IMG/VR virus record: IMGVR_UViG_3300044464_000108
Coordinates: 10,405-74,404 of that record
DNA from: a virus
DNA: 64,000 nt
Reading direction: 5' to 3' (one strand)
Every line of letters begins with the position of its first letter. Position 1 is the stretch's first letter. The position numbers and the translations under genes are program-made. Below, in pieces: positions 1 through 64,000 of this stretch. The notes beneath the pieces are model-generated. The model was not told the origin of the DNA, did not search any database, and saw only the letters and a list, made by a program, of their open reading frames with translations.

Positions 1-39
1 CCATCCGAACGCGATGCTCGGACTCTGAAAGGGAATTCA

Positions 40-693
40 ATGAGCGGGCTTTTTCATTCAGGCAAGGGGGGCGTGCTCGGAGCGGCTCTCCAAGTTCCGA
101 CCGACAACATCAAGGTCGTGCTCGTCGACTTCGCGCAGTGGACGAAAGCGAAGGCGATCACGGGCGCGACGAACGCGACCCCAATCTCGATTACGTCGAC
201 GGGTCATGGGCTTTCGACTGGGGACTTCGTTTCGCAATCTGGGGTCGGCGGAAACACCGCAGCGAACGGTCGATTCCAGGTCACGAACACGGGCGCGAAT
301 ACGTACACGCTGCAGGATCCGATCACGGGTGCCAACGTGGCCGGGAACGGCGCGTACACGTCGGGAGGCTTCGGGGTCGGGCTCGTCGCGGGCATCAACG
401 CGAACTTGAGCGATATCGACGCCGGGGCGCGCGTGGCGACCTCGGGCAACCTCGGCTCAAAGACGACGAGCACACCGGTTGGCGGTGTGTTTGACGCGGC
501 GGACGTGACCTTCACGGCGGTTGCCGCGGGTGCTGCCTTGCAAGGGATCGTCGGTTACAAGGATTCGGGCGTTGCGGGAACGAGCACCCTCTTGTGGATC
601 TCCGACTCGGCAACGGGGCTCCCTGTAACTCCAAACGGCGGCGACATCATTGCCCAATGGGACAACGGTGTGAATCGCATCTTCAATCTCTGA
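40..693 (+). CDS. Virion structural protein with an internal beta-rich (FCCH-like) insertion
   Basis: Starts with SD-like AAGGGA. Conserved-looking phage frame IKVVLVD...FDAADVTFTAV...GLPVTPNGGDI interrupted by ATNATPISITSTGHGLSTGD, a motif common in phage virion proteins. Confidence 0.65.
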   Translation: MSGLFHSGKGGVLGAALQVPTDNIKVVLVDFAQWTKAKAITGATNATPISITSTGHGLSTGDFVSQSGVGGNTAANGRFQVTNTGANTYTLQDPITGANVAGNGAYTSGGFGVGLVAGINANLSDIDAGARVATSGNLGSKTTSTPVGGVFDAADVTFTAVAAGAALQGIVGYKDSGVAGTSTLLWISDSATGLPVTPNGGDIIAQWDNGVNRIFNL

Positions 694-708
694 TTGGGAG
701 ATCAATCA

Positions 709-987
709 ATGAAACCCGATGAATTGAAAGCATTGCCCCTCGTGAGTCTCGAAGAGATTGCGCATGGGGAACGGCAGCGACGTGACGATGCCATCGCTTC
801 GATCCTCATGGTGCAAGCCGAGATCGATCGTCGTGTGCATGTGATCGATGTGGATAAGCAACTCGCCTCGATGCATCCCGACAAGAAGGCTCTTCTCCTC
901 GAAGCCTTGACCAAGCCTTCGACCCAAGTGCTGCAAGTGGAAGGCATCGTCGAATCCCTCGGGATGGGCGAGCTCAATCAGGGTTGA
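709..987 (+). CDS. Hypothetical helical protein
   Basis: Tightly packed ORF between structural genes; ATG at 709 preceded by GGGAGA. Confidence 0.55.
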   Translation: MKPDELKALPLVSLEEIAHGERQRRDDAIASILMVQAEIDRRVHVIDVDKQLASMHPDKKALLLEALTKPSTQVLQVEGIVESLGMGELNQG

Positions 988-988
988 T

Positions 989-1327
989 ATGCCGTCTTAT
1001 GCCGATCGAGTGAAGGAGACGACGACGACGACCGGTACGGGGACTGTCACCCTTGCCGGTGCGGTGACTGGCTTTCAGTCGTTCACGTCGGCGTTCTCGA
1101 CTGGAGAAGAAGTCTCCTACGTAATCGAGGACGGAACGAACTGGGAGATCGGGTCTGGCATCTTCACAACCTCGGGAACAACGCTCTCGCGCGACGTGGT
1201 GCAAGCGAGTTCCAATGCCGGAGCACTCGTCAACTTCGGGGCAGGCTCGAAGAACGTCTTCGTCAGCTTGTCGGCTCTCGACATCTCATCGCGTGGCCGA
1301 CTCTCGGCACAGAGGTTTGCTGTATGA
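989..1327 (+). CDS. Small virion/tail-fibre-associated protein
   Basis: MPSYADRVKETTTTTGTGTVTLAGA...WEIGSG...LSRDVVQASSNAGALVNFGAGSKNVF is a recognisable widespread phage virion protein pattern. Confidence 0.7.
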   Translation: MPSYADRVKETTTTTGTGTVTLAGAVTGFQSFTSAFSTGEEVSYVIEDGTNWEIGSGIFTTSGTTLSRDVVQASSNAGALVNFGAGSKNVFVSLSALDISSRGRLSAQRFAV

Positions 1328-1737
1328 CGACACCCAATAAAGATCCCATTTGGGCCAAGACTCCCGCGACGACGTACGGCGCGACCATCGCGACGGCGAA
1401 CACCGCAAAGGATGGCACGGGTACGGTGGTGCTCATCGCAACCGCGGGTGCCAACGGCGCCATCTTGCGAAAGGTCGTGTGCGAAGCCATCGGCACCAAC
1501 ATCGCATCAACCCTTCGGTTGTTCCGGAACAACGGATCAACCAATGCGACGCCAGCAAACAACAGCCTGATCAAGCAAGTCAGTTTGCCAGCGACAACCT
1601 TGACCGAGGTTGCTGGACAATCCCCGGTTGAGATCGTTCTCAACATGCCAATGGTTGCCGGCGAGCGGCTGTATGCAACCATTGGCACGACCGTCGCGGC
1701 CGGGTGGTCTCTGTCGGTGCATCAAGGGGACTTCTGA
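1324..1737 (+). CDS. Small virion protein
   Basis: ATGA overlap with the upstream gene; TANTAKDGTGTV...LRLFRNNG beta-sandwich pattern seen in phage structural clusters. Confidence 0.65.
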   Translation: MTTPNKDPIWAKTPATTYGATIATANTAKDGTGTVVLIATAGANGAILRKVVCEAIGTNIASTLRLFRNNGSTNATPANNSLIKQVSLPATTLTEVAGQSPVEIVLNMPMVAGERLYATIGTTVAAGWSLSVHQGDF

Positions 1738-1738
1738 G

Positions 1739-2764
1739 ATGGGTTGTCGAGTCCTCATATCAACGCCGACAGAGCGGATTCAATACACGGCTCGGACCCG
1801 TGCCGAAGTCCTTGCGATGCGTATGTGTTGCGCGAACGATCTCGACGTCGGCGAGTTCCTCGCATCGATTGGGTTTTGGTTCCCTGATCAGAACGTTCGC
1901 AAGGTCGACATACGCCTTGGAGGTGGAACGGCCGCTTCGATCTCGGAGACATGGGACAAGCCAATCGACGCGAGGATCTGCAACTTCATCATTCAGGGTG
2001 GGGGTGCAGGTGGGGGAGCTGGAGTTACGACGGCTGCAACCGGGGGTGGGGGTGGCGGTGGATCGAGCGGCGGTATAGCTCGACTCGGATTCAGTGCCGA
2101 GCAAGTGCCCGATGGTCTCGTGTTCAACATCGGACGCGGTGGGGCGGGAGGTGCATCGAGCGGCAACAACGGCAACACCGGCGGCAACACGACCATTGTT
2201 GAGATGAGTCAGAACGTGACTCTCTTCACGACGTCAAACACGGCTGGTGCGGGTACAGCAGGGTCGGCAGGAGCTGGCGGGAACGCCGGCTCGGCCGGCG
2301 GTGCACCGGCATCAACCGCATGGTCGGTGACAGCATTCTCGAACGAGCGAACGGCAGGGCAGAATGGTGGGGCAGGAGGGGCTACAGGAGCCGGTTCGAA
2401 CGGGACAGGCGGCTCCACTCAAACCTTTGCAGGTGGCGGTGGGGGAGCCGGTTATACCGCCGGTACAGCGGCTGCCGGTGGCACGAGTTCGGGCTCGAGC
2501 ATTGTTCGGACAAGTGCCGGTGGGGTCGGTTCGAATGCCGGTGCAGGTGGGAACGGGGACAACGGCGACGGCACGCTCCTAAGCGACATGCACCCCGTGC
2601 TTGTTTCTGCCGGTGGGGGTGGGGGTGGAAGTGGTGGCACGACGGGGGGACTCGGGGGCAAGGGTCACTATGGATCGGGGGGCGGTGGTGGGGGAGCTGG
2701 GATCGGATCGGGTGGGGCCGGTGGGGATGGTGGTCCGGGGTTCATTGTGGTCGTGACGTGCTGA
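1739..2764 (+). CDS. Glycine-rich tail-fibre-like protein
   Basis: ATG at 1739 just after the upstream stop. GGGAGGGAG...GGGGGGGSSGG repeats and the C-terminal GGDGGPGFIVVVTC are typical of glycine-rich-domain fibre proteins. Confidence 0.7.
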   Translation: MGCRVLISTPTERIQYTARTRAEVLAMRMCCANDLDVGEFLASIGFWFPDQNVRKVDIRLGGGTAASISETWDKPIDARICNFIIQGGGAGGGAGVTTAATGGGGGGGSSGGIARLGFSAEQVPDGLVFNIGRGGAGGASSGNNGNTGGNTTIVEMSQNVTLFTTSNTAGAGTAGSAGAGGNAGSAGGAPASTAWSVTAFSNERTAGQNGGAGGATGAGSNGTGGSTQTFAGGGGGAGYTAGTAAAGGTSSGSSIVRTSAGGVGSNAGAGGNGDNGDGTLLSDMHPVLVSAGGGGGGSGGTTGGLGGKGHYGSGGGGGGAGIGSGGAGGDGGPGFIVVVTC

Positions 2765-2765
2765 C

Positions 2766-3464
2766 ATGTTCGGTTTCAATCCGATCTCGACAACGCCGCT
2801 CGATACCCTTCCGACCGGAGCTACCCAAACTCTGTCGGTGACAGGGATTCAAAGCGGCGAACAGAGCGGCTCGCCACAACTCAATCTTCGCATTACGCCG
2901 GTCGGTGTGCCTTCGAGTGAGAACGAAGGCAAAGGACAGATCAATCTCAAGATCTTCCCGATTGGGCTTCCCTCAAGTGAGAACGAAGGCAGAGTGAACC
3001 TCGTTCTGAACCTCGTTCTCATTGGCGTGCGGAGCTCGGAGATTCAAGGGCGTCCGACCTTGCTTCCTCAGCCGGTGACCGTGCAATTTACCGGCATCCG
3101 TTCGAGTGAAGTGCATGGGACCCCGAAGCTCTCTCTTGCGTTGCAAGTTGCAGGCGTGCGGTCGAGCGAGCGCCTCGGGTTACCGAAGCTGACAATCGCT
3201 GTTCTTCCGACTGGGATCCGGAGCTCTGAAAGCTTCGGCCAACCCCTCGTCAAGATCGGACAGACACTTCACGTATTCGGCGTGCCGAGCTCCGAGAGTT
3301 TGGGCAAGGGAAGTGTTGCGCGAGCTGTACGGATCCCGATCACGGTGACGGGACAACTCTTCGAGCCGGGGAGCTTCATCGGAGTCTTGATCGAGCCGGG
3401 GAGTTCCGAGTCCGGTACGTTGCACGAGGGGACGGCGTTCGCCGGCAAGCTCGAAGACTCGTGA
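2766..3464 (+). CDS. Repeat-containing virion protein (about 8 repeats of ~20 aa, G[IVL]xSSE motif)
   Basis: Repeats GIQSGE, GVPSSE, GLPSSE, GVRSSE, GIRSSE, GVRSSE, GIRSSE, GVPSSE; N-terminal MFGFNPIS..P motif seen in phage virion proteins. Confidence 0.65.
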   Translation: MFGFNPISTTPLDTLPTGATQTLSVTGIQSGEQSGSPQLNLRITPVGVPSSENEGKGQINLKIFPIGLPSSENEGRVNLVLNLVLIGVRSSEIQGRPTLLPQPVTVQFTGIRSSEVHGTPKLSLALQVAGVRSSERLGLPKLTIAVLPTGIRSSESFGQPLVKIGQTLHVFGVPSSESLGKGSVARAVRIPITVTGQLFEPGSFIGVLIEPGSSESGTLHEGTAFAGKLEDS

Positions 3465-3476
3465 TAACGTCCGGGC

Positions 3477-4265
3477 ATGCGATTCGGCTATCTACCCGAC
3501 CCTTTTGATGCTCGCGACCGACTTCTTCGACGTGACTTGCTCGGCGTGCCGGCCGAGATGCCGCCTCCCGAGGCGTCCCTAAACAGCTTCCTCCCGCCGA
3601 TCTTGGATCAGCAGAATGAAGACTGTACGGCTCACGCGACGTGGTACGCGCTGCACATCGCGGCTTCGAAAGCAGGCATCGAGCTCGAGCAGGTCTCGCG
3701 GCTGTTCCTCTACTGGAACGCGCGGAACTACCACAACGGGACGAACTTCGACGGCGGGACGTACATCCGAGCGGTCTTCAAGGCGCTCGGCAAGCTCGGC
3801 TTTTGCGATGAGGATTGGTGGCCGTACGGCGGTGAAGAGCTCGTGAACGAGCGACCCGAGATGGTTGCTTACGAGATGGCGATCGATCAGGTGATCGGGC
3901 TCGAGTACTACCGAATCGATTCAACCGGAGCGCAGCGCGTACTCGATGTGATGAACGCGATTCACCACGGGCACGCGGTGGTCTTCGGGATTCTCGTCGA
4001 CAAGGGTTTCGTGCATGCAGAGCACGACCTTGAAGAACCGGTCTCGGAAGCCAACGCAACCGGCGGGCATGCGCTCACGATCACGGCGTATGACGAGAAC
4101 GGGTTTTACGGGCCAAACTCGTGGGGCCCGGCGTGGAATGGGAACGGCTTCTATCGGATGTCGAAGCACTTCCTCGCGTCGGAAGCTCCGACCGATCTGT
4201 GGGTTGTCGTCGCGGCTCCGCAATTCAGTGATGATCGACAGACGACCCCAAGAGGTGACCAGTGA
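3477..4265 (+). CDS. Papain-like (C1 family) cysteine peptidase
   Basis: Catalytic motifs QQNEDCTAHA (Q/C), GGHALTITAYD (H) and PNSWG (N); also SRLFLYWNAR and DGGTYIR. Confidence 0.9.
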   Translation: MRFGYLPDPFDARDRLLRRDLLGVPAEMPPPEASLNSFLPPILDQQNEDCTAHATWYALHIAASKAGIELEQVSRLFLYWNARNYHNGTNFDGGTYIRAVFKALGKLGFCDEDWWPYGGEELVNERPEMVAYEMAIDQVIGLEYYRIDSTGAQRVLDVMNAIHHGHAVVFGILVDKGFVHAEHDLEEPVSEANATGGHALTITAYDENGFYGPNSWGPAWNGNGFYRMSKHFLASEAPTDLWVVVAAPQFSDDRQTTPRGDQ

Positions 4266-4594
4266 AAGCGATCGTTTTGATTGGGTTGCTCACGGTGTGC
4301 GGGTGCCGGATTCAATGCGCGAACGAACCCCCGGGCAAGGTCGGGTCCGGCGCATGTCCTAGCTCGAGCTCGGACCCCATCCGACCGACACCCATCCCGC
4401 CAACACCGGAGCAATGCGGCGCGGCTTGCCATCGTTACGAAGAGCTCGGGTGCGTGCCGGAGAGCCTCGGGAGCCCGAAGGGTTTATCGTGCCGGGAGGT
4501 TTGCGCGAAAGCGTCAGCCGAAGGGATCGACATCACAAGCAACGGTTGCGTCGCAACCGCGAAGAGCTGCGCAGACGCGCGAAAGTGCAGGTAG
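4262..4594 (+). CDS. Cys-rich predicted lipoprotein
   Basis: GTGA overlap; hydrophobic signal with lipobox-like LLTVCGC; paired Cys helical repeats (CGAAC...C, CREVC...C). Confidence 0.7.
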   Translation: MKAIVLIGLLTVCGCRIQCANEPPGKVGSGACPSSSSDPIRPTPIPPTPEQCGAACHRYEELGCVPESLGSPKGLSCREVCAKASAEGIDITSNGCVATAKSCADARKCR

Positions 4595-4604
4595 GAGAAA
4601 CCCC

Positions 4605-5267
4605 ATGGCTAAGTTCTTTTTGATCAACAACCTCAGGCTCGGCATCGCGTTCTTTGAAGCGAGCCAAACGCTCGACGATGCGGTGGATCCCGTAGCGGCA
4701 ATCCGGGCGGCCGGCGGCATTCTTTGGCCGGTCGCTGACGCGGGTGTGGCTGCAGCAGCGGCGAACGGTCAGACGCTCAAGCTGCAAGGGGCTCCGCCCG
4801 AAGACGTTCAAGGGATCATGGTTGCAGCGCTCGAAGCGTCGATCTCGAACATGGTCCAAGGACAGCGCTCGGTGACGATTACGCAAGCCGCAAACCTTGC
4901 GGGACTCGGGGCCGGCGTGAAGACGCTCGACGTCAACGTTGGGCTCGTGCTTCCGACGGGAGCACGTCTCACGAGTCCCCCAACGCTCGAAACCGTAACC
5001 CTCTTCGACGACGCGGCGCACGGTACGTATGCCGTCATCGTCGGCACGACGGTCGGCGGAAACGAGATCGCGACTACTCAAAGCGTTGCGGCAGGTCAAA
5101 CCGGGTTTCCCAAGATCATGACGGCCGGTGCGGCAGGCTTTCCACAAGCGTTGCAGAGCGCGGTGCAGGTCAAGGCACGGCTCACGTCATCCGTCGATCT
5201 CAACACGGCAACGGTCGGAGCCGTGACGATCGTTCTTGGGTTCGTCGTTCCTTCGGCGTTCCTCTAA
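4605..5267 (+). CDS. Hypothetical, probable virion protein
   Basis: ATG at 4605 with SD GGAG; Ala/Gly/Thr/Val-rich beta-type composition. Confidence 0.6.
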   Translation: MAKFFLINNLRLGIAFFEASQTLDDAVDPVAAIRAAGGILWPVADAGVAAAAANGQTLKLQGAPPEDVQGIMVAALEASISNMVQGQRSVTITQAANLAGLGAGVKTLDVNVGLVLPTGARLTSPPTLETVTLFDDAAHGTYAVIVGTTVGGNEIATTQSVAAGQTGFPKIMTAGAAGFPQALQSAVQVKARLTSSVDLNTATVGAVTIVLGFVVPSAFL

Positions 5268-5306
5268 ACCACAACGCAGTTCGAGCCTCTTGGGAGGAGG
5301 AGCGAT

Positions 5307-5879
5307 ATGCAAATCGTCAAAGTAGTGATCTGGGATCCGTCGGGAAAGTTCGCGGAAGGCACCTTTCTCGAGGGACTTCGACAAATGCCTGTCATCGAAG
5401 GGAGGGGCGCGGTGCTCCTCCCTTGCGATGTCGACTTGTTTCAACGGTCGGGGGTCGGGGGGTACTTCATGCGCCGATGGGGCATGGGCTGGGCGTACCA
5501 AGGGCACGTCGCTTCACGCGGATGCCCGATGGTGCTGCATGTCATGCCCGACCGTCCCTTCATTCATTGGGCGGCTCGGCTCATTCCAGCAACGCGCACG
5601 ATGCCCGAGGGCGAGGTTCCCGAGACGGACTTTCACGGGCATCTACGGCTTACGTCGGACTCGTCACAACCGAGTGCGCTAAGCGGCGGATTGAGCGCGG
5701 ACAGCGATACGATCGATCTCTCGAAGCTTGGACCGGCGGACCCGCAAGGCGGATGGATCATCCGCGGTCGCTCGCGCCTTTCCGTGGTTGAGCGGGGCTT
5801 CTTCTCGTTCAGCCTGTATGGGCTCGCGAAGGGTTTGAAGGTGCTTTGGAGCGCCGTCTCGCAAAGCTCGACGGACTGA
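5307..5879 (+). CDS. Hypothetical protein
   Basis: Strong SD GGAGGAGG; protein-like composition; 190 aa. Confidence 0.7.
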   Translation: MQIVKVVIWDPSGKFAEGTFLEGLRQMPVIEGRGAVLLPCDVDLFQRSGVGGYFMRRWGMGWAYQGHVASRGCPMVLHVMPDRPFIHWAARLIPATRTMPEGEVPETDFHGHLRLTSDSSQPSALSGGLSADSDTIDLSKLGPADPQGGWIIRGRSRLSVVERGFFSFSLYGLAKGLKVLWSAVSQSSTD

Positions 5880-5909
5880 CCCTTTCAAGAGGCGTGTTAG
5901 CCTGCCCCC

Positions 5910-6215
5910 GTGAGCCTTTGGAACACGGTTTCAACGTTGACGCGGGGGGTTGCGGCCGAGCTTCTCGGGAGCGCTGGACGAGCTCTCGGGGGGCTTGCCG
6001 CGCGGGTGACTCCTTCGGAAGATCGATCTTCCGAGGACAGGAGAAAACACCTCGAATCTCTTGCACATTTCGGAGTGCGACTCTCCCCGGAAGCGGCAGC
6101 GATGATCGCATCGAAAGCGCCCGATCCTCGGAGCGTTGCTTTCCAAGAAGAACCGCCTTCGTATCTTGAAGGCAGCGTCGAAGCTCGGCGCGCGAGAGCT
6201 CAGGGCGAACGATGA
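5910..6215 (+). CDS. Hypothetical protein containing palindrome copy 1 in frame
   Basis: GTG 6 nt after TAGCCT; stop overlaps the portal start (ATGA). Confidence 0.45.
   Translation: MSLWNTVSTLTRGVAAELLGSAGRALGGLAARVTPSEDRSSEDRRKHLESLAHFGVRLSPEAAAMIASKAPDPRSVAFQEEPPSYLEGSVEARRARAQGER
6015..6034 (+). repeat. 20-bp palindrome copy 1 (forward flank)
   Basis: actcct-TCGGAAGATCGATCTTCCGA-gg. Confidence 0.95.
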
Positions 6216-8428
6216 GCATGATGATGCCGCTCATGTCGGATCCCGTTTTGCGGGGCAAGAACGGCGATACGTACGCCGTCTCGAGCTTCGGCACGAACGC
6301 GACGACGTTTGGACCTGACTTCAAGGTCAACGATCTTTGGAACACCGATCGCCGGAAGGAACTCACTTACCGCGAGACGTTCTTCAAGTGCACACAGCAC
6401 GATCACAAGGCGTTCAACTTCAACGGCTCGACGATCAAACCGGGACCGGTTTGGACACAGCCCTTGCTCTCGAGCGCGCAGATCACCCATTACGTGCCGC
6501 TTGATGCAAGGCGCCCGAGCTCGCCGGTGCGCATCTCGAAGAAGATCGTGAAGGACTTCACCACCCTCGTGTTCGGGCACGGGCGCTTTCCGACGATCAA
6601 AGTCGTGGGGGACCCGGAGACACAGGACTTCTGCACGGCGCTATCCAAGGCGCAGAAGCTCCCGACGATCATGCTTCGTGCGCGGGACATCGGCGGGAGC
6701 GTTGGCACGGTCGGGCTCTCGTGGCGGTTCTACGCCGGCAAGCCGAGGACGCTTCCCCACAACGGCAAGAACCTGTTCGTGCACGAATGGGAGGATCGCG
6801 AAGAGCTCATCCCGTCCCACGTGTCCGAGATCTATCAAGTCAAACGCGAGGAGTTCGACCCGAAGAAGAAGATGGTTGTCGATCGCATCTACTGGCATCG
6901 ACGGGATTGGACGCCGCTCGCCGACGTTCTGTTCGTGGATACGCCGGTCGACGATGACAATCCGGAATGGGTTGTCGATGAAGCGCACATCCACGGTGAC
7001 GGCTTCTGTCACTTCGTGTGGATCCAGAACATCCCCGACGACGAGAACATCGACGGCGAGCCGGATTACGAAGACATCTACGAGAATTGCAACACGCTCG
7101 ACGTCTTGAATTCGGTGCTCGCGAAGGGTGCCACGCTGAATCTCGATCCCACCCTTGTGCTCAAGATGGATCCCGACCTCGTAAAACGCACGGCGGTGCG
7201 GAAGGGATCAGAGAACGCGCTCATCGTCGGGCCCGACGGAAACGCGAGTTACATGGAGCTCGCCGGGACGAGCATCTCGGTTGGGATCGCACTCGTAGAC
7301 AAGGAACGCGCTCAAGCGCTCGAGACCGCGCAATGCGTTGCGCCGGACCCCGACACGATTGCAGCGGCGGGGCTCTCGAGCGTTGCGATTCGCGCGATCT
7401 ATCAAGGCATGCTCGGCGCGGGGGACGTGCGCCGGACGCAATACGGAACGGGGATCGAACGTCTGCTCGAGCAGCAGGTTGCAAGCTCGCGCCGCAAGCT
7501 GAATGTCGACGATGCATCTACGCCGGAAGATGAGTCCGAAGGGTCGGCGGTCGAAGTCGAATACGACGAAGAGACAGGCGAAGAGACTCCCGTCGAGTAC
7601 TACCTGAACCTTCCTCCCCGGGTTGTTGTGTCCGACGTGCGGGACGAGCACGGCGAACCGACGGGCGAGGTAGAGACGAAGTACATCGAACGTCGCCCGG
7701 GGGCCGGCGGACAGATCGAGTGCGATTGGCCGGAGTACTTCCCCGATACCGCGACCGATCAGAAGGATCGAACCTCGACGAATGCGGCAGCGGCGGGAGG
7801 GAAAGCGGTTATGTCGCATCGCTCCGCAGTTGAGATGACGGCGAAGAGCTTCGGGCTCGATCCGACCGAAGAATGGACGGCTGTCTCGAAGCAAGTGCAA
7901 GCCGAGCGGGATGCCGAGTTGCAGATGTTCCCCGGGACCGGCGGCGAAGTCGTCGATCGAAACCAACTCCCGCCGGGAGCTGACGAGCTCGGACCGGCCG
8001 GACATGAGCAACCCGATGGGACAGCCGACCCGCAAAGCGACCCCGTTGTTGTCGTAGGAGGCCGCGGGGGGTTCGCTGAAGCTTCGGCAGCATCGGCAAC
8101 AGCGAAAGTGCAGATGACCCAACTCACGAAGGTGCTCACGATGAACGAGCTTCGTGCAGCGGCCGGCGTGGGCAAGCTCATGATCCCGGGCACGAATACG
8201 CCGGATCCCGATGGGGATCTCGTCATGGCGGAATTCGAGGCGAAGCGATGTGCCAAGGGCAAGGTTGTCGGCGAAGCCGAAGCTGCCGACGAGGTACCCC
8301 CGCCCGGGGATGCTGCAGGGGTTCAAACCGCTCCGGCGCTTCCGAAGGGGGGCAAGGAAGCTCCCGTTTCCCGGAGCGCTCAAAAGGGCGCTCAGAGCCC
8401 CGGAACGAGCTTCCCGCCTGAGGAGTGA
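6212..8428 (+). CDS. Portal protein with acidic insertion and C-terminal extension
   Basis: Large gene heading the head module, immediately before MuF. Portal-like segments (FVWIQNIPDD...GEPDY, SSVAIRAIYQGML) and a SHRSAVE...FGLDP.EEW crown-like tail. Confidence 0.75.
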   Translation: MSMMMPLMSDPVLRGKNGDTYAVSSFGTNATTFGPDFKVNDLWNTDRRKELTYRETFFKCTQHDHKAFNFNGSTIKPGPVWTQPLLSSAQITHYVPLDARRPSSPVRISKKIVKDFTTLVFGHGRFPTIKVVGDPETQDFCTALSKAQKLPTIMLRARDIGGSVGTVGLSWRFYAGKPRTLPHNGKNLFVHEWEDREELIPSHVSEIYQVKREEFDPKKKMVVDRIYWHRRDWTPLADVLFVDTPVDDDNPEWVVDEAHIHGDGFCHFVWIQNIPDDENIDGEPDYEDIYENCNTLDVLNSVLAKGATLNLDPTLVLKMDPDLVKRTAVRKGSENALIVGPDGNASYMELAGTSISVGIALVDKERAQALETAQCVAPDPDTIAAAGLSSVAIRAIYQGMLGAGDVRRTQYGTGIERLLEQQVASSRRKLNVDDASTPEDESEGSAVEVEYDEETGEETPVEYYLNLPPRVVVSDVRDEHGEPTGEVETKYIERRPGAGGQIECDWPEYFPDTATDQKDRTSTNAAAAGGKAVMSHRSAVEMTAKSFGLDPTEEWTAVSKQVQAERDAELQMFPGTGGEVVDRNQLPPGADELGPAGHEQPDGTADPQSDPVVVVGGRGGFAEASAASATAKVQMTQLTKVLTMNELRAAAGVGKLMIPGTNTPDPDGDLVMAEFEAKRCAKGKVVGEAEAADEVPPPGDAAGVQTAPALPKGGKEAPVSRSAQKGAQSPGTSFPPEE

Positions 8429-10923
8429 TGCCGTCTCGGCGAAGTACCCCGGCGGACGCACTTCGAGCGAACCGTGCGCGAGCTGCCGACCTCGCGCAAA
8501 AGGTCGGGGTGCAGAAGGTTCAGTCGATGTTGCAGCGCGCAAACGACGACCTCGAGAAACGGCTGCATGAGGCAACACAACTCCGGGGACGCGGCGAAGA
8601 AACGTTCTCGGTAACGCAGATGCGCGCGACCGTCGCGCAAGTGAAGGACACGCTTCGGTCTCTCACAACGGGGATGAAGGGGCTCATTCTGGATCAGGGG
8701 CAAGCGGCGGTGACGGCCGAAGTCTCGGGAACGCTTCGCTACCTGAACGCGGCCGAGCGGGAGTTTCGCGGCGTCAATCAACGGCTGCAGCTACCCGAGG
8801 CGGGCATTCTCGACACGGCACAGAGCGGCGTCGAGACGAGCTTGCTCCGAAGGATCGCGACGGACCCCTCGCACCCCGGACATGTCGGCGTCTTGAACCG
8901 CTACGGCGCGAACGTGATCGGAAACTTCGAGCAAGAGTTGCAGCTCAAGCTCTTGGCGCGGAAGCCGTGGGACGAAGTGCGCGCGGGGCTCGTCGAGCAA
9001 TCCCCCTTCTTGCAGGGTGCGCCGGCTCATTGGGCCGAGCGCATCGTTCGCACCGAGTCGATGTACGCGAGCAACCGGGCTGGGTGGGAAGCCACGCGCG
9101 CGGCGAACTCCGAGCTCGGGGACATGGTGAAGATCCTGTGCGCGACGTTCGATGATCGAACGGGCTCCGATTCGATCGCGGTGCACGGCCAGATCCGACG
9201 GCCGAATGAAGCCTTCGAAAGTTGGTTTGGCGCCTATCAGCATCCGCCGAATCGCCCGAACGATCGCGAGACCGTCGTTCCGCATCGCATCTCGTGGCCG
9301 ATCCCCGACACGCTCAAGCCTCGGAGCGACGGGGAAGTAGCGGCTCGATGGTTTCAGGAGAAGCGTAAGGGAGCGCCTCCCGGTCGACCCCTCATGTCGA
9401 CGGTGGACGTCTCGCTCTTCGGTCGGCAAGAACCCCCGAAGCTCGAGCGGAAGCAACCGGAGCTACCGCAGCAAGCCGCGCCGCAACCTGAAGTGATTGC
9501 TCCGGCCGAAGGCGCGACTCCGATCGCATCGCCGGAAGTCGTGAGCTCGAGTCCGGCACCCGTTGCACCCGAGCCGAGCGAACCGCAAGCGCCCGAAGCT
9601 CAAGCGGAGCGTCCTCGTGTGCTGCCGCGCTTCCGAAACGAAGCGGCTCGCCGTCGTTATGCCGAAGGGCAGCTCGATCAACTCCCGAGGCTCCCGCCAG
9701 AAGAAGCCGGCGACGACATCATCGTGCGGCATCGGTTCGAGACGAAGAGTGAGGCCTTCGACGAAGCCACGCGCGATCGACTCGAGAGCATCGCGAACGA
9801 TCTCCGTAAGCTCGAGAAAGCCGACGAAGCGCCGCTACCGCGGAACGTGCGCATCGAAGATCTGATCGCGACGCAACCCGATGTCCGATCGGTGCACGTG
9901 CTCGAAGACATCAACCGAACGAATGCACCCGTGCCCGTTGTCGTGCGGCAAGGCGGGAAGCTTTACGTTCAAGAAGGGCTCGAGACGCTCGTCGCTCGTG
10001 ATCTCGCGGGGCATCGCACGGCACCCGTGCACATCATCAATCTCGACACGAAGACACCCTTCAAGGCGCGACCCAAACCGCCGGCTCCGACCCCTCCCCC
10101 TGCCGAAGAGGAGAAGGGGATCCCGGTCAAGAAGGTGCCGGCGAAGGATTATGTCGAGCACCTAAAAAAGTATGTCAAAGGGCGTCCAAAAGCTGTCGAG
10201 GTCTTCGGCGATGTTGCGAAGCATGCACAGCAGATATTCGGCGAACACGCTCCAACTCTCGAGACGCTCGAATCAACTTGGGGGTGCGAACACACGGGGC
10301 ACACCGTGCAGGTACAAAAGGTGTCTTCGAGTCATTGGGGTGCCACGGTTGAGATTCAATACGAAGGCGCGATCATGCGCGAAGGTCGTGAGGTTGGATC
10401 CATAATCCGCACGTTCAAGAAGCACCCAACGGGTCGATTCGAAGTGCATCACGATTACTTCAAGCTCGATGTAGCCGGCGAGCAGGGCAAGGGGCTTGGC
10501 GAGTCGATGATGCGGCAGGCGATTCAGACGTACGACAAGATCGGCGTGCATGACGTCACGGTCGATGCGGCATGGATCGGCCGGTATACGTGGGCGTCGT
10601 TTGGCTACAACTGGGATGCCGAGGAAGCGAGCAACCGCGAGTTCGGTCTTTGGAATTACTTGAAGGACAAGGGGATCGAAAGGGATCGAGCTGCTCGAAT
10701 CGCGAAGCAAGTTGCTCATCGCGCGTGGGATGTCGCGGGACTCGATGTCGATGGCATCCGAGTCGAAGCGATGGTCAATACCGGTGGGAAAACGAAGCTC
10801 ATACCGGACATGACGGTCGGCAAGGCGTTCATGCTCGACAAGGGCATGTGGAGCGGAAAGCTCGTGATCAACAACAAGAACGATCCGAGCTACCTCCGCG
10901 CGAAGTCGCGCCTCAAGCTTTAA
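8425..10923 (+). CDS. MuF/gp7-like head morphogenesis protein with ParB-like and GNAT-like C-terminal domains
   Basis: MuF motifs AERIVRTESMYASN, FDDRT and HPPNRPNDRETV; Pro-rich linker; VRIEDLIATQ...PVVVRQGGKLYVQEG (ParB-like); EQGKGLG...YTWASFGY (GNAT-like). Confidence 0.8.
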   Translation: MMPSRRSTPADALRANRARAADLAQKVGVQKVQSMLQRANDDLEKRLHEATQLRGRGEETFSVTQMRATVAQVKDTLRSLTTGMKGLILDQGQAAVTAEVSGTLRYLNAAEREFRGVNQRLQLPEAGILDTAQSGVETSLLRRIATDPSHPGHVGVLNRYGANVIGNFEQELQLKLLARKPWDEVRAGLVEQSPFLQGAPAHWAERIVRTESMYASNRAGWEATRAANSELGDMVKILCATFDDRTGSDSIAVHGQIRRPNEAFESWFGAYQHPPNRPNDRETVVPHRISWPIPDTLKPRSDGEVAARWFQEKRKGAPPGRPLMSTVDVSLFGRQEPPKLERKQPELPQQAAPQPEVIAPAEGATPIASPEVVSSSPAPVAPEPSEPQAPEAQAERPRVLPRFRNEAARRRYAEGQLDQLPRLPPEEAGDDIIVRHRFETKSEAFDEATRDRLESIANDLRKLEKADEAPLPRNVRIEDLIATQPDVRSVHVLEDINRTNAPVPVVVRQGGKLYVQEGLETLVARDLAGHRTAPVHIINLDTKTPFKARPKPPAPTPPPAEEEKGIPVKKVPAKDYVEHLKKYVKGRPKAVEVFGDVAKHAQQIFGEHAPTLETLESTWGCEHTGHTVQVQKVSSSHWGATVEIQYEGAIMREGREVGSIIRTFKKHPTGRFEVHHDYFKLDVAGEQGKGLGESMMRQAIQTYDKIGVHDVTVDAAWIGRYTWASFGYNWDAEEASNREFGLWNYLKDKGIERDRAARIAKQVAHRAWDVAGLDVDGIRVEAMVNTGGKTKLIPDMTVGKAFMLDKGMWSGKLVINNKNDPSYLRAKSRLKL

Positions 10924-11194
10924 GCCGTATGCCCATCTCAAAGCGGCTCAAGATGTCGACTCGACTCGAGTGCCCTTTCGGGATGCACTCCCCCGCGCGC
11001 TTGATCAGATCTTCGATGGCGTCAGGAGTGAGCTTCTTCTCTCGCCCAAGGCCGACGGCTTCTTCGAAGAGCCAACCCAACGTGTCCCAATCGGGTTGTC
11101 CTTCGGTCGCGTTGGCATAGTCCGCCGAAGCTTCGAGCTCGACGGCTAGATCGTTGTCGCCCTTCCCACGTTCCCGTCTTGCGTTTTTGCTCAT
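10913..11194 (-). CDS. Small acidic helical protein convergent on MuF
   Basis: ATG at 11194 lies 6 nt after a CATCAT -10-like box within GGCGTCATCAT; protein-like sequence DWDTLGWLFEEAVGLGREKKLTPDAIEDLIKRA. Confidence 0.55.
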   Translation of the reverse strand: MSKNARRERGKGDNDLAVELEASADYANATEGQPDWDTLGWLFEEAVGLGREKKLTPDAIEDLIKRAGECIPKGHSSRVDILSRFEMGIRLKA

Positions 11195-11200
11195 GATCCC

Positions 11201-11512
11201 ATGATGACGCCGGGGAGCGCCCCTTACGGAAGCGCGATCTTCCGTGCTACCTCTTCTTGCATGAAACCGTTCAAGATCACGCAACCGGGGGAAGCGGGGA
11301 TCGGCCGAGCAGCCGACGGAAAGTTCACGCGCATCGTTCCGCCGGGCCCTCAGCGAATCATGAAAGAGGCGACCGAGCAGGGGCTTGATGTCGACCGTGT
11401 GATCAGCGAACGGCGAGCGCCCGACCACGCGGTCCCAAAGGGCAACCCGTTAAGCACCGGGCCCGAGGGTGGGCCGGTGAACGACGCGAACAAGAAACCA
11501 TTCAGGATTTAG
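11201..11512 (+). CDS. Hypothetical protein
   Basis: ORF in head module; the true start may be the ATG at 11261. Confidence 0.45.
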   Translation: MMTPGSAPYGSAIFRATSSCMKPFKITQPGEAGIGRAADGKFTRIVPPGPQRIMKEATEQGLDVDRVISERRAPDHAVPKGNPLSTGPEGGPVNDANKKPFRI

Positions 11513-11520
11513 GAATTCCT

Positions 11521-11540
11521 TCGGAAGATCGATCTTCCGA
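11521..11540 (+). repeat. 20-bp palindrome copy 2 (forward, intergenic)
   Basis: attcct-TCGGAAGATCGATCTTCCGA-gg. Confidence 0.95.
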
Positions 11541-11559
11541 GGATTGAGGAGTAGCAACA

Positions 11560-11870
11560 TGGGTGACGGAAAAACGAGCCCTTTCGGCAACGGCAAGGGC
11601 GGAATGGGAGGCGGCAGCATGGGCAAGGGCAATGACTTCGTAACGAACCCCGGCGGCAGCGGCTCGAGCGGACAGAAGCCGCGCGACTTCGTAAACGCCT
11701 CGCGTCCGCAGTCTTCGGGCGGTGACACCACGATCAACACCGAGACGATTCCCGAAGGTGGCATCCGTTTGCAGGCGGATCCGAAGGGGGACGACAAGGG
11801 CAACCCGATCGGAACGACGGCGAGCTCCGACGGCGGGACTCGCAAACCCCCGTTCAAGTTGAACGGTTGA
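11560..11870 (+). CDS. Gly-rich, probably disordered protein
   Basis: SD GAGGAG before ATG 11560; internal DFVTNP/DFVNAS repeat. Confidence 0.6.
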
Positions 11871-11874
11871 ACCC

Positions 11875-12282
11875 ATGGGACAGATCAACGTAACGGGAGC
11901 ACTCGTCGCGGGGCCGCCGGCCTCGGGCGAAGTCTTTCCCGGAGCATCGTCGAACATCCCGCTTTCGCTCGCATCCAATCCCAAGATCGCGGGCGTTATG
12001 ACGGGTTGCCTTACGAGGCTCATCGCGAGCCCCGGGGGCTTCGTTACGTTGAGCGGCGTCGGAGCAACCGACACGGTAACGCACGGCGATACCCTTTATC
12101 TGAAGTGCGATGCGGAGCTTTCCGTTCGGCTCACGCAAGACGATGGGCTTGGCGGGAACGTGGTCTCGACTCTGTTTTTGAGCGGAGCGAACCTCTTGGA
12201 GTTCTCGCCGACGAAGTTTCTCAAGCTGCTCGAGGTAAAGGGGACCGCAACGATCGAGTATTTCGTTTCAGGTTTGATCTGA
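11875..12282 (+). CDS. Probable head decoration/structural protein
   Basis: Beta-rich 135 aa ORF in the head module, tightly packed. Confidence 0.55.
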   Translation: MGQINVTGALVAGPPASGEVFPGASSNIPLSLASNPKIAGVMTGCLTRLIASPGGFVTLSGVGATDTVTHGDTLYLKCDAELSVRLTQDDGLGGNVVSTLFLSGANLLEFSPTKFLKLLEVKGTATIEYFVSGLI

Positions 12283-12313
12283 CGTTTAACACCCATTCCG
12301 GGGAGATATCGAC

Positions 12314-13018
12314 ATGAGTGCTTTCAAAGATTCGATGAACCGAGCGGACCTCAATACGGTGGCCGATCAGCTTCGTACGGTGAAGCTCGGCAAGCTTTTG
12401 CGCGGGCAGCTTCCGCAAGTGATCCGCAAGTCCGTACCCGTGCTCGATGGCGCACAGCTCGCGACGTTGACGTCGAACGTGCTCCCGAACGATGCCAAGG
12501 CTTGCACTGTCATTCGTGCGAACGGCCGAAGCATCGGCGGCGGTGGTTCGGGCACCATCGGAGCGGACCTTGCGATTCAAGCCTACGGCGCGACCCCCGG
12601 TGCAAACCAGATCGCGGTAGCCCCGAACGGCGACATCGTGACTCTCGCGGCCGACAAGTGGACGGATCTCGACATCACGTACCTTCCCGAGCGTGGGGAT
12701 GTGGTCGTACTGCCCGAGCTTCCCGTTGCAGTCGGCTTGCTGACTCTGCCGTCGATGGTGCTCGATGCGGCCGGGACGAGCCGCGCGATCTACTTGATCA
12801 ACGCGGTCGTGACGGCCGGCACGGTGACGGGTCGCAAGATCATCCTGGTGCCTGCCGCGGGTTTGCCGGCGACGACCAAAGCGCAGATCCACACGAACAA
12901 GCTGCAGGTGCAGTTCAACAACGCGACGGACGCGCCGACGAAAGCCGTCGTGACGTTGCTCATAACGGCAGCCGACGATCTCGGGGCTATCCTCGAAGGT
13001 GCAGACTCGGAGCTCTAA
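12314..13018 (+). CDS. Probable head decoration/structural protein
   Basis: SD GGGGAG; Ala/Val/Thr-rich; lies just before the scaffold gene. Confidence 0.6.
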   Translation: MSAFKDSMNRADLNTVADQLRTVKLGKLLRGQLPQVIRKSVPVLDGAQLATLTSNVLPNDAKACTVIRANGRSIGGGGSGTIGADLAIQAYGATPGANQIAVAPNGDIVTLAADKWTDLDITYLPERGDVVVLPELPVAVGLLTLPSMVLDAAGTSRAIYLINAVVTAGTVTGRKIILVPAAGLPATTKAQIHTNKLQVQFNNATDAPTKAVVTLLITAADDLGAILEGADSEL

Positions 13019-13051
13019 TCGAGCTCGGAAAACGTTCGGGAGGACGAGACC

Positions 13052-13996
13052 ATGGTTCTTGATCAACAGACAGCAGCCGGAGCGCAGGGAGGCGCGACGG
13101 CTCCAAAAACCCAATTCGTCGGATCAGCAACAGGGATGAGCTTCGCGCATGCCGCGACTGATCCGACAGCCGAGCCGGCAGAGACGGTCGTCGAGACAGC
13201 GACCGAACCCACAACCCTCGCGACCCCACCCAAGAGCGTTCTTACGGCGGACCTTCCCCCGGAAGCGCTCAAGGCTCGTCTCGAGCAGACCCGCAAGACG
13301 GCATCCGCGGAAGCGCGAGCGGCAGTCCTTCGCGAGCTCGGGATCGAAGATCCAGCAGCCTTTAAGAAGGCGCAGATCGACAAGGAAGCGGAGCTCAGGA
13401 AGTACAAGGAAGCCGAAGAGAAGCGACGTCGCAACGCGATGACGGAAGCCGATCGGCTCAAAGTCGATCTCGAGAACGAACGAAAGAAGAAGCTCGAGCT
13501 CGAGTCGAAGCTTGAAGCGCTCGAAGCGCAGCAAGTCAGTCACGAGCAAGAGATCGTTGTTCGCGAAGCGGCCGTCGAATACGTCGATCCGGAGATGTAC
13601 GACTTCGCAAAGTCGAAGTTCTCGTCTCACGTCAAAGCGTTGATGCAGGAAGAAGGGGGTGCCGAGAAGGTTGCGGCGTACTCGGTTCGCGACGTGAGCC
13701 GGTTCTTTCGTGAGCTCGTGCGGAAGTATCCCAAGCTCGCGAAGGCCGATCCCGAGGACGCGAAACCGGAAGCGAAAGTCGAAGTGAAGATGCCCGTCGT
13801 TCCTTCCCGACCGCCTATCCGTCGGCCTCTCACGAACGGGGCACCTCCCCCGCGTCTTGCTCCGAAGCCGCCGGCACCTGTTCAATCCGCCGGCACGAAC
13901 GCGAACGGCAAGACGTTCAAGCCGGGCCAAAAGAACTCGATGAGTCGGCAAGAGCTCTCCGCAGAGCTCAAAAAGCGCGGACTCAAGTCCTGGTAA
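13052..13996 (+). CDS. Capsid scaffolding protein
   Basis: SD GGGAGG; charged coiled coil (KYKEAEEKRRRNAMTEADRLKVDLE) and Pro-rich tail; directly upstream of the major capsid gene. Confidence 0.75.
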   Translation: MVLDQQTAAGAQGGATAPKTQFVGSATGMSFAHAATDPTAEPAETVVETATEPTTLATPPKSVLTADLPPEALKARLEQTRKTASAEARAAVLRELGIEDPAAFKKAQIDKEAELRKYKEAEEKRRRNAMTEADRLKVDLENERKKKLELESKLEALEAQQVSHEQEIVVREAAVEYVDPEMYDFAKSKFSSHVKALMQEEGGAEKVAAYSVRDVSRFFRELVRKYPKLAKADPEDAKPEAKVEVKMPVVPSRPPIRRPLTNGAPPPRLAPKPPAPVQSAGTNANGKTFKPGQKNSMSRQELSAELKKRGLKSW

Positions 13997-14006
13997 GCTC
14001 CGACGG

Positions 14007-14258
14007 GTGGACACTTCCGCCCGGTACTACCTCGACAGAGACGGCGATGTCGTTCTCTTCCGCTACACCGAAGACCTCCGCGTAGACGATCACGTCGCAG
14101 AATCCGACGAGGGGAAAACTACGCACGTTTACCCCTTTGATTCGACCGAAGAGGGGTGCAGCTTTTGTCACGAAGGTCGATGCGTGCAGCGTGTCGAATG
14201 GCTTCCGAAGTTCGGAACAGCGACCGTTGTGCATGCCTCTCACGACGAGCTTGACTAG
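14007..14258 (+). CDS. Small hypothetical protein between scaffold and capsid genes
   Basis: GTG 7 nt after TAAGCT; contains a CSFCH..RC motif. Confidence 0.5.
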   Translation: MDTSARYYLDRDGDVVLFRYTEDLRVDDHVAESDEGKTTHVYPFDSTEEGCSFCHEGRCVQRVEWLPKFGTATVVHASHDELD

Positions 14259-14402
14259 ACGAATCTGAAAACTTCGTGATACGTCTTTCAGCGTCACCGA
14301 AACGCGAGAGCTCAAGAGTCACGTGCCGCCGACGGTCAACGGGCGATTCCTCGAGATGCTCCCCGTGAAGGCTTCAGCCACACCACACGGAGGATTGATC
14401 CA

Positions 14403-15803
14403 ATGGCCGTCTCGAATCTTGTGCTCGGCGTTCCGCCGGCGATTTTGAATCTGATCCAAGAAGGTTTGCTCGAGCGCGCGTTCCACGACGGGCTTTTCCC
14501 GGCGCTGCAGTACCGAGCCGAGGCACAAGACGAAGAGTGGGGTGCAAACAGCGGCACCGAGATCTTCATGTCGCGACCGGGCTTGCTTGCTCCGGTTACG
14601 ACTCCACTCCTTCCCGGCGTCGATCCGACTCCGCAAACCGTGAGCTATGAGCAGTGGGGCGCGAGGCTTCAGCGCTTCGGCGGGACGATCGATACGCACA
14701 TCCCGACAAGCGTTGTCGCGAACGCCGATCTGTTCCTGAGGAACATAAATCAGCTCGGGTTGCAGGCGGGACAGTCACTCAACCGACTCCCGCGCAACGT
14801 GCTCTTTCAGACTTACCTGCAGGGGCAGACGTGTCTGATTGCGGCGGCAGTTGCCGGCGATACCTCGATTCGCGTGGCGTCTTGCAACGGCTTCTCGACC
14901 GTCGTGACGAAGGGCGTGAACGTCCGGCCGGCGAACGTTTCGGCTGCAGCTCCGCTTTCGATCACGATCGCGGGTGTCACGGGTACCCGCAACGTGGTCG
15001 GTGCAGTGCCCGACAACCCGGACGACGGCAACGGCCCGGGAACCCTCTTGCTCGATGCTGCCGTTGGCGGTGCCGGTGCAGCGAACCGCGCGTCGGTTCT
15101 CTCGGTTGCAGCACCTCGGATCATCCGCTCCGGCGGTGGAACGAGCGTCGATGCCATCACGGCCGGCGACACGTTCACCCTGCAGGACATCATCAACGCG
15201 GTGAACCGTCTGCGGAAGAACAACGTCCAGCCGCACGAGGATGGGCTCTTTCACGCGCACATCTCGACCGACGGCAACAACCAAGTGTTCGCCGACCCCG
15301 CATTCCAGCGGCTCAACACGGCGCTTCCCGACGGCATCTACTACCGCGAAGCGTTCATTGGAACGATCGCCGGGTGCGCGTTCTTCTTGAACAATGAGAA
15401 CCCCGAGCCGGGCAACGCCGGCACGCGTGTCGCGACCGGCACGAGCGCCTTCTACTCGACGGACATTGGCGCCGAGACCACGAACAACAGCGGCGTGAAC
15501 ATCGCTCGCATCCTCGTGACGGGGCGCGGTGCGCTGTATGAAAAGTGGCTCGACGAGAAGAAGTACGTCACCGAAGCCGGCATCACCGGCAAGGTTGGCG
15601 AATTCCAGATCGTCAATGCAGGGATCGAAGTTCAGACGGAGCGAATCCGTCTCATCCTCCGCGCGCCGCTCAACCGCTTGCAGGATGTCATCGCGGCGAC
15701 GTGGAGCATCACCACGTCCTTCCCCGTGCCGAGCGACGTATCGGCCGGCGGGCCCGAGCTCTTCAAGCGCGCGATCTGCATCGAGCATGCTGCCGATAGC
15801 TGA
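14403..15803 (+). CDS. Major capsid protein
   Basis: SD GGAGGA; follows the scaffold; HK97-fold-type segments (TLQDIINAVNRLRKNNVQPHEDGLFHAHI, GTIAGCAFFLNN); followed by a strong terminator. Confidence 0.85.
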   Translation: MAVSNLVLGVPPAILNLIQEGLLERAFHDGLFPALQYRAEAQDEEWGANSGTEIFMSRPGLLAPVTTPLLPGVDPTPQTVSYEQWGARLQRFGGTIDTHIPTSVVANADLFLRNINQLGLQAGQSLNRLPRNVLFQTYLQGQTCLIAAAVAGDTSIRVASCNGFSTVVTKGVNVRPANVSAAAPLSITIAGVTGTRNVVGAVPDNPDDGNGPGTLLLDAAVGGAGAANRASVLSVAAPRIIRSGGGTSVDAITAGDTFTLQDIINAVNRLRKNNVQPHEDGLFHAHISTDGNNQVFADPAFQRLNTALPDGIYYREAFIGTIAGCAFFLNNENPEPGNAGTRVATGTSAFYSTDIGAETTNNSGVNIARILVTGRGALYEKWLDEKKYVTEAGITGKVGEFQIVNAGIEVQTERIRLILRAPLNRLQDVIAATWSITTSFPVPSDVSAGGPELFKRAICIEHAADS

Positions 15804-15838
15804 TTACTAAAAGTCTGCGGGTGATTCCTAGCCCCGTG

Positions 15839-15884
15839 GCCCTCGGCTCTTGATCCCCCCATCAAGAGCCGAGGGCTTTCGTTT
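15839..15884 (+). terminator. Rho-independent terminator
   Basis: 16-bp perfect stem GCCCTCGGCTCTTGAT / ATCAAGAGCCGAGGGC with a C6 loop, followed by TTTCGTTT. Confidence 0.85.
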
Positions 15885-15926
15885 GTCTGTTGATCGGTGC
15901 AAGACTGCAGCGGGAGGTTTCAAACC

Positions 15927-16286
15927 ATGGCACGTGCAGCGATCAAAAAAGATGAAGAGCGGGTAACGATCTTGAATGCGACGGCTCCGGCCGAATTGCC
16001 TGAGATCGATGCGTCGGAATTGGTGTCGACGAACGAGGTTGTCGGCGATGCGACGAAGCGGAACAAGCCGGTCCCGAAGTCGGAAGAAGTGGTTGTGAAG
16101 CGATATCGCGTGACGCGCGTACCGGCGAGCGGGATGGTTCTGTCGAACAACAACCGATGCCGCATGCCGATCGGCAAGATCCTCGATGGTCGGAGCTACA
16201 ATCTTCGAGAGCTCCACAATCAAGGCGTCGGGCTCGAAGAGGTGCGCGAAGAGCCGCAAGAGACCTCAAGTCTCAACCTCGACTGA
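15927..16286 (+). CDS. Hypothetical protein
   Basis: SD GGGAGG; position typical of the small gene after the major capsid gene. Confidence 0.6.
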   Translation: MARAAIKKDEERVTILNATAPAELPEIDASELVSTNEVVGDATKRNKPVPKSEEVVVKRYRVTRVPASGMVLSNNNRCRMPIGKILDGRSYNLRELHNQGVGLEEVREEPQETSSLNLD

Positions 16287-16309
16287 GCTCACGCGGAGGA
16301 AGTTGAATC

Positions 16310-16705
16310 ATGCCCCTTACCGAACAAGAGAAGGTCCGGACCCGCGATCACATGGGTTACTTGAACGTCGTCGATGTGCAGACCTTCGTTCTCGGAACAC
16401 CGGCAGCCGTGGAAACGCAGTTCCTGATCGAAGGGGCGATGAACAAGGTTCTCGAGCACGCTCTGCCGTTGTTCCGGCAGATCTTGGCTAAGTGCGACCT
16501 GATTCTCGAGCAGAAAGTCGACGACTTGGAGAACCTTGCGGTGGATGAGCTTGGGGACATCAAGCTTCGAAAAGATGAGCAGGCGCGGCTCGATGATCAA
16601 TACGACTATTGGGTCGCGAAGCTCGAGAACATGCTTGGAGTGCCTCGGAACCCGTTCGATAAAACGAGGATGGGTCGGGGGATCAACGTGGCGGTTATGG
16701 GTTGA
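16310..16705 (+). CDS. Head-tail adaptor-like protein
   Basis: SD GGAGG; MPLTEQEKVRTRDHMGY is a helical adaptor-like pattern; synteny. Confidence 0.6.
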   Translation: MPLTEQEKVRTRDHMGYLNVVDVQTFVLGTPAAVETQFLIEGAMNKVLEHALPLFRQILAKCDLILEQKVDDLENLAVDELGDIKLRKDEQARLDDQYDYWVAKLENMLGVPRNPFDKTRMGRGINVAVMG

Positions 16706-16710
16706 GTCCT

Positions 16711-16730
16711 TCGGAAGATCGATCTTCCGA
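16711..16730 (+). repeat. 20-bp palindrome copy 3 (forward, intergenic)
   Basis: agtcct-TCGGAAGATCGATCTTCCGA-gg. Confidence 0.95.
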
Positions 16731-16740
16731 GGCGGGAGGA

Positions 16741-17061
16741 ATGATGATGCGAATTCAATACTTGCGAGCGGGCTTTTCCGTTGCAGCGGTGGTCTTCGCG
16801 ACCATGGCGATCGGTGCAACCTATCAAGGCATGCTGGGATGCACGCCACACGAGGTCAATCAGGTCGCAAAGACCGTGACGGATGCAGCATGCACGGAGC
16901 TCGAGATCATTCGGCCAAACAACACCGTGAAAATGGTGTGTGTGGTCGCGACCGAGCTCGAGCACTTGGTCGATATCCTTGGAGTCGAAAAGGTCCAAGC
17001 GATGGCAAAGACTCCCGAGGGCAAGGCGCTGATTGTGGCGCTCGCTCGAAAGGGGATCTGA
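16741..17061 (+). CDS. Predicted lipoprotein/membrane protein
   Basis: SD GGGAGGA; hydrophobic N-terminus ending in MLGC. Confidence 0.55.
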   Translation: MMMRIQYLRAGFSVAAVVFATMAIGATYQGMLGCTPHEVNQVAKTVTDAACTELEIIRPNNTVKMVCVVATELEHLVDILGVEKVQAMAKTPEGKALIVALARKGI

Positions 17062-17062
17062 C

Positions 17063-17650
17063 GTGCCGCGACCCCGACCTCTTACGCCTTCCCAAGCGAA
17101 GAAGACCCTTGCGGCCAAGTTCGCCGGCAGGAAGGGAAAGGTCGGACTCGCCGATAGATTGCGGCAGCTCAACACGAAGTTTGGGATCAGGTCGAAGCGG
17201 GTCTTTCTTGTTTGGACCCGCTTCGACGGCGCCGAGACGGGGGAGGGACAAGAGACCCGGCTTGCGGAGGTCGAGCTTTTGCCGACCCCGAAGATCGCCG
17301 ATCTCTCGAGCGTGGCGCTCAACCCGTACAGCGTCGGAACGATCCCTATCGGAAGCATCCGTGTCACCGAGGTGAGCGCGGGGCAGTACACGCTCGACGA
17401 CCTCATGGGAGAGATCATCCCGGGGCTCACGACGCGCCTAGCCGAGATGCCCGAGGTGAGCTTTTTTTACGAAATGCGCGAGGACGGGCGCGGCGACGAT
17501 CCTCCTTCGCGTGATCGGTTTCGTTTGGTGTCGCAACCGAACCGCGACGAAGGCGGGGTTCAATGGCAGTTCATTCTCGAGCGCTCGAGTCAGGATCGAT
17601 CGCGCGCGGGCTTGAGCACGTACGGGTCCGGCGGTTGGCGGCAAGTGTGA
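17063..17650 (+). CDS. Head closure/stopper-like protein
   Basis: GTG at 17063 after the upstream TGA; beta-rich; synteny. Confidence 0.55.
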   Translation: MPRPRPLTPSQAKKTLAAKFAGRKGKVGLADRLRQLNTKFGIRSKRVFLVWTRFDGAETGEGQETRLAEVELLPTPKIADLSSVALNPYSVGTIPIGSIRVTEVSAGQYTLDDLMGEIIPGLTTRLAEMPEVSFFYEMREDGRGDDPPSRDRFRLVSQPNRDEGGVQWQFILERSSQDRSRAGLSTYGSGGWRQV

Positions 17651-17847
17651 GTCGCAAGCTTTTGAGCTACACGGCGAACCTCGAACCCGAACAAGTCGAA
17701 CGGTTGCAGGTGATTCGAACGCAGTCCCAAGAGTCGGTCGCGCGTCTCGTTCGCGAGGGCATCGATCTTGTGCTCGCGAAGTACGAAGGGGATGCTGTGA
17801 AGCATGCCGGCGATTCAACTCAAGGGTGCGGCGAGCTGGGTCGATAA
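17647..17847 (+). CDS. Ribbon-helix-helix DNA-binding protein
   Basis: GTGA overlap. RKLLSYTANLEPEQVERLQVI...SVARLVREGIDLVLAKY has the RHH strand-helix-helix pattern and resembles small deltaproteobacterial RHH proteins. Confidence 0.7.
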   Translation: MSRKLLSYTANLEPEQVERLQVIRTQSQESVARLVREGIDLVLAKYEGDAVKHAGDSTQGCGELGR

Positions 17848-18304
17848 GCTCGGGAAGGACATGCATGCTGCCGCGTTGCGCGGACTGCTGAGCGCCGCGA
17901 ATCGGGGGGTTGGGACCATCGTCTCGGTCATCATCCCGTCGCGAAGTCCGCAACCGGTCGATCGCGGACTCTACAAGGCGGGGTGGCGAGCTCATCGCGA
18001 TCCGAACGGGGCGAGCATCGAGAACAATGAGCCGCACGCGCCATTCGTCGAATACGGCGTTCGGGGTGCCAACGTGGCGATCGGTCGAGCCATGATCACG
18101 GCGCTCGCCGGATGGGTGGCTCGGAAGCGTCTTGCTCGTTCGGGTCCGGAAGCCATCTCAGCCGCGTGGGCGATTGCGAAGTCGATGAAGGCGCGAGGGA
18201 TCTTCCGCGGGGGGCGGGGCATGAGGATCCTCGACGAACTGCGCGCGCGCTACCTCGCGACGTTCATCCGCGAAGAGGTCGCTCGAGAGATCAAGCGTCT
18301 ATAG
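17804..18304 (+). CDS. HK97 gp10-like tail completion/neck protein
   Basis: PVDRGLYKAGW...NNEPHAPFVEYG motif. Confidence 0.75.
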   Translation: MPAIQLKGAASWVDKLGKDMHAAALRGLLSAANRGVGTIVSVIIPSRSPQPVDRGLYKAGWRAHRDPNGASIENNEPHAPFVEYGVRGANVAIGRAMITALAGWVARKRLARSGPEAISAAWAIAKSMKARGIFRGGRGMRILDELRARYLATFIREEVAREIKRL

Positions 18305-18314
18305 ACTCGCGCGG

Positions 18315-18995
18315 ATGGGTATCTCGGCAGCAGCGGCGCAGCTTCTCGCGGGCACGACGATCGGCAACGTCTATCCGGCGGCGACCCCGGTACCGCTCGA
18401 AGACATCGACGCGCGAACGGCTTCCGTGCGCCGGCTCCGACAGTTCTTCGCGGCGCTCGACTTCTCGCGCATCGGAGCGAAAGGGGCAGCACCGATCGGA
18501 TTCCGGATCCCCGAGTCGGCGATCTTCGAAGAGCAGCCGGACGACGAAGCGAAGATCGTCTTCCCTTCGCTCGGGATGCTTCCTTCCCCGGGCGTTCACG
18601 ACGCACCGTTTCTCGGTCCGGCTCAACCGGACGAATCGACGATCGATGTCTTCGCGCCTCGCACGGTTCTTTACTGGCTTGGCGAGTACACCGAAACGAT
18701 CACGATCGAAGTGTGGGGGTCGCATAAGGGGGATCGTCGAGCTCTCATGGCAGGGCTCAAGCAAGCGCTTCGGTCGCAAGAGGACACGATCGGCCTTCGG
18801 CTTACGCTTCCCGAGTATTACGACCGGATCTGTCAATTCAACTTGCCGGCGTCGCAATACATCGATGATCCGGATGTGGTTCGCGGACGACGGCGCGGAC
18901 AACTCTCGCTCGAGCTCCGGTGTCCTGAAGTCGTGCTCGTCGATTACGTGACCATGCGCCTCTACGTGACGTCCGAGATCGTGAACGACCTGTAA
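18315..18995 (+). CDS. Tail terminator/completion-like protein
   Basis: Directly precedes the sheath gene; ITIEVWG...DRRALM pattern. Confidence 0.55.
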   Translation: MGISAAAAQLLAGTTIGNVYPAATPVPLEDIDARTASVRRLRQFFAALDFSRIGAKGAAPIGFRIPESAIFEEQPDDEAKIVFPSLGMLPSPGVHDAPFLGPAQPDESTIDVFAPRTVLYWLGEYTETITIEVWGSHKGDRRALMAGLKQALRSQEDTIGLRLTLPEYYDRICQFNLPASQYIDDPDVVRGRRRGQLSLELRCPEVVLVDYVTMRLYVTSEIVNDL

Positions 18996-19008
18996 GCCGC
19001 AACCGCTT

Positions 19009-19041
19009 CACTTGCGACGAGGTGTCACGGGCGGTTAGGCT
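19009..19041 (+). promoter_or_regulatory. Sigma70-like promoter for the sheath operon
   Basis: TTGCGA-N18-TAGGCT upstream of the sheath start; coordinates approximate. Confidence 0.5.
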
Positions 19042-19085
19042 CCCTCGACATAGGCGCCTTGGAGCGCCCAAGAGGGAACACAACC

Positions 19086-21308
19086 ATGGGCGTAGGGTTT
19101 ATTAGGCGATTCGATCAGGACCCGGGACTCGCGGTTCTGACTGCAATCGAAGGCGTCGTCATCATCGATCGGGATCCGCCGGCATCGATCACGGGTGTCG
19201 GATCCGGGACCGTGTGCTGTGTTGGCGAGTTCGAAGACGGCGCGTTCAATACGCCGCTCGAGCTTGCGGGTGGGGGTGACTTCCTCGCGACGTTTGGCGG
19301 CTTCGGTTTCAATTATGCCGGAGCTCCGAGTCAGAACCCATGCGCCCGATCGCGCAAAGCGGATGCCGCAATCAACCCCGAATTCTGGAACGGGAACGGC
19401 TTCATCGCGCTCGTGAACAAGCGTTTCTCGCGCCTCATCTGTGTGCGCGTCGACACGAGCGTTGGATCGGTGCAGTTCACGCGCCTTGCAGCGATCTCGG
19501 GCAAGAGTGACTTCAGCTTCGCGCTGACGACCGGTCAAACCCTGCTCATCGACATCGGAGCCGGTAACCAAACGGCAACGTTTACCGGGGTTGCAGCCGG
19601 GAAGCTGAGCGCCGCGGGGGTCTATCCGAGCGGGTTCACCGGCGGTGAGAAGACCACGATCATCATCGACAGCGTGTCGTTCAATATCGTGTTCCAAGCG
19701 GCCGATTCGACCCAAGCTCAGGTCATGGCCCGAATGAATTCCTTCTTCGGGTACACGGCAGCGACCGACGGCGGCGGCGGCAAGATCCAACTCACGGGGC
19801 GCATCCCGGGGACCGCCGGCAACATTCAGATCGTGTCGATCGATGCGGCCGTCGCAACCGCGACGGGGTTTGCTGCAGGTGCTTCGACGCCAGGTACGGG
19901 CAACGTCCCGAACTTGAACGCGGTCGTCGATGCAGACCTTCAAGCCGTCATCACGGCGATCGGCGGACTCGCGGGGGTTATCACTGATCGCGACGCAACC
20001 GGAGCGCTTCGGCTCACGGCAACCGCCTTGGGTGGCACGGGCACGATCAAGGTTACGAGCGCAAGCACAGCGCTCGCGTTTGGCTTTGCTCCACTCGACA
20101 CGGTGATCAGCGCTGCATCGGGTACGGCGGGGTTCATTCCTGCCGGCACGAGGGTGCGTACGGCCGGCGGTGCTGAATGGGTGACCATGCAGACCATCGC
20201 GATCACGGCGGCGAGCGCGGGCCCTTACAGCGTCAAGGTTCGTCCTGCGACGGACGACGGCACATCGCTGACTTCGGGCGTCGGAACCATTGTGAAGGTG
20301 CCGTTTGCGATCGGCCTTGGAGCCTTCGCGGTGACGAATGGGATCGCGGTGACGGCAGCGCTTACCGAAGCGCAGATCGACGCTCAGTACGTCACGGCGA
20401 TGGCGACCACGGTGAACCTCGCGAACGTTGTGAAAGAGACGAACACGATCATCTCGGCTCGGCAGTCGAACGTCATGCGTTCGCAGCTCCGACAGAACGT
20501 CTTCGACGCGTCGAGCAACGGCTGCTTTGGCCGCATGACGGTGATCCGTCCCCCGCTCGGAACGACCCGCGTAGCAGCGAAGAGCACGGCAGCACAGCCG
20601 GGCGTTGGGACCTATCGGAACAAGCGGGTCGCGTACGCGTACCCCGGCGGCAACACGTTCGTCCCGCAGATCGCAGCGCTCGGAACGGCCGGCGGGGCAG
20701 GCTTCACGGCCGACGGGAACATCGACGTGGGCATGGACGGTTTTGTCGCTTGCCTCATGTCAAACCTCGCGCCCGAGGAGAACATCGGACAGCAAACGAA
20801 CTTCATCTCGCTCGTGAATTCGATCGAGGTGAACAACGCCGACGTGCAGAACCTCACGATCGCCGACTACATCGCGTTCAAGGCGTCGGGCATCGTCGCG
20901 CTTCGAATCGACAACGGTGACGTGTTCGTCGAGTCGAGCATCACGAGCGTGGATCCACTCACGTTCTCGAACCTTGTCCCGCTTGAGCGACAGCGCTTCG
21001 CGGACTTCTTGACCGACACGCTGTCGCTTCGCTTGATGGCGATCTCAAAGAAGCTGCAGACGCGCGACCGTCGAGCGCAAGCCGTCTCGGAGATCGACAC
21101 GTTCCTCTCCGGGCTGCAGTCGAAAGAGTTCCCGATCAATCAGAGGATCGACAGCTATCTACTTGATCCGAAGAGCGGCAACACCGCGGCGAGTACGGCG
21201 GCCGGCGTGTTCCGCATCATCATGAAGGTAAAGACCCTCGCGGCATTCCTCGACATCGTGCTTGATGCGACGGTCGGGCCGAGCGTGGTCACGGTGCAGG
21301 CGGCCTAA
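19086..21308 (+). CDS. Tail sheath protein
   Basis: N-terminal GVVIIDRDPPASITGVGSGTVCCVGEF; C-terminal ERQRFADFL...FRIIMKVKTLAAFLDIVL; upstream of the tube gene. Confidence 0.85.
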   Translation: MGVGFIRRFDQDPGLAVLTAIEGVVIIDRDPPASITGVGSGTVCCVGEFEDGAFNTPLELAGGGDFLATFGGFGFNYAGAPSQNPCARSRKADAAINPEFWNGNGFIALVNKRFSRLICVRVDTSVGSVQFTRLAAISGKSDFSFALTTGQTLLIDIGAGNQTATFTGVAAGKLSAAGVYPSGFTGGEKTTIIIDSVSFNIVFQAADSTQAQVMARMNSFFGYTAATDGGGGKIQLTGRIPGTAGNIQIVSIDAAVATATGFAAGASTPGTGNVPNLNAVVDADLQAVITAIGGLAGVITDRDATGALRLTATALGGTGTIKVTSASTALAFGFAPLDTVISAASGTAGFIPAGTRVRTAGGAEWVTMQTIAITAASAGPYSVKVRPATDDGTSLTSGVGTIVKVPFAIGLGAFAVTNGIAVTAALTEAQIDAQYVTAMATTVNLANVVKETNTIISARQSNVMRSQLRQNVFDASSNGCFGRMTVIRPPLGTTRVAAKSTAAQPGVGTYRNKRVAYAYPGGNTFVPQIAALGTAGGAGFTADGNIDVGMDGFVACLMSNLAPEENIGQQTNFISLVNSIEVNNADVQNLTIADYIAFKASGIVALRIDNGDVFVESSITSVDPLTFSNLVPLERQRFADFLTDTLSLRLMAISKKLQTRDRRAQAVSEIDTFLSGLQSKEFPINQRIDSYLLDPKSGNTAASTAAGVFRIIMKVKTLAAFLDIVLDATVGPSVVTVQAA

Positions 21309-21355
21309 ACCCGCGTAGGCTAGGCAACGGAACCACGTAACGGAGGATGTAGATC

Positions 21356-21802
21356 ATGGGTGCAGACGCGAGGCTCAAGGGGCAGGAAGTTTCGATCCGA
21401 GTGATCCAAGCGGGGACCACGGTGAAGGAGCTCGATTCAATCGCGAGCTTCAACGACAACACCGTGTTCGAGATCAAAGAGGACGGCTTCCTCGGCGAGT
21501 CGGTGAACCGATTCGATACGACGCTCTCGGGCTACGGCGGCGACTTCGAGTTCCAAACCACGGGGTCGAAGTATTGGAACTTGATCCTCGCGATTGAGAA
21601 GAAGGCGACCCGTGAAGATCCGACCTTGATCTTCAACGTCGTGCGCACCGACTTCTACGCAAACGGGCAGAGCGCGGTAATCACGTACTCGGACGTGTCA
21701 TGGGGAGCCTTCCCGACGAACGTGCCGAAGCGCGACGACTTCGTGAAGATCAAAGCCGAGTTCAAAACATCGAAGCGGACGATTCAGATCGACGCGGTGT
21801 GA
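21356..21802 (+). CDS. Tail tube protein
   Basis: 148 aa, immediately after the sheath; beta-rich; SD GGAGGA. Confidence 0.8.
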   Translation: MGADARLKGQEVSIRVIQAGTTVKELDSIASFNDNTVFEIKEDGFLGESVNRFDTTLSGYGGDFEFQTTGSKYWNLILAIEKKATREDPTLIFNVVRTDFYANGQSAVITYSDVSWGAFPTNVPKRDDFVKIKAEFKTSKRTIQIDAV

Positions 21803-21926
21803 AAAGTTCGTCGCGAGCTTAGGTCTCGCGGCAAAGGAGGACGGCCGGCGCACGAGTTCACGAGCTAGCTACTCGTGATTCCTCCCCTTGGGCGCCCGGT
21901 CGTCTTTCACTAGCAGGGAGGACAAC

Positions 21927-22475
21927 GTGGAAGACAAGAAGCCGGAACAATCACCACAGGAAACGATCACGGATGCGCTCATCAAGGCAGCGACGGCGCA
22001 AGCCTCGGTCAACATCCCGAAGCCGCTACCAGGAGTAGGCCGCCCGGCGTGGGCAAAGATTCCCGAGGGGCTCGTGCTCCCGCAAAAGCCGATCTACTTC
22101 ATCCGCTTCCCGAGCGAATGGACCGACCTTCCGATCAAGGGAGATGTCTACGAGAACCGGCTCTATCGCCAGTGCATTATCTGGACGCTACTCGACGGCG
22201 AAGAGCGGGTCGCGATGGAGAAAACCATGGTCTCGGGAACGGCATCGAGCGCGAACACGCACCTTGCGATGCGCATGATCCGAGCGGTGGACGGGCATAA
22301 GGCGGACTGGTCGGGCGAGCGCGATCAGCCGGGGAGCGTCGAGCAGTATTGGACCGAGCTTGGGAGCAAGTGCCGGAAGATGATGATCGACCTGTACCAA
22401 AAGATGCACTTGCTCGACGGAGAAGACCGCGTTGATTTTTTCGAGAACTGCGTCGCGGCATGGGTCGGCGGCTGA
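21927..22475 (+). CDS. Tail assembly chaperone (G-like)
   Basis: SD GGGAGG before GTG 21927; lies between tube and tape measure; slippery T TTT TTC near its 3' end. Confidence 0.7.
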   Translation: MEDKKPEQSPQETITDALIKAATAQASVNIPKPLPGVGRPAWAKIPEGLVLPQKPIYFIRFPSEWTDLPIKGDVYENRLYRQCIIWTLLDGEERVAMEKTMVSGTASSANTHLAMRMIRAVDGHKADWSGERDQPGSVEQYWTELGSKCRKMMIDLYQKMHLLDGEDRVDFFENCVAAWVGG

Positions 22476-22771
22476 CGTGGCTCGGAGACGACCCTCGGGT
22501 TCTGTGCACGCCTGAGATTCTTCGAACTCGTCTCTCGATTCTCTCGAACTACTTCGGCGGTCGACACGAGTTCGAGCATCTCGCTCGGGTCATGATGTCG
22601 ATCGATCCGGCGAAGTGGCTCGAAGGACACGCGCATCGACATGCGTACTTAGGCCGTTACATGCATCAGAGCTCGCGTGAGCTCGAGCAGACGGACGCTT
22701 ATCGGGTGCGCGAATGGGTGCGCGAAGTCAGCGCGATCGTTTCGGCCGAGAACGAGACGAGTTCGAGCTGA
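22436..22771 (+). CDS. -1 frame extension of the tail assembly chaperone (GT-like)
   Basis: The -1 frame opens at the slippery heptamer 22436-22442 (TGA at 22433-22435) and runs to just before the tape measure gene. Confidence 0.7.
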   Translation, partial: FFRELRRGMGRRLTWLGDDPRVLCTPEILRTRLSILSNYFGGRHEFEHLARVMMSIDPAKWLEGHAHRHAYLGRYMHQSSRELEQTDAYRVREWVREVSAIVSAENETSSS

Positions 22772-22788
22772 ACGAGTAGCCTCCCGAC

Positions 22789-24717
22789 ATGGGCGGCGAA
22801 GCTGTAGAAGTCAAAGCAAAGCTATCTCTCGACGACGTTGCATCAAGCGCTCTTGGCAAGATCAAGAAGGGCTTTGAAGAGACGGGTGATGCTGAGAAGA
22901 AGGCGCAGCAAGGGCTCGCCGACTACGCAAAGAACTTCGTAAGCACCTTTGCGGCGATGAACGCTGCACCGCTCGCGTCGAAGATTGTCGGCTTCGGCAA
23001 GAGTTTCGTCTCGAGCGCGGCAGACGCGCAAGAGATGCGACGCGAGATCACGGGGTTGATCGCGGTGTCGCAAAACATGCCGGTCGCGCAAGTGAGCGCG
23101 AAGGTCGACATGCTCGGCGAGAAGTTTGCCGAGACGGGGATCAAGGTCGGCGTCGGGGCGGGAGAGATTCGCGAGGCGTTCAACGTCATGCTCGAGATGG
23201 GTCGCAACATGGGCGACTCGACGCGTACAGCGCAGCAGCTCGCGCAAGTGACGGGCGTCATCGGGGGCAACACCGCTCAGTACGCGCAAGAGTGGGCGTT
23301 CATGAGCGAAGGCGTTCTACGAACGCGCGGGCATCTGTTCCAGCTCTTGAATCAAACGGGCATCTTCGGAAAGGACATCAAGAAGGCTTCGGCATCGTGG
23401 GCACTTCTCACGGATGCGCAGCGCACCGATCGCTTGAACAAGGGGCTCGAGCAGGTCGGCAACAAGCTCTCGAAGATCCCGCCGGGCTTCAACCAAACCG
23501 TCGCGGGTCTCGAAGGCATGTGGAAGTCCCTCAAGAAGGACGTCGGCGGTCCGATCCTCGATGCGTTGATCCCGATCTTCAAAGACCTGCAACAGCGCTT
23601 TGTAGCGATCCGGCCCGAGCTCAAAGCGTTCGCGAAGAGCATGGGCACCGATGTCGCTTCGGTTGTGAAGGAAGCCGCAAAGCTTGCTTCATCCGCCTTC
23701 GAATACTTGAAGACGCATGCCGACGAGATCAAGGAAGCGATCTCGGATGCCTACAAGGGGCTCCGTACAACGATCGAATTCATCCTCGCGCACAAGGAAG
23801 AGATCGCGCTCATGTTCGGCGGTCTAAAGGCCTTCCAACTCGGGAGCGCAGTCGGCAAGGCGGACGTTGGGGGCAAAGCCATCGGCGCGGCGCAGCAGCT
23901 CGGGGGAATGATGGGCTTCACGGGCAGCGTGAGCTCTGCCGCAGCAGGGCTTGGCTTGATGGCGCTCGCTCTCGCGGCGGTGACTGCAGCGCTTTGGCAA
24001 TACGAGAAGCTGCAGAAGGACAAGGAACAGATCAAAGACGTTCACGGGGGCGCCAAGGGGCATCTCGAAAAGCTTGCGGCGTCGGGTGATTCCGAAAACG
24101 TGCAGCGCATGCTCGCGTCGATTCGAGAGACGGAAGCGGCTCGAAGCGGATTCTCGAAGATGCTCGACAAGATCGGGATCTTCAACGGGTCGCTTGCAAT
24201 GACGGGCGCGGAATTCGACAAGTGGTCTCAGCAACTCGAGTCCACCGCGGGCATGGTGCAGGTGCAGACCGCGCAGCTCGAGCAGCAAGCCGCCGAAGCG
24301 AACGCGGCCGGAGCGTTCGAAGAGATCGTTCTAACCTACAACCAAGCTAGCCAACTCCAGAACTCAGCCGCGCAAGCGTATGCCGCTCAGATGCTCGTGA
24401 CCTCGGGTCTCACGGTGGACGCGATGAAGGGTGCCGGCATGGAGATCGCCGGGGACATGGACGAGTTTGCGGCGACGTTCGCGAAGACGGGCGATCAATT
24501 CAAAGAGGCGCTCGCAAAGTTTCTCGGAGGGGACGCGGGCAAAGCGAGCAAGACGCCGGCCCCTCAGGTCAACATGTCGGGCGGGCAGGTTTTCAAGATC
24601 AATCAAGACTTTCGGGATCAGGATCCCGATCGCGTGGCGGTCGTTCTACGTCGCGAGCTCGGGGCTTCGGCCATCCGTCGCGTGCAAGCGCATACAAGCG
24701 GTGCCTTCGGTCAGTGA
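22789..24717 (+). CDS. Tape measure protein
   Basis: Long Ala/Gly-rich helical protein after the chaperones; VEVKAKLSLDD N-terminus. Confidence 0.85.
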   Translation: MGGEAVEVKAKLSLDDVASSALGKIKKGFEETGDAEKKAQQGLADYAKNFVSTFAAMNAAPLASKIVGFGKSFVSSAADAQEMRREITGLIAVSQNMPVAQVSAKVDMLGEKFAETGIKVGVGAGEIREAFNVMLEMGRNMGDSTRTAQQLAQVTGVIGGNTAQYAQEWAFMSEGVLRTRGHLFQLLNQTGIFGKDIKKASASWALLTDAQRTDRLNKGLEQVGNKLSKIPPGFNQTVAGLEGMWKSLKKDVGGPILDALIPIFKDLQQRFVAIRPELKAFAKSMGTDVASVVKEAAKLASSAFEYLKTHADEIKEAISDAYKGLRTTIEFILAHKEEIALMFGGLKAFQLGSAVGKADVGGKAIGAAQQLGGMMGFTGSVSSAAAGLGLMALALAAVTAALWQYEKLQKDKEQIKDVHGGAKGHLEKLAASGDSENVQRMLASIRETEAARSGFSKMLDKIGIFNGSLAMTGAEFDKWSQQLESTAGMVQVQTAQLEQQAAEANAAGAFEEIVLTYNQASQLQNSAAQAYAAQMLVTSGLTVDAMKGAGMEIAGDMDEFAATFAKTGDQFKEALAKFLGGDAGKASKTPAPQVNMSGGQVFKINQDFRDQDPDRVAVVLRRELGASAIRRVQAHTSGAFGQ

Positions 24718-24788
24718 CGGGGGATGCTTGGGTGTCGTAGAACGAGCGTGCTAGCGTTCACGTGGACGCAAGGAAAAGGGGTCTACCG

Positions 24789-25556
24789 ATGTCGAGTGAT
24801 ATGCCGATCATGCGCGGTCTCGTGACCGGACCGAAGGGGCCCGCCGCCGCTCCGGAGGAAGAGGAAGCGCCGCACTACTCGGTTGAGGATCTCGACGAGC
24901 AGACCATCACGCTGCTCGAGCAGCTCGCCGAAGAGGCGTACACGGCGGGAGCTCTCGAGGTCGATCTAGGCGAAGGGGATGCGGCGGTCGAAGGCGAAGC
25001 CGATCCTGCGGAAGCTGCCGAAGCGAGCGAGACCCCGGCAGATGAAGCAGCGGAACCATCTGACGAGCAGGCTGCAGAACAAGCCGCCGGCACGGAGCAA
25101 CAGAGCGCGCAGACGTACGCCACGAACGCGGCGAGTGCAGCGGAAGAGATTGCGAGCTACGCAACGCAGATCGCCGATCTCGAAGATGCGGCCAAAGAGA
25201 CCGACGACGGCGATCCGAAAGCGATCAAGAAGCTCGCGAAGGAGTGCGACAAGCTTGCGAAGGAAGCCGAGAAGCTGACTTCGAAGGTCGAGAAAGCCGC
25301 CGACAAGGATGATCTTGAAGGCGCGGCCGAGCTTGCGAAGGAAGTCGACGACCTTTGCACCGAGGCACAAGGGCTGCTCGACGAAGCCAAGCAAGCGGTG
25401 GGAACTCCCGCGGCAGCGGAAGGGGCACCCATGGCTCCCGGGCGTGGGAAGGGACCGCCGGTCGGAGCGAAGATCGAAACGCCTGCCAAGAGCCCGCCGG
25501 GGACCCCCGCGAAGGCTTCCCCTCCGCTCGCGACTTGGGCGAAGCACGCGGGGTGA
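24789..25556 (+). CDS. Acidic Ala/Glu-rich coiled-coil protein of unknown function
   Basis: Own upstream promoter-like TTGGGT-N18-TAGCGT; followed by hairpins. Confidence 0.6.
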   Translation: MSSDMPIMRGLVTGPKGPAAAPEEEEAPHYSVEDLDEQTITLLEQLAEEAYTAGALEVDLGEGDAAVEGEADPAEAAEASETPADEAAEPSDEQAAEQAAGTEQQSAQTYATNAASAAEEIASYATQIADLEDAAKETDDGDPKAIKKLAKECDKLAKEAEKLTSKVEKAADKDDLEGAAELAKEVDDLCTEAQGLLDEAKQAVGTPAAAEGAPMAPGRGKGPPVGAKIETPAKSPPGTPAKASPPLATWAKHAG

Positions 25557-25562
25557 ATCCCT

Positions 25563-25582
25563 TCGGAAGATCGATCTTCCGA
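25563..25582 (+). repeat. 20-bp palindrome copy 4 (forward, intergenic)
   Basis: atccct-TCGGAAGATCGATCTTCCGA-gc. Confidence 0.95.
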
Positions 25583-25617
25583 GCGGGGGTCGTAACCCCA
25601 CACAAACACTAACAAAG

Positions 25618-25657
25618 GAAGGCCTCCTAGTCCGGACTAGGAGGCCTTCAGCTTTTC
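25618..25657 (+). terminator. 32-bp perfect palindrome, probable terminator
   Basis: GAAGGCCTCCTAGTCCGGACTAGGAGGCCTTC (25618-25649), followed by AGCTTTT. Confidence 0.65.
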
Positions 25658-25759
25658 CACGAAACACCCACGCGCTTCGCGACTTCGCAGATCAACTGTG
25701 GTCGTTCATCCCGAGCTCGGACAGAGGAAGAATTCTTCCGATCCCGATATCTTGCTCGA

Positions 25760-26092
25760 ATGAACCTGATCCAACTCGAGCCTCGTTTTCTAAGGCATGC
25801 GGTCCGGCACGATCATGAATGGTGCGAAGAGGTTGAGCTAGCCGTGGCGCAAGGGGTGACCTTCCTCTGCCCGAAGTGTTTCGAGCTCAATGGGGGGCCC
25901 GTCGGCACGCATTCGGTGCTCGTGTGGTTTCGTGATCGAGGAGTCGCGGACAACGTGACGCCGGGCCCGGGACGATGGGAGCTCAAGGGCATGACGCTCG
26001 CCGACATCACGCTCGCGCCTTCGATCAGTCTTTCGACGGGGTGCAAGTGGCACGGCTTCGTCACGAACGGGGCGGTCTCAAGCTGCGGATAG
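25760..26092 (+). CDS. DUF6527-like Cys/His metal-binding protein
   Basis: FLCPKC...HSVLVWF...RW...ITLAPSI...GCKWHGFVTNG pattern. Confidence 0.65.
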   Translation: MNLIQLEPRFLRHAVRHDHEWCEEVELAVAQGVTFLCPKCFELNGGPVGTHSVLVWFRDRGVADNVTPGPGRWELKGMTLADITLAPSISLSTGCKWHGFVTNGAVSSCG

Positions 26093-26107
26093 CGGTATCG
26101 TCTCGGC

Positions 26108-27331
26108 ATGGCCGGACCCCCGCCGAGCGTCGTACGGATCGAAGAGCTCATCTCGTCGAGCTTGAAGGTGAACCGCGTGCTCGAGATGGTTGGACCCGGC
26201 GGCCCCTTTCGCGGCGCGGAGTGGGAGAGCACATACGGTCTCGCGACGTCCTTCTATCCGGGCAACCCGGAAGGAACGCAGCATGTCCTAGGCCCACAAG
26301 AAGCGCCGAGCGAGTGGAAAGGCGAGTGGAAGACGACGCGCATGATCTCCGCGCCGTCGAACTACATCGACGCGGAGGGGGCAACGGAGCGAAAGATCAC
26401 GATCGCTTTTTCGATGTATCAGATCGTGGATTCGTTCCAGCAACGGGGCTCGCTTCTTCGTGTGACGTGGGCAGCCGATCAAGGCCGGCGCATCGTTCGA
26501 CTCGGGAGGATCAAGAGCCTCAAGATCTCGCCCGATCGAATCGACGACATCCCATGGTCCATAAGCTTCGAATGGCTCGGGCGCGGGGGACTGCAACAGA
26601 AGGTCGCGACCTTCAAGCAAGACAACACGCTTGCGCAGCAAGGCGCGATCAATCTTGAGATGAACCAACTCGTCGCGGATCTTGAACAATCGAGCTTTGT
26701 GAGCTCGGTTCACGGGCTTCCGTTTTCGGCGAACGACTTCAGCTTGGGGGATCTCGAAGCGCTCGCAAACCTTCCCGGGCAGCTCATGAAGGATCTCAAG
26801 CAAGTCGTTACGCGCCTTCTTTCGCAGGTGAAAAAGGTCGGAGACATCCTCGCGACGGTTGCATCGATCCCGGCGGACATCGCCGATCAAGCGCTCGACA
26901 TCGCCGAAGAGGTTGCCGCGACGCTTGCGCAGTTCATTGATCAGATGTCGCGCGAAGTGCCCGAGAAGTACGTAACGACGGGAACGACGAACGTTGGGCA
27001 GTTCTTGCAGGTCGCGAAGTTCTACGGCGGATCGATACGACAAGCGCAGTCGTGTCTCGATGCGGCGGTGAACTTCCGCGAAGCCGTGAAGGCGCGGCGC
27101 AGCGCGTACGCATCGAACCGATCAAGCGGAGACGCGGCGGGGCCGGCGGACATCTTGGGTGTCTACCTCGCGCACTCGGGCGAGACCTTCGCGAGCATCT
27201 CGACGAAGTTCTACGGCACGCCTGACAACGGGGTTGCCATCGCGAAGGCGAACGGGTTCCCGGGCTATCAAGTCGAGCCGGGCCGGCACTCGCTCATCAT
27301 CCCGAACTTGCAGGCCTTGAAGAAGCAATGA
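26108..27331 (+). CDS. Tail tube initiator/baseplate protein with C-terminal LysM-like domain
   Basis: C-terminal GETFASISTKFYGTPDNGVAIAKANG...LIIP; position after the tape measure gene. Confidence 0.7.
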   Translation: MAGPPPSVVRIEELISSSLKVNRVLEMVGPGGPFRGAEWESTYGLATSFYPGNPEGTQHVLGPQEAPSEWKGEWKTTRMISAPSNYIDAEGATERKITIAFSMYQIVDSFQQRGSLLRVTWAADQGRRIVRLGRIKSLKISPDRIDDIPWSISFEWLGRGGLQQKVATFKQDNTLAQQGAINLEMNQLVADLEQSSFVSSVHGLPFSANDFSLGDLEALANLPGQLMKDLKQVVTRLLSQVKKVGDILATVASIPADIADQALDIAEEVAATLAQFIDQMSREVPEKYVTTGTTNVGQFLQVAKFYGGSIRQAQSCLDAAVNFREAVKARRSAYASNRSSGDAAGPADILGVYLAHSGETFASISTKFYGTPDNGVAIAKANGFPGYQVEPGRHSLIIPNLQALKKQ

Positions 27332-27572
27332 ACTGAAGAAGCGGCGCTTCCTCGCTTCGTGCCGCTTGGACTTCGAGCTCTTCGGGTGGACAGCGGAGCT
27401 CAGTCGCAGCAAGCGCGCGAGCCTTGTACCAAGTTTGCTCTTGGACTTTGCATTGCCTGCCACTCATCCGATGCTGAAAGACCCAATAGACGGGGTGCGC
27501 GGAAGACGTCGAGGTCTTCTCGGAGGGTTCGGCACCATGCTTGATCTTCGTGGGTTTCGTGGGGCGCTTCAT
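27297..27572 (-). CDS. Small hypothetical antisense gene
   Basis: ATG at 27572 lies 6 nt after GCGCGTCATCAT; protein-like YWVFQHRMSGRQCKVQEQTWYKARALAATELRCPPEELEV. Confidence 0.5.
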   Translation of the reverse strand: MKRPTKPTKIKHGAEPSEKTSTSSAHPVYWVFQHRMSGRQCKVQEQTWYKARALAATELRCPPEELEVQAARSEEAPLLQFIASSRPASSG

Positions 27573-27589
27573 GATCGGATGATGACGCG

Positions 27590-28267
27590 CTAGCGCTTCA
27601 CGTGCCCGATCCCATCGAAGAAATGCTCGAACCGATCGAACGGGTCGGGCGCTTGATGCGGGTGCACGAACACGATCACGCTGGCGTGTGTGTTGCCGGA
27701 CTTGGGAGTGAAGAACCCATTCGAATCGATCGACAGAAACGAGATGCGACGGGAGGGAATGCAGAGGGGGAAGCGGGCGGCATGGGGAAGGATGCCGCCG
27801 GGCCCGCCTCCCAAGAGCTCTTGGGAGGCGGGATTGACTTGGGTCGTTTGCAGGATCTCGATTGAGAACCCAAGAAAGATCGCGGCGCTGACTCGTCCTA
27901 AGTGAAACTCGCTCACGAGCTTGAACCACCATGCTTTCGCGCTCGACTGCACGGGCCCTTTGCATTCCGACCCGTCTTCGTAGAAGGCACCCTTGTGACC
28001 CTTCACACGGTGGACTTCCACTCCTCGAAAGTCGCAGATGCCGCCGGGAGGATTGAGAAAGACGCGTCCATGCCAGGGTTGAACGAAGCCGTTGTTCGCC
28101 TTCGAGTAGAAGCCTCTTGCCTTGACACTGATCTCGTTCGCGCGAAGGCACGACGCGGGATCGAGATCGATCGCTCCGAGGGTTGAACGTGCAGCTTCGA
28201 CAATCTCGGGAGGAGTGAAGTGCTCGTTCGACTCGGAAGAGTGGCGCGATTTGGTTTTTTGAATCAT
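27590..28267 (-). CDS. Phage DNA N6-adenine methyltransferase (Dam-like family)
   Basis: NEHFTPPEIV...IDLDPAS...NGFVQPWHGRVFLNPPG motifs. Confidence 0.85.
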   Translation of the reverse strand: MIQKTKSRHSSESNEHFTPPEIVEAARSTLGAIDLDPASCLRANEISVKARGFYSKANNGFVQPWHGRVFLNPPGGICDFRGVEVHRVKGHKGAFYEDGSECKGPVQSSAKAWWFKLVSEFHLGRVSAAIFLGFSIEILQTTQVNPASQELLGGGPGGILPHAARFPLCIPSRRISFLSIDSNGFFTPKSGNTHASVIVFVHPHQAPDPFDRFEHFFDGIGHVKR

Positions 28268-28273
28268 GCGGAG

Positions 28274-28328
28274 ATGATGACGCGAGGTCTGCGCTCGGAA
28301 GATCGATCTTCCGAAGGGGTGCTAGCCT
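28274..28328. promoter_or_regulatory. Divergent promoter pair flanking palindrome copy 5
   Basis: Minus-strand CATCAT (28274-28279) is 6 nt before the MTase ATG; plus-strand TGcTAGCCT (28323-28328) is 7 nt before the baseplate GTG. Confidence 0.6.
28295..28314 (-). repeat. 20-bp palindrome copy 5 (reverse, between divergent genes)
   Basis: gc-TCGGAAGATCGATCTTCCGA-aggggt. Confidence 0.95.
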
Positions 28329-28335
28329 CCGAGCC

Positions 28336-30063
28336 GTGCGCGAGTACCCGATTCAAAGCTATTGGCCGTCCTGCAGGCTTCGTTTCATCGTTCGATTCGA
28401 CGAATTTGCGGCGCACAACCTCCCGCCCGTTCCGAAAAAACCCCCTCAAGTGCGGGGCGGTAAGTCGAAGGATCCCACGCTGCAGGTGAAGCAAGACGGC
28501 AACGCGTTCGTCATCGGGGGCGACACAGCCGACGGGACGAAGGGGGGACCGCAGAAGGCGACGAGCTCAAGCGACGGTCGCACGTTCGTGATCGATGGGA
28601 TCATCCCGAAGCGGTGCACGCTTCACCGGAACGGGATCCGTACCGCGGACACGCTTTCCGCGGAACTCTCGTTCGCCGATCTGCCGTTCGATCCTCGTGT
28701 GCTTCGCGCAGTTGCGGTCGAAGCGTTCCTCGGCTCCCTAAACGAGCAAGACTTTCAACGGGGTGTAGCAGGTGCAGCGCCGGGCGAGCATGGACCGAAC
28801 GATGCCGAGCCGTTGCTCGTGCTCCCCGAAACGTTCAAAGACGGTCAAGGGCGCACACGATCCAACCTTCGCTTCCAGGGCTGGATCGATGAATGGGAAA
28901 CATCGTTCGCCGACGGAACGCCGATGGTGAAGATCGAGTGCACGGACAACACCCGTTTGCTCATTGAGCAAGAAGCTCCGCCCAAACTCACGATGTCCCC
29001 CGACAAGACAATCGATCGAGCCATCGCGGATTACTTGTCGAACTTCCCTCAGTTCCGTGGGCTCGCCGTCGAGTATCGCCCGGCGGGAATCTCGATCCCG
29101 ACGTTGAAAGGTGTGCTCGCGAAGACCGCCTACAAGCCGACCCTTGGGCCTTCCCCTCAAGGTGGCTCGAGCAAGCTCACGGTCTGGGACTACATCACGG
29201 ATGTTTGCGGAGCCGTGGGGCACACGGTGCGGATCGTGGGGATCACAATTGTGATCCAGCGCGCGCGCACGCTGTACGGCTCGAAGTTCGCCGGGCGTCC
29301 TGACGATCCCTTTGAGGGACGGATCTTGCCGAGCGGTCGACAGATCAACAACCGCCTGTTCGTGTACGGCCGCAACATCGACACGCTCTCGTTTAAGCGG
29401 AAGATCACGCGCTTCGGTCCGACGAACATCGAAGTGCGCTGCTACTCGGGCAAGCGGAAGAAGACGCTCGTCGTGCGCTTTCCGTTGAAGGGAGATCGCG
29501 TCGTGAAAGCGATCCCGGGGGATCAGACGGATCAGAAGTGGAGTGTCGTTCGCGTCACGGGCGTGGACGACGAAGCAACCCTTCGCGTTGTCGCGCAAGG
29601 CTATTACGAGAGCTTCGGCCGGAGCGAACTCGAGGTGAACTTCTCAACCAAGAACCTCGCGAGCTTTGGCGGAGACTCTTTGGATCCCGATTGCTTTGAT
29701 GCGGAAGCCGGCGACACGGTGGAGATCGAAGTCACGCGCGAGCAAGACTCCTACAACACGATCGCGTCCATCGAAGAGCAGGTCTCGACGCGCGCGGCCG
29801 ACTCGCTCAAAGCCATCGGCTACGACGCGAAGCTTGCGAACGCGTATCAGTCGGCAGTGAACAACGTCGGGTACCCCACGACGTTCAAGATTCGCGATCT
29901 CACGTTCGATTGGGATGACTCCGACGGCGTGAAGATCCACGGAACTGCGGTGAACTATGTCGAGGTGAGGAGCAACGCAAAGCTCCCCGACGGGGAAGAA
30001 CCGCCCGAAGCCGGCACGACAACCGCGAAGCCGGTCAAGGTCACAATCGAGGGCGAACTATGA
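28336..30063 (+). CDS. Baseplate hub / late control D-like protein
   Basis: ADTLSAELSF...FQGWIDEWE...IECTDNTRLL pattern; synteny. Confidence 0.7.
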   Translation: MREYPIQSYWPSCRLRFIVRFDEFAAHNLPPVPKKPPQVRGGKSKDPTLQVKQDGNAFVIGGDTADGTKGGPQKATSSSDGRTFVIDGIIPKRCTLHRNGIRTADTLSAELSFADLPFDPRVLRAVAVEAFLGSLNEQDFQRGVAGAAPGEHGPNDAEPLLVLPETFKDGQGRTRSNLRFQGWIDEWETSFADGTPMVKIECTDNTRLLIEQEAPPKLTMSPDKTIDRAIADYLSNFPQFRGLAVEYRPAGISIPTLKGVLAKTAYKPTLGPSPQGGSSKLTVWDYITDVCGAVGHTVRIVGITIVIQRARTLYGSKFAGRPDDPFEGRILPSGRQINNRLFVYGRNIDTLSFKRKITRFGPTNIEVRCYSGKRKKTLVVRFPLKGDRVVKAIPGDQTDQKWSVVRVTGVDDEATLRVVAQGYYESFGRSELEVNFSTKNLASFGGDSLDPDCFDAEAGDTVEIEVTREQDSYNTIASIEEQVSTRAADSLKAIGYDAKLANAYQSAVNNVGYPTTFKIRDLTFDWDDSDGVKIHGTAVNYVEVRSNAKLPDGEEPPEAGTTTAKPVKVTIEGEL

Positions 30064-31109
30064 GGCGCGGTCGTCCCCCGCCGCCCATGGATCAACGGAC
30101 GATCGCCGAAGCGTTCGTCTTTCCTGGCTCTGACCCGCGGCAATGGGTGAGCTACGGAACGGTCGACGACGACGACCCCGTGACGTTCGATCCCGACTAC
30201 GGGCCTTTGGTGGCGGTGACGCTGCAGCCGTCGAACAAGTCGGTGCATTGTCGCGTCGCAATGCCGTTCGCTGGCAATGGCGAGGGGGAATATCACCCAT
30301 TCGTCGCGGGGGACGAAGTGATCGTCCTGATCCCCGAAGGGGATGAGCGAGCGGATTGCGCGATCGTCGGTCGCTTCACGAACAGCATCGACAAGTTCCC
30401 GCTCGAGTCGGTCGGCGGACAAGATCCGACGAAGAACAACTTCGGGTTTCGCCGGTACCGCACGCCGTTCGTCGAAGAGGCGGCGGGCCCTTGGATGATT
30501 CGGCAGGCGACGACGGGCGCGCTTCTCAGCATCGACAAGAACGGCTCGCTTACGTTTCGCGATGGGGCGAAGGATGTGCTGCAGATGAGCGCCGACGTGT
30601 TCGGCTTTCAGTCCGCGGACTCGAAGTTCTTGATGCAGCTCGACTTGACCGGGGGACGTCTCACGTTGCAGGTGGACGACGCGTTGCTCACGATGACGAG
30701 CTCGCACGCGAGCCCGCAACAGAGCGCGATTGCTGTTCCGGGCATGTTCAAGCTGAGCGCGAAGGCGAACCCCGCGGGAGAGCATGTCCTCACGACGGAG
30801 GCGCTCGGGAACGTCCTTGCGGCTTTGATGACGACGATCTCGACGCTCTTCACGGCAGCGATTGCACCTTTGGTGACCCCCGCTCCCGGTGCGCCGCTCG
30901 GAGCTTTGATCTCGGCACCTCTTGCCATTGCGCTACTTCCCACGACGGTTGCAGCAGCCATGACGACAGCAGCCGCAGCGCCGCTCAATCCAGCCATCGC
31001 AGCGGCGATCTTTGCGGCTTTCTCGGCAGGCGCTCAGAAGCCTCCCCCTGTACCGGGGTCGGGACAGCTCTTGCCGGGTATCGGCTCGCCGGGTTTCTTG
31101 ACCGGGTGA
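30060..31109 (+). CDS. Baseplate spike (gpV/gp45-like) protein
   Basis: OB-fold-like N-terminus (GEYHPFVAGDEVIVLIPEGD...AIVGRF); Ala/Pro-rich tail. Confidence 0.75.
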   Translation: MRRGRPPPPMDQRTIAEAFVFPGSDPRQWVSYGTVDDDDPVTFDPDYGPLVAVTLQPSNKSVHCRVAMPFAGNGEGEYHPFVAGDEVIVLIPEGDERADCAIVGRFTNSIDKFPLESVGGQDPTKNNFGFRRYRTPFVEEAAGPWMIRQATTGALLSIDKNGSLTFRDGAKDVLQMSADVFGFQSADSKFLMQLDLTGGRLTLQVDDALLTMTSSHASPQQSAIAVPGMFKLSAKANPAGEHVLTTEALGNVLAALMTTISTLFTAAIAPLVTPAPGAPLGALISAPLAIALLPTTVAAAMTTAAAAPLNPAIAAAIFAAFSAGAQKPPPVPGSGQLLPGIGSPGFLTG

Positions 31110-31122
31110 TACCGTTGCCTCT

Positions 31123-31575
31123 GTGAAGCACGGGCATGTGAGCATTCGAAGCGGAAAGTGGAAAGCAACGCCGACTTATTCTTCGTGGAAGAGCATGAGA
31201 GCGCGATGCATGCACAAATCCAACCCGCGTTATCACCGCTATGGCGGTCGCGGCATCCGAGTCGCGAAGCGTTGGGATGACTTTCGATTGTTTCTTGCTG
31301 ATGTTGGCGAACGGCCTTCGCTGCAGCATTCGATCGGTCGAATCGATAATGATGGTCATTACGAGCCGGGAAACGTCGAATGGTCGACCGAACATGACCA
31401 GCAACGGAATCGATCCAACAACCGTCGGATCACGTTCGACGGTAAAACAATGGTTGTGACCGATTGGGCGAAGAAGTTGGGTATCGATCCGAGACGAATC
31501 TTCGCTCGGTTGGCGAAGGGATGGTCGGAAGAAAGAGCCGTAACGACAGTCCGCGCAACGCGGTGGGGAGGGTAG
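31123..31575 (+). CDS. Free-standing HNH-family homing endonuclease
   Basis: SWKSMRARC...YHRYGGRGIRV..RW..F..FLAD.GERP...SIGRIDNDGHYEPGNVEW pattern. Confidence 0.85.
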   Translation: MKHGHVSIRSGKWKATPTYSSWKSMRARCMHKSNPRYHRYGGRGIRVAKRWDDFRLFLADVGERPSLQHSIGRIDNDGHYEPGNVEWSTEHDQQRNRSNNRRITFDGKTMVVTDWAKKLGIDPRRIFARLAKGWSEERAVTTVRATRWGG

Positions 31576-31648
31576 CGTCATCGGATTCCCCCCGCCGCCG
31601 GATGGTCCGTCCCCCGAAATAAAAGCCGGGATCGATCTTGATGTCTCG

Positions 31649-31879
31649 ATGGCACCGAGTCCTTCGGGCTTCGAACTTTGCGGCTTCAAGTTCCCGCCGA
31701 TCTTCAACTTCAACATCTCGTTCAACTTCAGCTTTCCGTTCGACTTTCAGTTCCCTCCGACGTTTTTCTTTGCGATCTCGCTCAAGTGCGATCTGTCGGA
31801 TCCGCTCGATGTGGACTTCGGTTTCGGCGGGGGACGCGTTGGATCACGCGATTTGAATGCAGATCCGGAATTCGATTGA
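31649..31879 (+). CDS. Small Phe/Pro-rich hypothetical protein
   Basis: ORF in the baseplate region with low-complexity F/P repeats. Confidence 0.45.
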   Translation: MAPSPSGFELCGFKFPPIFNFNISFNFSFPFDFQFPPTFFFAISLKCDLSDPLDVDFGFGGGRVGSRDLNADPEFD

Positions 31880-31944
31880 AGGAGGATCCCGACGTCAAGA
31901 ATTAGTCGGGGGATGTGCGCAGCGAACGGGGGTAAGCCTTGGGG

Positions 31945-32277
31945 ATGGCAAACGCAAACCCAAGAGCACTCGACATCACGCTCGACGACATGTCGCCCGA
32001 TTGCAGCGCTCCCCGTTACAAGGCGGCTGCCGATGCGTTGATCGAAGAGTTGAAGGTCATCCAACAATCGCGGGGCACATCCGAGCTTGCGCAAGCGTTT
32101 CACAGCAAGGCGATCGAGTATGCGAACGACTTCGCAAAGTGGACGCCGGATGCACTCCCCGACCTTGAGAGCCGGAGCCTGACCCAAGCGTCTTTCATCG
32201 CGTTCCGGGACAAGGTGCAGAAGTTTCTCGCGACGTATCGGAGTGGGCTTCGGAAGATCGATCTTCCGAAGGAGTGA
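31945..32277 (+). CDS. Hypothetical protein ending in palindrome copy 6
   Basis: Helical protein-like ORF; its last codons (RKIDLPKE) come from the palindrome. Confidence 0.5.
   Translation: MANANPRALDITLDDMSPDCSAPRYKAAADALIEELKVIQQSRGTSELAQAFHSKAIEYANDFAKWTPDALPDLESRSLTQASFIAFRDKVQKFLATYRSGLRKIDLPKE
32250..32269 (-). repeat. 20-bp palindrome copy 6 (reverse)
   Basis: ct-TCGGAAGATCGATCTTCCGA-aggagt. Confidence 0.95.
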
Positions 32278-32305
32278 CCCGAGCCGGTGTTAGGCTCGGC
32301 GCATC

Positions 32306-33085
32306 ATGGCGGTTTCGATCATCATCAACCAAGCAGCCGCACCTCCCGGAGTTGCCGGGAAAGCGCGGGAAGATCTCGCAACGGGGGTTGATGTCGCGCT
32401 GTCTCTCGCGGGCGGGCCCTTCCTCGCACAACAATGGTCGTTCGTTCACAAGCCGATCGACATCTTCGCGGGGGTCGCGAGCTCCGCAGCGCTCGTGACT
32501 CCTGCAGCCGCAACGACCCTCGTCTCCCCGATCAACGTGCCGGGCACGCACTTCGTGCAGGTCGTCGTCAATTCGGGGGCGGGGCTCGGCGCGAGTGCGA
32601 ACGATATCTCGCGCATCACGTTCTATTGCGGCCCGACGCTCAACATCGCGCCCGAAAAACTCCCGCGCCGCATTCCTGGGTTTCAAGAAACGACCGAACA
32701 CAACGTCAATGATGTGATCAGCCCGATCGGGAATCCCGAGGGATGGTCGCGCGAGTGGTACCGATGGTTTGCAGCAATTCAGCGGCTCTATGACGGGCGC
32801 GTTTGGGCCGGCGGCCGGATTGCTCTCACGGGTGCAGGCGCTGTCATCACGCGCGCGTTCAACATCACGAGCGCGGTTCGCACGGCGCAAGGTGTCGTCG
32901 ATCTCACGTTCACCAACCCGATGCTGGACGCGCTGTACGGCGTGACGGCGAGCCCGCGCAACGGTGCGGGTTTCATCTCGAACATCTCGGGCGAGACGGT
33001 GAACAAGTTCACGCTCACGCGCGCGAATGCGGCCGGCGCAGCAACGGATCTCGACTTCTCCTTTGCCGTTTTGATGGGGACCTAA
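32306..33085 (+). CDS. Baseplate/tail-associated structural protein
   Basis: Beta-rich; C-terminal AVRTAQGVVDLTFTNPM.DALYGVTAS resembles fibre tip/head domains. Confidence 0.55.
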   Translation: MAVSIIINQAAAPPGVAGKAREDLATGVDVALSLAGGPFLAQQWSFVHKPIDIFAGVASSAALVTPAAATTLVSPINVPGTHFVQVVVNSGAGLGASANDISRITFYCGPTLNIAPEKLPRRIPGFQETTEHNVNDVISPIGNPEGWSREWYRWFAAIQRLYDGRVWAGGRIALTGAGAVITRAFNITSAVRTAQGVVDLTFTNPMLDALYGVTASPRNGAGFISNISGETVNKFTLTRANAAGAATDLDFSFAVLMGT

Positions 33086-33086
33086 C

Positions 33087-33983
33087 GTGGCCGGATGGGG
33101 TGCGGGCAGCGGTGCGATCCCGACAACGGGTTGGGGTGGCACGGGTTGGGGTGGCGGTGGGGCCGGTTCGCAGCTCGAGCTGAATGATGCTTTCGTGATC
33201 GCGGAAAACGTGGTTCGACTGCAGTTCAATCAAGCGGTTCGGTTCACAAAGTTGCTCGACTACACGGACGCTTCGAATCGAAAGCGTTACTCCCTCGTCG
33301 CGGTCGACGGCAGCAAGGGGAACGACGATCTACCCGCGCGCCGCGTGAACCCTTCGGAAGCCGAGCAAGCCGGTGGGGGTGGCACCCTGATCGATCTCAC
33401 GACGGATCGATTCTTCAGCCCGTTCCCTGCTCAATATCAAGTCAGCGTGAACGGGCTTGTCTCGAGTTCGGGGAACATCTTGAGTGCGACTTTCACGTCT
33501 CGCGTGTTCTTTGCGGTGCAGCGCGGGATCAAGCCGCCGAGCGCCGACAATGCCGTCCCGCGCCGCGACTTCGCGAACCCGCAAACGTTGCAAGCGCTCA
33601 TTGGGCTTCCGAGTCTCGACCCTGCTTTGCTCGGCTCGTTCACGGTCGACGGGACGGGGGATTACGCGGCCGATCAAGGAAGCGTGAGCTACAAGAAGCG
33701 CCTCTTCCGCCGGCTCACGACACGCAAGGGAGCCTTTGCGCATCTGCCGACGTACGGCGTAGGGCTTCCCGACGACGTGAAGAAGCTCGGGCGCGCGGGA
33801 TTCGTGCAAGCGCTCGCGTCGGATTGTGAAGCGCAGATTCGCCAAGAGCCGGAGACGCTCGACGTTGGTGTTCTCGTCGTGCAGGCGACCACGCCGGGGC
33901 TTTGGTTCTTGAGGGTGCGAGCTCGCACGAACACCGGCGACGATCAAAACCTTGATGTGCCGATCCTGGTAGGAGCTAGCTGA
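33087..33983 (+). CDS. Baseplate wedge protein (Ig-like N-terminus plus gp25/gpW-like C-terminus)
   Basis: C-terminal RRLTTRKGAFAHLPTYGVGL...EAQIRQEPE fits a gp25-like fold; precedes the J-like gene. Confidence 0.7.
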   Translation: MAGWGAGSGAIPTTGWGGTGWGGGGAGSQLELNDAFVIAENVVRLQFNQAVRFTKLLDYTDASNRKRYSLVAVDGSKGNDDLPARRVNPSEAEQAGGGGTLIDLTTDRFFSPFPAQYQVSVNGLVSSSGNILSATFTSRVFFAVQRGIKPPSADNAVPRRDFANPQTLQALIGLPSLDPALLGSFTVDGTGDYAADQGSVSYKKRLFRRLTTRKGAFAHLPTYGVGLPDDVKKLGRAGFVQALASDCEAQIRQEPETLDVGVLVVQATTPGLWFLRVRARTNTGDDQNLDVPILVGAS

Positions 33984-33986
33984 GCA

Positions 33987-35090
33987 ATGCCCGAGATCCT
34001 CTCTCGACTCGACTGCTACCAGATCGGGCGCAGCTACCTCGTAGCGCGCGCGAAGAAGATCGATCCAACCCGGGTCGACGTCGCGGGCAGCGATGCGAAC
34101 TTGTTCGTCGGATCGCAATCGTTCGTCGCGGCAGCGATTGCGCAGCAGCTCGCCGACAGACTCGACGCGGTGTTTCTCGCGAGCGCTGTCGGTGAAGATC
34201 TCGATCGATGGGGTTTCGACCGCTACGAGATGACCCGCAAGGGAGCGCAAGCAGCGGTGACACCGGTGCGTTTTTATCGAACGACGGCGCTTGCCGGGGG
34301 AGGTTCGATCCCGCTCGGCACAAAGATCGTGAGCTTGTCGAACATCGAATACATCACGACGACGACGGCAACGTTTGCCGCGTCCGACCTTTCGCAAACG
34401 GCGAACGCTCGCGCGGTGCAAGCGGGGCGCGACTTCCAAGTCGGCAAAAACCAGATCCAGCGAATCCAGAAGCCGGCGGCGCTCTTCGATCCGTCGATGC
34501 AGGTCAACAATGATGTTCCGAGCTCGGGCGGTGACGATCGCGAGCTCGACCCCGACTACAAGCAACGGCTTCGCAAGTTCTGGCGCGCGCAACGGCGGGG
34601 GACGAAGGGAGCGATCGAGTTTGGGGCAACAACGGTTGTTGCGAGTGCGAACGCGACGGAGGCTCTTAACGGGCTCGGACAACCCGCGCGCGTCGTGACT
34701 CTCTTCATCGCGGATGCCGCCGGGGTTGCCAACGCAGCGCTCGCGAAAGAGGTCGACAATGTGCTCCTCGATTGGCGTGCGTGCGGCATCGCAGTGATCA
34801 CGTCGACAAGCGTTCCGCAGATCGTCCCGCTACAGCTTCGACTCGCGTTCGGTGCAGCCGTGGACACCGAGTCGCTCACCGAGTCGATCGTTGCTGCGCT
34901 CGTCGAATACGTGAACTCGCTCCCCGTGAACGGGATCCTGTACCGCGGCAACCTCTTCAGCGTGCTTTCGCGCTTCAAGAGCTCGGGGCTTCTGCCCGAT
35001 CAGGGGACGATCGTTTTGCCGAGTGGGGATCTTGTGCCGGCGGTGGGGCGCACGCTTCGGACGACGGTCGGCAACGTGACTGTGCTTTAA
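33987..35090 (+). CDS. Baseplate J-like protein
   Basis: AVGEDLDRWG...RKGAQAA...GGDDRELDPDYKQRLR...RRGTKGAIE motifs. Confidence 0.85.
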   Translation: MPEILSRLDCYQIGRSYLVARAKKIDPTRVDVAGSDANLFVGSQSFVAAAIAQQLADRLDAVFLASAVGEDLDRWGFDRYEMTRKGAQAAVTPVRFYRTTALAGGGSIPLGTKIVSLSNIEYITTTTATFAASDLSQTANARAVQAGRDFQVGKNQIQRIQKPAALFDPSMQVNNDVPSSGGDDRELDPDYKQRLRKFWRAQRRGTKGAIEFGATTVVASANATEALNGLGQPARVVTLFIADAAGVANAALAKEVDNVLLDWRACGIAVITSTSVPQIVPLQLRLAFGAAVDTESLTESIVAALVEYVNSLPVNGILYRGNLFSVLSRFKSSGLLPDQGTIVLPSGDLVPAVGRTLRTTVGNVTVL

Positions 35091-35100
35091 GCTTCGCTGC

Positions 35101-36930
35101 ATGGCAGTAGAACCGAAGACGGGCCCGCTCTCGATTGCGGAGCTGGAAGCACTTTGGAAGAGCGTTACGGATCAAGGCTATTGGCGGCCCCTCGTCGAGA
35201 AAGGCGAAGGCACGGGTTACGAGGCACACACCCAAGCGTTCGCCCAATTCGCACGCGTGAGCGAAGCGGTAGATCGAACGACGCAAGCTCTCTTCATCCG
35301 CCCATGGTCGGGACAGAGCGGCGAGCCGGCGGGGGGGCAGCAGAACGCGACGGTGGCGATTACGTTCACGCGCACGGGTAACTTTCAGCGACCGATCACG
35401 ATCGCGAAGGGGTTGCTCGTCGAACAGGTGACGACCGACTACAGCACGACGGGCCCGATCGAAGTGACGACGGGACGTGCTTACGTCCTCGCATCGGACG
35501 TGATCTTCGGTGTCGGCGAGCCTGGCCCGATCACGGTGACAGCTCTCGCCGATCGTCCGGGCTACGGTTACAACCTCCCGCCGCCGGGGGACATCTCGCG
35601 GCTTGTGCAGGTTGCAGCCGGAGCGACGAACGACTTCGCAACGGTCGTCGTTGGGGTTGCAGCGCATCGGCTGCAGGTGGGCATCGATCCGGACGTCGTG
35701 CTCCCCGAACACGTTGGGCAATACGTGCAGTTCGTGTCAGGCGCGAACCTCGGGCAGGTGCGGAGGATCGTGGGGTACGAAGAGCCAACGGTTGGTGTGA
35801 ACGGCGGAACGGCTTTGCTAGCGCCGACGGGCGTCTTCCACATCAGTGCGAGTGCCGGTACTCCCATCGTCGGCGAGCCGGTGATCCAGAACGTGACCCT
35901 CGCGACCGGCTTCTTTACGAAGCGCGCGAATGGCTACCTCGTGATCGAAAAGACAGGAGGCACCTTCGACGCGACGCACGCGATCATTGGGCAGCTCAGC
36001 GGAGCGAGCACGACCCCGGATGCCATTGTGCAATCCCCCAATCTCGTGGCCGAAGTGGGGACCGCTTCGTGGGTAATCCTCGATTGGGTTTCCGACTTGC
36101 AGATCATCACGACGAATGCCGCCTCTCCGACGGGAGGAAGGTCGGCGATGCTCGATCAGGTCGGTGATGAGCGTGAGACCTATCGGACCTCGGGTGAGGA
36201 CGACGACACGTATCGCGAGCGCGTGGCGACAGCCCCTGATGTCGTGAGTCCGCCGGCAATCCAACGCGCGGCGAACCGTGTACTTGCTCCGATTGGAGCG
36301 ACGGCGTGTTTGCGCGAAGTCGGGCTCGAGCGGATGCGCGGTTTCTTCTATGACGGCAACCCTTCGAGTGCAGCGCTCGAGCTCGCGTTCGCTTACGACC
36401 TCGACTTCGTGTTCATGGTTTGCGCTGGCGCATTCTTGGAAGGGGAGCTCATCACGCAAACGGTGGCCGGAGTGGTCGCAAGCGGACGCGCGGTGCTCGA
36501 CCTCCAAACAGCGGTGCCGCCTCTTCCCGCACCGATTCCTTCCGTGACTCTTGGCGGGGTTGTGGGGGTGCACGGAACGTTCGTCGCAGGCCAACCCATC
36601 GTGGGGCACGACTCCGGAACGGTGGCCATCCCGGCGATCGTTGTGAGCTTCCCCGTGCAGCCTTTGCACAAGTGGCTCACCTATTTCGATTACACGGAGA
36701 TGCGCGCGTTCTTTTTGATCGGGGTGCCGGAGCTCGGGATCGGGGACTTCGGTTTCGCCTTTGACACGGGGGTGAGCAACGCCTACGACGCGAACCCTTT
36801 CCCGGCGTTCTTCGATGGGAGTCCGACCGGAAACGCGAGTGTTTATCGCGCGGTGTGGCAAGCGGTAGATCCCGCTCGAGCGTATGGGGTCGGCTTCGAT
36901 CTCTACATCGAGCGGTTCGGCTGCACGTAG
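35101..36930 (+). CDS. Baseplate protein (second J/I-like wedge subunit with insertions)
   Basis: MLDQVGDER...RTSGEDDDTYRERV motif; follows the J-like gene. Confidence 0.65.
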   Translation: MAVEPKTGPLSIAELEALWKSVTDQGYWRPLVEKGEGTGYEAHTQAFAQFARVSEAVDRTTQALFIRPWSGQSGEPAGGQQNATVAITFTRTGNFQRPITIAKGLLVEQVTTDYSTTGPIEVTTGRAYVLASDVIFGVGEPGPITVTALADRPGYGYNLPPPGDISRLVQVAAGATNDFATVVVGVAAHRLQVGIDPDVVLPEHVGQYVQFVSGANLGQVRRIVGYEEPTVGVNGGTALLAPTGVFHISASAGTPIVGEPVIQNVTLATGFFTKRANGYLVIEKTGGTFDATHAIIGQLSGASTTPDAIVQSPNLVAEVGTASWVILDWVSDLQIITTNAASPTGGRSAMLDQVGDERETYRTSGEDDDTYRERVATAPDVVSPPAIQRAANRVLAPIGATACLREVGLERMRGFFYDGNPSSAALELAFAYDLDFVFMVCAGAFLEGELITQTVAGVVASGRAVLDLQTAVPPLPAPIPSVTLGGVVGVHGTFVAGQPIVGHDSGTVAIPAIVVSFPVQPLHKWLTYFDYTEMRAFFLIGVPELGIGDFGFAFDTGVSNAYDANPFPAFFDGSPTGNASVYRAVWQAVDPARAYGVGFDLYIERFGCT

Positions 36931-37040
36931 GGAGTCCCCCGAATCCGGGCAATCGATGGTCGAGATCGGGCAACGCGATCCCGACACCATGCAAAAGAAG
37001 AGACGAAGTTCGCCGGCATACCGAGTGCTAAGGTTCGCCT

Positions 37041-37442
37041 ATGGATGACTACGAGGACTTGCCGAACACGAACGGGAGCAAGCTCGATCGAATCCTGTCA
37101 AAGCTCGATGACGCGCGCGAAGGTCGTGGCGCGATGAACGAGAAGCTCGACGATATCAGCCGCGACCTCGCGAGCCATCGAGCCGAGTTCGCCAAGCACG
37201 ACGGTGAGGATCGCGAATTCCGCAAGGCGACGGAACGCCGCGTTGACAAGCTCGAGCGTAAGAGCGAGACGGACATGCGCGAGCGCCTCAATCAAGAACG
37301 CGAAGCGGCCAAGGGTGTAACGGCCGACAAGAAGGATTCGTCGAAGCATTGGACGCGAACGATCGCAGCGGTTGCGATTGGGATCGTGGCTTCGGTGATC
37401 GCGGCGGTCATCACGGCAATCGTGACAGGACACGTGAAGTAG
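37041..37442 (+). CDS. Coiled-coil protein with C-terminal transmembrane helix (lysis-associated)
   Basis: C-terminal IAAVAIGIVASVIAAVITAIV; upstream of the endolysin. Confidence 0.6.
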   Translation: MDDYEDLPNTNGSKLDRILSKLDDAREGRGAMNEKLDDISRDLASHRAEFAKHDGEDREFRKATERRVDKLERKSETDMRERLNQEREAAKGVTADKKDSSKHWTRTIAAVAIGIVASVIAAVITAIVTGHVK

Positions 37443-37456
37443 TAAGCTCGCCTCCT

Positions 37457-37759
37457 ATGGTGGAGCTCCTACTCAAGAATCCCGCGCTCGTGACCTTTCT
37501 TTGGGCGACGGTGCTTTGGCCCGTCGGTTCGGGAATCGTCAACTTGATCTTCGATCGGTTCATCCCGAATACGGACGCCGGTTGGGACCTTTGGTTCGCG
37601 TCCAACCCCGGGCGTGCAGCGCTCGCGAAGTTGCTCCGGCAATGGGGGGTAAACCTCCCCGGCGGCTTCCGAACCATCCGCGCCTTCTTCTCGGGCCCTG
37701 CCCCTAAATTCCCGGCAAAAACGGAAGAGCCGGTTAAAGACCCTCCCAAGCCCGTTTAA
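37457..37759 (+). CDS. Putative holin
   Basis: N-terminal hydrophobic segment LVTFLWATVLWPVGSGIVNLIF; in the lysis cluster. Confidence 0.5.
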   Translation: MVELLLKNPALVTFLWATVLWPVGSGIVNLIFDRFIPNTDAGWDLWFASNPGRAALAKLLRQWGVNLPGGFRTIRAFFSGPAPKFPAKTEEPVKDPPKPV

Positions 37760-37914
37760 GACGTCTTTGGGTTTCCAACACCCTCCCGGGTGATCTGACC
37801 CGTGCGGACTTCGTAAAGGTCAACGTCGACAGACTGAGATGGGGTTTCACTTCCAGGATGCGGACAGGATCCCACACCCGAGTCATTCCAGAAGAGTCAA
37901 AGGTCTAGCTCATC

Positions 37915-37934
37915 TCGGAAGATCGATCTTCCGA
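37915..37934 (-). repeat. 20-bp palindrome copy 7 (reverse, upstream of endolysin)
   Basis: tc-TCGGAAGATCGATCTTCCGA-agggat. Confidence 0.95.
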
Positions 37935-37972
37935 AGGGATTCCAATCCGAGCGACCTGTTACCGTTTGGGAC

Positions 37973-39304
37973 ATGCGTGCTTCCGATTACATCGAGCAGC
38001 TTCCCGAACAAGCCGGACCCGAGCGGGAACGGAAGATCCTCGAATGGGCAATCAAGGGGCAGCTCCGCCCGATCGAATGGGCCCAAGTGCGGTCAGGGCG
38101 CGCGGTGTTTCAAGTGTCCGCCGACGGGCTCAAGGTCGGCGATGAGAACGATTCCGTTCGATTGAACGCCTGCCACGCGACGGCGCAGCAGCTCGCCGAC
38201 ATCCTTGGTGTGAGGCTTCCGACGACGAAGATTGAAGACCTCGCTTGGGCTCAAGCGCCGCTCAGGATCAAGCCGCAGATCCAAACGCCGGACGCGGCGA
38301 TGAGCAACACGAGTCGCATGGTGCAGCACAGCCGGGCGATCGATGCGATTCAGGCGTCGATCCAATCAATGCCCGAAAGCCAGAAGCAGTTTCTGCGAAC
38401 CGCCGGCAAGGTTTGGGCGCTGACGAATCGACTCGAAGGCAACCCCGGGCGAGCCGCAAACTACGGTTGGCACGATCGCGGTGCTCCGAACGGCAAGTGT
38501 TGGCAACCGCTCGGACTCGCGCACAACCTCCGGCACGTCGACTATTCGCAAAACCTCTTTTTCGTACACCCGCTCGTCGACATCGAAGGGGTGAACTACG
38601 GCTACGAAGAAGTCCTAACGACTCCCGCGTTCGCTCAATACGCGAGCGATGAAGGCGTGCTTCGGATCACGCGACATCCCGGCGTGAGTCCGGACCATGG
38701 CGACATCCTGCATACGCTTCTCCCGCCGCCCTTGCTTGGGTGCGAGGGGCCCGCCGAAGACCCGGGGGTTATCCCGTTCGTGCAGGCGTTTCACTACCGC
38801 AAGGCGGATCGCAAGGACGTGCGCGTGCTCGTCGTGCACGACACCGAGACCCCGCAAACTGTCACAAGCGCCGAAGTCATTGCCGCGACGTTCGCAAGCA
38901 AAGCTTCGCCCATGGCTTCCCCGACGTACGCCGTCGATGTGGATTCGTGCGTGCAGATGGTGCGCGACGAAGACGTGGCTTTCCACGTCGGAGCTCCCGC
39001 AAACGATTGGAGCGTCGGGATCGAGCATGCCGGCTATGCGCGATACTCCGCGGAGGATTGGGGGAGCATCTACTCGAGAGCGATGCTCCGTCGGTCCGCT
39101 GGACTTGCGGCTCGCATCTGCCGCAAGTGGGGGATCCCGCCGGTGTTCCTAACGGCCGCCCAACTCCGAGATCCTTCGGCGCGCGGCATCACGACGCACA
39201 AGCAGATCAGCGATGCGTTTCACGGGTCGAACCATTGGGATCCCGGTCCGGGCTTCCCGATCCTTTGGTACGTGAACGCGGTCGCTTGCGCTCTCGCGGC
39301 GTAG
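37973..39304 (+). CDS. Endolysin: unknown N-terminal domain plus N-acetylmuramoyl-L-alanine amidase (Amidase_2)
   Basis: VLVVHDTE, AFHVG..N..SVGIEHAG, GITTHKQIS and HWDPGPGFP supply the Zn ligands and catalytic Glu. Confidence 0.85.
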   Translation: MRASDYIEQLPEQAGPERERKILEWAIKGQLRPIEWAQVRSGRAVFQVSADGLKVGDENDSVRLNACHATAQQLADILGVRLPTTKIEDLAWAQAPLRIKPQIQTPDAAMSNTSRMVQHSRAIDAIQASIQSMPESQKQFLRTAGKVWALTNRLEGNPGRAANYGWHDRGAPNGKCWQPLGLAHNLRHVDYSQNLFFVHPLVDIEGVNYGYEEVLTTPAFAQYASDEGVLRITRHPGVSPDHGDILHTLLPPPLLGCEGPAEDPGVIPFVQAFHYRKADRKDVRVLVVHDTETPQTVTSAEVIAATFASKASPMASPTYAVDVDSCVQMVRDEDVAFHVGAPANDWSVGIEHAGYARYSAEDWGSIYSRAMLRRSAGLAARICRKWGIPPVFLTAAQLRDPSARGITTHKQISDAFHGSNHWDPGPGFPILWYVNAVACALAA

Positions 39305-39656
39305 CAAAAAGATCCATCGACGTGTTTGCGGGCGCTTTGCGCCTGCAGTGACACCGAAGGTGTCACCACAAACAAACTATTTTCATCTCCAGCGATCCGT
39401 CCGCGTCATGAGATCAGAAAAGAAAGGGAATGGGGGGTAAGGGGGGATCTGAATTTGATCCAAGGATCAACGTATCTGCACAAAGTAGATCGCGCGCGCG
39501 AGACGGACGCCGAGTCCGCGCCGGACATGCAGCCGACGGACTGGGAACGGGTTGAGCGATTCGTCCAGCTCGAGCCGCGGGAAGAACCCGAACAGAAGAT
39601 CTAGATCCTCCCGATGCATCGCTCGCGTCATGATCCGCCCGAAGGAGGATCGACCA

Positions 39657-40087
39657 TGGCAGGCGTAGCGAAACGGTTTCGAATCGAGGAGTGCGGAACG
39701 GGGCGGGTGATCTGGCAAAACCTACCCGCGTTGAACGGGGGGATCACGGGCTCGGAGGTCAAGGTCATCGGGAAGAAACCCGAGACGCTCGAGATCGGCG
39801 AGACGACGGTGCTCGAGTACAAGTTGATCGGTCGGTGCGCACAATACGTGCTTCGACGAACCGACGATGAGGTCTCGAACAAGAAAGAGCCGGCTCAAGC
39901 TCGCGACCCGGGGGACCCGAACGCTGACATCCCGGTGAAGCCGCAAGCCGAGGTGCTCCCCTTCGAGCCTCCGACGAAAGCCAAAAGGCAGCGGACTCGG
40001 GTGAACGCGATCAACCGGGCGGCGAGTCGTATGCCGGCGGATGGCAACGTGCTCGCCGGTCGAGATCCCGAGGGCGAAGTCTCGTGA
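39657..40087 (+). CDS. Hypothetical protein
   Basis: SD AGGAGG before ATG 39657; upstream CGCGTCATGAT box. Confidence 0.55.
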
Positions 40088-40605
40088 GAGGCAGGACCTT
40101 CAAAGACTTCATTGGAACCGCTGACGATCAACGCGCGAAAGATCTTCAGATGCTCAAGATGGCAGCCGCGGGGCTGCCCGATGAGAAACCCGGGCGACAT
40201 GGGTGCCGAGGGGATGGGCCGTTGGTTCCGAACGCCGCGAAGGAAGCGTTCGCCGACATGAAAGAACGGCTCGAGAGCATGCCGGGGCGTGTGCTCACCG
40301 AGAAACAACGGGGGTGGCTCAAGCGTGAGCTCGACAGCGAGAGCATTGAATACGAATCGCCTGCCGAGCGGAACGCGTCAGTCCCTCGCGGGAAGGAAGT
40401 AGCACCCGCTTACGACACGAACATCCCGAAAAGGCCGCCGGCACGGGGTTCCAATGTGCCCGTTCTAAGTGGCCGGAATGATGCCGAAAAAAACACCGCT
40501 CGGAAGATCGATCTTCCGAAGGGTGGGACCATGCTTGCGGGTGACGTCTCGCTCGAATCGCTCTTTGATTCCTACGCCGACGATCCGGACGATCTGCCGT
40601 TTTGA
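40084..40605 (+). CDS. Hypothetical protein containing palindrome copy 8 in frame
   Basis: GTGA overlap; acidic C-terminus DSYADDPDDLPF. Confidence 0.55.
   Translation: MRGRTFKDFIGTADDQRAKDLQMLKMAAAGLPDEKPGRHGCRGDGPLVPNAAKEAFADMKERLESMPGRVLTEKQRGWLKRELDSESIEYESPAERNASVPRGKEVAPAYDTNIPKRPPARGSNVPVLSGRNDAEKNTARKIDLPKGGTMLAGDVSLESLFDSYADDPDDLPF
40500..40519 (-). repeat. 20-bp palindrome copy 8 (reverse)
   Basis: gc-TCGGAAGATCGATCTTCCGA-agggtg. Confidence 0.95.
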
Positions 40606-40615
40606 AGGGGATGCG

Positions 40616-41257
40616 ATGCAAGACTACGACGAGATCATCAACCGACCTCCCATGCCGATTCCGTTAACGCCCTTGCAGCCCATCGGCTTCGAATCGGCAG
40701 ACGGGGATTGCTTACGACTGCAGCAGTACATCGACACCCATCCTTCGGTAGAGGGAGCTTTTCAACAGCGACAACTTCTCGCACGAGCTGGATGTTTCGG
40801 CAGGGTGGAGCGCTCGCAGCATCGGGGGAGCATCGAATATGAACTCGTCGTGTCGCTTCTTCAGGCTGTGAGGATTCGGGGGTTTCCGATCCCGATTGAG
40901 TTTCTCGTCGTCGACTTGGCCAAGCCTGGGTCGAAAGAAAACTTCGGCTGTATTGAGGTCGAGGTTGTGATCCATGTCCTTCATCGCGACACGGGGGAGC
41001 CGACCCGTGTCACTTCACGGAATTCGATCTCGGTCGATCTAATCCACAGAAGTACAGCCCAAGAGATCTTGGATCGGATGATCCTCTTCACGGTTCGCGA
41101 GCTCGTGATTCACGAGCTTGAAGAGTGCACGTACTTCGATGGGCACCGATTGAGCGAACCTCACACCGACTCGGTAATGCCGACAGAGAACCAACTTGAC
41201 CCGGTTGCGGCGTGGGAGCGCCGTCGGGCTCAAACCAACATCAAGGGAGGCCCGTAG
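40616..41257 (+). CDS. Hypothetical protein
   Basis: RELVIHELEECTYFDGHRLSEPH pattern; packed between neighbours. Confidence 0.55.
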   Translation: MQDYDEIINRPPMPIPLTPLQPIGFESADGDCLRLQQYIDTHPSVEGAFQQRQLLARAGCFGRVERSQHRGSIEYELVVSLLQAVRIRGFPIPIEFLVVDLAKPGSKENFGCIEVEVVIHVLHRDTGEPTRVTSRNSISVDLIHRSTAQEILDRMILFTVRELVIHELEECTYFDGHRLSEPHTDSVMPTENQLDPVAAWERRRAQTNIKGGP

Positions 41258-41259
41258 CC

Positions 41260-42969
41260 ATGCAAGAGACCTATATCGATGCTGCCGTTTGCAGCATCCA
41301 AGAATCCCCGACGAACCCGCGCAAACATTACGACCCGGCGAAGATGACCGAGCTCATCGCGAGCGTGAAAGAGCACGGCATCATCACACCCGTTGTCGCG
41401 CGCTACGTGCGCGGAAGCACAGATATGCTCGAGCTCGTCTTCGGGCATCGACGACTTCGTGCCGCTCGCGCAGCGAAGCTCGATCACATCCCGACCATCA
41501 TCCGGGAGATGACCGACAAGGCCGTTCTCGAAGCGCAGCTCGTCGAGAACAGCCAACGCGAGGACGTGCACCCGCTCGAAGAGGCGGAAGGGTATCGGCA
41601 GCTCAAAGAGGTGCACGACTACACGATCGAAGATATCGCGCTCAAGGTCGGAAAAGACGCGAGCTACGTCTATTCGCGAATCAAATTGCTCGGTCTCTCC
41701 GACCTCGGCAAGCAAGCTTTCTTTGACGGGAAGATCAATGCATCGGTCGCGCTTCTCGTCGCGCGGATGCCGAGCTTCGAGCTTCAAGACAAGGCGCTGA
41801 AAGACATCGTGGGCGAAGGCGACGACGAGCCGATGAACGTGCAAGAGGCGCGGCGTTTTATTACCGCGCACTTCATGCTTCGGCTTGTGGACGCTCCCTT
41901 TCGAAAGGACGATCCAACCCTTGTCGAAGCGGCCGGCGCTTGCACGAAGTGTCCGAAGCGCACGGGCAATCAGAAGGAACTGTTTGCTGACGTCGAAGCG
42001 AAGGACACGTGCACCGACCCGAAGTGCTTCGAGTTGAAGCGGGGCGCGCATTGGGAGCGTGAGAAGGCGAAGGCAAAGCAGGAAGGCCGAAAGGTGCTTT
42101 CACCCGTCGAGACGAAACGACTCTTTCCCTACAACAACGGCTTGATGCCTCATAACTCCCCGTATGTGGCGCTCGACGAGCGCCCGATCGGCGAAGAGGC
42201 TGACAAGCCGTGGAAAGACATTCTCGGTAAGGACACCCCAAAGAGCGTGCTCGTGCTCGACCCGCTCGGCAACCCGCGCAACCTTGTTCTCAAGGCTGAC
42301 GTGCTCGCAACCGAGAAGGTGCCCGAGCACATCCTTGACAGCGGAGCTCTGTCGACGGTCGTGCCGACGACACGACAGCAACGCGCGAAGGAGCGCGAAC
42401 GGCTCGAGCAGGTGCAGACGATGAACGATGAGTCCATCGCCGATCTCATGAGTGCGATCGGCGGTCGGGGCATTCAGCTCGAGGGCTTCAAGATGCTCTT
42501 GAGTTCAATCCTTGAGAGCTCGCATTGGGCGAGCGTGCTTCGCGACATCACGCGGCGTCGAGGGCTCACGACGTCGAAGGATCTCATGCCTCGGGATGCC
42601 GTGCGCGAGTACATCGAGCGGATGACCACGATCGAGGAATGCTTTGGGTTGCTTGTCGAAGCGACGGTCTTGCATGACTTGACCGGGGGTGTACCGCTGC
42701 AGAGCGTCGAGCTCATCGAAGGGTTTCGAAAGGTTTACAAGAACGAGGCTTTCGGTGTCGTGGGAACCCCGCCGAAGGCATCGAAGAAGAAGTCCCCCAA
42801 AGAGCTTTTTGCATGCGGCACGGTGCTTCCCAAGGCCGTCAAGACGGTCAAGATTCTTCTGTCCAAAGTCGCCGCTAAGCCGCCCAAGGCGAAAGCCAAA
42901 GCAAAGAAGAAGGCGAAGCCTGCATCGCCCAAGGGCAAGGCCTCAAAAGGCAAACCGAAGAAGCCTTAG
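41260..42969 (+). CDS. parB: ParB/Spo0J-family protein with Cys cluster and Lys-rich tail
   Basis: SPTNPRKHYD, LVFGHRRLRAA (GxxRxxA), ENSQREDVHPLEEAEGY; HTH TIEDIALKVGKDASYVYSRIKL; CTKCPKRT...CTDPKC. Confidence 0.9.
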   Translation: MQETYIDAAVCSIQESPTNPRKHYDPAKMTELIASVKEHGIITPVVARYVRGSTDMLELVFGHRRLRAARAAKLDHIPTIIREMTDKAVLEAQLVENSQREDVHPLEEAEGYRQLKEVHDYTIEDIALKVGKDASYVYSRIKLLGLSDLGKQAFFDGKINASVALLVARMPSFELQDKALKDIVGEGDDEPMNVQEARRFITAHFMLRLVDAPFRKDDPTLVEAAGACTKCPKRTGNQKELFADVEAKDTCTDPKCFELKRGAHWEREKAKAKQEGRKVLSPVETKRLFPYNNGLMPHNSPYVALDERPIGEEADKPWKDILGKDTPKSVLVLDPLGNPRNLVLKADVLATEKVPEHILDSGALSTVVPTTRQQRAKERERLEQVQTMNDESIADLMSAIGGRGIQLEGFKMLLSSILESSHWASVLRDITRRRGLTTSKDLMPRDAVREYIERMTTIEECFGLLVEATVLHDLTGGVPLQSVELIEGFRKVYKNEAFGVVGTPPKASKKKSPKELFACGTVLPKAVKTVKILLSKVAAKPPKAKAKAKKKAKPASPKGKASKGKPKKP

Positions 42970-42990
42970 TAACCGCGTCATGATGCGGGT

Positions 42991-45396
42991 GTGCTCACAA
43001 TCACCGTCGACAACAGAATCCGGATCCGAGCGGCCGATGTACCGCTCGAGCTCGCGACGGCGCTACGCGAAGAGTTCACGCACCCCAACCCAGATCAGAG
43101 AAACATCGCGTCGCTCGAGCAGCTCGTGCAGCGCTTACGGAACGGCAAGAAGGACGACCGTAAGCGCGCGGGGCGCTACATGGGAATGCTCGCCATCGCG
43201 AAGAAGGCCCCTAAGACGATCTGCACGTGGGCGCACGAGAAGGGTGCTCTCACGTTCCCGCGGGGCGGCATGCAGCGGGTGCGCGATCGACTTGGTGAAG
43301 CGGGGATCGAATTCGAAGTCATCGACGCTCGCACCGAAGGATCAAAAGCACTTGCTCGCGAGCTGAAGCATTCGCGCGCGCTGTACGACTTCCAGGAAGA
43401 GATCGTCGAAGTTGGCATCACGCGCGAGAACTGTCTCGCGCGTTCCCCGACGGGATGTCTCGCGGGTGATTCGATCATCGGTGTGAACCGAGCTGGGAAG
43501 AGCTTTCAGATCGAGATCTCTGAGCTCGTTCGTAGACATGAGGGTGGCCTAACGAAGAGTCGAACGTGGGACCGAGAGATCCCGACGACTGTCCGAGCCC
43601 GATGTGCCGACGGAACCATTCGGTTGTGTCGGCTTGTCGATGCGTATGTGAGCGGTGAAAAGCAGGTTTACGAGGTCGTGACGTCCAGCGGGCGAAAGCT
43701 GCGGGCGACGGCAGAGCATCGGTTTTTAACCCCGAAGGGCTGGCGTGTCCTTGGTGGTTTGCATGTGGGGGATCTGCTTTTCTGTGAGGCTCGGACGCGA
43801 AGGCATGGTGTTCGTCCAAAGACTTGGTATCGGCTCGTTTCCGGCTTGAAGAGTCATCCGTATGCGGGAAGACTTGGCGTGAAGCCTGGGAAGGGTGGGA
43901 CGAGTGTTCCAATGCACCGTCTTGTTGTCGAAGCGGTGTTGAACGGTTGCGATTACGAGTCCTTCATCGCCGAACTTCGGAGCGGTGAGATTCCGCGACA
44001 TTGGACGTTTCTCGATCCTTCCAAGTGGATTGTTCATCATCGAGACGAGAACCCGAGAAACAACACACTCGAGAACCTTGTCGTGATGACTGACGGGGAG
44101 CACAAGCAAGAGCATGCGGCAGCAAACACTGTGAATGTTCTCCCCCGCACGGTCGAAGAGGAGATCGTTGCCATCTCAAAGTGTGGTGTCGAGATGACTT
44201 ACGATCTCTCGCTCGAGTCACCTCACAACTTTCTTGCAAATGGGATCGTTGTACACAACAGCGGCAAGACGACGGCGGCTCTTGCCTACGCGGCAGCAAC
44301 CGGGCTCGCAACCCTCGTGATCGTGGCGAATCAACATCTGCTCGATCAGTGGATCGAACGGTGTGAGCTCGAGCTAGGCATGAACCGAAAGGACGTCGGC
44401 ATCATCGGCGGCTCGAAGTTCAAGCTCGGAGCGATGACGATCGCGATGCAGCAAAGTCTCGCGAAGCTCTTCGAACGCGAGGACGACCCGCGCCGCGAAG
44501 AGGTGCTCTCGAGCTTTGGCACGGTGATCGCCGACGAGGTTCACCTGTTCGCCGCAAAGACGTTCCTCGCGGTGATCGATCGCATACCCGCGCGCTATCG
44601 CCTTGGTGTGTCCGCCGACGAGCGCCGCAAAGACAAGAAACAGTTCCTGCTTTACGACGTCTTCGGACCCGTGGCGGTCGACGTGAAAGAGAGCGAGCTC
44701 GTCGAGCGGAAGATCATTCTTGACGTCGAAGTGCGCGTCGTGCCGACGGGCTTCGACATGCCTTGGTACCAAGAGACTCCCGAGACCGAGCGAGGGATGG
44801 TCTTTGATCGGGTGCTCGATGGGCTTACAGCTTCGGCCGAGCGGAACACCATCATCCACCGCATCGCGGCCGAAGAGTGTGATGCCGAACAGATCTTAGT
44901 CTTCTCGCATCGGGTCGAGCATTGTCAGCGACTCGAAGCGGACTTCCGGTGTGACTACTCCGATCACACGAACACTGGTTTGCTGCTTGGGGGTGACCTC
45001 CAAGCCACGGAATTCAAGCGCACGGTCAAAGGCCTTCGAGCAAAGACGGTGAGTGTTGCTTACGGCACGTACCAAGCCATTGCGGCGAGCTTGGACTTCC
45101 CAAGCATCGCGGTGGGCATCGCGACGACCCCCATCCACAACAACCCCCAGACCATTCGACAAGTCAAAGGGAGGCTCTGTCGTACGGCAGCGGGCAAAGG
45201 AGAAGCACGTCTTTACGCTCTTTGGGATGAAGCCATTCAAGGGCGGCGGTTTTTGCGTAACCTGATCGTTCGCGCTCGGAGGGTTTTGGTTCGCGTTGGA
45301 GAGGAGTGGGTTGATGGTCGGGCTCATCTCGCGAGGCTCGACGAAGAGGCAAGGAAGCACGACACGACAACGGGCACGGGCGATCTTTTTCAATAA
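42991..45396 (+). CDS. Superfamily 2 helicase interrupted by an intein
   Basis: Walker A SPTG|SGKT split by the intein; DEVH, LGVSADERRKD, ASLDFPSI and QVKGRLCR motifs. Confidence 0.9.
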   Translation: MLTITVDNRIRIRAADVPLELATALREEFTHPNPDQRNIASLEQLVQRLRNGKKDDRKRAGRYMGMLAIAKKAPKTICTWAHEKGALTFPRGGMQRVRDRLGEAGIEFEVIDARTEGSKALARELKHSRALYDFQEEIVEVGITRENCLARSPTGCLAGDSIIGVNRAGKSFQIEISELVRRHEGGLTKSRTWDREIPTTVRARCADGTIRLCRLVDAYVSGEKQVYEVVTSSGRKLRATAEHRFLTPKGWRVLGGLHVGDLLFCEARTRRHGVRPKTWYRLVSGLKSHPYAGRLGVKPGKGGTSVPMHRLVVEAVLNGCDYESFIAELRSGEIPRHWTFLDPSKWIVHHRDENPRNNTLENLVVMTDGEHKQEHAAANTVNVLPRTVEEEIVAISKCGVEMTYDLSLESPHNFLANGIVVHNSGKTTAALAYAAATGLATLVIVANQHLLDQWIERCELELGMNRKDVGIIGGSKFKLGAMTIAMQQSLAKLFEREDDPRREEVLSSFGTVIADEVHLFAAKTFLAVIDRIPARYRLGVSADERRKDKKQFLLYDVFGPVAVDVKESELVERKIILDVEVRVVPTGFDMPWYQETPETERGMVFDRVLDGLTASAERNTIIHRIAAEECDAEQILVFSHRVEHCQRLEADFRCDYSDHTNTGLLLGGDLQATEFKRTVKGLRAKTVSVAYGTYQAIAASLDFPSIAVGIATTPIHNNPQTIRQVKGRLCRTAAGKGEARLYALWDEAIQGRRFLRNLIVRARRVLVRVGEEWVDGRAHLARLDEEARKHDTTTGTGDLFQ
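43456..44259 (+). mobile_element. Intein (268 aa) with HNH homing endonuclease
   Basis: Starts CLAGDS; block B LRATAEHRFLTPKGW; HNH VHHRDENPRNNTLENL...H; ends HNFLANGIVVHN followed by Ser(+1). Confidence 0.93.
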
Positions 45397-45406
45397 GGGG
45401 AGCGGC

Positions 45407-45937
45407 ATGGCACGTGTGCAGATGACATCCGGGTACAAGGACGAGATCTTGACTTCAGCTCGACTCGAAAGTGATCCGAGTCAGCTAGCGCGGGCGACAG
45501 CTCTATCGGATTGGGTCGGGGTAGGTAAGTCGAAGCCGAAGAGCAAACCGAGTCCGGTGACTTGCTTCAAGCGTGCAAAGCACGAGCTCGAGCAATTCCT
45601 TTTGGAAGGTCCGCTCGATGACAGGATGAAGGGTCGTCACTTCGTCGCGCTCTATGCACGCTTGCATGAAAAAACTTATGGGGTGGCTCCCGCCGAGCTT
45701 GAAGGAACGGTTTTCTTTGGGGCTGTGAGTGCTGCGGATCGAATGCTTCGCGTCGAGTTCGACGGCAAAGCCGAAGCGATGATCGACTTCATTCGATGGG
45801 TTTGGGTGCGCGAGCGCTCGCGCGAGAAGGGTCGTCGAGCTCGTGAGGAAGCGACGGCTTTTCGCATTCAGTGGCGTCTTCAGTTCGTTCGACGTGAGTT
45901 GCTCGTCGACTTCCGCGTCATGACTAGAGCACGATGA
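45407..45937 (+). CDS. Hypothetical replication-associated protein
   Basis: SD GGGGAG; directly upstream of DnaB with ATGA overlap. Confidence 0.55.
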   Translation: MARVQMTSGYKDEILTSARLESDPSQLARATALSDWVGVGKSKPKSKPSPVTCFKRAKHELEQFLLEGPLDDRMKGRHFVALYARLHEKTYGVAPAELEGTVFFGAVSAADRMLRVEFDGKAEAMIDFIRWVWVRERSREKGRRAREEATAFRIQWRLQFVRRELLVDFRVMTRAR

Positions 45938-47478
45938 AACGATCGGCGGCTCCTCGGAAGGTTGAAGATCCCAAGGCAAAGGTCCAACCAAAGAAGATTC
46001 CCCCGAAGCCGCCGCTCCTCACATCCAAGGTACCCACCAAGGCATCCACTAAAGGCGAGATCGTCAAGATCACACACGATGCCGTGAACGAGCAGGTGCT
46101 CATTGCGGCGGCGATTGTGGATCATCCGATGCGGCGCAAGCTGCTCGGCATGGTGAAACCCGATGCACTCTTTGCAAAGGGGCACCCTGAGATCTGGACT
46201 GTGATCGGAGAGCTCGAATCGCGCGGGCTTGGCTACGACCCCGCGACGGTGCGGCAGCTCTCGAATGGTGCGGTTGATACCGAGTACCTCGACGACCTCA
46301 TCCGTCAACGTCCGGCGCTCCCGCCGAACTTGATGCATCACGTGGACTGTCTGCAATGGGACCGTGCTCGCGTTGAAGCCACGCGCGGTCCCATTGCATC
46401 GCTCCTCGATTGCCTTCGTGATCCGACGTCGGATCAAGAGCGGGTGCGCTCTCTCGCGCGGCAGGTGGCCCAATGCTTTGATGGGTACGGCTCGACGAAG
46501 TACTTGCGCGATCCGGTGCAGCTCGTCGCGGAACAGATGGCGATTATTCGTGCGCGACGCGAGGGGATTGCTTGCTACCCGTTCGGGCTCCCCGGCTTCG
46601 ATCACTACACGAGCGGACCCAAAGAGGGCGAGTGGCGAGTCCTTCCCGGACTCGCGCCGAAGATGGTCACACTCATTACGGGGCTCTCGGGTTCGGGCAA
46701 GACGACGGTGACAGCGCAGATTGCGCTCGCCCAGATCAACGCCGGGCGAAAGGTTCTCTATGGGGCTTGGGAACAAGGCGACGGCATGACGCTCGAGCTG
46801 CTCGCATCGATCAGCCTCGGACTCTCACGCTCGCGCCTCACGTCGGGCAGCATCACGGACGAAGAGGAAACCATGCTTCGCGAGGAGATGGATCGGATCA
46901 CGGGGCTCGTTCGCTTCTTCGCGATGCCCTTTGGTAGGGTCAAAGGTGAGAAGCAACAGAACGACAAGAACCTTGATCTGATCCATCAATACGTTGCGGA
47001 GTCCGGGTGTGAGATCTTCATTGCCGACCTTTGGCGGTACGCGCTTCGTCAGTACGAACCGGACGAAGAAGAGCACGCGCTGAAAAGGCAGAAGGCAATA
47101 GCGGTCGAGACGAATACGCATCACATCTTGATCCATCAACTGCGCGGGAAGGAGCTCGAGAACCGACCCGACAAGCGACCGACCCGCGAAGGCATCAAAG
47201 GGACGGGGGCATGGATCGAAGTGCCCGACAACATCCTTGGTGTTCATCGTCCGGCGCTTTGGAAGAACGTGGACGACGTGATCCTTGAGTCGATCTTGCT
47301 CAAGCAACGTCACGGGATCTGGCCGCTGGCCGTCGAGTTCGATTGGGATCCCGACCTCGGCACGATCACGAACGGGCGCGGCGTCGACTACGCGCGCCCG
47401 GGTGAAGAAACGTCGATGGACGACTTCTTGGACGAGACACGAACGCGCAAACGACCGCGGAAGGGGAAAGCATCATGA
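45934..47478 (+). CDS. dnaB: DnaB-like replicative helicase
   Basis: Walker A GLSGSGKT, IFIADLW, LIHQLR...RPDKRPTREGIKGTGAWIEVPDNILGVHR. Confidence 0.9.
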   Translation: MKRSAAPRKVEDPKAKVQPKKIPPKPPLLTSKVPTKASTKGEIVKITHDAVNEQVLIAAAIVDHPMRRKLLGMVKPDALFAKGHPEIWTVIGELESRGLGYDPATVRQLSNGAVDTEYLDDLIRQRPALPPNLMHHVDCLQWDRARVEATRGPIASLLDCLRDPTSDQERVRSLARQVAQCFDGYGSTKYLRDPVQLVAEQMAIIRARREGIACYPFGLPGFDHYTSGPKEGEWRVLPGLAPKMVTLITGLSGSGKTTVTAQIALAQINAGRKVLYGAWEQGDGMTLELLASISLGLSRSRLTSGSITDEEETMLREEMDRITGLVRFFAMPFGRVKGEKQQNDKNLDLIHQYVAESGCEIFIADLWRYALRQYEPDEEEHALKRQKAIAVETNTHHILIHQLRGKELENRPDKRPTREGIKGTGAWIEVPDNILGVHRPALWKNVDDVILESILLKQRHGIWPLAVEFDWDPDLGTITNGRGVDYARPGEETSMDDFLDETRTRKRPRKGKAS

Positions 47479-47822
47479 GCACACCGATCGACCGATTGCA
47501 GAACTCGCTCGAAGAGATCCGAGAAGAGATCCTCGACTATGACCCGGACGCGAAGAAGGGGCGCGATGCGTGGGACGAACGCCGAATCGACCTCGACGTA
47601 CGTCTCCGGCTTGCGCTCGAGTATGTCGAGCGGATCCGGGAGGTTTACGAGCGCCCTTCGGAAGATCGATCTTCCGAGAGCCCGCAAGAATTCGAAGAAG
47701 GCACGGCGGAACGTTGGCAAAAGGGACCGGGCGAGCATCTCGCCAAGTATCTCGAAGAGAGCCGGCGGCAGGCGTTCATTGACGAGATGAACGGGAAGTA
47801 CAGGAATCCCCGTGCGGGTTGA
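47475..47822 (+). CDS. Hypothetical protein containing palindrome copy 9 in frame
   Basis: ATGA overlap with DnaB; also overlaps the primase start. Confidence 0.55.
   Translation: MSTPIDRLQNSLEEIREEILDYDPDAKKGRDAWDERRIDLDVRLRLALEYVERIREVYERPSEDRSSESPQEFEEGTAERWQKGPGEHLAKYLEESRRQAFIDEMNGKYRNPRAG
47658..47677 (+). repeat. 20-bp palindrome copy 9 (forward)
   Basis: cgccct-TCGGAAGATCGATCTTCCGA-ga. Confidence 0.95.
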
Positions 47823-48798
47823 TATCCCGAAGTTGCTCGAGCGGCTCGGCATCGACGCGGAGCTCCGGGGGCAATCGTGGTGGGCTTGTTGCCCCTACCA
47901 CACGGAGCGGACCCCGAGTTGGGAGATCAAAGACGAGCCGACGAGCACGAAGCACGGCTTCCACCGTTGCTATGGGTGCGGGTCAGGCGGCGGTGTGCTC
48001 GGGCTTGTCGCCCAAGTCATCGGCGCGGACATCGAGCAACGCGAGGGGCTCAAGGCGTCGATCACGTGGCTCAAGGATGCCGGCGCTCAAGTCGAGCGGC
48101 CCCCCGTCATCGAAGCGCACGTCATCTGCAAGCTACCCCGGCGAGCCTTCACGCTTCCCGCCGGGGTCGTCTTTGCTCCGTTCCAGCGATGGGTGTCGAC
48201 CGCGCGGCGCTACCTTGAGACTCGAAAGATCATGAGCGAGCAGGTCGAGCGTTGGGGGCTCGGCTATGCCGTCGATGGTCGTCTCGCGGGACGCATCGTC
48301 ATTCCGGTGCGCAACTCGCTCGGGCGCGTGATCAGCTACGCCGCTCGAGCATTCACGGATGCGAAAAAGAAGTACCTCGCACCCGACAAGAGCGAGGGGT
48401 CAACACCCGGTGCGGTGTTCGGCGAGCAGCATTGGCCCGCTGTCGGCGAGCGAAAGCTGCTCGTGTTGTGCGAAGGCGGCTTCGATGCAATCGCGGTGCA
48501 CAACGTCACGGGGGGAAGCGTGGCGGCGATCTTTGGCTCCGAGCTTTTGCCGGCGCATCTCGCGAAGCTGTCGACGTTCGAGGAGATCGTCAACGCGAGC
48601 GACCCCGATGCCGCGGGTGAGAAGGTTTGGAAAGCTCTCTCGATGGCACTCGCGCGTTGGGTGCGCATGCGTCGCGTCGAGATGCCGACGGGGCTCGATG
48701 CAGCCAAGCTCTATCAAGACGATCCGGAGCGTCTTCGGAGGTTGTTCGATGGCAAAGAGAGCAACGGGCCTGTATCGCTTCCTCGCGTCGCAGGGTGA
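47812..48798 (+). CDS. dnaG: DNA primase (Zn finger plus TOPRIM)
   Basis: CCPYHTERTPSW...HRCYGCG; YLETRK...RIVIPV; CEGGFDA and DPDAAG. Confidence 0.9.
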   Translation: MRVDIPKLLERLGIDAELRGQSWWACCPYHTERTPSWEIKDEPTSTKHGFHRCYGCGSGGGVLGLVAQVIGADIEQREGLKASITWLKDAGAQVERPPVIEAHVICKLPRRAFTLPAGVVFAPFQRWVSTARRYLETRKIMSEQVERWGLGYAVDGRLAGRIVIPVRNSLGRVISYAARAFTDAKKKYLAPDKSEGSTPGAVFGEQHWPAVGERKLLVLCEGGFDAIAVHNVTGGSVAAIFGSELLPAHLAKLSTFEEIVNASDPDAAGEKVWKALSMALARWVRMRRVEMPTGLDAAKLYQDDPERLRRLFDGKESNGPVSLPRVAG

Positions 48799-49078
48799 AG
48801 CCGCTTGGCGGCAGCACATTCTCGACGTGCTCGAGCTTGCGCAAGGCAACGTCACGCGAGCGGCGTACGTGCTCGACATCTCTCGCCGACAATTGATCCG
48901 CCTGATCAAGCGTGCGACTCTCCTTTCGGAGCTCGAGCGGATTCGCGTCGAGAGCTGGAACGACATCGATCAAGCGATCGTGAAACTAGGAGGAACGCCG
49001 TGGACGAAGACACAAAGAACATGGTTAAGGCCATCTTCGGCGGCAAAGATGCCGCCCAGATCGAAGCCGAGCTTTTAA
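48749..49078 (+). CDS. Fis-like HTH protein
   Basis: ILDVLELAQGNVTRAAYVLDISRRQLIRLIK is a Fis/HTH_8 pattern; SD GGAGG. Confidence 0.75.
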   Translation: MAKRATGLYRFLASQGEAAWRQHILDVLELAQGNVTRAAYVLDISRRQLIRLIKRATLLSELERIRVESWNDIDQAIVKLGGTPWTKTQRTWLRPSSAAKMPPRSKPSF

Positions 49079-49158
49079 CGAGTTCGCACGCCGGGACGAT
49101 CAAAAGCCCAAAGGTTCTCGCGGCATATCTCGCGAGCGTGGCAAACGGCGACGAGTGA
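49000..49158 (+). CDS. Small hypothetical protein
   Basis: Strong SD AGGAGG before GTG 49000. Confidence 0.5.
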   Translation: MDEDTKNMVKAIFGGKDAAQIEAELLTSSHAGTIKSPKVLAAYLASVANGDE

Positions 49159-49183
49159 TTCGGTTCGCGTCATGATGTGGGTG

Positions 49184-49510
49184 ATGAGTACTTCACGCGC
49201 AAAAACCGAAGAGAAGGGTGGCTTCCGATTCACCGTGATCGGGGCTCTCATCCCTCATGACCCGAAGGAAGCCGCAAAACAGCTCCAAGCCGTCTACGAC
49301 GCCGAGCTTGCGAAGAAGGATGTTCACTTCAACGGGGTGGGCGTCCGGGTCGCAAAGGTGCTCGGCATTGGCTATGCGACCCTGCAGCGCTGGCTTCTAC
49401 GCCTCGAAGAAGCCAAGTGCCCGGTCAATACGGGGCGCGATGCCTGTCAAGCCAAGCACGCGGCAGCGAAGCCGGTGAAGCGCTCTACGAAGCGTTCCCG
49501 AGCAGCTTGA
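49184..49510 (+). CDS. HTH DNA-binding protein
   Basis: VRVAKVLGIGYATLQRWL HTH; ATG 7 nt after CATGAT. Confidence 0.6.
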   Translation: MSTSRAKTEEKGGFRFTVIGALIPHDPKEAAKQLQAVYDAELAKKDVHFNGVGVRVAKVLGIGYATLQRWLLRLEEAKCPVNTGRDACQAKHAAAKPVKRSTKRSRAA

Positions 49511-49647
49511 AAGAACTTCCCTGACCGCGGAAACCGACCCTTCCCGAAAATAGTTCAGGACGATCACCTTTTCCCTATTGCGTCTAACTCATCATGAGAT
49601 ATATCTCTTTCACCGGTCGGGCAGACCGAGAAGAAAGAGAGACCTCG

Positions 49648-50250
49648 ATGAGCTACGAAAACGCACCCGGGACCGAGTTGATCGCGACAAGCTGCGCATG
49701 TTGTGCGCGCCCCTTGCTCGATGCCGTTTCGGTCGAGACGGGTGTCGGGCCCGATTGCCGGCGCAAGTTCGGCTTTAACGAGGCGCAACAACCGGCGGAT
49801 ATGCAAGGGGCCTTTGCTCTACTCGCGAGCCTTGCGACGACCGAAACGGCCGAAACGTTCCTTGCTCCGTTTCGATGCGGCGAGGCTTCACCCCGTGAGC
49901 TTTCCAACCTGCTGGTGCATCGCATTGCGGCAGCGCAGATCGGCGAGCACGTGAACGCCTACACGAACGCGATACGCGCTCTCGGCTTCGTGAAGCTTGC
50001 CGATCGGATTGCGGAGCGGATCGCGAAGGTCGTGATCGAAGCGGACGCGAACGAGCTCACGGTCAAGGTGCCTTACTCCGAGGAAGCGGTGCACGCGTTC
50101 CGCAAGGTGCCCGGTCGACGTTGGGACCGCGAAGCGAAGGTCTATCGCCTGCCGGCGACGTCGAAGCGTGCTCTCTTCAACGTGCTTCGTGACTTGTTCC
50201 CCGGCGTGACGGCACGCGGCCCGAAGGGCGTCTTCGTTCTCGCCATCTGA
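49648..50250 (+). CDS. Zn-ribbon (DUF6011-like) plus HARP-like domain protein
   Basis: CACCARPLLDAVSVETGVGPDC; VKVPYSEEAVHAFRKVPGRRWDREAKVYRLP. Confidence 0.65.
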   Translation: MSYENAPGTELIATSCACCARPLLDAVSVETGVGPDCRRKFGFNEAQQPADMQGAFALLASLATTETAETFLAPFRCGEASPRELSNLLVHRIAAAQIGEHVNAYTNAIRALGFVKLADRIAERIAKVVIEADANELTVKVPYSEEAVHAFRKVPGRRWDREAKVYRLPATSKRALFNVLRDLFPGVTARGPKGVFVLAI

Positions 50251-50336
50251 TCGCGCGTCGGTTCGAGCTCACGAGCCATTTCGTGAGCTCCGGCAGGCGC
50301 GGGGGAAGAGAGACCCGCGAGAGAGACAGGGGCAAC

Positions 50337-50996
50337 ATGCGACGAATACCGATTGAGCTTTGTAGGCTCGCGAGTGGGGAGATTCGATTCACTGAGTTCG
50401 TGACGTTGACGCTCGACGAGTGGAAGCGTTACGCGGCGAGCCTCTTGAAACGTTGGCAGGTTCCCGCCGCCGTCGAAGTGTCCGACGTCGTGCAAGAGCT
50501 GCTCATGAGCGTGTCGCGGCATCTCGCGATCTGGGATTCGACGCGCGCGGCGGCGGACAAGTTCCTCGTGTGGAGCGCGACGACGGAGACGAAGCGCTGG
50601 CTGCATCGTCAGCGCAGCGCGAAGCGATTGGATGATCGATCCCCGAGTCGACATCCGTTCTCGTTCTCGACCTTTCCTTGGACAGAGCGATCGACTTCGA
50701 AGAGCAGTGACGATCTCTTTACCGCTTCGGATATCAGCGCTTCGCTTGAGGTCGAAGCCGATCAAGATCAGAACATCGAACGATCGGAGTCGATCACTCG
50801 AGTGCTCAAGGCACTCAATGCGAGCGATCAATACTGTGTGATCGCGCTCGTCAGCAAAGGGTCTGTCGACGAAGCGGCTCGAGTCGTATACGACGATGCG
50901 GGCTTTCGTCTCGCGTGTCGATTCCGCGGTCCCGTGGATGCTCGACGCCGGGTGATGCAAGCGGCTTCGAGAGCTGCACACGTTGCGGCTTCGTGA
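50337..50996 (+). CDS. RNA polymerase sigma-factor-like protein
   Basis: Region-2-like SDVVQELLMSV...WDSTRAAADKFLVWSATTETKRWLHRQR; C-terminal helical segment. Confidence 0.65.
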   Translation: MRRIPIELCRLASGEIRFTEFVTLTLDEWKRYAASLLKRWQVPAAVEVSDVVQELLMSVSRHLAIWDSTRAAADKFLVWSATTETKRWLHRQRSAKRLDDRSPSRHPFSFSTFPWTERSTSKSSDDLFTASDISASLEVEADQDQNIERSESITRVLKALNASDQYCVIALVSKGSVDEAARVVYDDAGFRLACRFRGPVDARRRVMQAASRAAHVAAS

Positions 50997-51026
50997 ATGT
51001 TTTTCGCAAAGGAGAGATAGACCACC

Positions 51027-52301
51027 ATGACAACCAACACGCCCGTGAACCATTCGTCGAAGAAGGACAAGACAGAAGCCGACGTCGCAGCGGCGGTCAA
51101 AGCTGTACCGCCGAAAGCCGACTACACGAGGATCGATGAAGCGGTGCTCAATGCGGCGCTTACGGTTCGACAGCTCGGACTCGAGGGAACTCCGCGCGAA
51201 CGCGCTCAACGTCTGATTATGGATCTGGCCGAGAAGGTTCCCGATGGACGTCTCGTCGTGTGCTCCGAGTGCGGGTTCTTCTCGGACACACAAGATCCCG
51301 CGTGCACGTTCTGTGGTACCGGGGACGAACCGAAAACCGCCACGACGAAGGAAGCTTCCGTCGCAGCCGATCCGAAGACAGGACAGAAGCTCGTGAAGCG
51401 ACCGAAGACGACGAAGAAGATCAAGTCCGCTCCGAACAGTGCGCCTTCAATTGAAGGCGAGATCGTTGATGCGCCGGCCGGTTCGGGGGCGATCGTGCTA
51501 CGTGATCCGACCATGATCACGACGACGCACGTGAACGGGAAGTCGAACGGCAAGATCACGCACGCGAACGGCAGCGATCAACTTGATGCCGCCGTGGCTG
51601 AAGTGAAGCGTCTCAAGCTCGAGACGGTCAAGAGCGCTTGGCAACTAGGGATCCAGTTGAAGAAGATCTTCGACGAGAAGCTCTTCCTGCAACGCCGGGA
51701 CTCGAAGGGTGTGCCGGTCTATAAGACGTGGCCCCAGTTCTGTGCGGCAGAGCTCGACCTCACATCGCAACACGCTTTCAAGCTCATGGACGTGGCGGCG
51801 ATCTACTCCGAGAAGCAGATCATGCAGCATGGGATCGCCCGGCTTGGGATCGCGATCCGAGTACCCGAAGCGGATCGACAGAAGTTCGTCGACGACGCGG
51901 CAAAGAAGGGGCTCAACTTGAAGCAATTCAAGGATGCGGCGAGCACGTTGACGGCGGGGCAATCCGCACGTGATACGGGGCGCGGCAAGGGCAATAGCAA
52001 CCTTGCCAAGGCTAAGGCCGGGGCGAAGGCAAAGCAGCCGCACAAGGGCACGGCACCTGCCGCGAAAGCACAGCCGGACGCGCGCCCGAAGATCACGGTT
52101 GCGATGGTGCTCGGTCGCACGAAAGTGCCGCTTTTCGGTCGCCCGAAGAAGAAGGGTGCGGAACCCGTACGCGCGAAGAGCCTCAAGGAAGACCCGCGTG
52201 GATCGGAGATCTCGCCGAACGGAGTAGAGACGACGTACGTGCTGCAAGCCGATGCAAAGGGACAGCTCTTTCTTGTCATCGATCGACATCGCTCGACTTA
52301 G
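51027..52301 (+). CDS. Zn-ribbon and DUF3102-like, Lys/Ala-rich DNA-binding protein
   Basis: CSECG...CTFCG; AWQLGIQLKKI...YKTWPQFCAAELDLTSQHAFKLM. Confidence 0.55.
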   Translation: MTTNTPVNHSSKKDKTEADVAAAVKAVPPKADYTRIDEAVLNAALTVRQLGLEGTPRERAQRLIMDLAEKVPDGRLVVCSECGFFSDTQDPACTFCGTGDEPKTATTKEASVAADPKTGQKLVKRPKTTKKIKSAPNSAPSIEGEIVDAPAGSGAIVLRDPTMITTTHVNGKSNGKITHANGSDQLDAAVAEVKRLKLETVKSAWQLGIQLKKIFDEKLFLQRRDSKGVPVYKTWPQFCAAELDLTSQHAFKLMDVAAIYSEKQIMQHGIARLGIAIRVPEADRQKFVDDAAKKGLNLKQFKDAASTLTAGQSARDTGRGKGNSNLAKAKAGAKAKQPHKGTAPAAKAQPDARPKITVAMVLGRTKVPLFGRPKKKGAEPVRAKSLKEDPRGSEISPNGVETTYVLQADAKGQLFLVIDRHRST

Positions 52302-52325
52302 ATAGACTCGCGCCATGATGAGCGC

Positions 52326-55058
52326 ATGAAGCGCTCGCAAGTCCGTATCGGTTCGAAGCCAGCCCATCCGCCGGCACCTCTGCCCGAGGTCTCTCTTCAA
52401 CCGGCAGGTGGGTTGCCTTCGAACCGATACGTGAACGCGTTTGCGAATGGGGGGCTACTCGTCACCCTGGCTCGAGCGCCGGACGGGAAGTTGGTTCGCA
52501 AGAGTCAGCACGCCGAATATTCGGCCTTCCTTCGCAAAGCCGATCTCACACCCACACTTCAAAGAGAGTTTCGAAACACGAGCTTCGTCACGGGGATGCG
52601 TGACGAAGGGAGCTACGTACGGCTTACTTTTCGTGATCGCCACATCCGCCGGTCCCTTGTCGAGACGAACGGGTGGTTTGCCTCGCAAGGGATCGATGTC
52701 TTTGAAGGGGACATCGATCCGGTCCGGCGGTGGATCACCGATCAGAAGATCGAGATCGCTCGACCGCGCCGCGTGTACTTTGACCTTGAGACCGATTCAC
52801 GCGTGTCGGTGTCCCGTGCGATCACGGGAGAGGCGCGAGTCCTTTGCTGGTCTCTCGTCGATGATGCGGGCAATTCAATTGCGGCGAAGGTGCTCGAGTC
52901 GGACAGCGATCAAGCCGAGCGACAGCTTCTCGTCGAGTTCTTCCGTGCGATCGAACCTTACGATCAGGTGCTCGCGTGGAACTTAGACCGCTTCGACAAG
53001 CCCGTGCTCGAAGGCCGGAGTTACCGCCTTCGGTTGCCGATCGAGTTCCGCACGTGGCTATGGCTCGACCACATGCCCTTGTTCCTCAGGATGAACATGA
53101 GCTCGAGCGAGTCGGGGGACGAGAAGCAATATGCCGGATTGAACGCGGTCGCTGAATCCTTGGGCGTGGGGCAGAAGCTCGAAGGGGTGGACGCTTCGAA
53201 GGCCTATGAGCTTTGGCAAGAGAACCCGAAGAAGCTGCTTGAGTACTGCATTCAAGACACGAAGTTGATGCATGGGATCGAAGCCGAGACAGGGTACATC
53301 GAGCTACTGCAAACGCTTTGCGAGAGCTGCAACGTGTTCCCCGACTCGCGCGGCATCCGCCCTCTAAGGCAGGTCGAAGGCTTCCTCTTGCGCCTCGGCT
53401 CTGAGCGCGACACACGCTTCGCGACGAAGTGTTACGACGCGGTTGAGACGACCTCGGACGATGACGAGGAAGAAGAGGAAGAAGGGCAGTTCAAAGGGGC
53501 TTACTGCATGGCGCCTAAGAAGGGTGTTCATCAGAAGGTCCACGTCGCGGACTTCGCACGCCTGTACCCGTCAATCATCCTGAGTTGGAACATGAGCGCC
53601 GAGACGTGGCGGCCCGATGTGAGGATCAAAGAGAGTGAGTTCTCTCGACCTGTCTACCTGTCTCACATCCCACTGAAGACTTTTCCACTTCCGCCGGGCC
53701 ATTGCATCGCGGCGATCACCGACACCGTGTTCGCGAATGAGCCGAGGGGCATTCTCGCGGATGCTCTTGAAGAGATGCTTCGGCTTCGCGTGCATTGGGA
53801 CGACGTGAAGACGGCGAGCGTTCCCGGCTCGCATGCCTGGAAGGAAGCGGATCGCCGGAGTGCTGCTTACAAGATCGCGGCGAACAGTTTTTTCGGTGTC
53901 GTGGGGTCTCCCTTTGCGCGGTTCTTCGTGCGCGAGATCGCCGAAGCGATCACACAGTGCGGCGTCTTTCTGCTCGAAGAGACCATCAAGGCGGCCGAAG
54001 TGCGGGGGATGAACGTGGTCTATGGGGACACGGATTCTTTCTTCGCGACGGGGTGCACGCGCGAAGAGTTCCAAGTCTTCGTGAAGTGGTGCAACACGGA
54101 GCTTTACCCGAGGCTTCTCAAGGAAAAGGGAGTCACGAGGAATCGGATCAAGCTCGCTTACGAGAAGGCGTTTCACGTCATCGTCTTCACCAAGAAGAAG
54201 CGCTACATCGGGCGCTACTGGCATTACAAGAACACCGATGCGACGGACGATTCGAAGCCTGAGATCAAGGGTCTCGAATACAAGCGCGGCGATACTGCGC
54301 GTCTCGCAAGGCAGCTCATGAAAGAAGTGATCGATCTGCTCGTCGCATACGAGCGGCCGGTCGCAGAGTGCGCGACGGATCCGAATCGCTTCGTCGAGCT
54401 GCTCAACGCGTGGAAGAGCCGTGTGCTCGACAGTGAGCTCGAGCGAGCGGACTTCGTGATGAGCAAGCGGCTCAACCGTGGGATCAACGGGTACGCCATG
54501 AAGGTGAAGAAGGCGCTCAAGCTTGCGGACCGGGCGAGCGTGAAGCTCATCGGTGAGATCGTCGAAGTCTTACGGACTGATGGGAAGATGATGCACGGAT
54601 TGCTCGAGCACATCGGCGGGACTTATATCGGGCTGCTCGACCGGAAGGGGCTCGAAAGCAAGCTTGTCGAGCAGAAGCTCGTCGACACGGTGGCCGGCTA
54701 CCGTGCTCAACCCATCCACGTGACGGTCGCGCGCATGATGCAAGAGAGGGGTGAGGACGTCGGGCAGGGGGTGCGGATCGAGTACGTGATCGTCGATGGG
54801 GCTTCGACGCCGCAGAAGGCCATCCCGGCGGCGGACTTCGGGCCGGGGGTTGCGATCGATCGGTTCTACCTTTGGGAGGATCTCGTCTTCGCGCCGACGT
54901 GCCGGCTCTTGCAAGCCGCCTTCCCGGCGTTCGATTGGACGCCTTGGGCGAAAGTTCGTCCTGTGAAGCCAAAGCCCGTCCAGGGGGCAAAGCGAGCCGG
55001 GAACAGTTCTTCCACCGCACGACGGGCCAAGCCGACGAATCAACGTAGCCTTTTCTGA
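52326..55058 (+). CDS. polB: Family B DNA polymerase with 3'-5' exonuclease
   Basis: YFDLET, WNLDRFD, DFARLYPSII, KIAANSFFG, YGDTDS and KKRY motifs. Confidence 0.95.
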   Translation: MKRSQVRIGSKPAHPPAPLPEVSLQPAGGLPSNRYVNAFANGGLLVTLARAPDGKLVRKSQHAEYSAFLRKADLTPTLQREFRNTSFVTGMRDEGSYVRLTFRDRHIRRSLVETNGWFASQGIDVFEGDIDPVRRWITDQKIEIARPRRVYFDLETDSRVSVSRAITGEARVLCWSLVDDAGNSIAAKVLESDSDQAERQLLVEFFRAIEPYDQVLAWNLDRFDKPVLEGRSYRLRLPIEFRTWLWLDHMPLFLRMNMSSSESGDEKQYAGLNAVAESLGVGQKLEGVDASKAYELWQENPKKLLEYCIQDTKLMHGIEAETGYIELLQTLCESCNVFPDSRGIRPLRQVEGFLLRLGSERDTRFATKCYDAVETTSDDDEEEEEEGQFKGAYCMAPKKGVHQKVHVADFARLYPSIILSWNMSAETWRPDVRIKESEFSRPVYLSHIPLKTFPLPPGHCIAAITDTVFANEPRGILADALEEMLRLRVHWDDVKTASVPGSHAWKEADRRSAAYKIAANSFFGVVGSPFARFFVREIAEAITQCGVFLLEETIKAAEVRGMNVVYGDTDSFFATGCTREEFQVFVKWCNTELYPRLLKEKGVTRNRIKLAYEKAFHVIVFTKKKRYIGRYWHYKNTDATDDSKPEIKGLEYKRGDTARLARQLMKEVIDLLVAYERPVAECATDPNRFVELLNAWKSRVLDSELERADFVMSKRLNRGINGYAMKVKKALKLADRASVKLIGEIVEVLRTDGKMMHGLLEHIGGTYIGLLDRKGLESKLVEQKLVDTVAGYRAQPIHVTVARMMQERGEDVGQGVRIEYVIVDGASTPQKAIPAADFGPGVAIDRFYLWEDLVFAPTCRLLQAAFPAFDWTPWAKVRPVKPKPVQGAKRAGNSSSTARRAKPTNQRSLF

Positions 55059-55115
55059 CTTGGGCGAACCCTGACGGGCTCGCGTCATGATGGGGTCAAA
55101 GGGAGGCTACGAGCG

Positions 55116-55730
55116 ATGCGACGGAGCGAAGCGGGTGGACGTAAAAAGCCGGACTTCTTAGGGAATCTCCGAATCCCTTCGGAAGATCGATCTTCCGAGG
55201 ATTCGACCGACCGGCCGGCTAGTTCGATTGAGGGGGCGGTGTTACGCGGCAAGCTCCGGGGGCTCGATCAGGTCGTCGAGCGAATCTTTGAGATCGGGGT
55301 CGACGAAAGCAAGTTTCTCGAGCTCAAGCGATGTTTGAAGTTTGGCAAGCCGGCATCACAGATGTCTTACGGCGAGCTCGTCGACGAGCTCGACTTAGGC
55401 GAGGATCGGGCGCGAGAAGCGCACGAACTGTTCATCAACGCGGAGTATGCGCTTCGGGCGTACGAAGCGGACTCAATGCCCGGGGACTCCGACATGCGAG
55501 AGCAGGCTCTCGCGGCGCTGACGAGCGAGAAGGAGTCCGGCGCACGGAAAAAGCAGATAGCGGAAGCGGACGTCGAAGCGAAGGTTTCGAGTCTCTTCCC
55601 CGACGAGTTCCGTTCCCGCGTGCACGAGCGCGCGAAGTTGAAGGGTGCCGTCAAACACTTGGAGCATCTTGCGGACCTTTGGAAACAACGGTGTCGCGAG
55701 CTCCAAACAATGGTCTCCGGTGCTCGTTAA
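55116..55730 (+). CDS. Coiled-coil hypothetical protein (possibly UvsY-like recombination mediator), containing palindrome copy 10
   Basis: SD GGGAGG; helical; lies between polymerase and SSB-like gene. Confidence 0.5.
   Translation: MRRSEAGGRKKPDFLGNLRIPSEDRSSEDSTDRPASSIEGAVLRGKLRGLDQVVERIFEIGVDESKFLELKRCLKFGKPASQMSYGELVDELDLGEDRAREAHELFINAEYALRAYEADSMPGDSDMREQALAALTSEKESGARKKQIAEADVEAKVSSLFPDEFRSRVHERAKLKGAVKHLEHLADLWKQRCRELQTMVSGAR
55179..55198 (+). repeat. 20-bp palindrome copy 10 (forward)
   Basis: atccct-TCGGAAGATCGATCTTCCGA-gg. Confidence 0.95.
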
Positions 55731-55775
55731 GACACGCGGCGACGATGAAACAATAGGGAACCAAAAAGGGATCAC

Positions 55776-57200
55776 ATGACAAAGAACAGGCATGCGCTCG
55801 GGATGACCGAGTTTCTCAACCACAAGGGCAGCGGTAAGGGCGGCGGACAGTATCTCGACAACTGGAAGGACAACAAACGGATCCTTGTCTACCTCCACAC
55901 GCAAAGCAGCTTCATCCCGTACTGGTTTCACGGATGGTCAAAGGTCATTCCTTTTGAGGATCGTGAGACGGGCTCGAAGGGTCTCAAGGTCATCCCGCAC
56001 AAGTTCGGTTGCCTTGAGAAGGAGTCGATCCTCAAGAAGCAAAGCTATCGCGACGATGACGATGCGCGCGAGCTACCGCCGGAAGTCTGCCCGATGTGCA
56101 TCTACATCGAGCACGTGCGCAAGCTTGTGCGGTCGAAGGCGATCAGTTGGGTTGACGAGGTTCTCAAGTTCGAAGGGGACGACCCCGAGAAGATGGTGGT
56201 CTGTCATGCCGGCGGCATTTACAAGCACTTCAGCAAAGACGACCTCGACAAGGCTGAGATTGCGGAGCTCCGACAGCATCACATCAACCGGAAGGATTCC
56301 TTCAAAGAGAACCTGTACGCGCGCATGAACTACGTTTTCGCAGTTGTGAACGCGGAAGCACCCGAAGGCGTACAGGTCGCGCAAGAAGCGCCGGCACTCG
56401 GGGACAAGTTGAAGTTTGCGATTCGAGACGAGATCGCAAAGCTCCGCTCGAAGCAAGATCCCGACGGCAGGGCAGGCAACCCGATGTTGAATCCCTACCC
56501 GTTCGAGTGGCTTTACGACGACTCGCAAAACTTCGACAAGAAGTACCACGTGCGCCGAGGTCCCATCCTTGAGCTCACGGATGACATCCGCGATCTGATC
56601 ACGGATGCCGAGCAGCTTCCCGACCTCGAAGCGGTAACAACGCAGGGCAACTGTGTGACGCTCCGCTCGGAGCTCGAGACCCATTCGACTCTTGATTTGC
56701 CTTGGGACGAGATCTTCGCGCCGGCAAAGAAAGCCGGGCTCATGAAGATGGCAGAGTCAGCCGAGAAGCACGACCGCGTGCCCGAGGTCGGGAAGTACTC
56801 CGAAGCGGATGCCGCGACCGAAGCTGCTGAAGCTGAAGCCAAAGCCGAAGAGGACGATGGGATCACGTGTGATCATTGTGATGCCCCAATGGCGGATGAT
56901 GATGTCGTGTGCGCGTCGTGCGGCGCGACGTACGAAGAGGTCAATGGTGTGCTCGCTCTCGGCACGCGGCCTTGTCTCAACCCCGAGTGTGACAAGCAAG
57001 TCGACGTTGCCGGAGCGGAAACGAAGGACGGCGCAGCGGTGTCGATCTGTGGGAAGTGCGCGACGATTCACGAAGTGCGCGACGGCGTGTGGGGCATCGT
57101 GAAGCCTGCAGCGAAACCGGCGGCAAAGCGTGCAGCGAAGGCAACCCCAAAGGTCGAGCCTGAGAAGAAGCCTGCCGCGAAGCGCACCCCAAAAGCCTAA
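55776..57200 (+). CDS. Putative single-stranded DNA-binding protein with C-terminal Zn ribbons and basic tail
   Basis: CPMCIY, YVFAVVN and GNPMLNPYPFEW..KKYHV fit a gp32-like pattern; located before RecA. Confidence 0.55.
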   Translation: MTKNRHALGMTEFLNHKGSGKGGGQYLDNWKDNKRILVYLHTQSSFIPYWFHGWSKVIPFEDRETGSKGLKVIPHKFGCLEKESILKKQSYRDDDDARELPPEVCPMCIYIEHVRKLVRSKAISWVDEVLKFEGDDPEKMVVCHAGGIYKHFSKDDLDKAEIAELRQHHINRKDSFKENLYARMNYVFAVVNAEAPEGVQVAQEAPALGDKLKFAIRDEIAKLRSKQDPDGRAGNPMLNPYPFEWLYDDSQNFDKKYHVRRGPILELTDDIRDLITDAEQLPDLEAVTTQGNCVTLRSELETHSTLDLPWDEIFAPAKKAGLMKMAESAEKHDRVPEVGKYSEADAATEAAEAEAKAEEDDGITCDHCDAPMADDDVVCASCGATYEEVNGVLALGTRPCLNPECDKQVDVAGAETKDGAAVSICGKCATIHEVRDGVWGIVKPAAKPAAKRAAKATPKVEPEKKPAAKRTPKA

Positions 57201-57276
57201 CGGGTTCGACGACCTTAGCCGTACGAACCCCGACGAAACGTGATCCGATACCTTTCTGATTGAGGAGAATCGAACG

Positions 57277-58479
57277 ATGGCAAGGCAGGCAATCAAAGCC
57301 GCCGACGTCCCCTCGTTCGCCGGGACTCGCGACCGACTGCGGCAGATGGCCGTAGTCGCGTCGCAGCTTGGCGGCATCGGGTGGGCATCTGCGACCGACG
57401 TACTTCATGCGGTGCGAGCTGTGCAAACACGGTTCATCCAGATCGACTTTGCGGCGCGCGTGGGAGGGTGGCCCATCGAGCGCGTTGCCGTGCTTCATGG
57501 TCCGAGCAATGAGGGCAAGACGGAGTTCGCCTTAGGCTTAGGTGCATCCTTTCTCGAGCGAGGACACTTCTTTGCTTTGATCGATGCCGAGTACACAACG
57601 CCGGCTCCGTGGCTTCGAACCATCATGGGGGGCTACGACAAGCATCCGGGCTTTCGTGCGCTTCGACCGACGAACTACGAAGAGGCGATCGATCTCGTTC
57701 GCAAGTTCTGCACCACGATCGCCGAAGCCAAGTTGAAGGGGAATCTTCAGCCCGATACCTCGGGTCTCATCGTCGTCGATTCGATTCAAAGGCTGCAACC
57801 GAAGCGCTTGCTTGATGCGATTCTGAAAGAGGGAGCCGAGGAGTCTGTCGAGGACACCGGCAAGAAGGGGCGCTTCGGCAAGAAGAAGAAGGGTGCAGGC
57901 GCCGACGGAATGCGAGGCCGGGGCGGTATGTACAAGGCGGCCGTCACGGGCGCTTGGCTCGGGGAGCTCGTCCCGCTCCTCGCGAAGTCAGGGTGCGCGG
58001 CGCTCATTATTACGCGCGAGACGGTCGAGATCGAAACGAGCTCGTTCGTTAAACAGATCATCACGATCGGAGGGGGCAAGGATCTTGTCTTCGATGCTTC
58101 GATCCTCGCGAGGATCCAGCGGGTCGGATGGGTGGCTGAGAAGGACTCGACGGTCTATGGCGAGCGACACATGGTCGAGATCAGGAAGACGAAAATCGGA
58201 CCGAAGGAAGCGAAGCATCCAGTCGGCTACTACCACACGAGCAACGGGGTGCTTGTGCCCGAGGGGTTTGATCGTGCGCGAGACGTGCTCGAGATGGCGA
58301 TCGATCATGGTCTCGTCGCTGTCGGGGGTGCCGGGCATTACTCGTGGGGGAAGGTGAAGCTAGGGCAGGGGGAACACAACGTCGTGCGCAAGCTGTACGA
58401 CGATCCGGAGCGACTCGACACGCTCGAGCTCGAAGTGCGTGAAGCGTTTAAGCCGAACCTCGTAGGGAAGGAGGTCTAG
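57277..58479 (+). CDS. recA: RecA/UvsX-like recombinase
   Basis: GGWPIERVAVLHGPSNEGKT, ALIDAEY, LIVVDSI, GGKDLVFDASILARI and KTKIGP. Confidence 0.9.
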   Translation: MARQAIKAADVPSFAGTRDRLRQMAVVASQLGGIGWASATDVLHAVRAVQTRFIQIDFAARVGGWPIERVAVLHGPSNEGKTEFALGLGASFLERGHFFALIDAEYTTPAPWLRTIMGGYDKHPGFRALRPTNYEEAIDLVRKFCTTIAEAKLKGNLQPDTSGLIVVDSIQRLQPKRLLDAILKEGAEESVEDTGKKGRFGKKKKGAGADGMRGRGGMYKAAVTGAWLGELVPLLAKSGCAALIITRETVEIETSSFVKQIITIGGGKDLVFDASILARIQRVGWVAEKDSTVYGERHMVEIRKTKIGPKEAKHPVGYYHTSNGVLVPEGFDRARDVLEMAIDHGLVAVGGAGHYSWGKVKLGQGEHNVVRKLYDDPERLDTLELEVREAFKPNLVGKEV

Positions 58480-58481
58480 CC

Positions 58482-58703
58482 GTGTGGCTCACGAAAGACG
58501 TGGAGCTTGCGCAGCGCTTCCTCGCGGCAAACAACACGCGGCTTGCTCTGTGTCAGCACAAGGGCGTGCCGGAACCCGAGCGATACCGGGCTGTCGAAGC
58601 TCACAACGCGGCGTGGGGCGCTCTGCTCGAGCTGCATCGGGGCTCGCGCGATGCATGCATCCGGTCGATCGAAGTGGCGATCTCGTCCGAAGCCGATGCT
58701 TGA
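58482..58703 (+). CDS. Small hypothetical protein
   Basis: SD GGAGG before GTG. Confidence 0.5.
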   Translation: MWLTKDVELAQRFLAANNTRLALCQHKGVPEPERYRAVEAHNAAWGALLELHRGSRDACIRSIEVAISSEADA

Positions 58704-58715
58704 AAGGGACGATCA

Positions 58716-59015
58716 ATGAATGATGAATCGAGGATGGGAGCACTGATCTTTTTCATGACGCTTGCTGTCTTTTGCGGGTGCCTCTTCATGGCGGCTCGAG
58801 CAAGCGAGGATGTTGAAAAGCCGGAGCGTGCACTCAAAGCCGCCGGTTATGCAGATATTGCGGTGAAGCCGGGATCCCTCGTCGGTGAGTGGGTCGGGTG
58901 TGCGAAGGAAGAGATCGCGTACGAAGCGACGGCAACCAACGTACGCGGCGAGCATGTGCCCTTGCTTGTATGTTGTGGAGCCTTCATCAAAGGTTGCACG
59001 GTGCGGTCGCGGTGA
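58716..59015 (+). CDS. Small membrane-anchored Cys protein
   Basis: N-terminal transmembrane helix; LKAAGYADI...GCAKEE...VCCG...CTVR. Confidence 0.6.
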   Translation: MNDESRMGALIFFMTLAVFCGCLFMAARASEDVEKPERALKAAGYADIAVKPGSLVGEWVGCAKEEIAYEATATNVRGEHVPLLVCCGAFIKGCTVRSR

Positions 59016-59040
59016 TGAGCCTTCGCGTCATCATCCCTGC

Positions 59041-59781
59041 ATGAAGCTACTAGTCACGAGTGATTGGCATCTTGATTGGGCAACGGCAGGCGTCGAGCGG
59101 TACAGCGACCTTACGATGCATGTCGAGCAAACGGTGCAGGTCGCCAAGGAAGAGAAGGTCGACCTTTACCTCTTCCTTGGCGACCTCACAGATCCCGAGC
59201 CGGTGCGCTCGCATCTATCAACGGCGTTCGTCGCATCGGTTGCGCAACGGCTCGCTTCGGCGGACATCATGAGCCGTTGGCTCGTCGGCAACCATGATGT
59301 GATCGAGGATGGTCACGGAGTCTCAACCCTCGGAGCCATCAAGGCGGCGGGCCCGTGGCGGCAGAAAGCCGAGATGGTGCGCGTATATTCGGCACCCACG
59401 CTCGAAGACTTCGACCATAACGTCTCTCTGCTTGCGCTTCCCTTCACACCGAGGTCGCACACCTACGACCCCGCGGAAGTCGTGAAAGCCTTCGCAAAGG
59501 ATATTGATCCTGCCGCGCACGTCATTGTCGCGGGGCACCTGAACATTGCCGGCATCGAACCGGGGTCGGAAACCGAGGACATGCCTCGCGGTCGCGACGT
59601 CATGTTTCCACTTGCCGCGTGCAAAGAGCTCTTCAAAGCGGAGCGCTCGACGCTCTTCAACGGGCATTACCATCGAGCCCAACTTTTCGAAGGGATCCAC
59701 ATCCCCGGCTCGCTTGACCGCCTGACCTTCGGCGAAGCGAAGAACGAGCCGGGCTTTCTCGTCGTCGAGGTGTTCGCGTGA
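59041..59781 (+). CDS. sbcD: SbcD/Mre11-like metallophosphoesterase (catalytic domain)
   Basis: SDWHL, GDLTD, VGNHD, AGH, NGHYH and PGSL..LTFGE motifs. Confidence 0.88.
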   Translation: MKLLVTSDWHLDWATAGVERYSDLTMHVEQTVQVAKEEKVDLYLFLGDLTDPEPVRSHLSTAFVASVAQRLASADIMSRWLVGNHDVIEDGHGVSTLGAIKAAGPWRQKAEMVRVYSAPTLEDFDHNVSLLALPFTPRSHTYDPAEVVKAFAKDIDPAAHVIVAGHLNIAGIEPGSETEDMPRGRDVMFPLAACKELFKAERSTLFNGHYHRAQLFEGIHIPGSLDRLTFGEAKNEPGFLVVEVFA

Positions 59782-60260
59782 AGCGCTCGCAAGTCAAAGT
59801 TCCAAGCGCTTACGACCGCGTGTGCATGCCAAAGGTTACCCATAAACCCGTGGCAGGACCCGGCGTGGTTGTTTACGAGCGCAATGGTATTCCGTGGGTC
59901 GCTCGACAAGTGCGCGAGTTCAAGACGAAGGCGAGCCCGATGCTCGACGTCACACTCGACGCGAAGGGGATGCATCCCTCGCGCATTCCCCCCGGTGCGT
60001 TCATCCGCTTGCGACCCGGCGTCGATGCCTCCGACGAGATGATTGCGGCGGCGGTGCAGAAGCTTCGAACGATCGCGAAGGCCGTGCGCGTGCTTCCGCG
60101 CGAAGCGGTGGATGCGTTGCTTCCGAAGCTCGAGCTCCCGACTGCAGTGAATCACACCGCTCGGCAGGTCGTGCTCGAGCTCGGGGAGGTTGCGAAGGTG
60201 ACCGACAAGGCAAAGCTCATTGAGCATCTATCTCAAGTGTGTGACGAGGTTGGACTATGA
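59778..60260 (+). CDS. Probable separate C-terminal (capping/Rad50-binding) part of SbcD
   Basis: GTGA and ATGA overlaps on both sides, between the sbcD catalytic domain and sbcC; alpha/beta then helical pattern. Confidence 0.5.
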   Translation: MKRSQVKVPSAYDRVCMPKVTHKPVAGPGVVVYERNGIPWVARQVREFKTKASPMLDVTLDAKGMHPSRIPPGAFIRLRPGVDASDEMIAAAVQKLRTIAKAVRVLPREAVDALLPKLELPTAVNHTARQVVLELGEVAKVTDKAKLIEHLSQVCDEVGL

Positions 60261-62212
60261 GGATCGCTCAATTGCAGTTGAACAACTGGATCCGCTTCAA
60301 GGGCCCGCATGACGTCCGATTCGAGAATGCGGTGCATGCTGTGGTCGCGAGCATGAAGGATGACCCCGAGCGATCAAACTGGATCGGCAAGTCGAGCTTC
60401 CTCGAAGCGTTTGCGTTCGTGCTCTATGGCTGGCATCGCTTCCGTACCGAGGACGAATGGATCACCCGAGGCGAGAGCGAAGGATCGGTTGGGGTGCTGC
60501 TCACCGATGGTACTTCGATCATGCGCGTCCGAAAGCGAGGGAAGAGCACGCAACTCATGGTGTCGTCCGGTGGTGATTCGAAGACAGCCGCGGGTGAAAC
60601 AGCACAGAAGCTCATCGTGGAAAAGCTTGGGCTTACGCAAGAGGACTTCTTTGCAACGTGCTTCTTTGAGCAAAAGAAGATGTCCGGCTTCATCACGGCG
60701 AAGCCTGCCGATCGCATGGCTTTGATCGCGGGATGGTTCGGGCTCGAGCGCCTGCAGAAGGCCGAAGAGGTCGAACGCGCAAAGCTCTCGGAGCTGACGA
60801 AGGCGGACGCGGCGTGCATGGCCCGACGTGGGCTCTTGCAGATGCACGCTGAAGAGCTCCGCTCAACTCACGAGCTCAAGGGCAGCACTGAGGCGGCCGT
60901 CGAGCAGGAACTTCTTGCTCGAGAGACGACCCTTGCAGCGAAGCGCGACACGGCGCGCGCGGAAGTCGAAGCCATGCGCTGCAAGGTGGCAGCGGTGGAA
61001 GCTGCAGCGAAGGTCGCCGCTCAGCGCGAATCGTACAATCGGAACAAGGCGGACCTCGACGCGCTCGACAAGAAGGTCAAGGGCTTGCCGAAGCCGACGC
61101 TTGCCGATCTCGAAGCCGCGCGAGCTCGCGCGAAGCAAGCTTCAGAGCAGAACTACCATGCGATCAAAGAGCTCGAGCTTGCCAAGCGGCTCGCATGCGG
61201 GCAGTTCGGGGGGCAATGCCCGGTCGATCAACAGCCTTGTCCGGTGGCGCTCGAGATCAATCAGCGCGGCGTCGAGAACAAGGAACGACAGCAGAAGATT
61301 GCGAAGGTCGCGAACGAAGTGAATGTCGACTTTCGAACGAAGGATCTCGAGCTCAAGCAACTCGAAGATGATGCACGGGCAGCCGATGCAATGCGCGCGC
61401 GGTACGACGCGAATAAGCAGTATCTCGCCATGCAAGCCAAGTTGCTCGAGCCTGAAGTGCACGTCGTGACGGATGCTCAAGCCGGTGATGTTTACGCTCT
61501 GCAGCGCGAAGCCGACGAAGCCGAGCAACTCCTTCGCAACGTCATCGCGACCCGCGCGACCCTTGCGAGGAATTGGAAGGAGCAAGAGAAGATCGCCGGC
61601 GATCGACACGAAGTTCTGAAAGCCATCGAGACGCATCGGGCAGCTCTTGCGATCTTCGGGCGCAACGGGGCGCAGCGGCGGATTGCAGAGCGCGCACTCG
61701 CCGACATCACGACCGATGCAAACCGCCGGCTTCGCGATGCGGGTATCGACCTCGAGGTTTCGATCACGTGGGCGCGCGAGACGAAGGGGCTCGCGACGGC
61801 GTGCGATGAATGCGGGGTAGCCTTCCCGTCGAGCACGAAGGTGCGGGAGTGCGAACGGTGCTCGGCTCCGAGGGGCCCGAAGCTCGACGAGCGGCTCGAT
61901 GTCGAGCTCAGCGATCGGAGCGGGGCAGCCGAGGATCTCGCGGGGGTGGCTCTCAACCTCGCGGCGGGGGCGTGGCTTCGTCGGACGCGTGGAAGCTCTT
62001 GGGGGGTGGCGTTCATCGACGAGCCCTTTGGCGCCCTCGATGCGGCGAACCGTCGAGCCTTCGCAACGCATCTCGCGACGATGCTCCGGGGCGACTACGG
62101 ATTCGAACAAGCCTTTGTCATCGCGCACGATGTCGGCGTCATGAATGCATTACCGGCACGCGTGCAGATCGTAGGGGACGCGGACAGCTCAAGAATCGAG
62201 GGGTATATATGA
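60257..62212 (+). CDS. sbcC: SbcC/Rad50-like ATPase
   Basis: SNWIGKSSFLEA, Q-loop FFEQ, coiled coil with CPVD hook, FIDEPFGALD and VIAH. Confidence 0.9.
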   Translation: MRIAQLQLNNWIRFKGPHDVRFENAVHAVVASMKDDPERSNWIGKSSFLEAFAFVLYGWHRFRTEDEWITRGESEGSVGVLLTDGTSIMRVRKRGKSTQLMVSSGGDSKTAAGETAQKLIVEKLGLTQEDFFATCFFEQKKMSGFITAKPADRMALIAGWFGLERLQKAEEVERAKLSELTKADAACMARRGLLQMHAEELRSTHELKGSTEAAVEQELLARETTLAAKRDTARAEVEAMRCKVAAVEAAAKVAAQRESYNRNKADLDALDKKVKGLPKPTLADLEAARARAKQASEQNYHAIKELELAKRLACGQFGGQCPVDQQPCPVALEINQRGVENKERQQKIAKVANEVNVDFRTKDLELKQLEDDARAADAMRARYDANKQYLAMQAKLLEPEVHVVTDAQAGDVYALQREADEAEQLLRNVIATRATLARNWKEQEKIAGDRHEVLKAIETHRAALAIFGRNGAQRRIAERALADITTDANRRLRDAGIDLEVSITWARETKGLATACDECGVAFPSSTKVRECERCSAPRGPKLDERLDVELSDRSGAAEDLAGVALNLAAGAWLRRTRGSSWGVAFIDEPFGALDAANRRAFATHLATMLRGDYGFEQAFVIAHDVGVMNALPARVQIVGDADSSRIEGYI

Positions 62213-62433
62213 GCCAGATCGTTCACATCCTTGCGGAAGAGTTGAGTCCGGAAGGCCGAATCGTGCACACGATGCGATGCGGCGCACAATGCATGTGCTT
62301 CCTCGATGGGACGACGATCCCTTCGATGGACTACTTCTTCGAACCCGACGGTTGGAAGTCGAATTGCGAAGCCTGCAGAGCGGCGCAAACAAGCAAGGAT
62401 CATCACATCGAACGAAGGATCGAGGTCCGATGA
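62209..62433 (+). CDS. Small Cys-containing hypothetical protein
   Basis: ATGA overlaps; RCG..C and CEAC motifs. Confidence 0.55.
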   Translation: MSQIVHILAEELSPEGRIVHTMRCGAQCMCFLDGTTIPSMDYFFEPDGWKSNCEACRAAQTSKDHHIERRIEVR

Positions 62434-62966
62434 CGCAAGCAAGGCCGAAGGGGAACGCGGGGGAGCGTGAGGTAGCACGCCTTCTCGCGTCATGGTGGGG
62501 AGCGCTCGAGCCCGGTGCCGAGTTCGTGCGCACGCCTTCAAGCGGTGGATGGTCGACCCCCATCATCCGCGCCGCGTTTAGCGCATCGGGCGACATCATG
62601 ACCACCGCTCAGCTCTTCCCCTTCGAAGTCGAGGTCAAGCGCCGGGAGAAGTGGACGCTCGAGAACTTGATCGAGGGCAAGCGCTCGCCGGTATGGTCAT
62701 GGTGGCGACAGACGCTCAAGGCTGCAGCCGAGGGATCACGCGAACCAATGTTGTGGTTTCGTCAATCGCGCAAGACGTGGCTTGTCATGTTGCGCGAGCA
62801 GCTTGCACCGTCGATCGGTGCTCTGTGCATATGGCATCAATGGCACGAGCCGTATGGGCTCGGAGTGGATGACGGTGGGGTTCGACCTTTGATCGTGCAT
62901 GCCCACGTTCTTTTGAAGCTCGAGCCTTCGTGCTTCGCCTTACGACGCATCAAGAAAACAGCATGA
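62430..62966 (+). CDS. Holliday junction resolvase-like PD-(D/E)XK nuclease
   Basis: KGNAGEREVA...SGDI...EVEVKRRE motifs. Confidence 0.8.
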   Translation: MTQARPKGNAGEREVARLLASWWGALEPGAEFVRTPSSGGWSTPIIRAAFSASGDIMTTAQLFPFEVEVKRREKWTLENLIEGKRSPVWSWWRQTLKAAAEGSREPMLWFRQSRKTWLVMLREQLAPSIGALCIWHQWHEPYGLGVDDGGVRPLIVHAHVLLKLEPSCFALRRIKKTA

Positions 62967-63799
62967 ACCACGACATTATCGCTCCGCAGCGTTGCAGCAC
63001 AGATCGCTACACGATGATTCACGGCGAGTGCATTGCGGAGCTCGTCAAGATGCGAGCGGCTTCGGTTGCTGCCGTGTTCGCCGACCCGCCGTATTCATCC
63101 GGCGGGCAGTACCGAGGGGACCGCAGCAAGCCCGTCACGACGAAGTACTTCAAGCATGGGGGCGAAGGGCCGAGCTTTACGGGGGACAACCGCGACCAAC
63201 GGTCCTTTCTCATGTGGGCCAAGCTTTGGCTCGAAGAATGTCTTCGGGTCTCGGAAGACGGAGCACCGATCGGGATCTTTGCGGACTGGCGGCAGGTGCC
63301 CATCATGACGGACGCGCTGCAGATCGCCGGGTGGATGTGGCGGGGGATCGTGCCGTGGGACAAAGAGAACGCGCGCCCGATGCCGGGACGCTTCTCGGCG
63401 CAATGCGAGTTTATCCTGTGGGGCTCGAAGGGGGCGATGCCGCTCCGTCACGAGCTCGGGTATCAGCCGGGGATCTTCCGCGGGAAGCTCTTACAGCAAG
63501 AGCGCTTTCACATCACGGGCAAGCCTTCGAGCCTCATGCAAGAGCTCGTCAAGGTTGTGCCGAAGGATGGCATCGTGCTCGACCCCTTCGCGGGCAGCGG
63601 GTCAACGGGTGTCGGAGCGCTTCGCGAGGGACGTCGCTTCCTCGGCATTGAGCTCGACGCCGAGTACTACGCGCGAGCGTGCGATCGGTTGAACCGGTGG
63701 AAGTGCGACGACGATCAATATCTCCGGCTCGTCAGCAAGCTGACGAAGAAGCCGCTCCAACTCGGAAGGAAGAAGACCCGTGAAACCCAAGAGTCCTAA
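62963..63799 (+). CDS. DNA amino-methyltransferase (N6A/N4C, beta class)
   Basis: FADPPY motif IV; HITGKP; VLDPFAGSGSTG...FLGIELD motif I. Confidence 0.92.
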   Translation: MNHDIIAPQRCSTDRYTMIHGECIAELVKMRAASVAAVFADPPYSSGGQYRGDRSKPVTTKYFKHGGEGPSFTGDNRDQRSFLMWAKLWLEECLRVSEDGAPIGIFADWRQVPIMTDALQIAGWMWRGIVPWDKENARPMPGRFSAQCEFILWGSKGAMPLRHELGYQPGIFRGKLLQQERFHITGKPSSLMQELVKVVPKDGIVLDPFAGSGSTGVGALREGRRFLGIELDAEYYARACDRLNRWKCDDDQYLRLVSKLTKKPLQLGRKKTRETQES

Positions 63800-64000
63800 G
63801 AAGCGTTCCCTTCACATCGTGTCGGCAAAGACCCCCATCCCGGCGGGGCTTATCCTTCCGGACCCCGAGCAGGTGAAGATCTCAGAGATCAACTTCGCGA
63901 CGTACAACCCGCGTGTGATGAGCGCGAAGAAGATGAAGCAACTCAAGGCTTCGCTTCTCAAGCACGGGCTCGTCTTGAACCTCGTCATCCAAAAGAAGAA
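63780..64000 (+). CDS. ParB-like N-terminal domain protein (partial, runs off the window)
   Basis: My translation from GTG 63780 gives ...VKISEINFATYNPRVMS...LKASLLKHGLVLNLVIQKK. Confidence 0.75.
   Translation, partial: MKPKSPKKRSLHIVSAKTPIPAGLILPDPEQVKISEINFATYNPRVMSAKKMKQLKASLLKHGLVLNLVIQKK

Follow-up and report, generated by a model that had tools for sequence, protein, structure and literature searches.

What a perfect 20-bp palindrome, repeated without change along a phage genome, might be for is the question raised by this locus, dispersed dyad repeats being known from few phages (e.g., those of Cluster O) and so far unexplained. The DNA analysed here (the window, 64,000 nt) covers bases 10405–74404 of the 92,033-bp record of an uncultured sediment phage, coded G000.

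Copies of the palindrome and their surroundings

All ten exact copies listed in the first-pass annotation were found again, at nt 6015, 11521, 16711, 25563, 28295, 32250, 37915, 40500, 47658 and 55179, with gaps of 2.6–8.9 kb between them as had been stated. Shuffling the window 100 times gave 0 exact matches, and a mismatch scan of the 64 kb did not show any copy with 1–3 mismatches. When the complete record was scanned allowing mismatches, as had been proposed, 14 exact and 3 degenerate copies were retrieved, near copies being located at genome positions 24 (2 mismatches) and 2978 (1 mismatch).

Each copy had been described as carrying (C/T)CCT on one side and, nine times out of ten, G on the other, and this holds (10/10 and 9/10, respectively, with an A-equivalent at copy 6). 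Reading of the flanks also reproduced the order F,F,F,F,R,R,R,R,F,F, and 116 of 119 gene calls were on the + strand, in line with the earlier remark that nearly all genes are. The odds of this orientation run, computed by hand and judged after the pattern had been seen, are 12/495 = 0.024. Four copies lying outside the window are symmetric throughout (CCCT-core-AGGG), indicating a 28-bp palindrome of which the "foot" makes up the outer portion, this outer flank being kept on one side only in 12 copies (overall tally in G000: 8 F, 4 R, 4 symmetric). The polarity attributed to the palindrome is real, but is better described as one full plus one truncated half-site; copy orientation tends to follow the downstream content rather than the gene strand.

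Logan contigs from the only run containing G000 DNA span five copies with zero differences, so that an artefact of assembly or of adapters, one of two trivial origins considered at first pass, can be dismissed. No match to the G000 sequence was found in RNA runs. The other trivial origin, a host-wide over-represented oligomer, did not stand either: in 185,579 species genomes the exact word gave 3 single matches only and never occurred as a repeat, metagenome contigs gave 4 single and unrelated matches, and the IMG/VR scan none. Accordingly, no close relative sharing the word of G000 was retrieved from these three collections. A megablast search of the INPHARED phages with 20 kb returned no match, and the portal protein showed at best 27–31% identity with cultured phages, namely Ralstonia and Komagataeibacter phages; its homologues in the family exceed 400 in number.

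Several copies sit just behind a gene. Copy 1 (nt 6015–6034, orientation F, with the TCCT foot on the left and GG on the right) is intergenic, 5' of the portal gene at nt 6212. Copy 2 (nt 11521–11540, F) lies 9 nt past a stop codon and is followed immediately by GAGGAG and an ATG at nt 11559, copy 3 (nt 16711–16730, F) lies 6 nt past a stop codon and precedes GGGAGG and an ATG at nt 16744, and copy 4 (nt 25563–25582, F) is found 7 nt past a stop codon, with a separate terminator-like 32-bp palindrome downstream (nt 25618–25649). Copy 7 (nt 37915–37934, R) is intergenic, having a TACCGT box 25 nt downstream, ahead of the endolysin ATG at nt 37973.

Other copies occupy divergent regions. Copy 5 (nt 28295–28314, R) falls in a divergent promoter region, with a TAGCCT box 8 nt downstream, a leaderless GTG coming next (nt 28336), and, on the opposite strand, a TCGCGTCATCATC box 9 nt off, ahead of the minus-strand gene at nt 27590–28267. 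A degenerate copy (nt 11226–11245, 4 mismatches), in which the centre is altered and the outer arm bases are altered on both sides and still match, is placed between the minus-strand gene for a 93-aa product (nt 10913–11194) and the gene at nt 11261; on the minus strand, a GGCGTCATCAT box and a leaderless ATG come 14 nt after it.

The remaining copies overlap coding sequence. Copy 6 (nt 32250–32269, R) encodes the final codons (RKIDLPKE) of a 110-aa ORF and precedes by 21 nt a TAGGCT box, ahead of the ATG at nt 32306; copy 8 (nt 40500–40519, R) lies within or at the end of a 173-aa ORF, approximately 760 bp upstream of parB, and shows AGGGTGGG and then an ATG on its downstream side. Copy 9 (nt 47658–47677, F) is within a 115-aa ORF of the DnaB–primase interval and copy 10 (nt 55179–55198, F) in the variable N-terminal linker of a conserved 204-aa protein, whose gene is located after that of the DNA polymerase; both are read in frame as PSEDRSSE. 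In the relatives, their own palindrome is found just upstream of the gene of the 204-aa protein.

Private palindromes across the phage family

This uncultured phage family, with genomes of ~90 kb, comprises at least 36 lineages having a perfect palindrome of their own, 12–40 bp long and in 7–26 copies per genome (7–26 also being the range in the nine relatives of G000 that were counted). Words differ, and their architecture is shared: the central dinucleotide is CpG in 34/36 lineages (p 6e-13), the central tetranucleotide is self-complementary in 36/36 lineage consensus palindromes and purines prevail in the 5' half in 27 lineages vs 8. No avoidance of the central tetranucleotide was detected, TCGA and GATC being as frequent as expected, and its reading as an avoided restriction or methylation site was rejected on this ground.

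The phages L044 and L047, 79% identical, carry different palindromes at orthologous positions. Different words at orthologous junctions of related phages imply that the sites changed in concert. L037 and L035 share all five of their aligned sites, and site positions are stable among phages at 75–97% nucleotide identity; over five complete genomes positional conservation is only modestly above random (p 0.01–0.08). Two relatives, G015 and G016, are palindrome-free, which was read as loss.

Spacing, placement and covariation statistics were obtained from 10 genomes comprising 185 sites. Spacing was more even than random in 9/10 genomes, with roughly one site per 4–6 kb, and 128/185 sites were intergenic, though coding sequence makes up 88–94% of each genome. 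Copies are located 5–15 nt past stop codons, and, of the few genes encoded on the minus strand, many are preceded by a divergent region that contains a site. Relation to promoters is also recurrent: sites end 6–8 nt upstream of −35 hexamers in G001 (at least 6 sites), stand at a constant 29–32 nt from the start codon in G003 and are followed by GGCGGCATAAGG or TAGGCT boxes in G013 and, after 6 sites including the degenerate copy, by TAnnnT or GCGTCATCAT boxes in G000. The site-to-promoter distance is variable (site centre at about −31 to −55), and some copies are intragenic or abut a Shine-Dalgarno sequence without a promoter. The palindrome as an ECF-type −35 element with a fixed −10 was discarded, no conserved −10 being present at 16–17 nt in G000 or G004.

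Putative reader and rival explanations

Because related phages place words of their own at comparable positions, it is most likely that a phage-encoded DNA-binding protein docks at these words. With moderate confidence, we therefore regard the palindromes as double-stranded DNA sites of a putative symmetric, phage-encoded protein that would mark cistron and promoter boundaries; protein binding, phage origin of the protein and effect on transcription are all inferred here from sequence comparison. The palindrome would be made of two inverted 10–14 bp half-sites meeting at the central CpG, and its reader would be a dimeric, sequence-specific protein. The ~16 sites of G000 would mark cistron or transcription-unit boundaries, a typical site lying a few bases past a stop codon, at or just upstream of the −35 or the ribosome-binding site of the next gene, so that a single protein could control or insulate transcription along the whole of an almost unidirectionally read genome. 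A private word in each lineage would imply that protein and sites must co-evolve. The earlier suggestion of a genome-wide protein-binding signal is hence sustained, now by comparative evidence, and an operator/stoperator network fits best among the options listed at that time; a packaging signal and a pure cruciform signal, also listed, found no support.

Some observations do not sit easily with operator-like sites. Perfect identity over 20–40 bp exceeds the needs of most operators, and a constant asymmetric position is not predicted by a simple homodimer. The variable promoter distance, the intragenic copies and those abutting a Shine-Dalgarno sequence without a promoter also count against such sites, as do the flank covariation of G009 and G017 and the T-runs at two G009 copies, both described below. 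Finally, the search for a reader gave a single candidate, weak and unproven, a 112-aa Fis-type HTH protein (nt 49172–49510, + strand). Its family (A2), the only widespread one of small HTH proteins, is present in 11/14 complete relatives without tracking presence or absence of the palindromes, and the recognition helices of A2 differ between G014 and G022, which share one core.

Other proteins were considered as readers. The 204-aa protein encoded after the polymerase gene was rejected: it is a helical protein with the site in its variable N-terminus, and is probably part of the recombination module. The 228-aa family having ParB_N only was rejected for lack of a recognisable DNA-binding domain. 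Atlas look-ups for the 424-aa and 474-aa zinc-ribbon proteins gave weak leads only, the 474-aa protein being possibly gp32-like. No immunity repressor was recognised.

A hairpin formed at cistron boundaries in RNA or single-stranded DNA, acting as a terminator without U-tract, as a 3' stabiliser or as the site of a hairpin-specific nuclease, is an unlikely explanation of the palindromes. Position 5–15 nt beyond stop codons would suit it, and the fold predicted for the copies has an 8-bp stem and a loop of 4 nt (−15 to −21 kcal/mol). The degenerate copy at nt 11226 keeps its outer pairing via a two-sided change, flank positions covary positively in G009 and G017, unlike the overall result, and T-runs follow two G009 copies. 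However, over the 185 sites there is no net covariation, Watson–Crick pairs at variable mirrored positions numbering 391 vs 405 expected (Z −1.1); flanking Y and R vary independently in G004 and three half-site variants combine freely in G005. No T tail follows + strand copies in the scanned part of the window (nt 24000–42000), where copy 8 alone was flagged, on the minus strand; no T-runs were seen in the flanks of G000 copies, and Rfam covariance models gave 0 matches at gathering score in the window. Copies in divergent promoter regions are likewise not expected of such a hairpin. All 36 lineages have self-complementary bases at the four central positions, and symmetry through the centre is unnecessary for a hairpin loop, hence it was counted for a reader of double-stranded DNA. 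Moreover, identity within genomes and concerted replacement between genomes would still demand a sequence-specific reader.

A selfish, REP- or MITE-like mobile palindrome copying itself into permissive places, as the first-pass annotation had allowed, appears quite improbable. It would account for identical copies, some of them intragenic and in frame, and for one asymmetric variant running throughout all copies of some lineages (a single asymmetric position is identical in 7/7 copies of L035 and 4/4 of L039, and in 12/16 of G000), and the palindrome-promoter-ORF cassette of L010 is absent from L009. Against it, the Y1 transposase domain (Y1_Tnp, PF01797), Phage_integrase and the resolvase/invertase domain (PF00239) are absent from the five genomes searched, control genomes having matched Y1_Tnp. 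Positions are stable at 75–97% identity and evenly spaced, the CpG centre and the purine-rich 5' half hold family-wide, orthologous sites are swapped in concert and not gained and lost, and no host copies exist.

We give little credence to a further scheme in which the words would form a private "self" code: a phage enzyme would recognise the lineage word and nick or cut at the central CpG, providing evenly spaced entry points for recombination-dependent replication by Mre11, Rad50, RecA and gp32 or for clamp-driven late transcription, and the diversification of words would stop co-infecting relatives from exploiting one another's genomes.

That the G000 palindromes are dispersed parS sites, or OB-type sites, bound by the phage ParB as a KorB-like global repressor or as a centromere, is very improbable. 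The gene for a 569-aa ParB (nt 41260–42969, + strand; ParB_N 5e-23, HTH_ParB 1e-12) lies 760 bp downstream of copy 8, and G002, the other relative with such a ParB, has dispersed palindromes too. Nevertheless, HTH_ParB scored above the cut-off in only 2/19 near-complete relatives, most of which carry palindromes, and relatives with equally rich palindrome sets do not have the ParB HTH domain, so that ParB was rejected as a family-wide reader and the partition centromere put forward at first is not a general explanation. Scans of ~100 proteins with Pfam or PHROGs did not reveal any ParA, integrase was not found either, and G000 carries a lytic-type set of replication and nucleotide-metabolism genes.

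Least probable of all are nick, cut or cruciform sites offering regular entry points for Mre11-Rad50-RecA recombination and replication or for clamp loading, as the even spacing (~4–6 kb), the Mre11-like, Rad50-like and possibly gp32-like genes kept in 5/5 compared genomes (RecA-like in 4/5) and the symmetry round an invariant CpG, recalling a cleavage centre, are set against the lack of a linked site-specific nuclease, HNH and PD-(D/E)xK genes that are not family-wide and a strong intergenic, promoter-proximal placement that the model does not need.

If operator-like sites are indeed what the palindromes represent, one protein would punctuate transcription genome-wide with a private code, which would bear on the control of phage genomes in co-infection and offer a potential source of orthogonal protein-operator pairs. 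The large, uncultured and globally sampled family permits a comparative study of dispersed palindromes, supplying dozens of natural "specificity swaps", an invariant CpG centre, concerted replacement and two relatives that lost the sites, and makes reader identity and site function directly testable.

Comparison with known systems

Among known systems, the REP elements (RAYT) resemble the G000 sites as short, near-identical, species-specific palindromes placed past stop codons with a one-sided "foot". REPs are imperfect hairpins with hundreds of host copies and a Y1 transposase, whereas in G000 symmetry is perfect and neither Y1_Tnp nor host copies were found; a stem kept by compensatory change, typical of REPs, did not emerge from the 185 sites. 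Some arms (AAACC beside the centre) presumably resemble hix/gix-like crossover sites of serine invertases; no resolvase/invertase gene was found in five genomes.

KorB of the IncP plasmid RK2 is a single dimeric HTH protein acting on about 12 identical perfect palindromes (OB) dispersed over the plasmid, near to or far from promoters. KorB is a ParB homologue, whereas ParB with HTH is found in 2/19 genomes of the G000 family: the ParB-HTH is indeed on the same replicon as the G000 sites, and protein and sites do not co-occur across relatives. The late-gene activators Mor/C of Mu and Ogr of P2, and the phiC31 repressor at its CIR sites, use dyad sites at or upstream of −35 in several phage promoters without a −35 consensus. 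These systems have 4–18 sites serving one temporal class, whereas here 16–26 sites extend across structural, lysis and replication modules.

The stoperators of Cluster A phages, bound by the L5 gp71 repressor, are like the G000 sites in being tens of near-identical sites in short intergenic regions genome-wide, and their consensus varies among Cluster A sub-lineages together with the repressor. Stoperators are asymmetric 13–14-mers oriented with transcription in temperate phages; the G000 core is a perfect palindrome in mixed orientation, and integrase was not found. Among the five genomes searched for integrase and resolvase, ParB occurred in G000 only.

The closest precedent is provided by the Cluster O mycobacteriophages (Corndog and relatives), with more than 30 invariant 17-bp dyad-symmetric repeats genome-wide, many intergenic and some intragenic, absent from host genomes, in phages having no integrase and no parAB (PMC4351075). 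Many near-invariant dyad copies and absence as a host repeat are shared with the G000 family. Cluster O repeats have a 3-bp variable spacer and one word for five phages, whereas in the G000 family there is no spacer, the centre is CpG and words of 12–40 bp, different in every lineage, are evenly spaced and hug stop codons or promoters, often with a one-sided outer flank. A comparison with stoperators was also made for the Cluster O repeats, for which a dimeric DNA-binding protein was predicted and the function left unexplained (PMC4351075); this earlier reading is the same as the one favoured here and, by analogy, was counted in support of operator-like sites for a phage protein.

Copies of the palindrome in the complete phage genome

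All ten exact copies of the 20-bp core described by the first-pass annotation were recovered in the window (6015, 11521, 16711, 25563, 28295, 32250, 37915, 40500, 47658 and 55179), each with YCCT on one side and nine of the ten with G on the other. Rechecking the flanks also returned the order F,F,F,F,R,R,R,R,F,F, where F denotes the one-sided (C/T)CCT foot on the left. No other match with up to three mismatches was found in the window, and 100 shuffles gave 0. The 92,033-bp IMG/VR record containing the window, 100% complete according to CheckV and classed as linear by IMG/VR, holds 14 exact copies, together with near copies at genome positions 24 (two mismatches) and 2978 (one mismatch, central) and a degenerate copy at genome 21630 (window 11226), in which the outermost pair is changed on both sides, from T..A to A..T, and the centre is changed too. 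Since four copies (genome 24, 2978, 6521 and 91986) show the symmetric form CCCT-core-AGGG, the full unit is a 28-bp palindrome, with the outer four bases kept on one side only in 12 copies. The ends of the record (genome 1-72, L116:1-72, and 91963-92033, L117:17664-17734; L116 and L117 cover the parts outside the window) share an imperfect repeat of ~72 bp, with six differences and the site inside, which could reflect either circular permutation combined with variation among strains or a pair of intergenic regions that are paralogues.

Two explanations raised in the first-pass annotation did not hold. Faulty assembly does not account for the copies, five of which are spanned without difference, at ~19x, by independent Logan contigs from the single run, a sediment metagenome, that holds the phage DNA. 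Nor is the word host- or database-wide: it was found in no other IMG/VR contig, and occurred once each in four unrelated metagenome contigs and in three unrelated species genomes among 185,579 searched. These stray single matches are about the chance expectation, and none of those contigs is related to the phage.

A family-wide trait with lineage-private words

The portal retrieved 436 metagenomic homologues, many on ~90-kb contigs, and 80 loci from IMG/VR plus three further contigs were fetched for comparison. In about half of the fetched loci the most repeated 11-mer was a perfect palindrome, and the repeated palindromes were identical inside one genome and different from genome to genome. 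Among related whole genomes, 18 copies were counted in G001, 17 in G003, 24 in G004, 20 in G005, 26 in G009, 26 in G013, 18 in G014, 12 in G017 and, in G012, seven perfect and ~14 in all. An asymmetric version occurs in eight copies in G010 (L149-L153; e.g., genome 21732, 38916 and 72065), where one perfect, invariant half-site, GCGATTCCAAAC, is paired with one recurrent variant half, GTATGGAACCGC. No dispersed palindromes were found in the whole genomes G015 and G016. A CRISPR-like array of ~13 direct repeats of ~36 nt, with a 62-80 bp period and unique spacers, lies in G015 at 35993-36900 (L135:15993-16900; the record behind L070).

Of 36 lineage consensus palindromes (12-40 bp), 34 have CG as the central dinucleotide (p 6e-13 against composition) and all 36 have a self-complementary central tetranucleotide (TCGA 13, CCGG 11, ACGT 5, GCGC 5, others 2); purines predominate in the 5' half in 27 lineages vs 8. 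Because many arms are visibly related (types CGGAA.., GGAAAC.., CCGCAA...), the lineage words look as if they had diverged from a single ancestral type of site. The palindrome feature is real, non-artefactual and family-wide.

Alignment of related loci shows that the sites evolve in concert at orthologous positions. Between L037 and L035 (75-80% identical), all five alignable sites are positional orthologues with diverged flanks, the L037 sites being mostly symmetric and those of L035 having the same single asymmetric position in 7/7 cases, in either orientation. At L037:8630-8680, a C-rich degenerate stretch as long as the normal palindrome of L035 at that position is either a site that has decayed or a hairpin-associated sequencing error. 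Two different palindromes occupy two orthologous junctions in L044 and L047 (79% identical). All three sites shared by L009 and L010 are conserved (aligned blocks of 84-97% identity), and an extra cassette of L010 (palindrome, promoter and 118-aa ORF) lies at a junction where L009 has a promoter alone. Among five more distant complete genomes, position sharing was only modestly above random (p 0.01-0.08), with sites recurring ahead of the helicase gene, the portal gene and the gene after the polymerase. Spacing was more even than that of random points in 9 of 10 genomes (CV 0.34-0.60 vs ~0.92), with a mean gap of 4-6 kb.

Gene context and expression signals

The phage G000, to which the window belongs, is novel, with few PHROG/Pfam matches, among them major head protein, terminase and endolysin; PolA-type polymerase, DnaB, DnaG-type primase and a helicase with an HNH domain; RecA-like, Mre11-like and Rad50-like proteins; and a sigma-70 region 2 protein, ThyX, dCMP deaminase, thymidylate kinase, an N6/N4 methylase and ParB. 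Our own gene calls place 116 of its 119 genes on the + strand and give a coding share of 92%; 13 of 17 copies are intergenic, vs ~1.4 expected, usually 6-15 nt past a stop codon and 13-40 nt ahead of the next start. Two copies encode PSEDRSSE in frame: a 115-aa ORF flanked by the DnaB and primase genes contains one, and the other falls in the N-terminal linker, itself poorly conserved, of a 204-aa protein. This second copy is truly intragenic, since both the N-terminus (MRR.SEA) and the C-terminal domain of the protein are conserved among relatives. Another two translate as RKIDLPK, at or near ORF ends.

Other features were recorded along the genome. At window 55116-58479 the gene order is polymerase, the conserved helical 204-aa protein, a possibly gp32-like zinc-ribbon protein and a RecA-like protein; the 204-aa product may act as a mediator of recombination and shows weak similarity to a section of the phage ParB (pairwise E 3e-5). 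At window 62430-63799, the N6/N4 DNA methylase gene begins within a PD-(D/E)xK endonuclease (PDDEXK_15) gene, and a ParB_N-only 228-aa protein comes next, an arrangement that could be a restriction-modification-like or recombination module. An unannotated leaderless ORF (CATAAT, 6 nt, ATG) starting at genome 6575 (L116:6563-6700), 35 nt past the symmetric copy at 6521, encodes a signal peptide resembling those of lipoproteins, including a lipobox-like LVIGC. The sole tRNA in the 28 kb scanned beyond the window is a tRNA-Met (CAT) at genome 75410-75483 (L117:1111-1184), on the minus strand, opposite to nearly all genes.

Expression signals recur beside the sites. At six or more sites of G001, a -35-like hexamer is found 6-8 nt past the end of the palindrome, with a TAnnnT box and a leaderless ATG beyond it; in G003 the site and a conserved 10-nt extension lie 29-32 nt ahead of start codons, with an orientation of 10:1; and in G013 -10-like boxes recur 7-30 nt past the site. 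G000 copies with the full flank (AGGG) downstream have a TAnnnT or GCGTCATCAT box within 8-25 nt (window 28295, 32250 and 37915; genome 2978 and 6521), and those with the truncated flank downstream are directly followed by a Shine-Dalgarno and ATG or are intragenic. This split (5/8 vs 0/8, hand-computed Fisher p ~0.03) is judged post hoc. On the minus strand, a GGCGTCATCAT box with a leaderless ATG comes 14 nt after the degenerate copy at window 11226. Tentatively, the polarity is block-wise because the R block coincides with tail and lysis genes having leaderless-type starts.

A second repeated motif of G000, TCGCGTCAT(G/C)AT, is probably a -10-type promoter element. It lies 5-25 nt ahead of start codons on the + strand (genome 1524, 50027, 53378, 59569, 65484, 69427, 77054, 84909, 87726 and 88972) and on the minus strand (37982 and 38677), with window examples at 28273-28285, 49165-49177 and 55080-55092; three palindrome copies are found 9-15 nt upstream of it. 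A ~25-nt motif, CTTGTATCTAGCTCATCATGAGCTA, present in three copies ahead of small genes near the record ends (L116:147-174; L117:15644-15671; L117:17417-17444), may mark early promoters.

Reading of the site and comparison with known systems

We consider it most probable, with moderate confidence, that the sites form a lineage-private operator network that a putative phage protein would recognise on duplex DNA, and that they mark the boundaries of transcription units and cistrons. The site can also be folded (8-bp stem, 4-nt loop, -15 to -21 kcal/mol), and a structural role would compete with this reading. From the sequence comparisons we would argue that base pairing is not what selection acts on, since the would-be loop positions are always self-complementary, copies occur in divergent promoter regions that precede the few genes on the minus strand, and Watson-Crick pairs at variable mirrored positions are no commoner than in column shuffles (237 vs 260 over five genomes; over ten genomes with 185 sites, 391 vs 405, Z -1.1). 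The four Y/R flank combinations of G004 occur at exactly the frequency predicted by independence, and the three half-site variants of G005 combine as A/A, B/B, C/B, C/A and B/A. Exceptions are G009 (Z +2.9) and G017 (Z +2.1), with positive flank covariation which, together with T-runs at two G009 copies, indicates that the site may double as a hairpin in some lineages.

An Rfam search gave no match. Identity as intrinsic terminators was rejected, no T tail being present on + strand copies in window 24000-42000, and so was REP/RAYT identity, as no Y1 transposase, integrase or resolvase was found in five genomes. A separate 32-bp perfect palindrome at window 25618-25649 (14-bp stem, CCGG centre), 36 nt past the fourth copy, resembles a canonical bidirectional terminator because an A-run precedes it and a T-run is on the other strand; Logan k=31 contigs break there.

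As for the putative reader of the operator network, a ParB with an HTH was present in just two of 19 near-complete genomes, G000 and G002. A small Fis-type HTH family (window 49172-49510 in G000; HTH_8 in 4/4 members of alignment A2) was matched in 11 of 14 complete relatives, often as 2-3 tandem paralogues (three in G010); in three of five complete genomes compared it is encoded two genes downstream of the primase. This family occurs in G015, which has no palindromes, and is missing from some genomes rich in them, and the recognition helices of its members mismatch between two phages sharing one palindrome core. The remaining conserved proteins without assigned function gave no DNA-binding signal.

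Functional analogues of the G000 sites are stoperators, KorB-OB, the phiC31 CIRs and the Mu/P2 late-activator sites. The nearest described case is the Cluster O mycobacteriophages, which lack an integrase or parAB and carry more than 30 invariant copies of a 17-bp dyad repeat genome-wide, some of them intragenic and all absent from hosts, for which the authors predicted a dimeric protein and whose function is unknown (PMC4351075). This kind of feature is already known though unexplained, and the G000 family adds to it a phage group with unusually good comparative leverage on dispersed palindromes.
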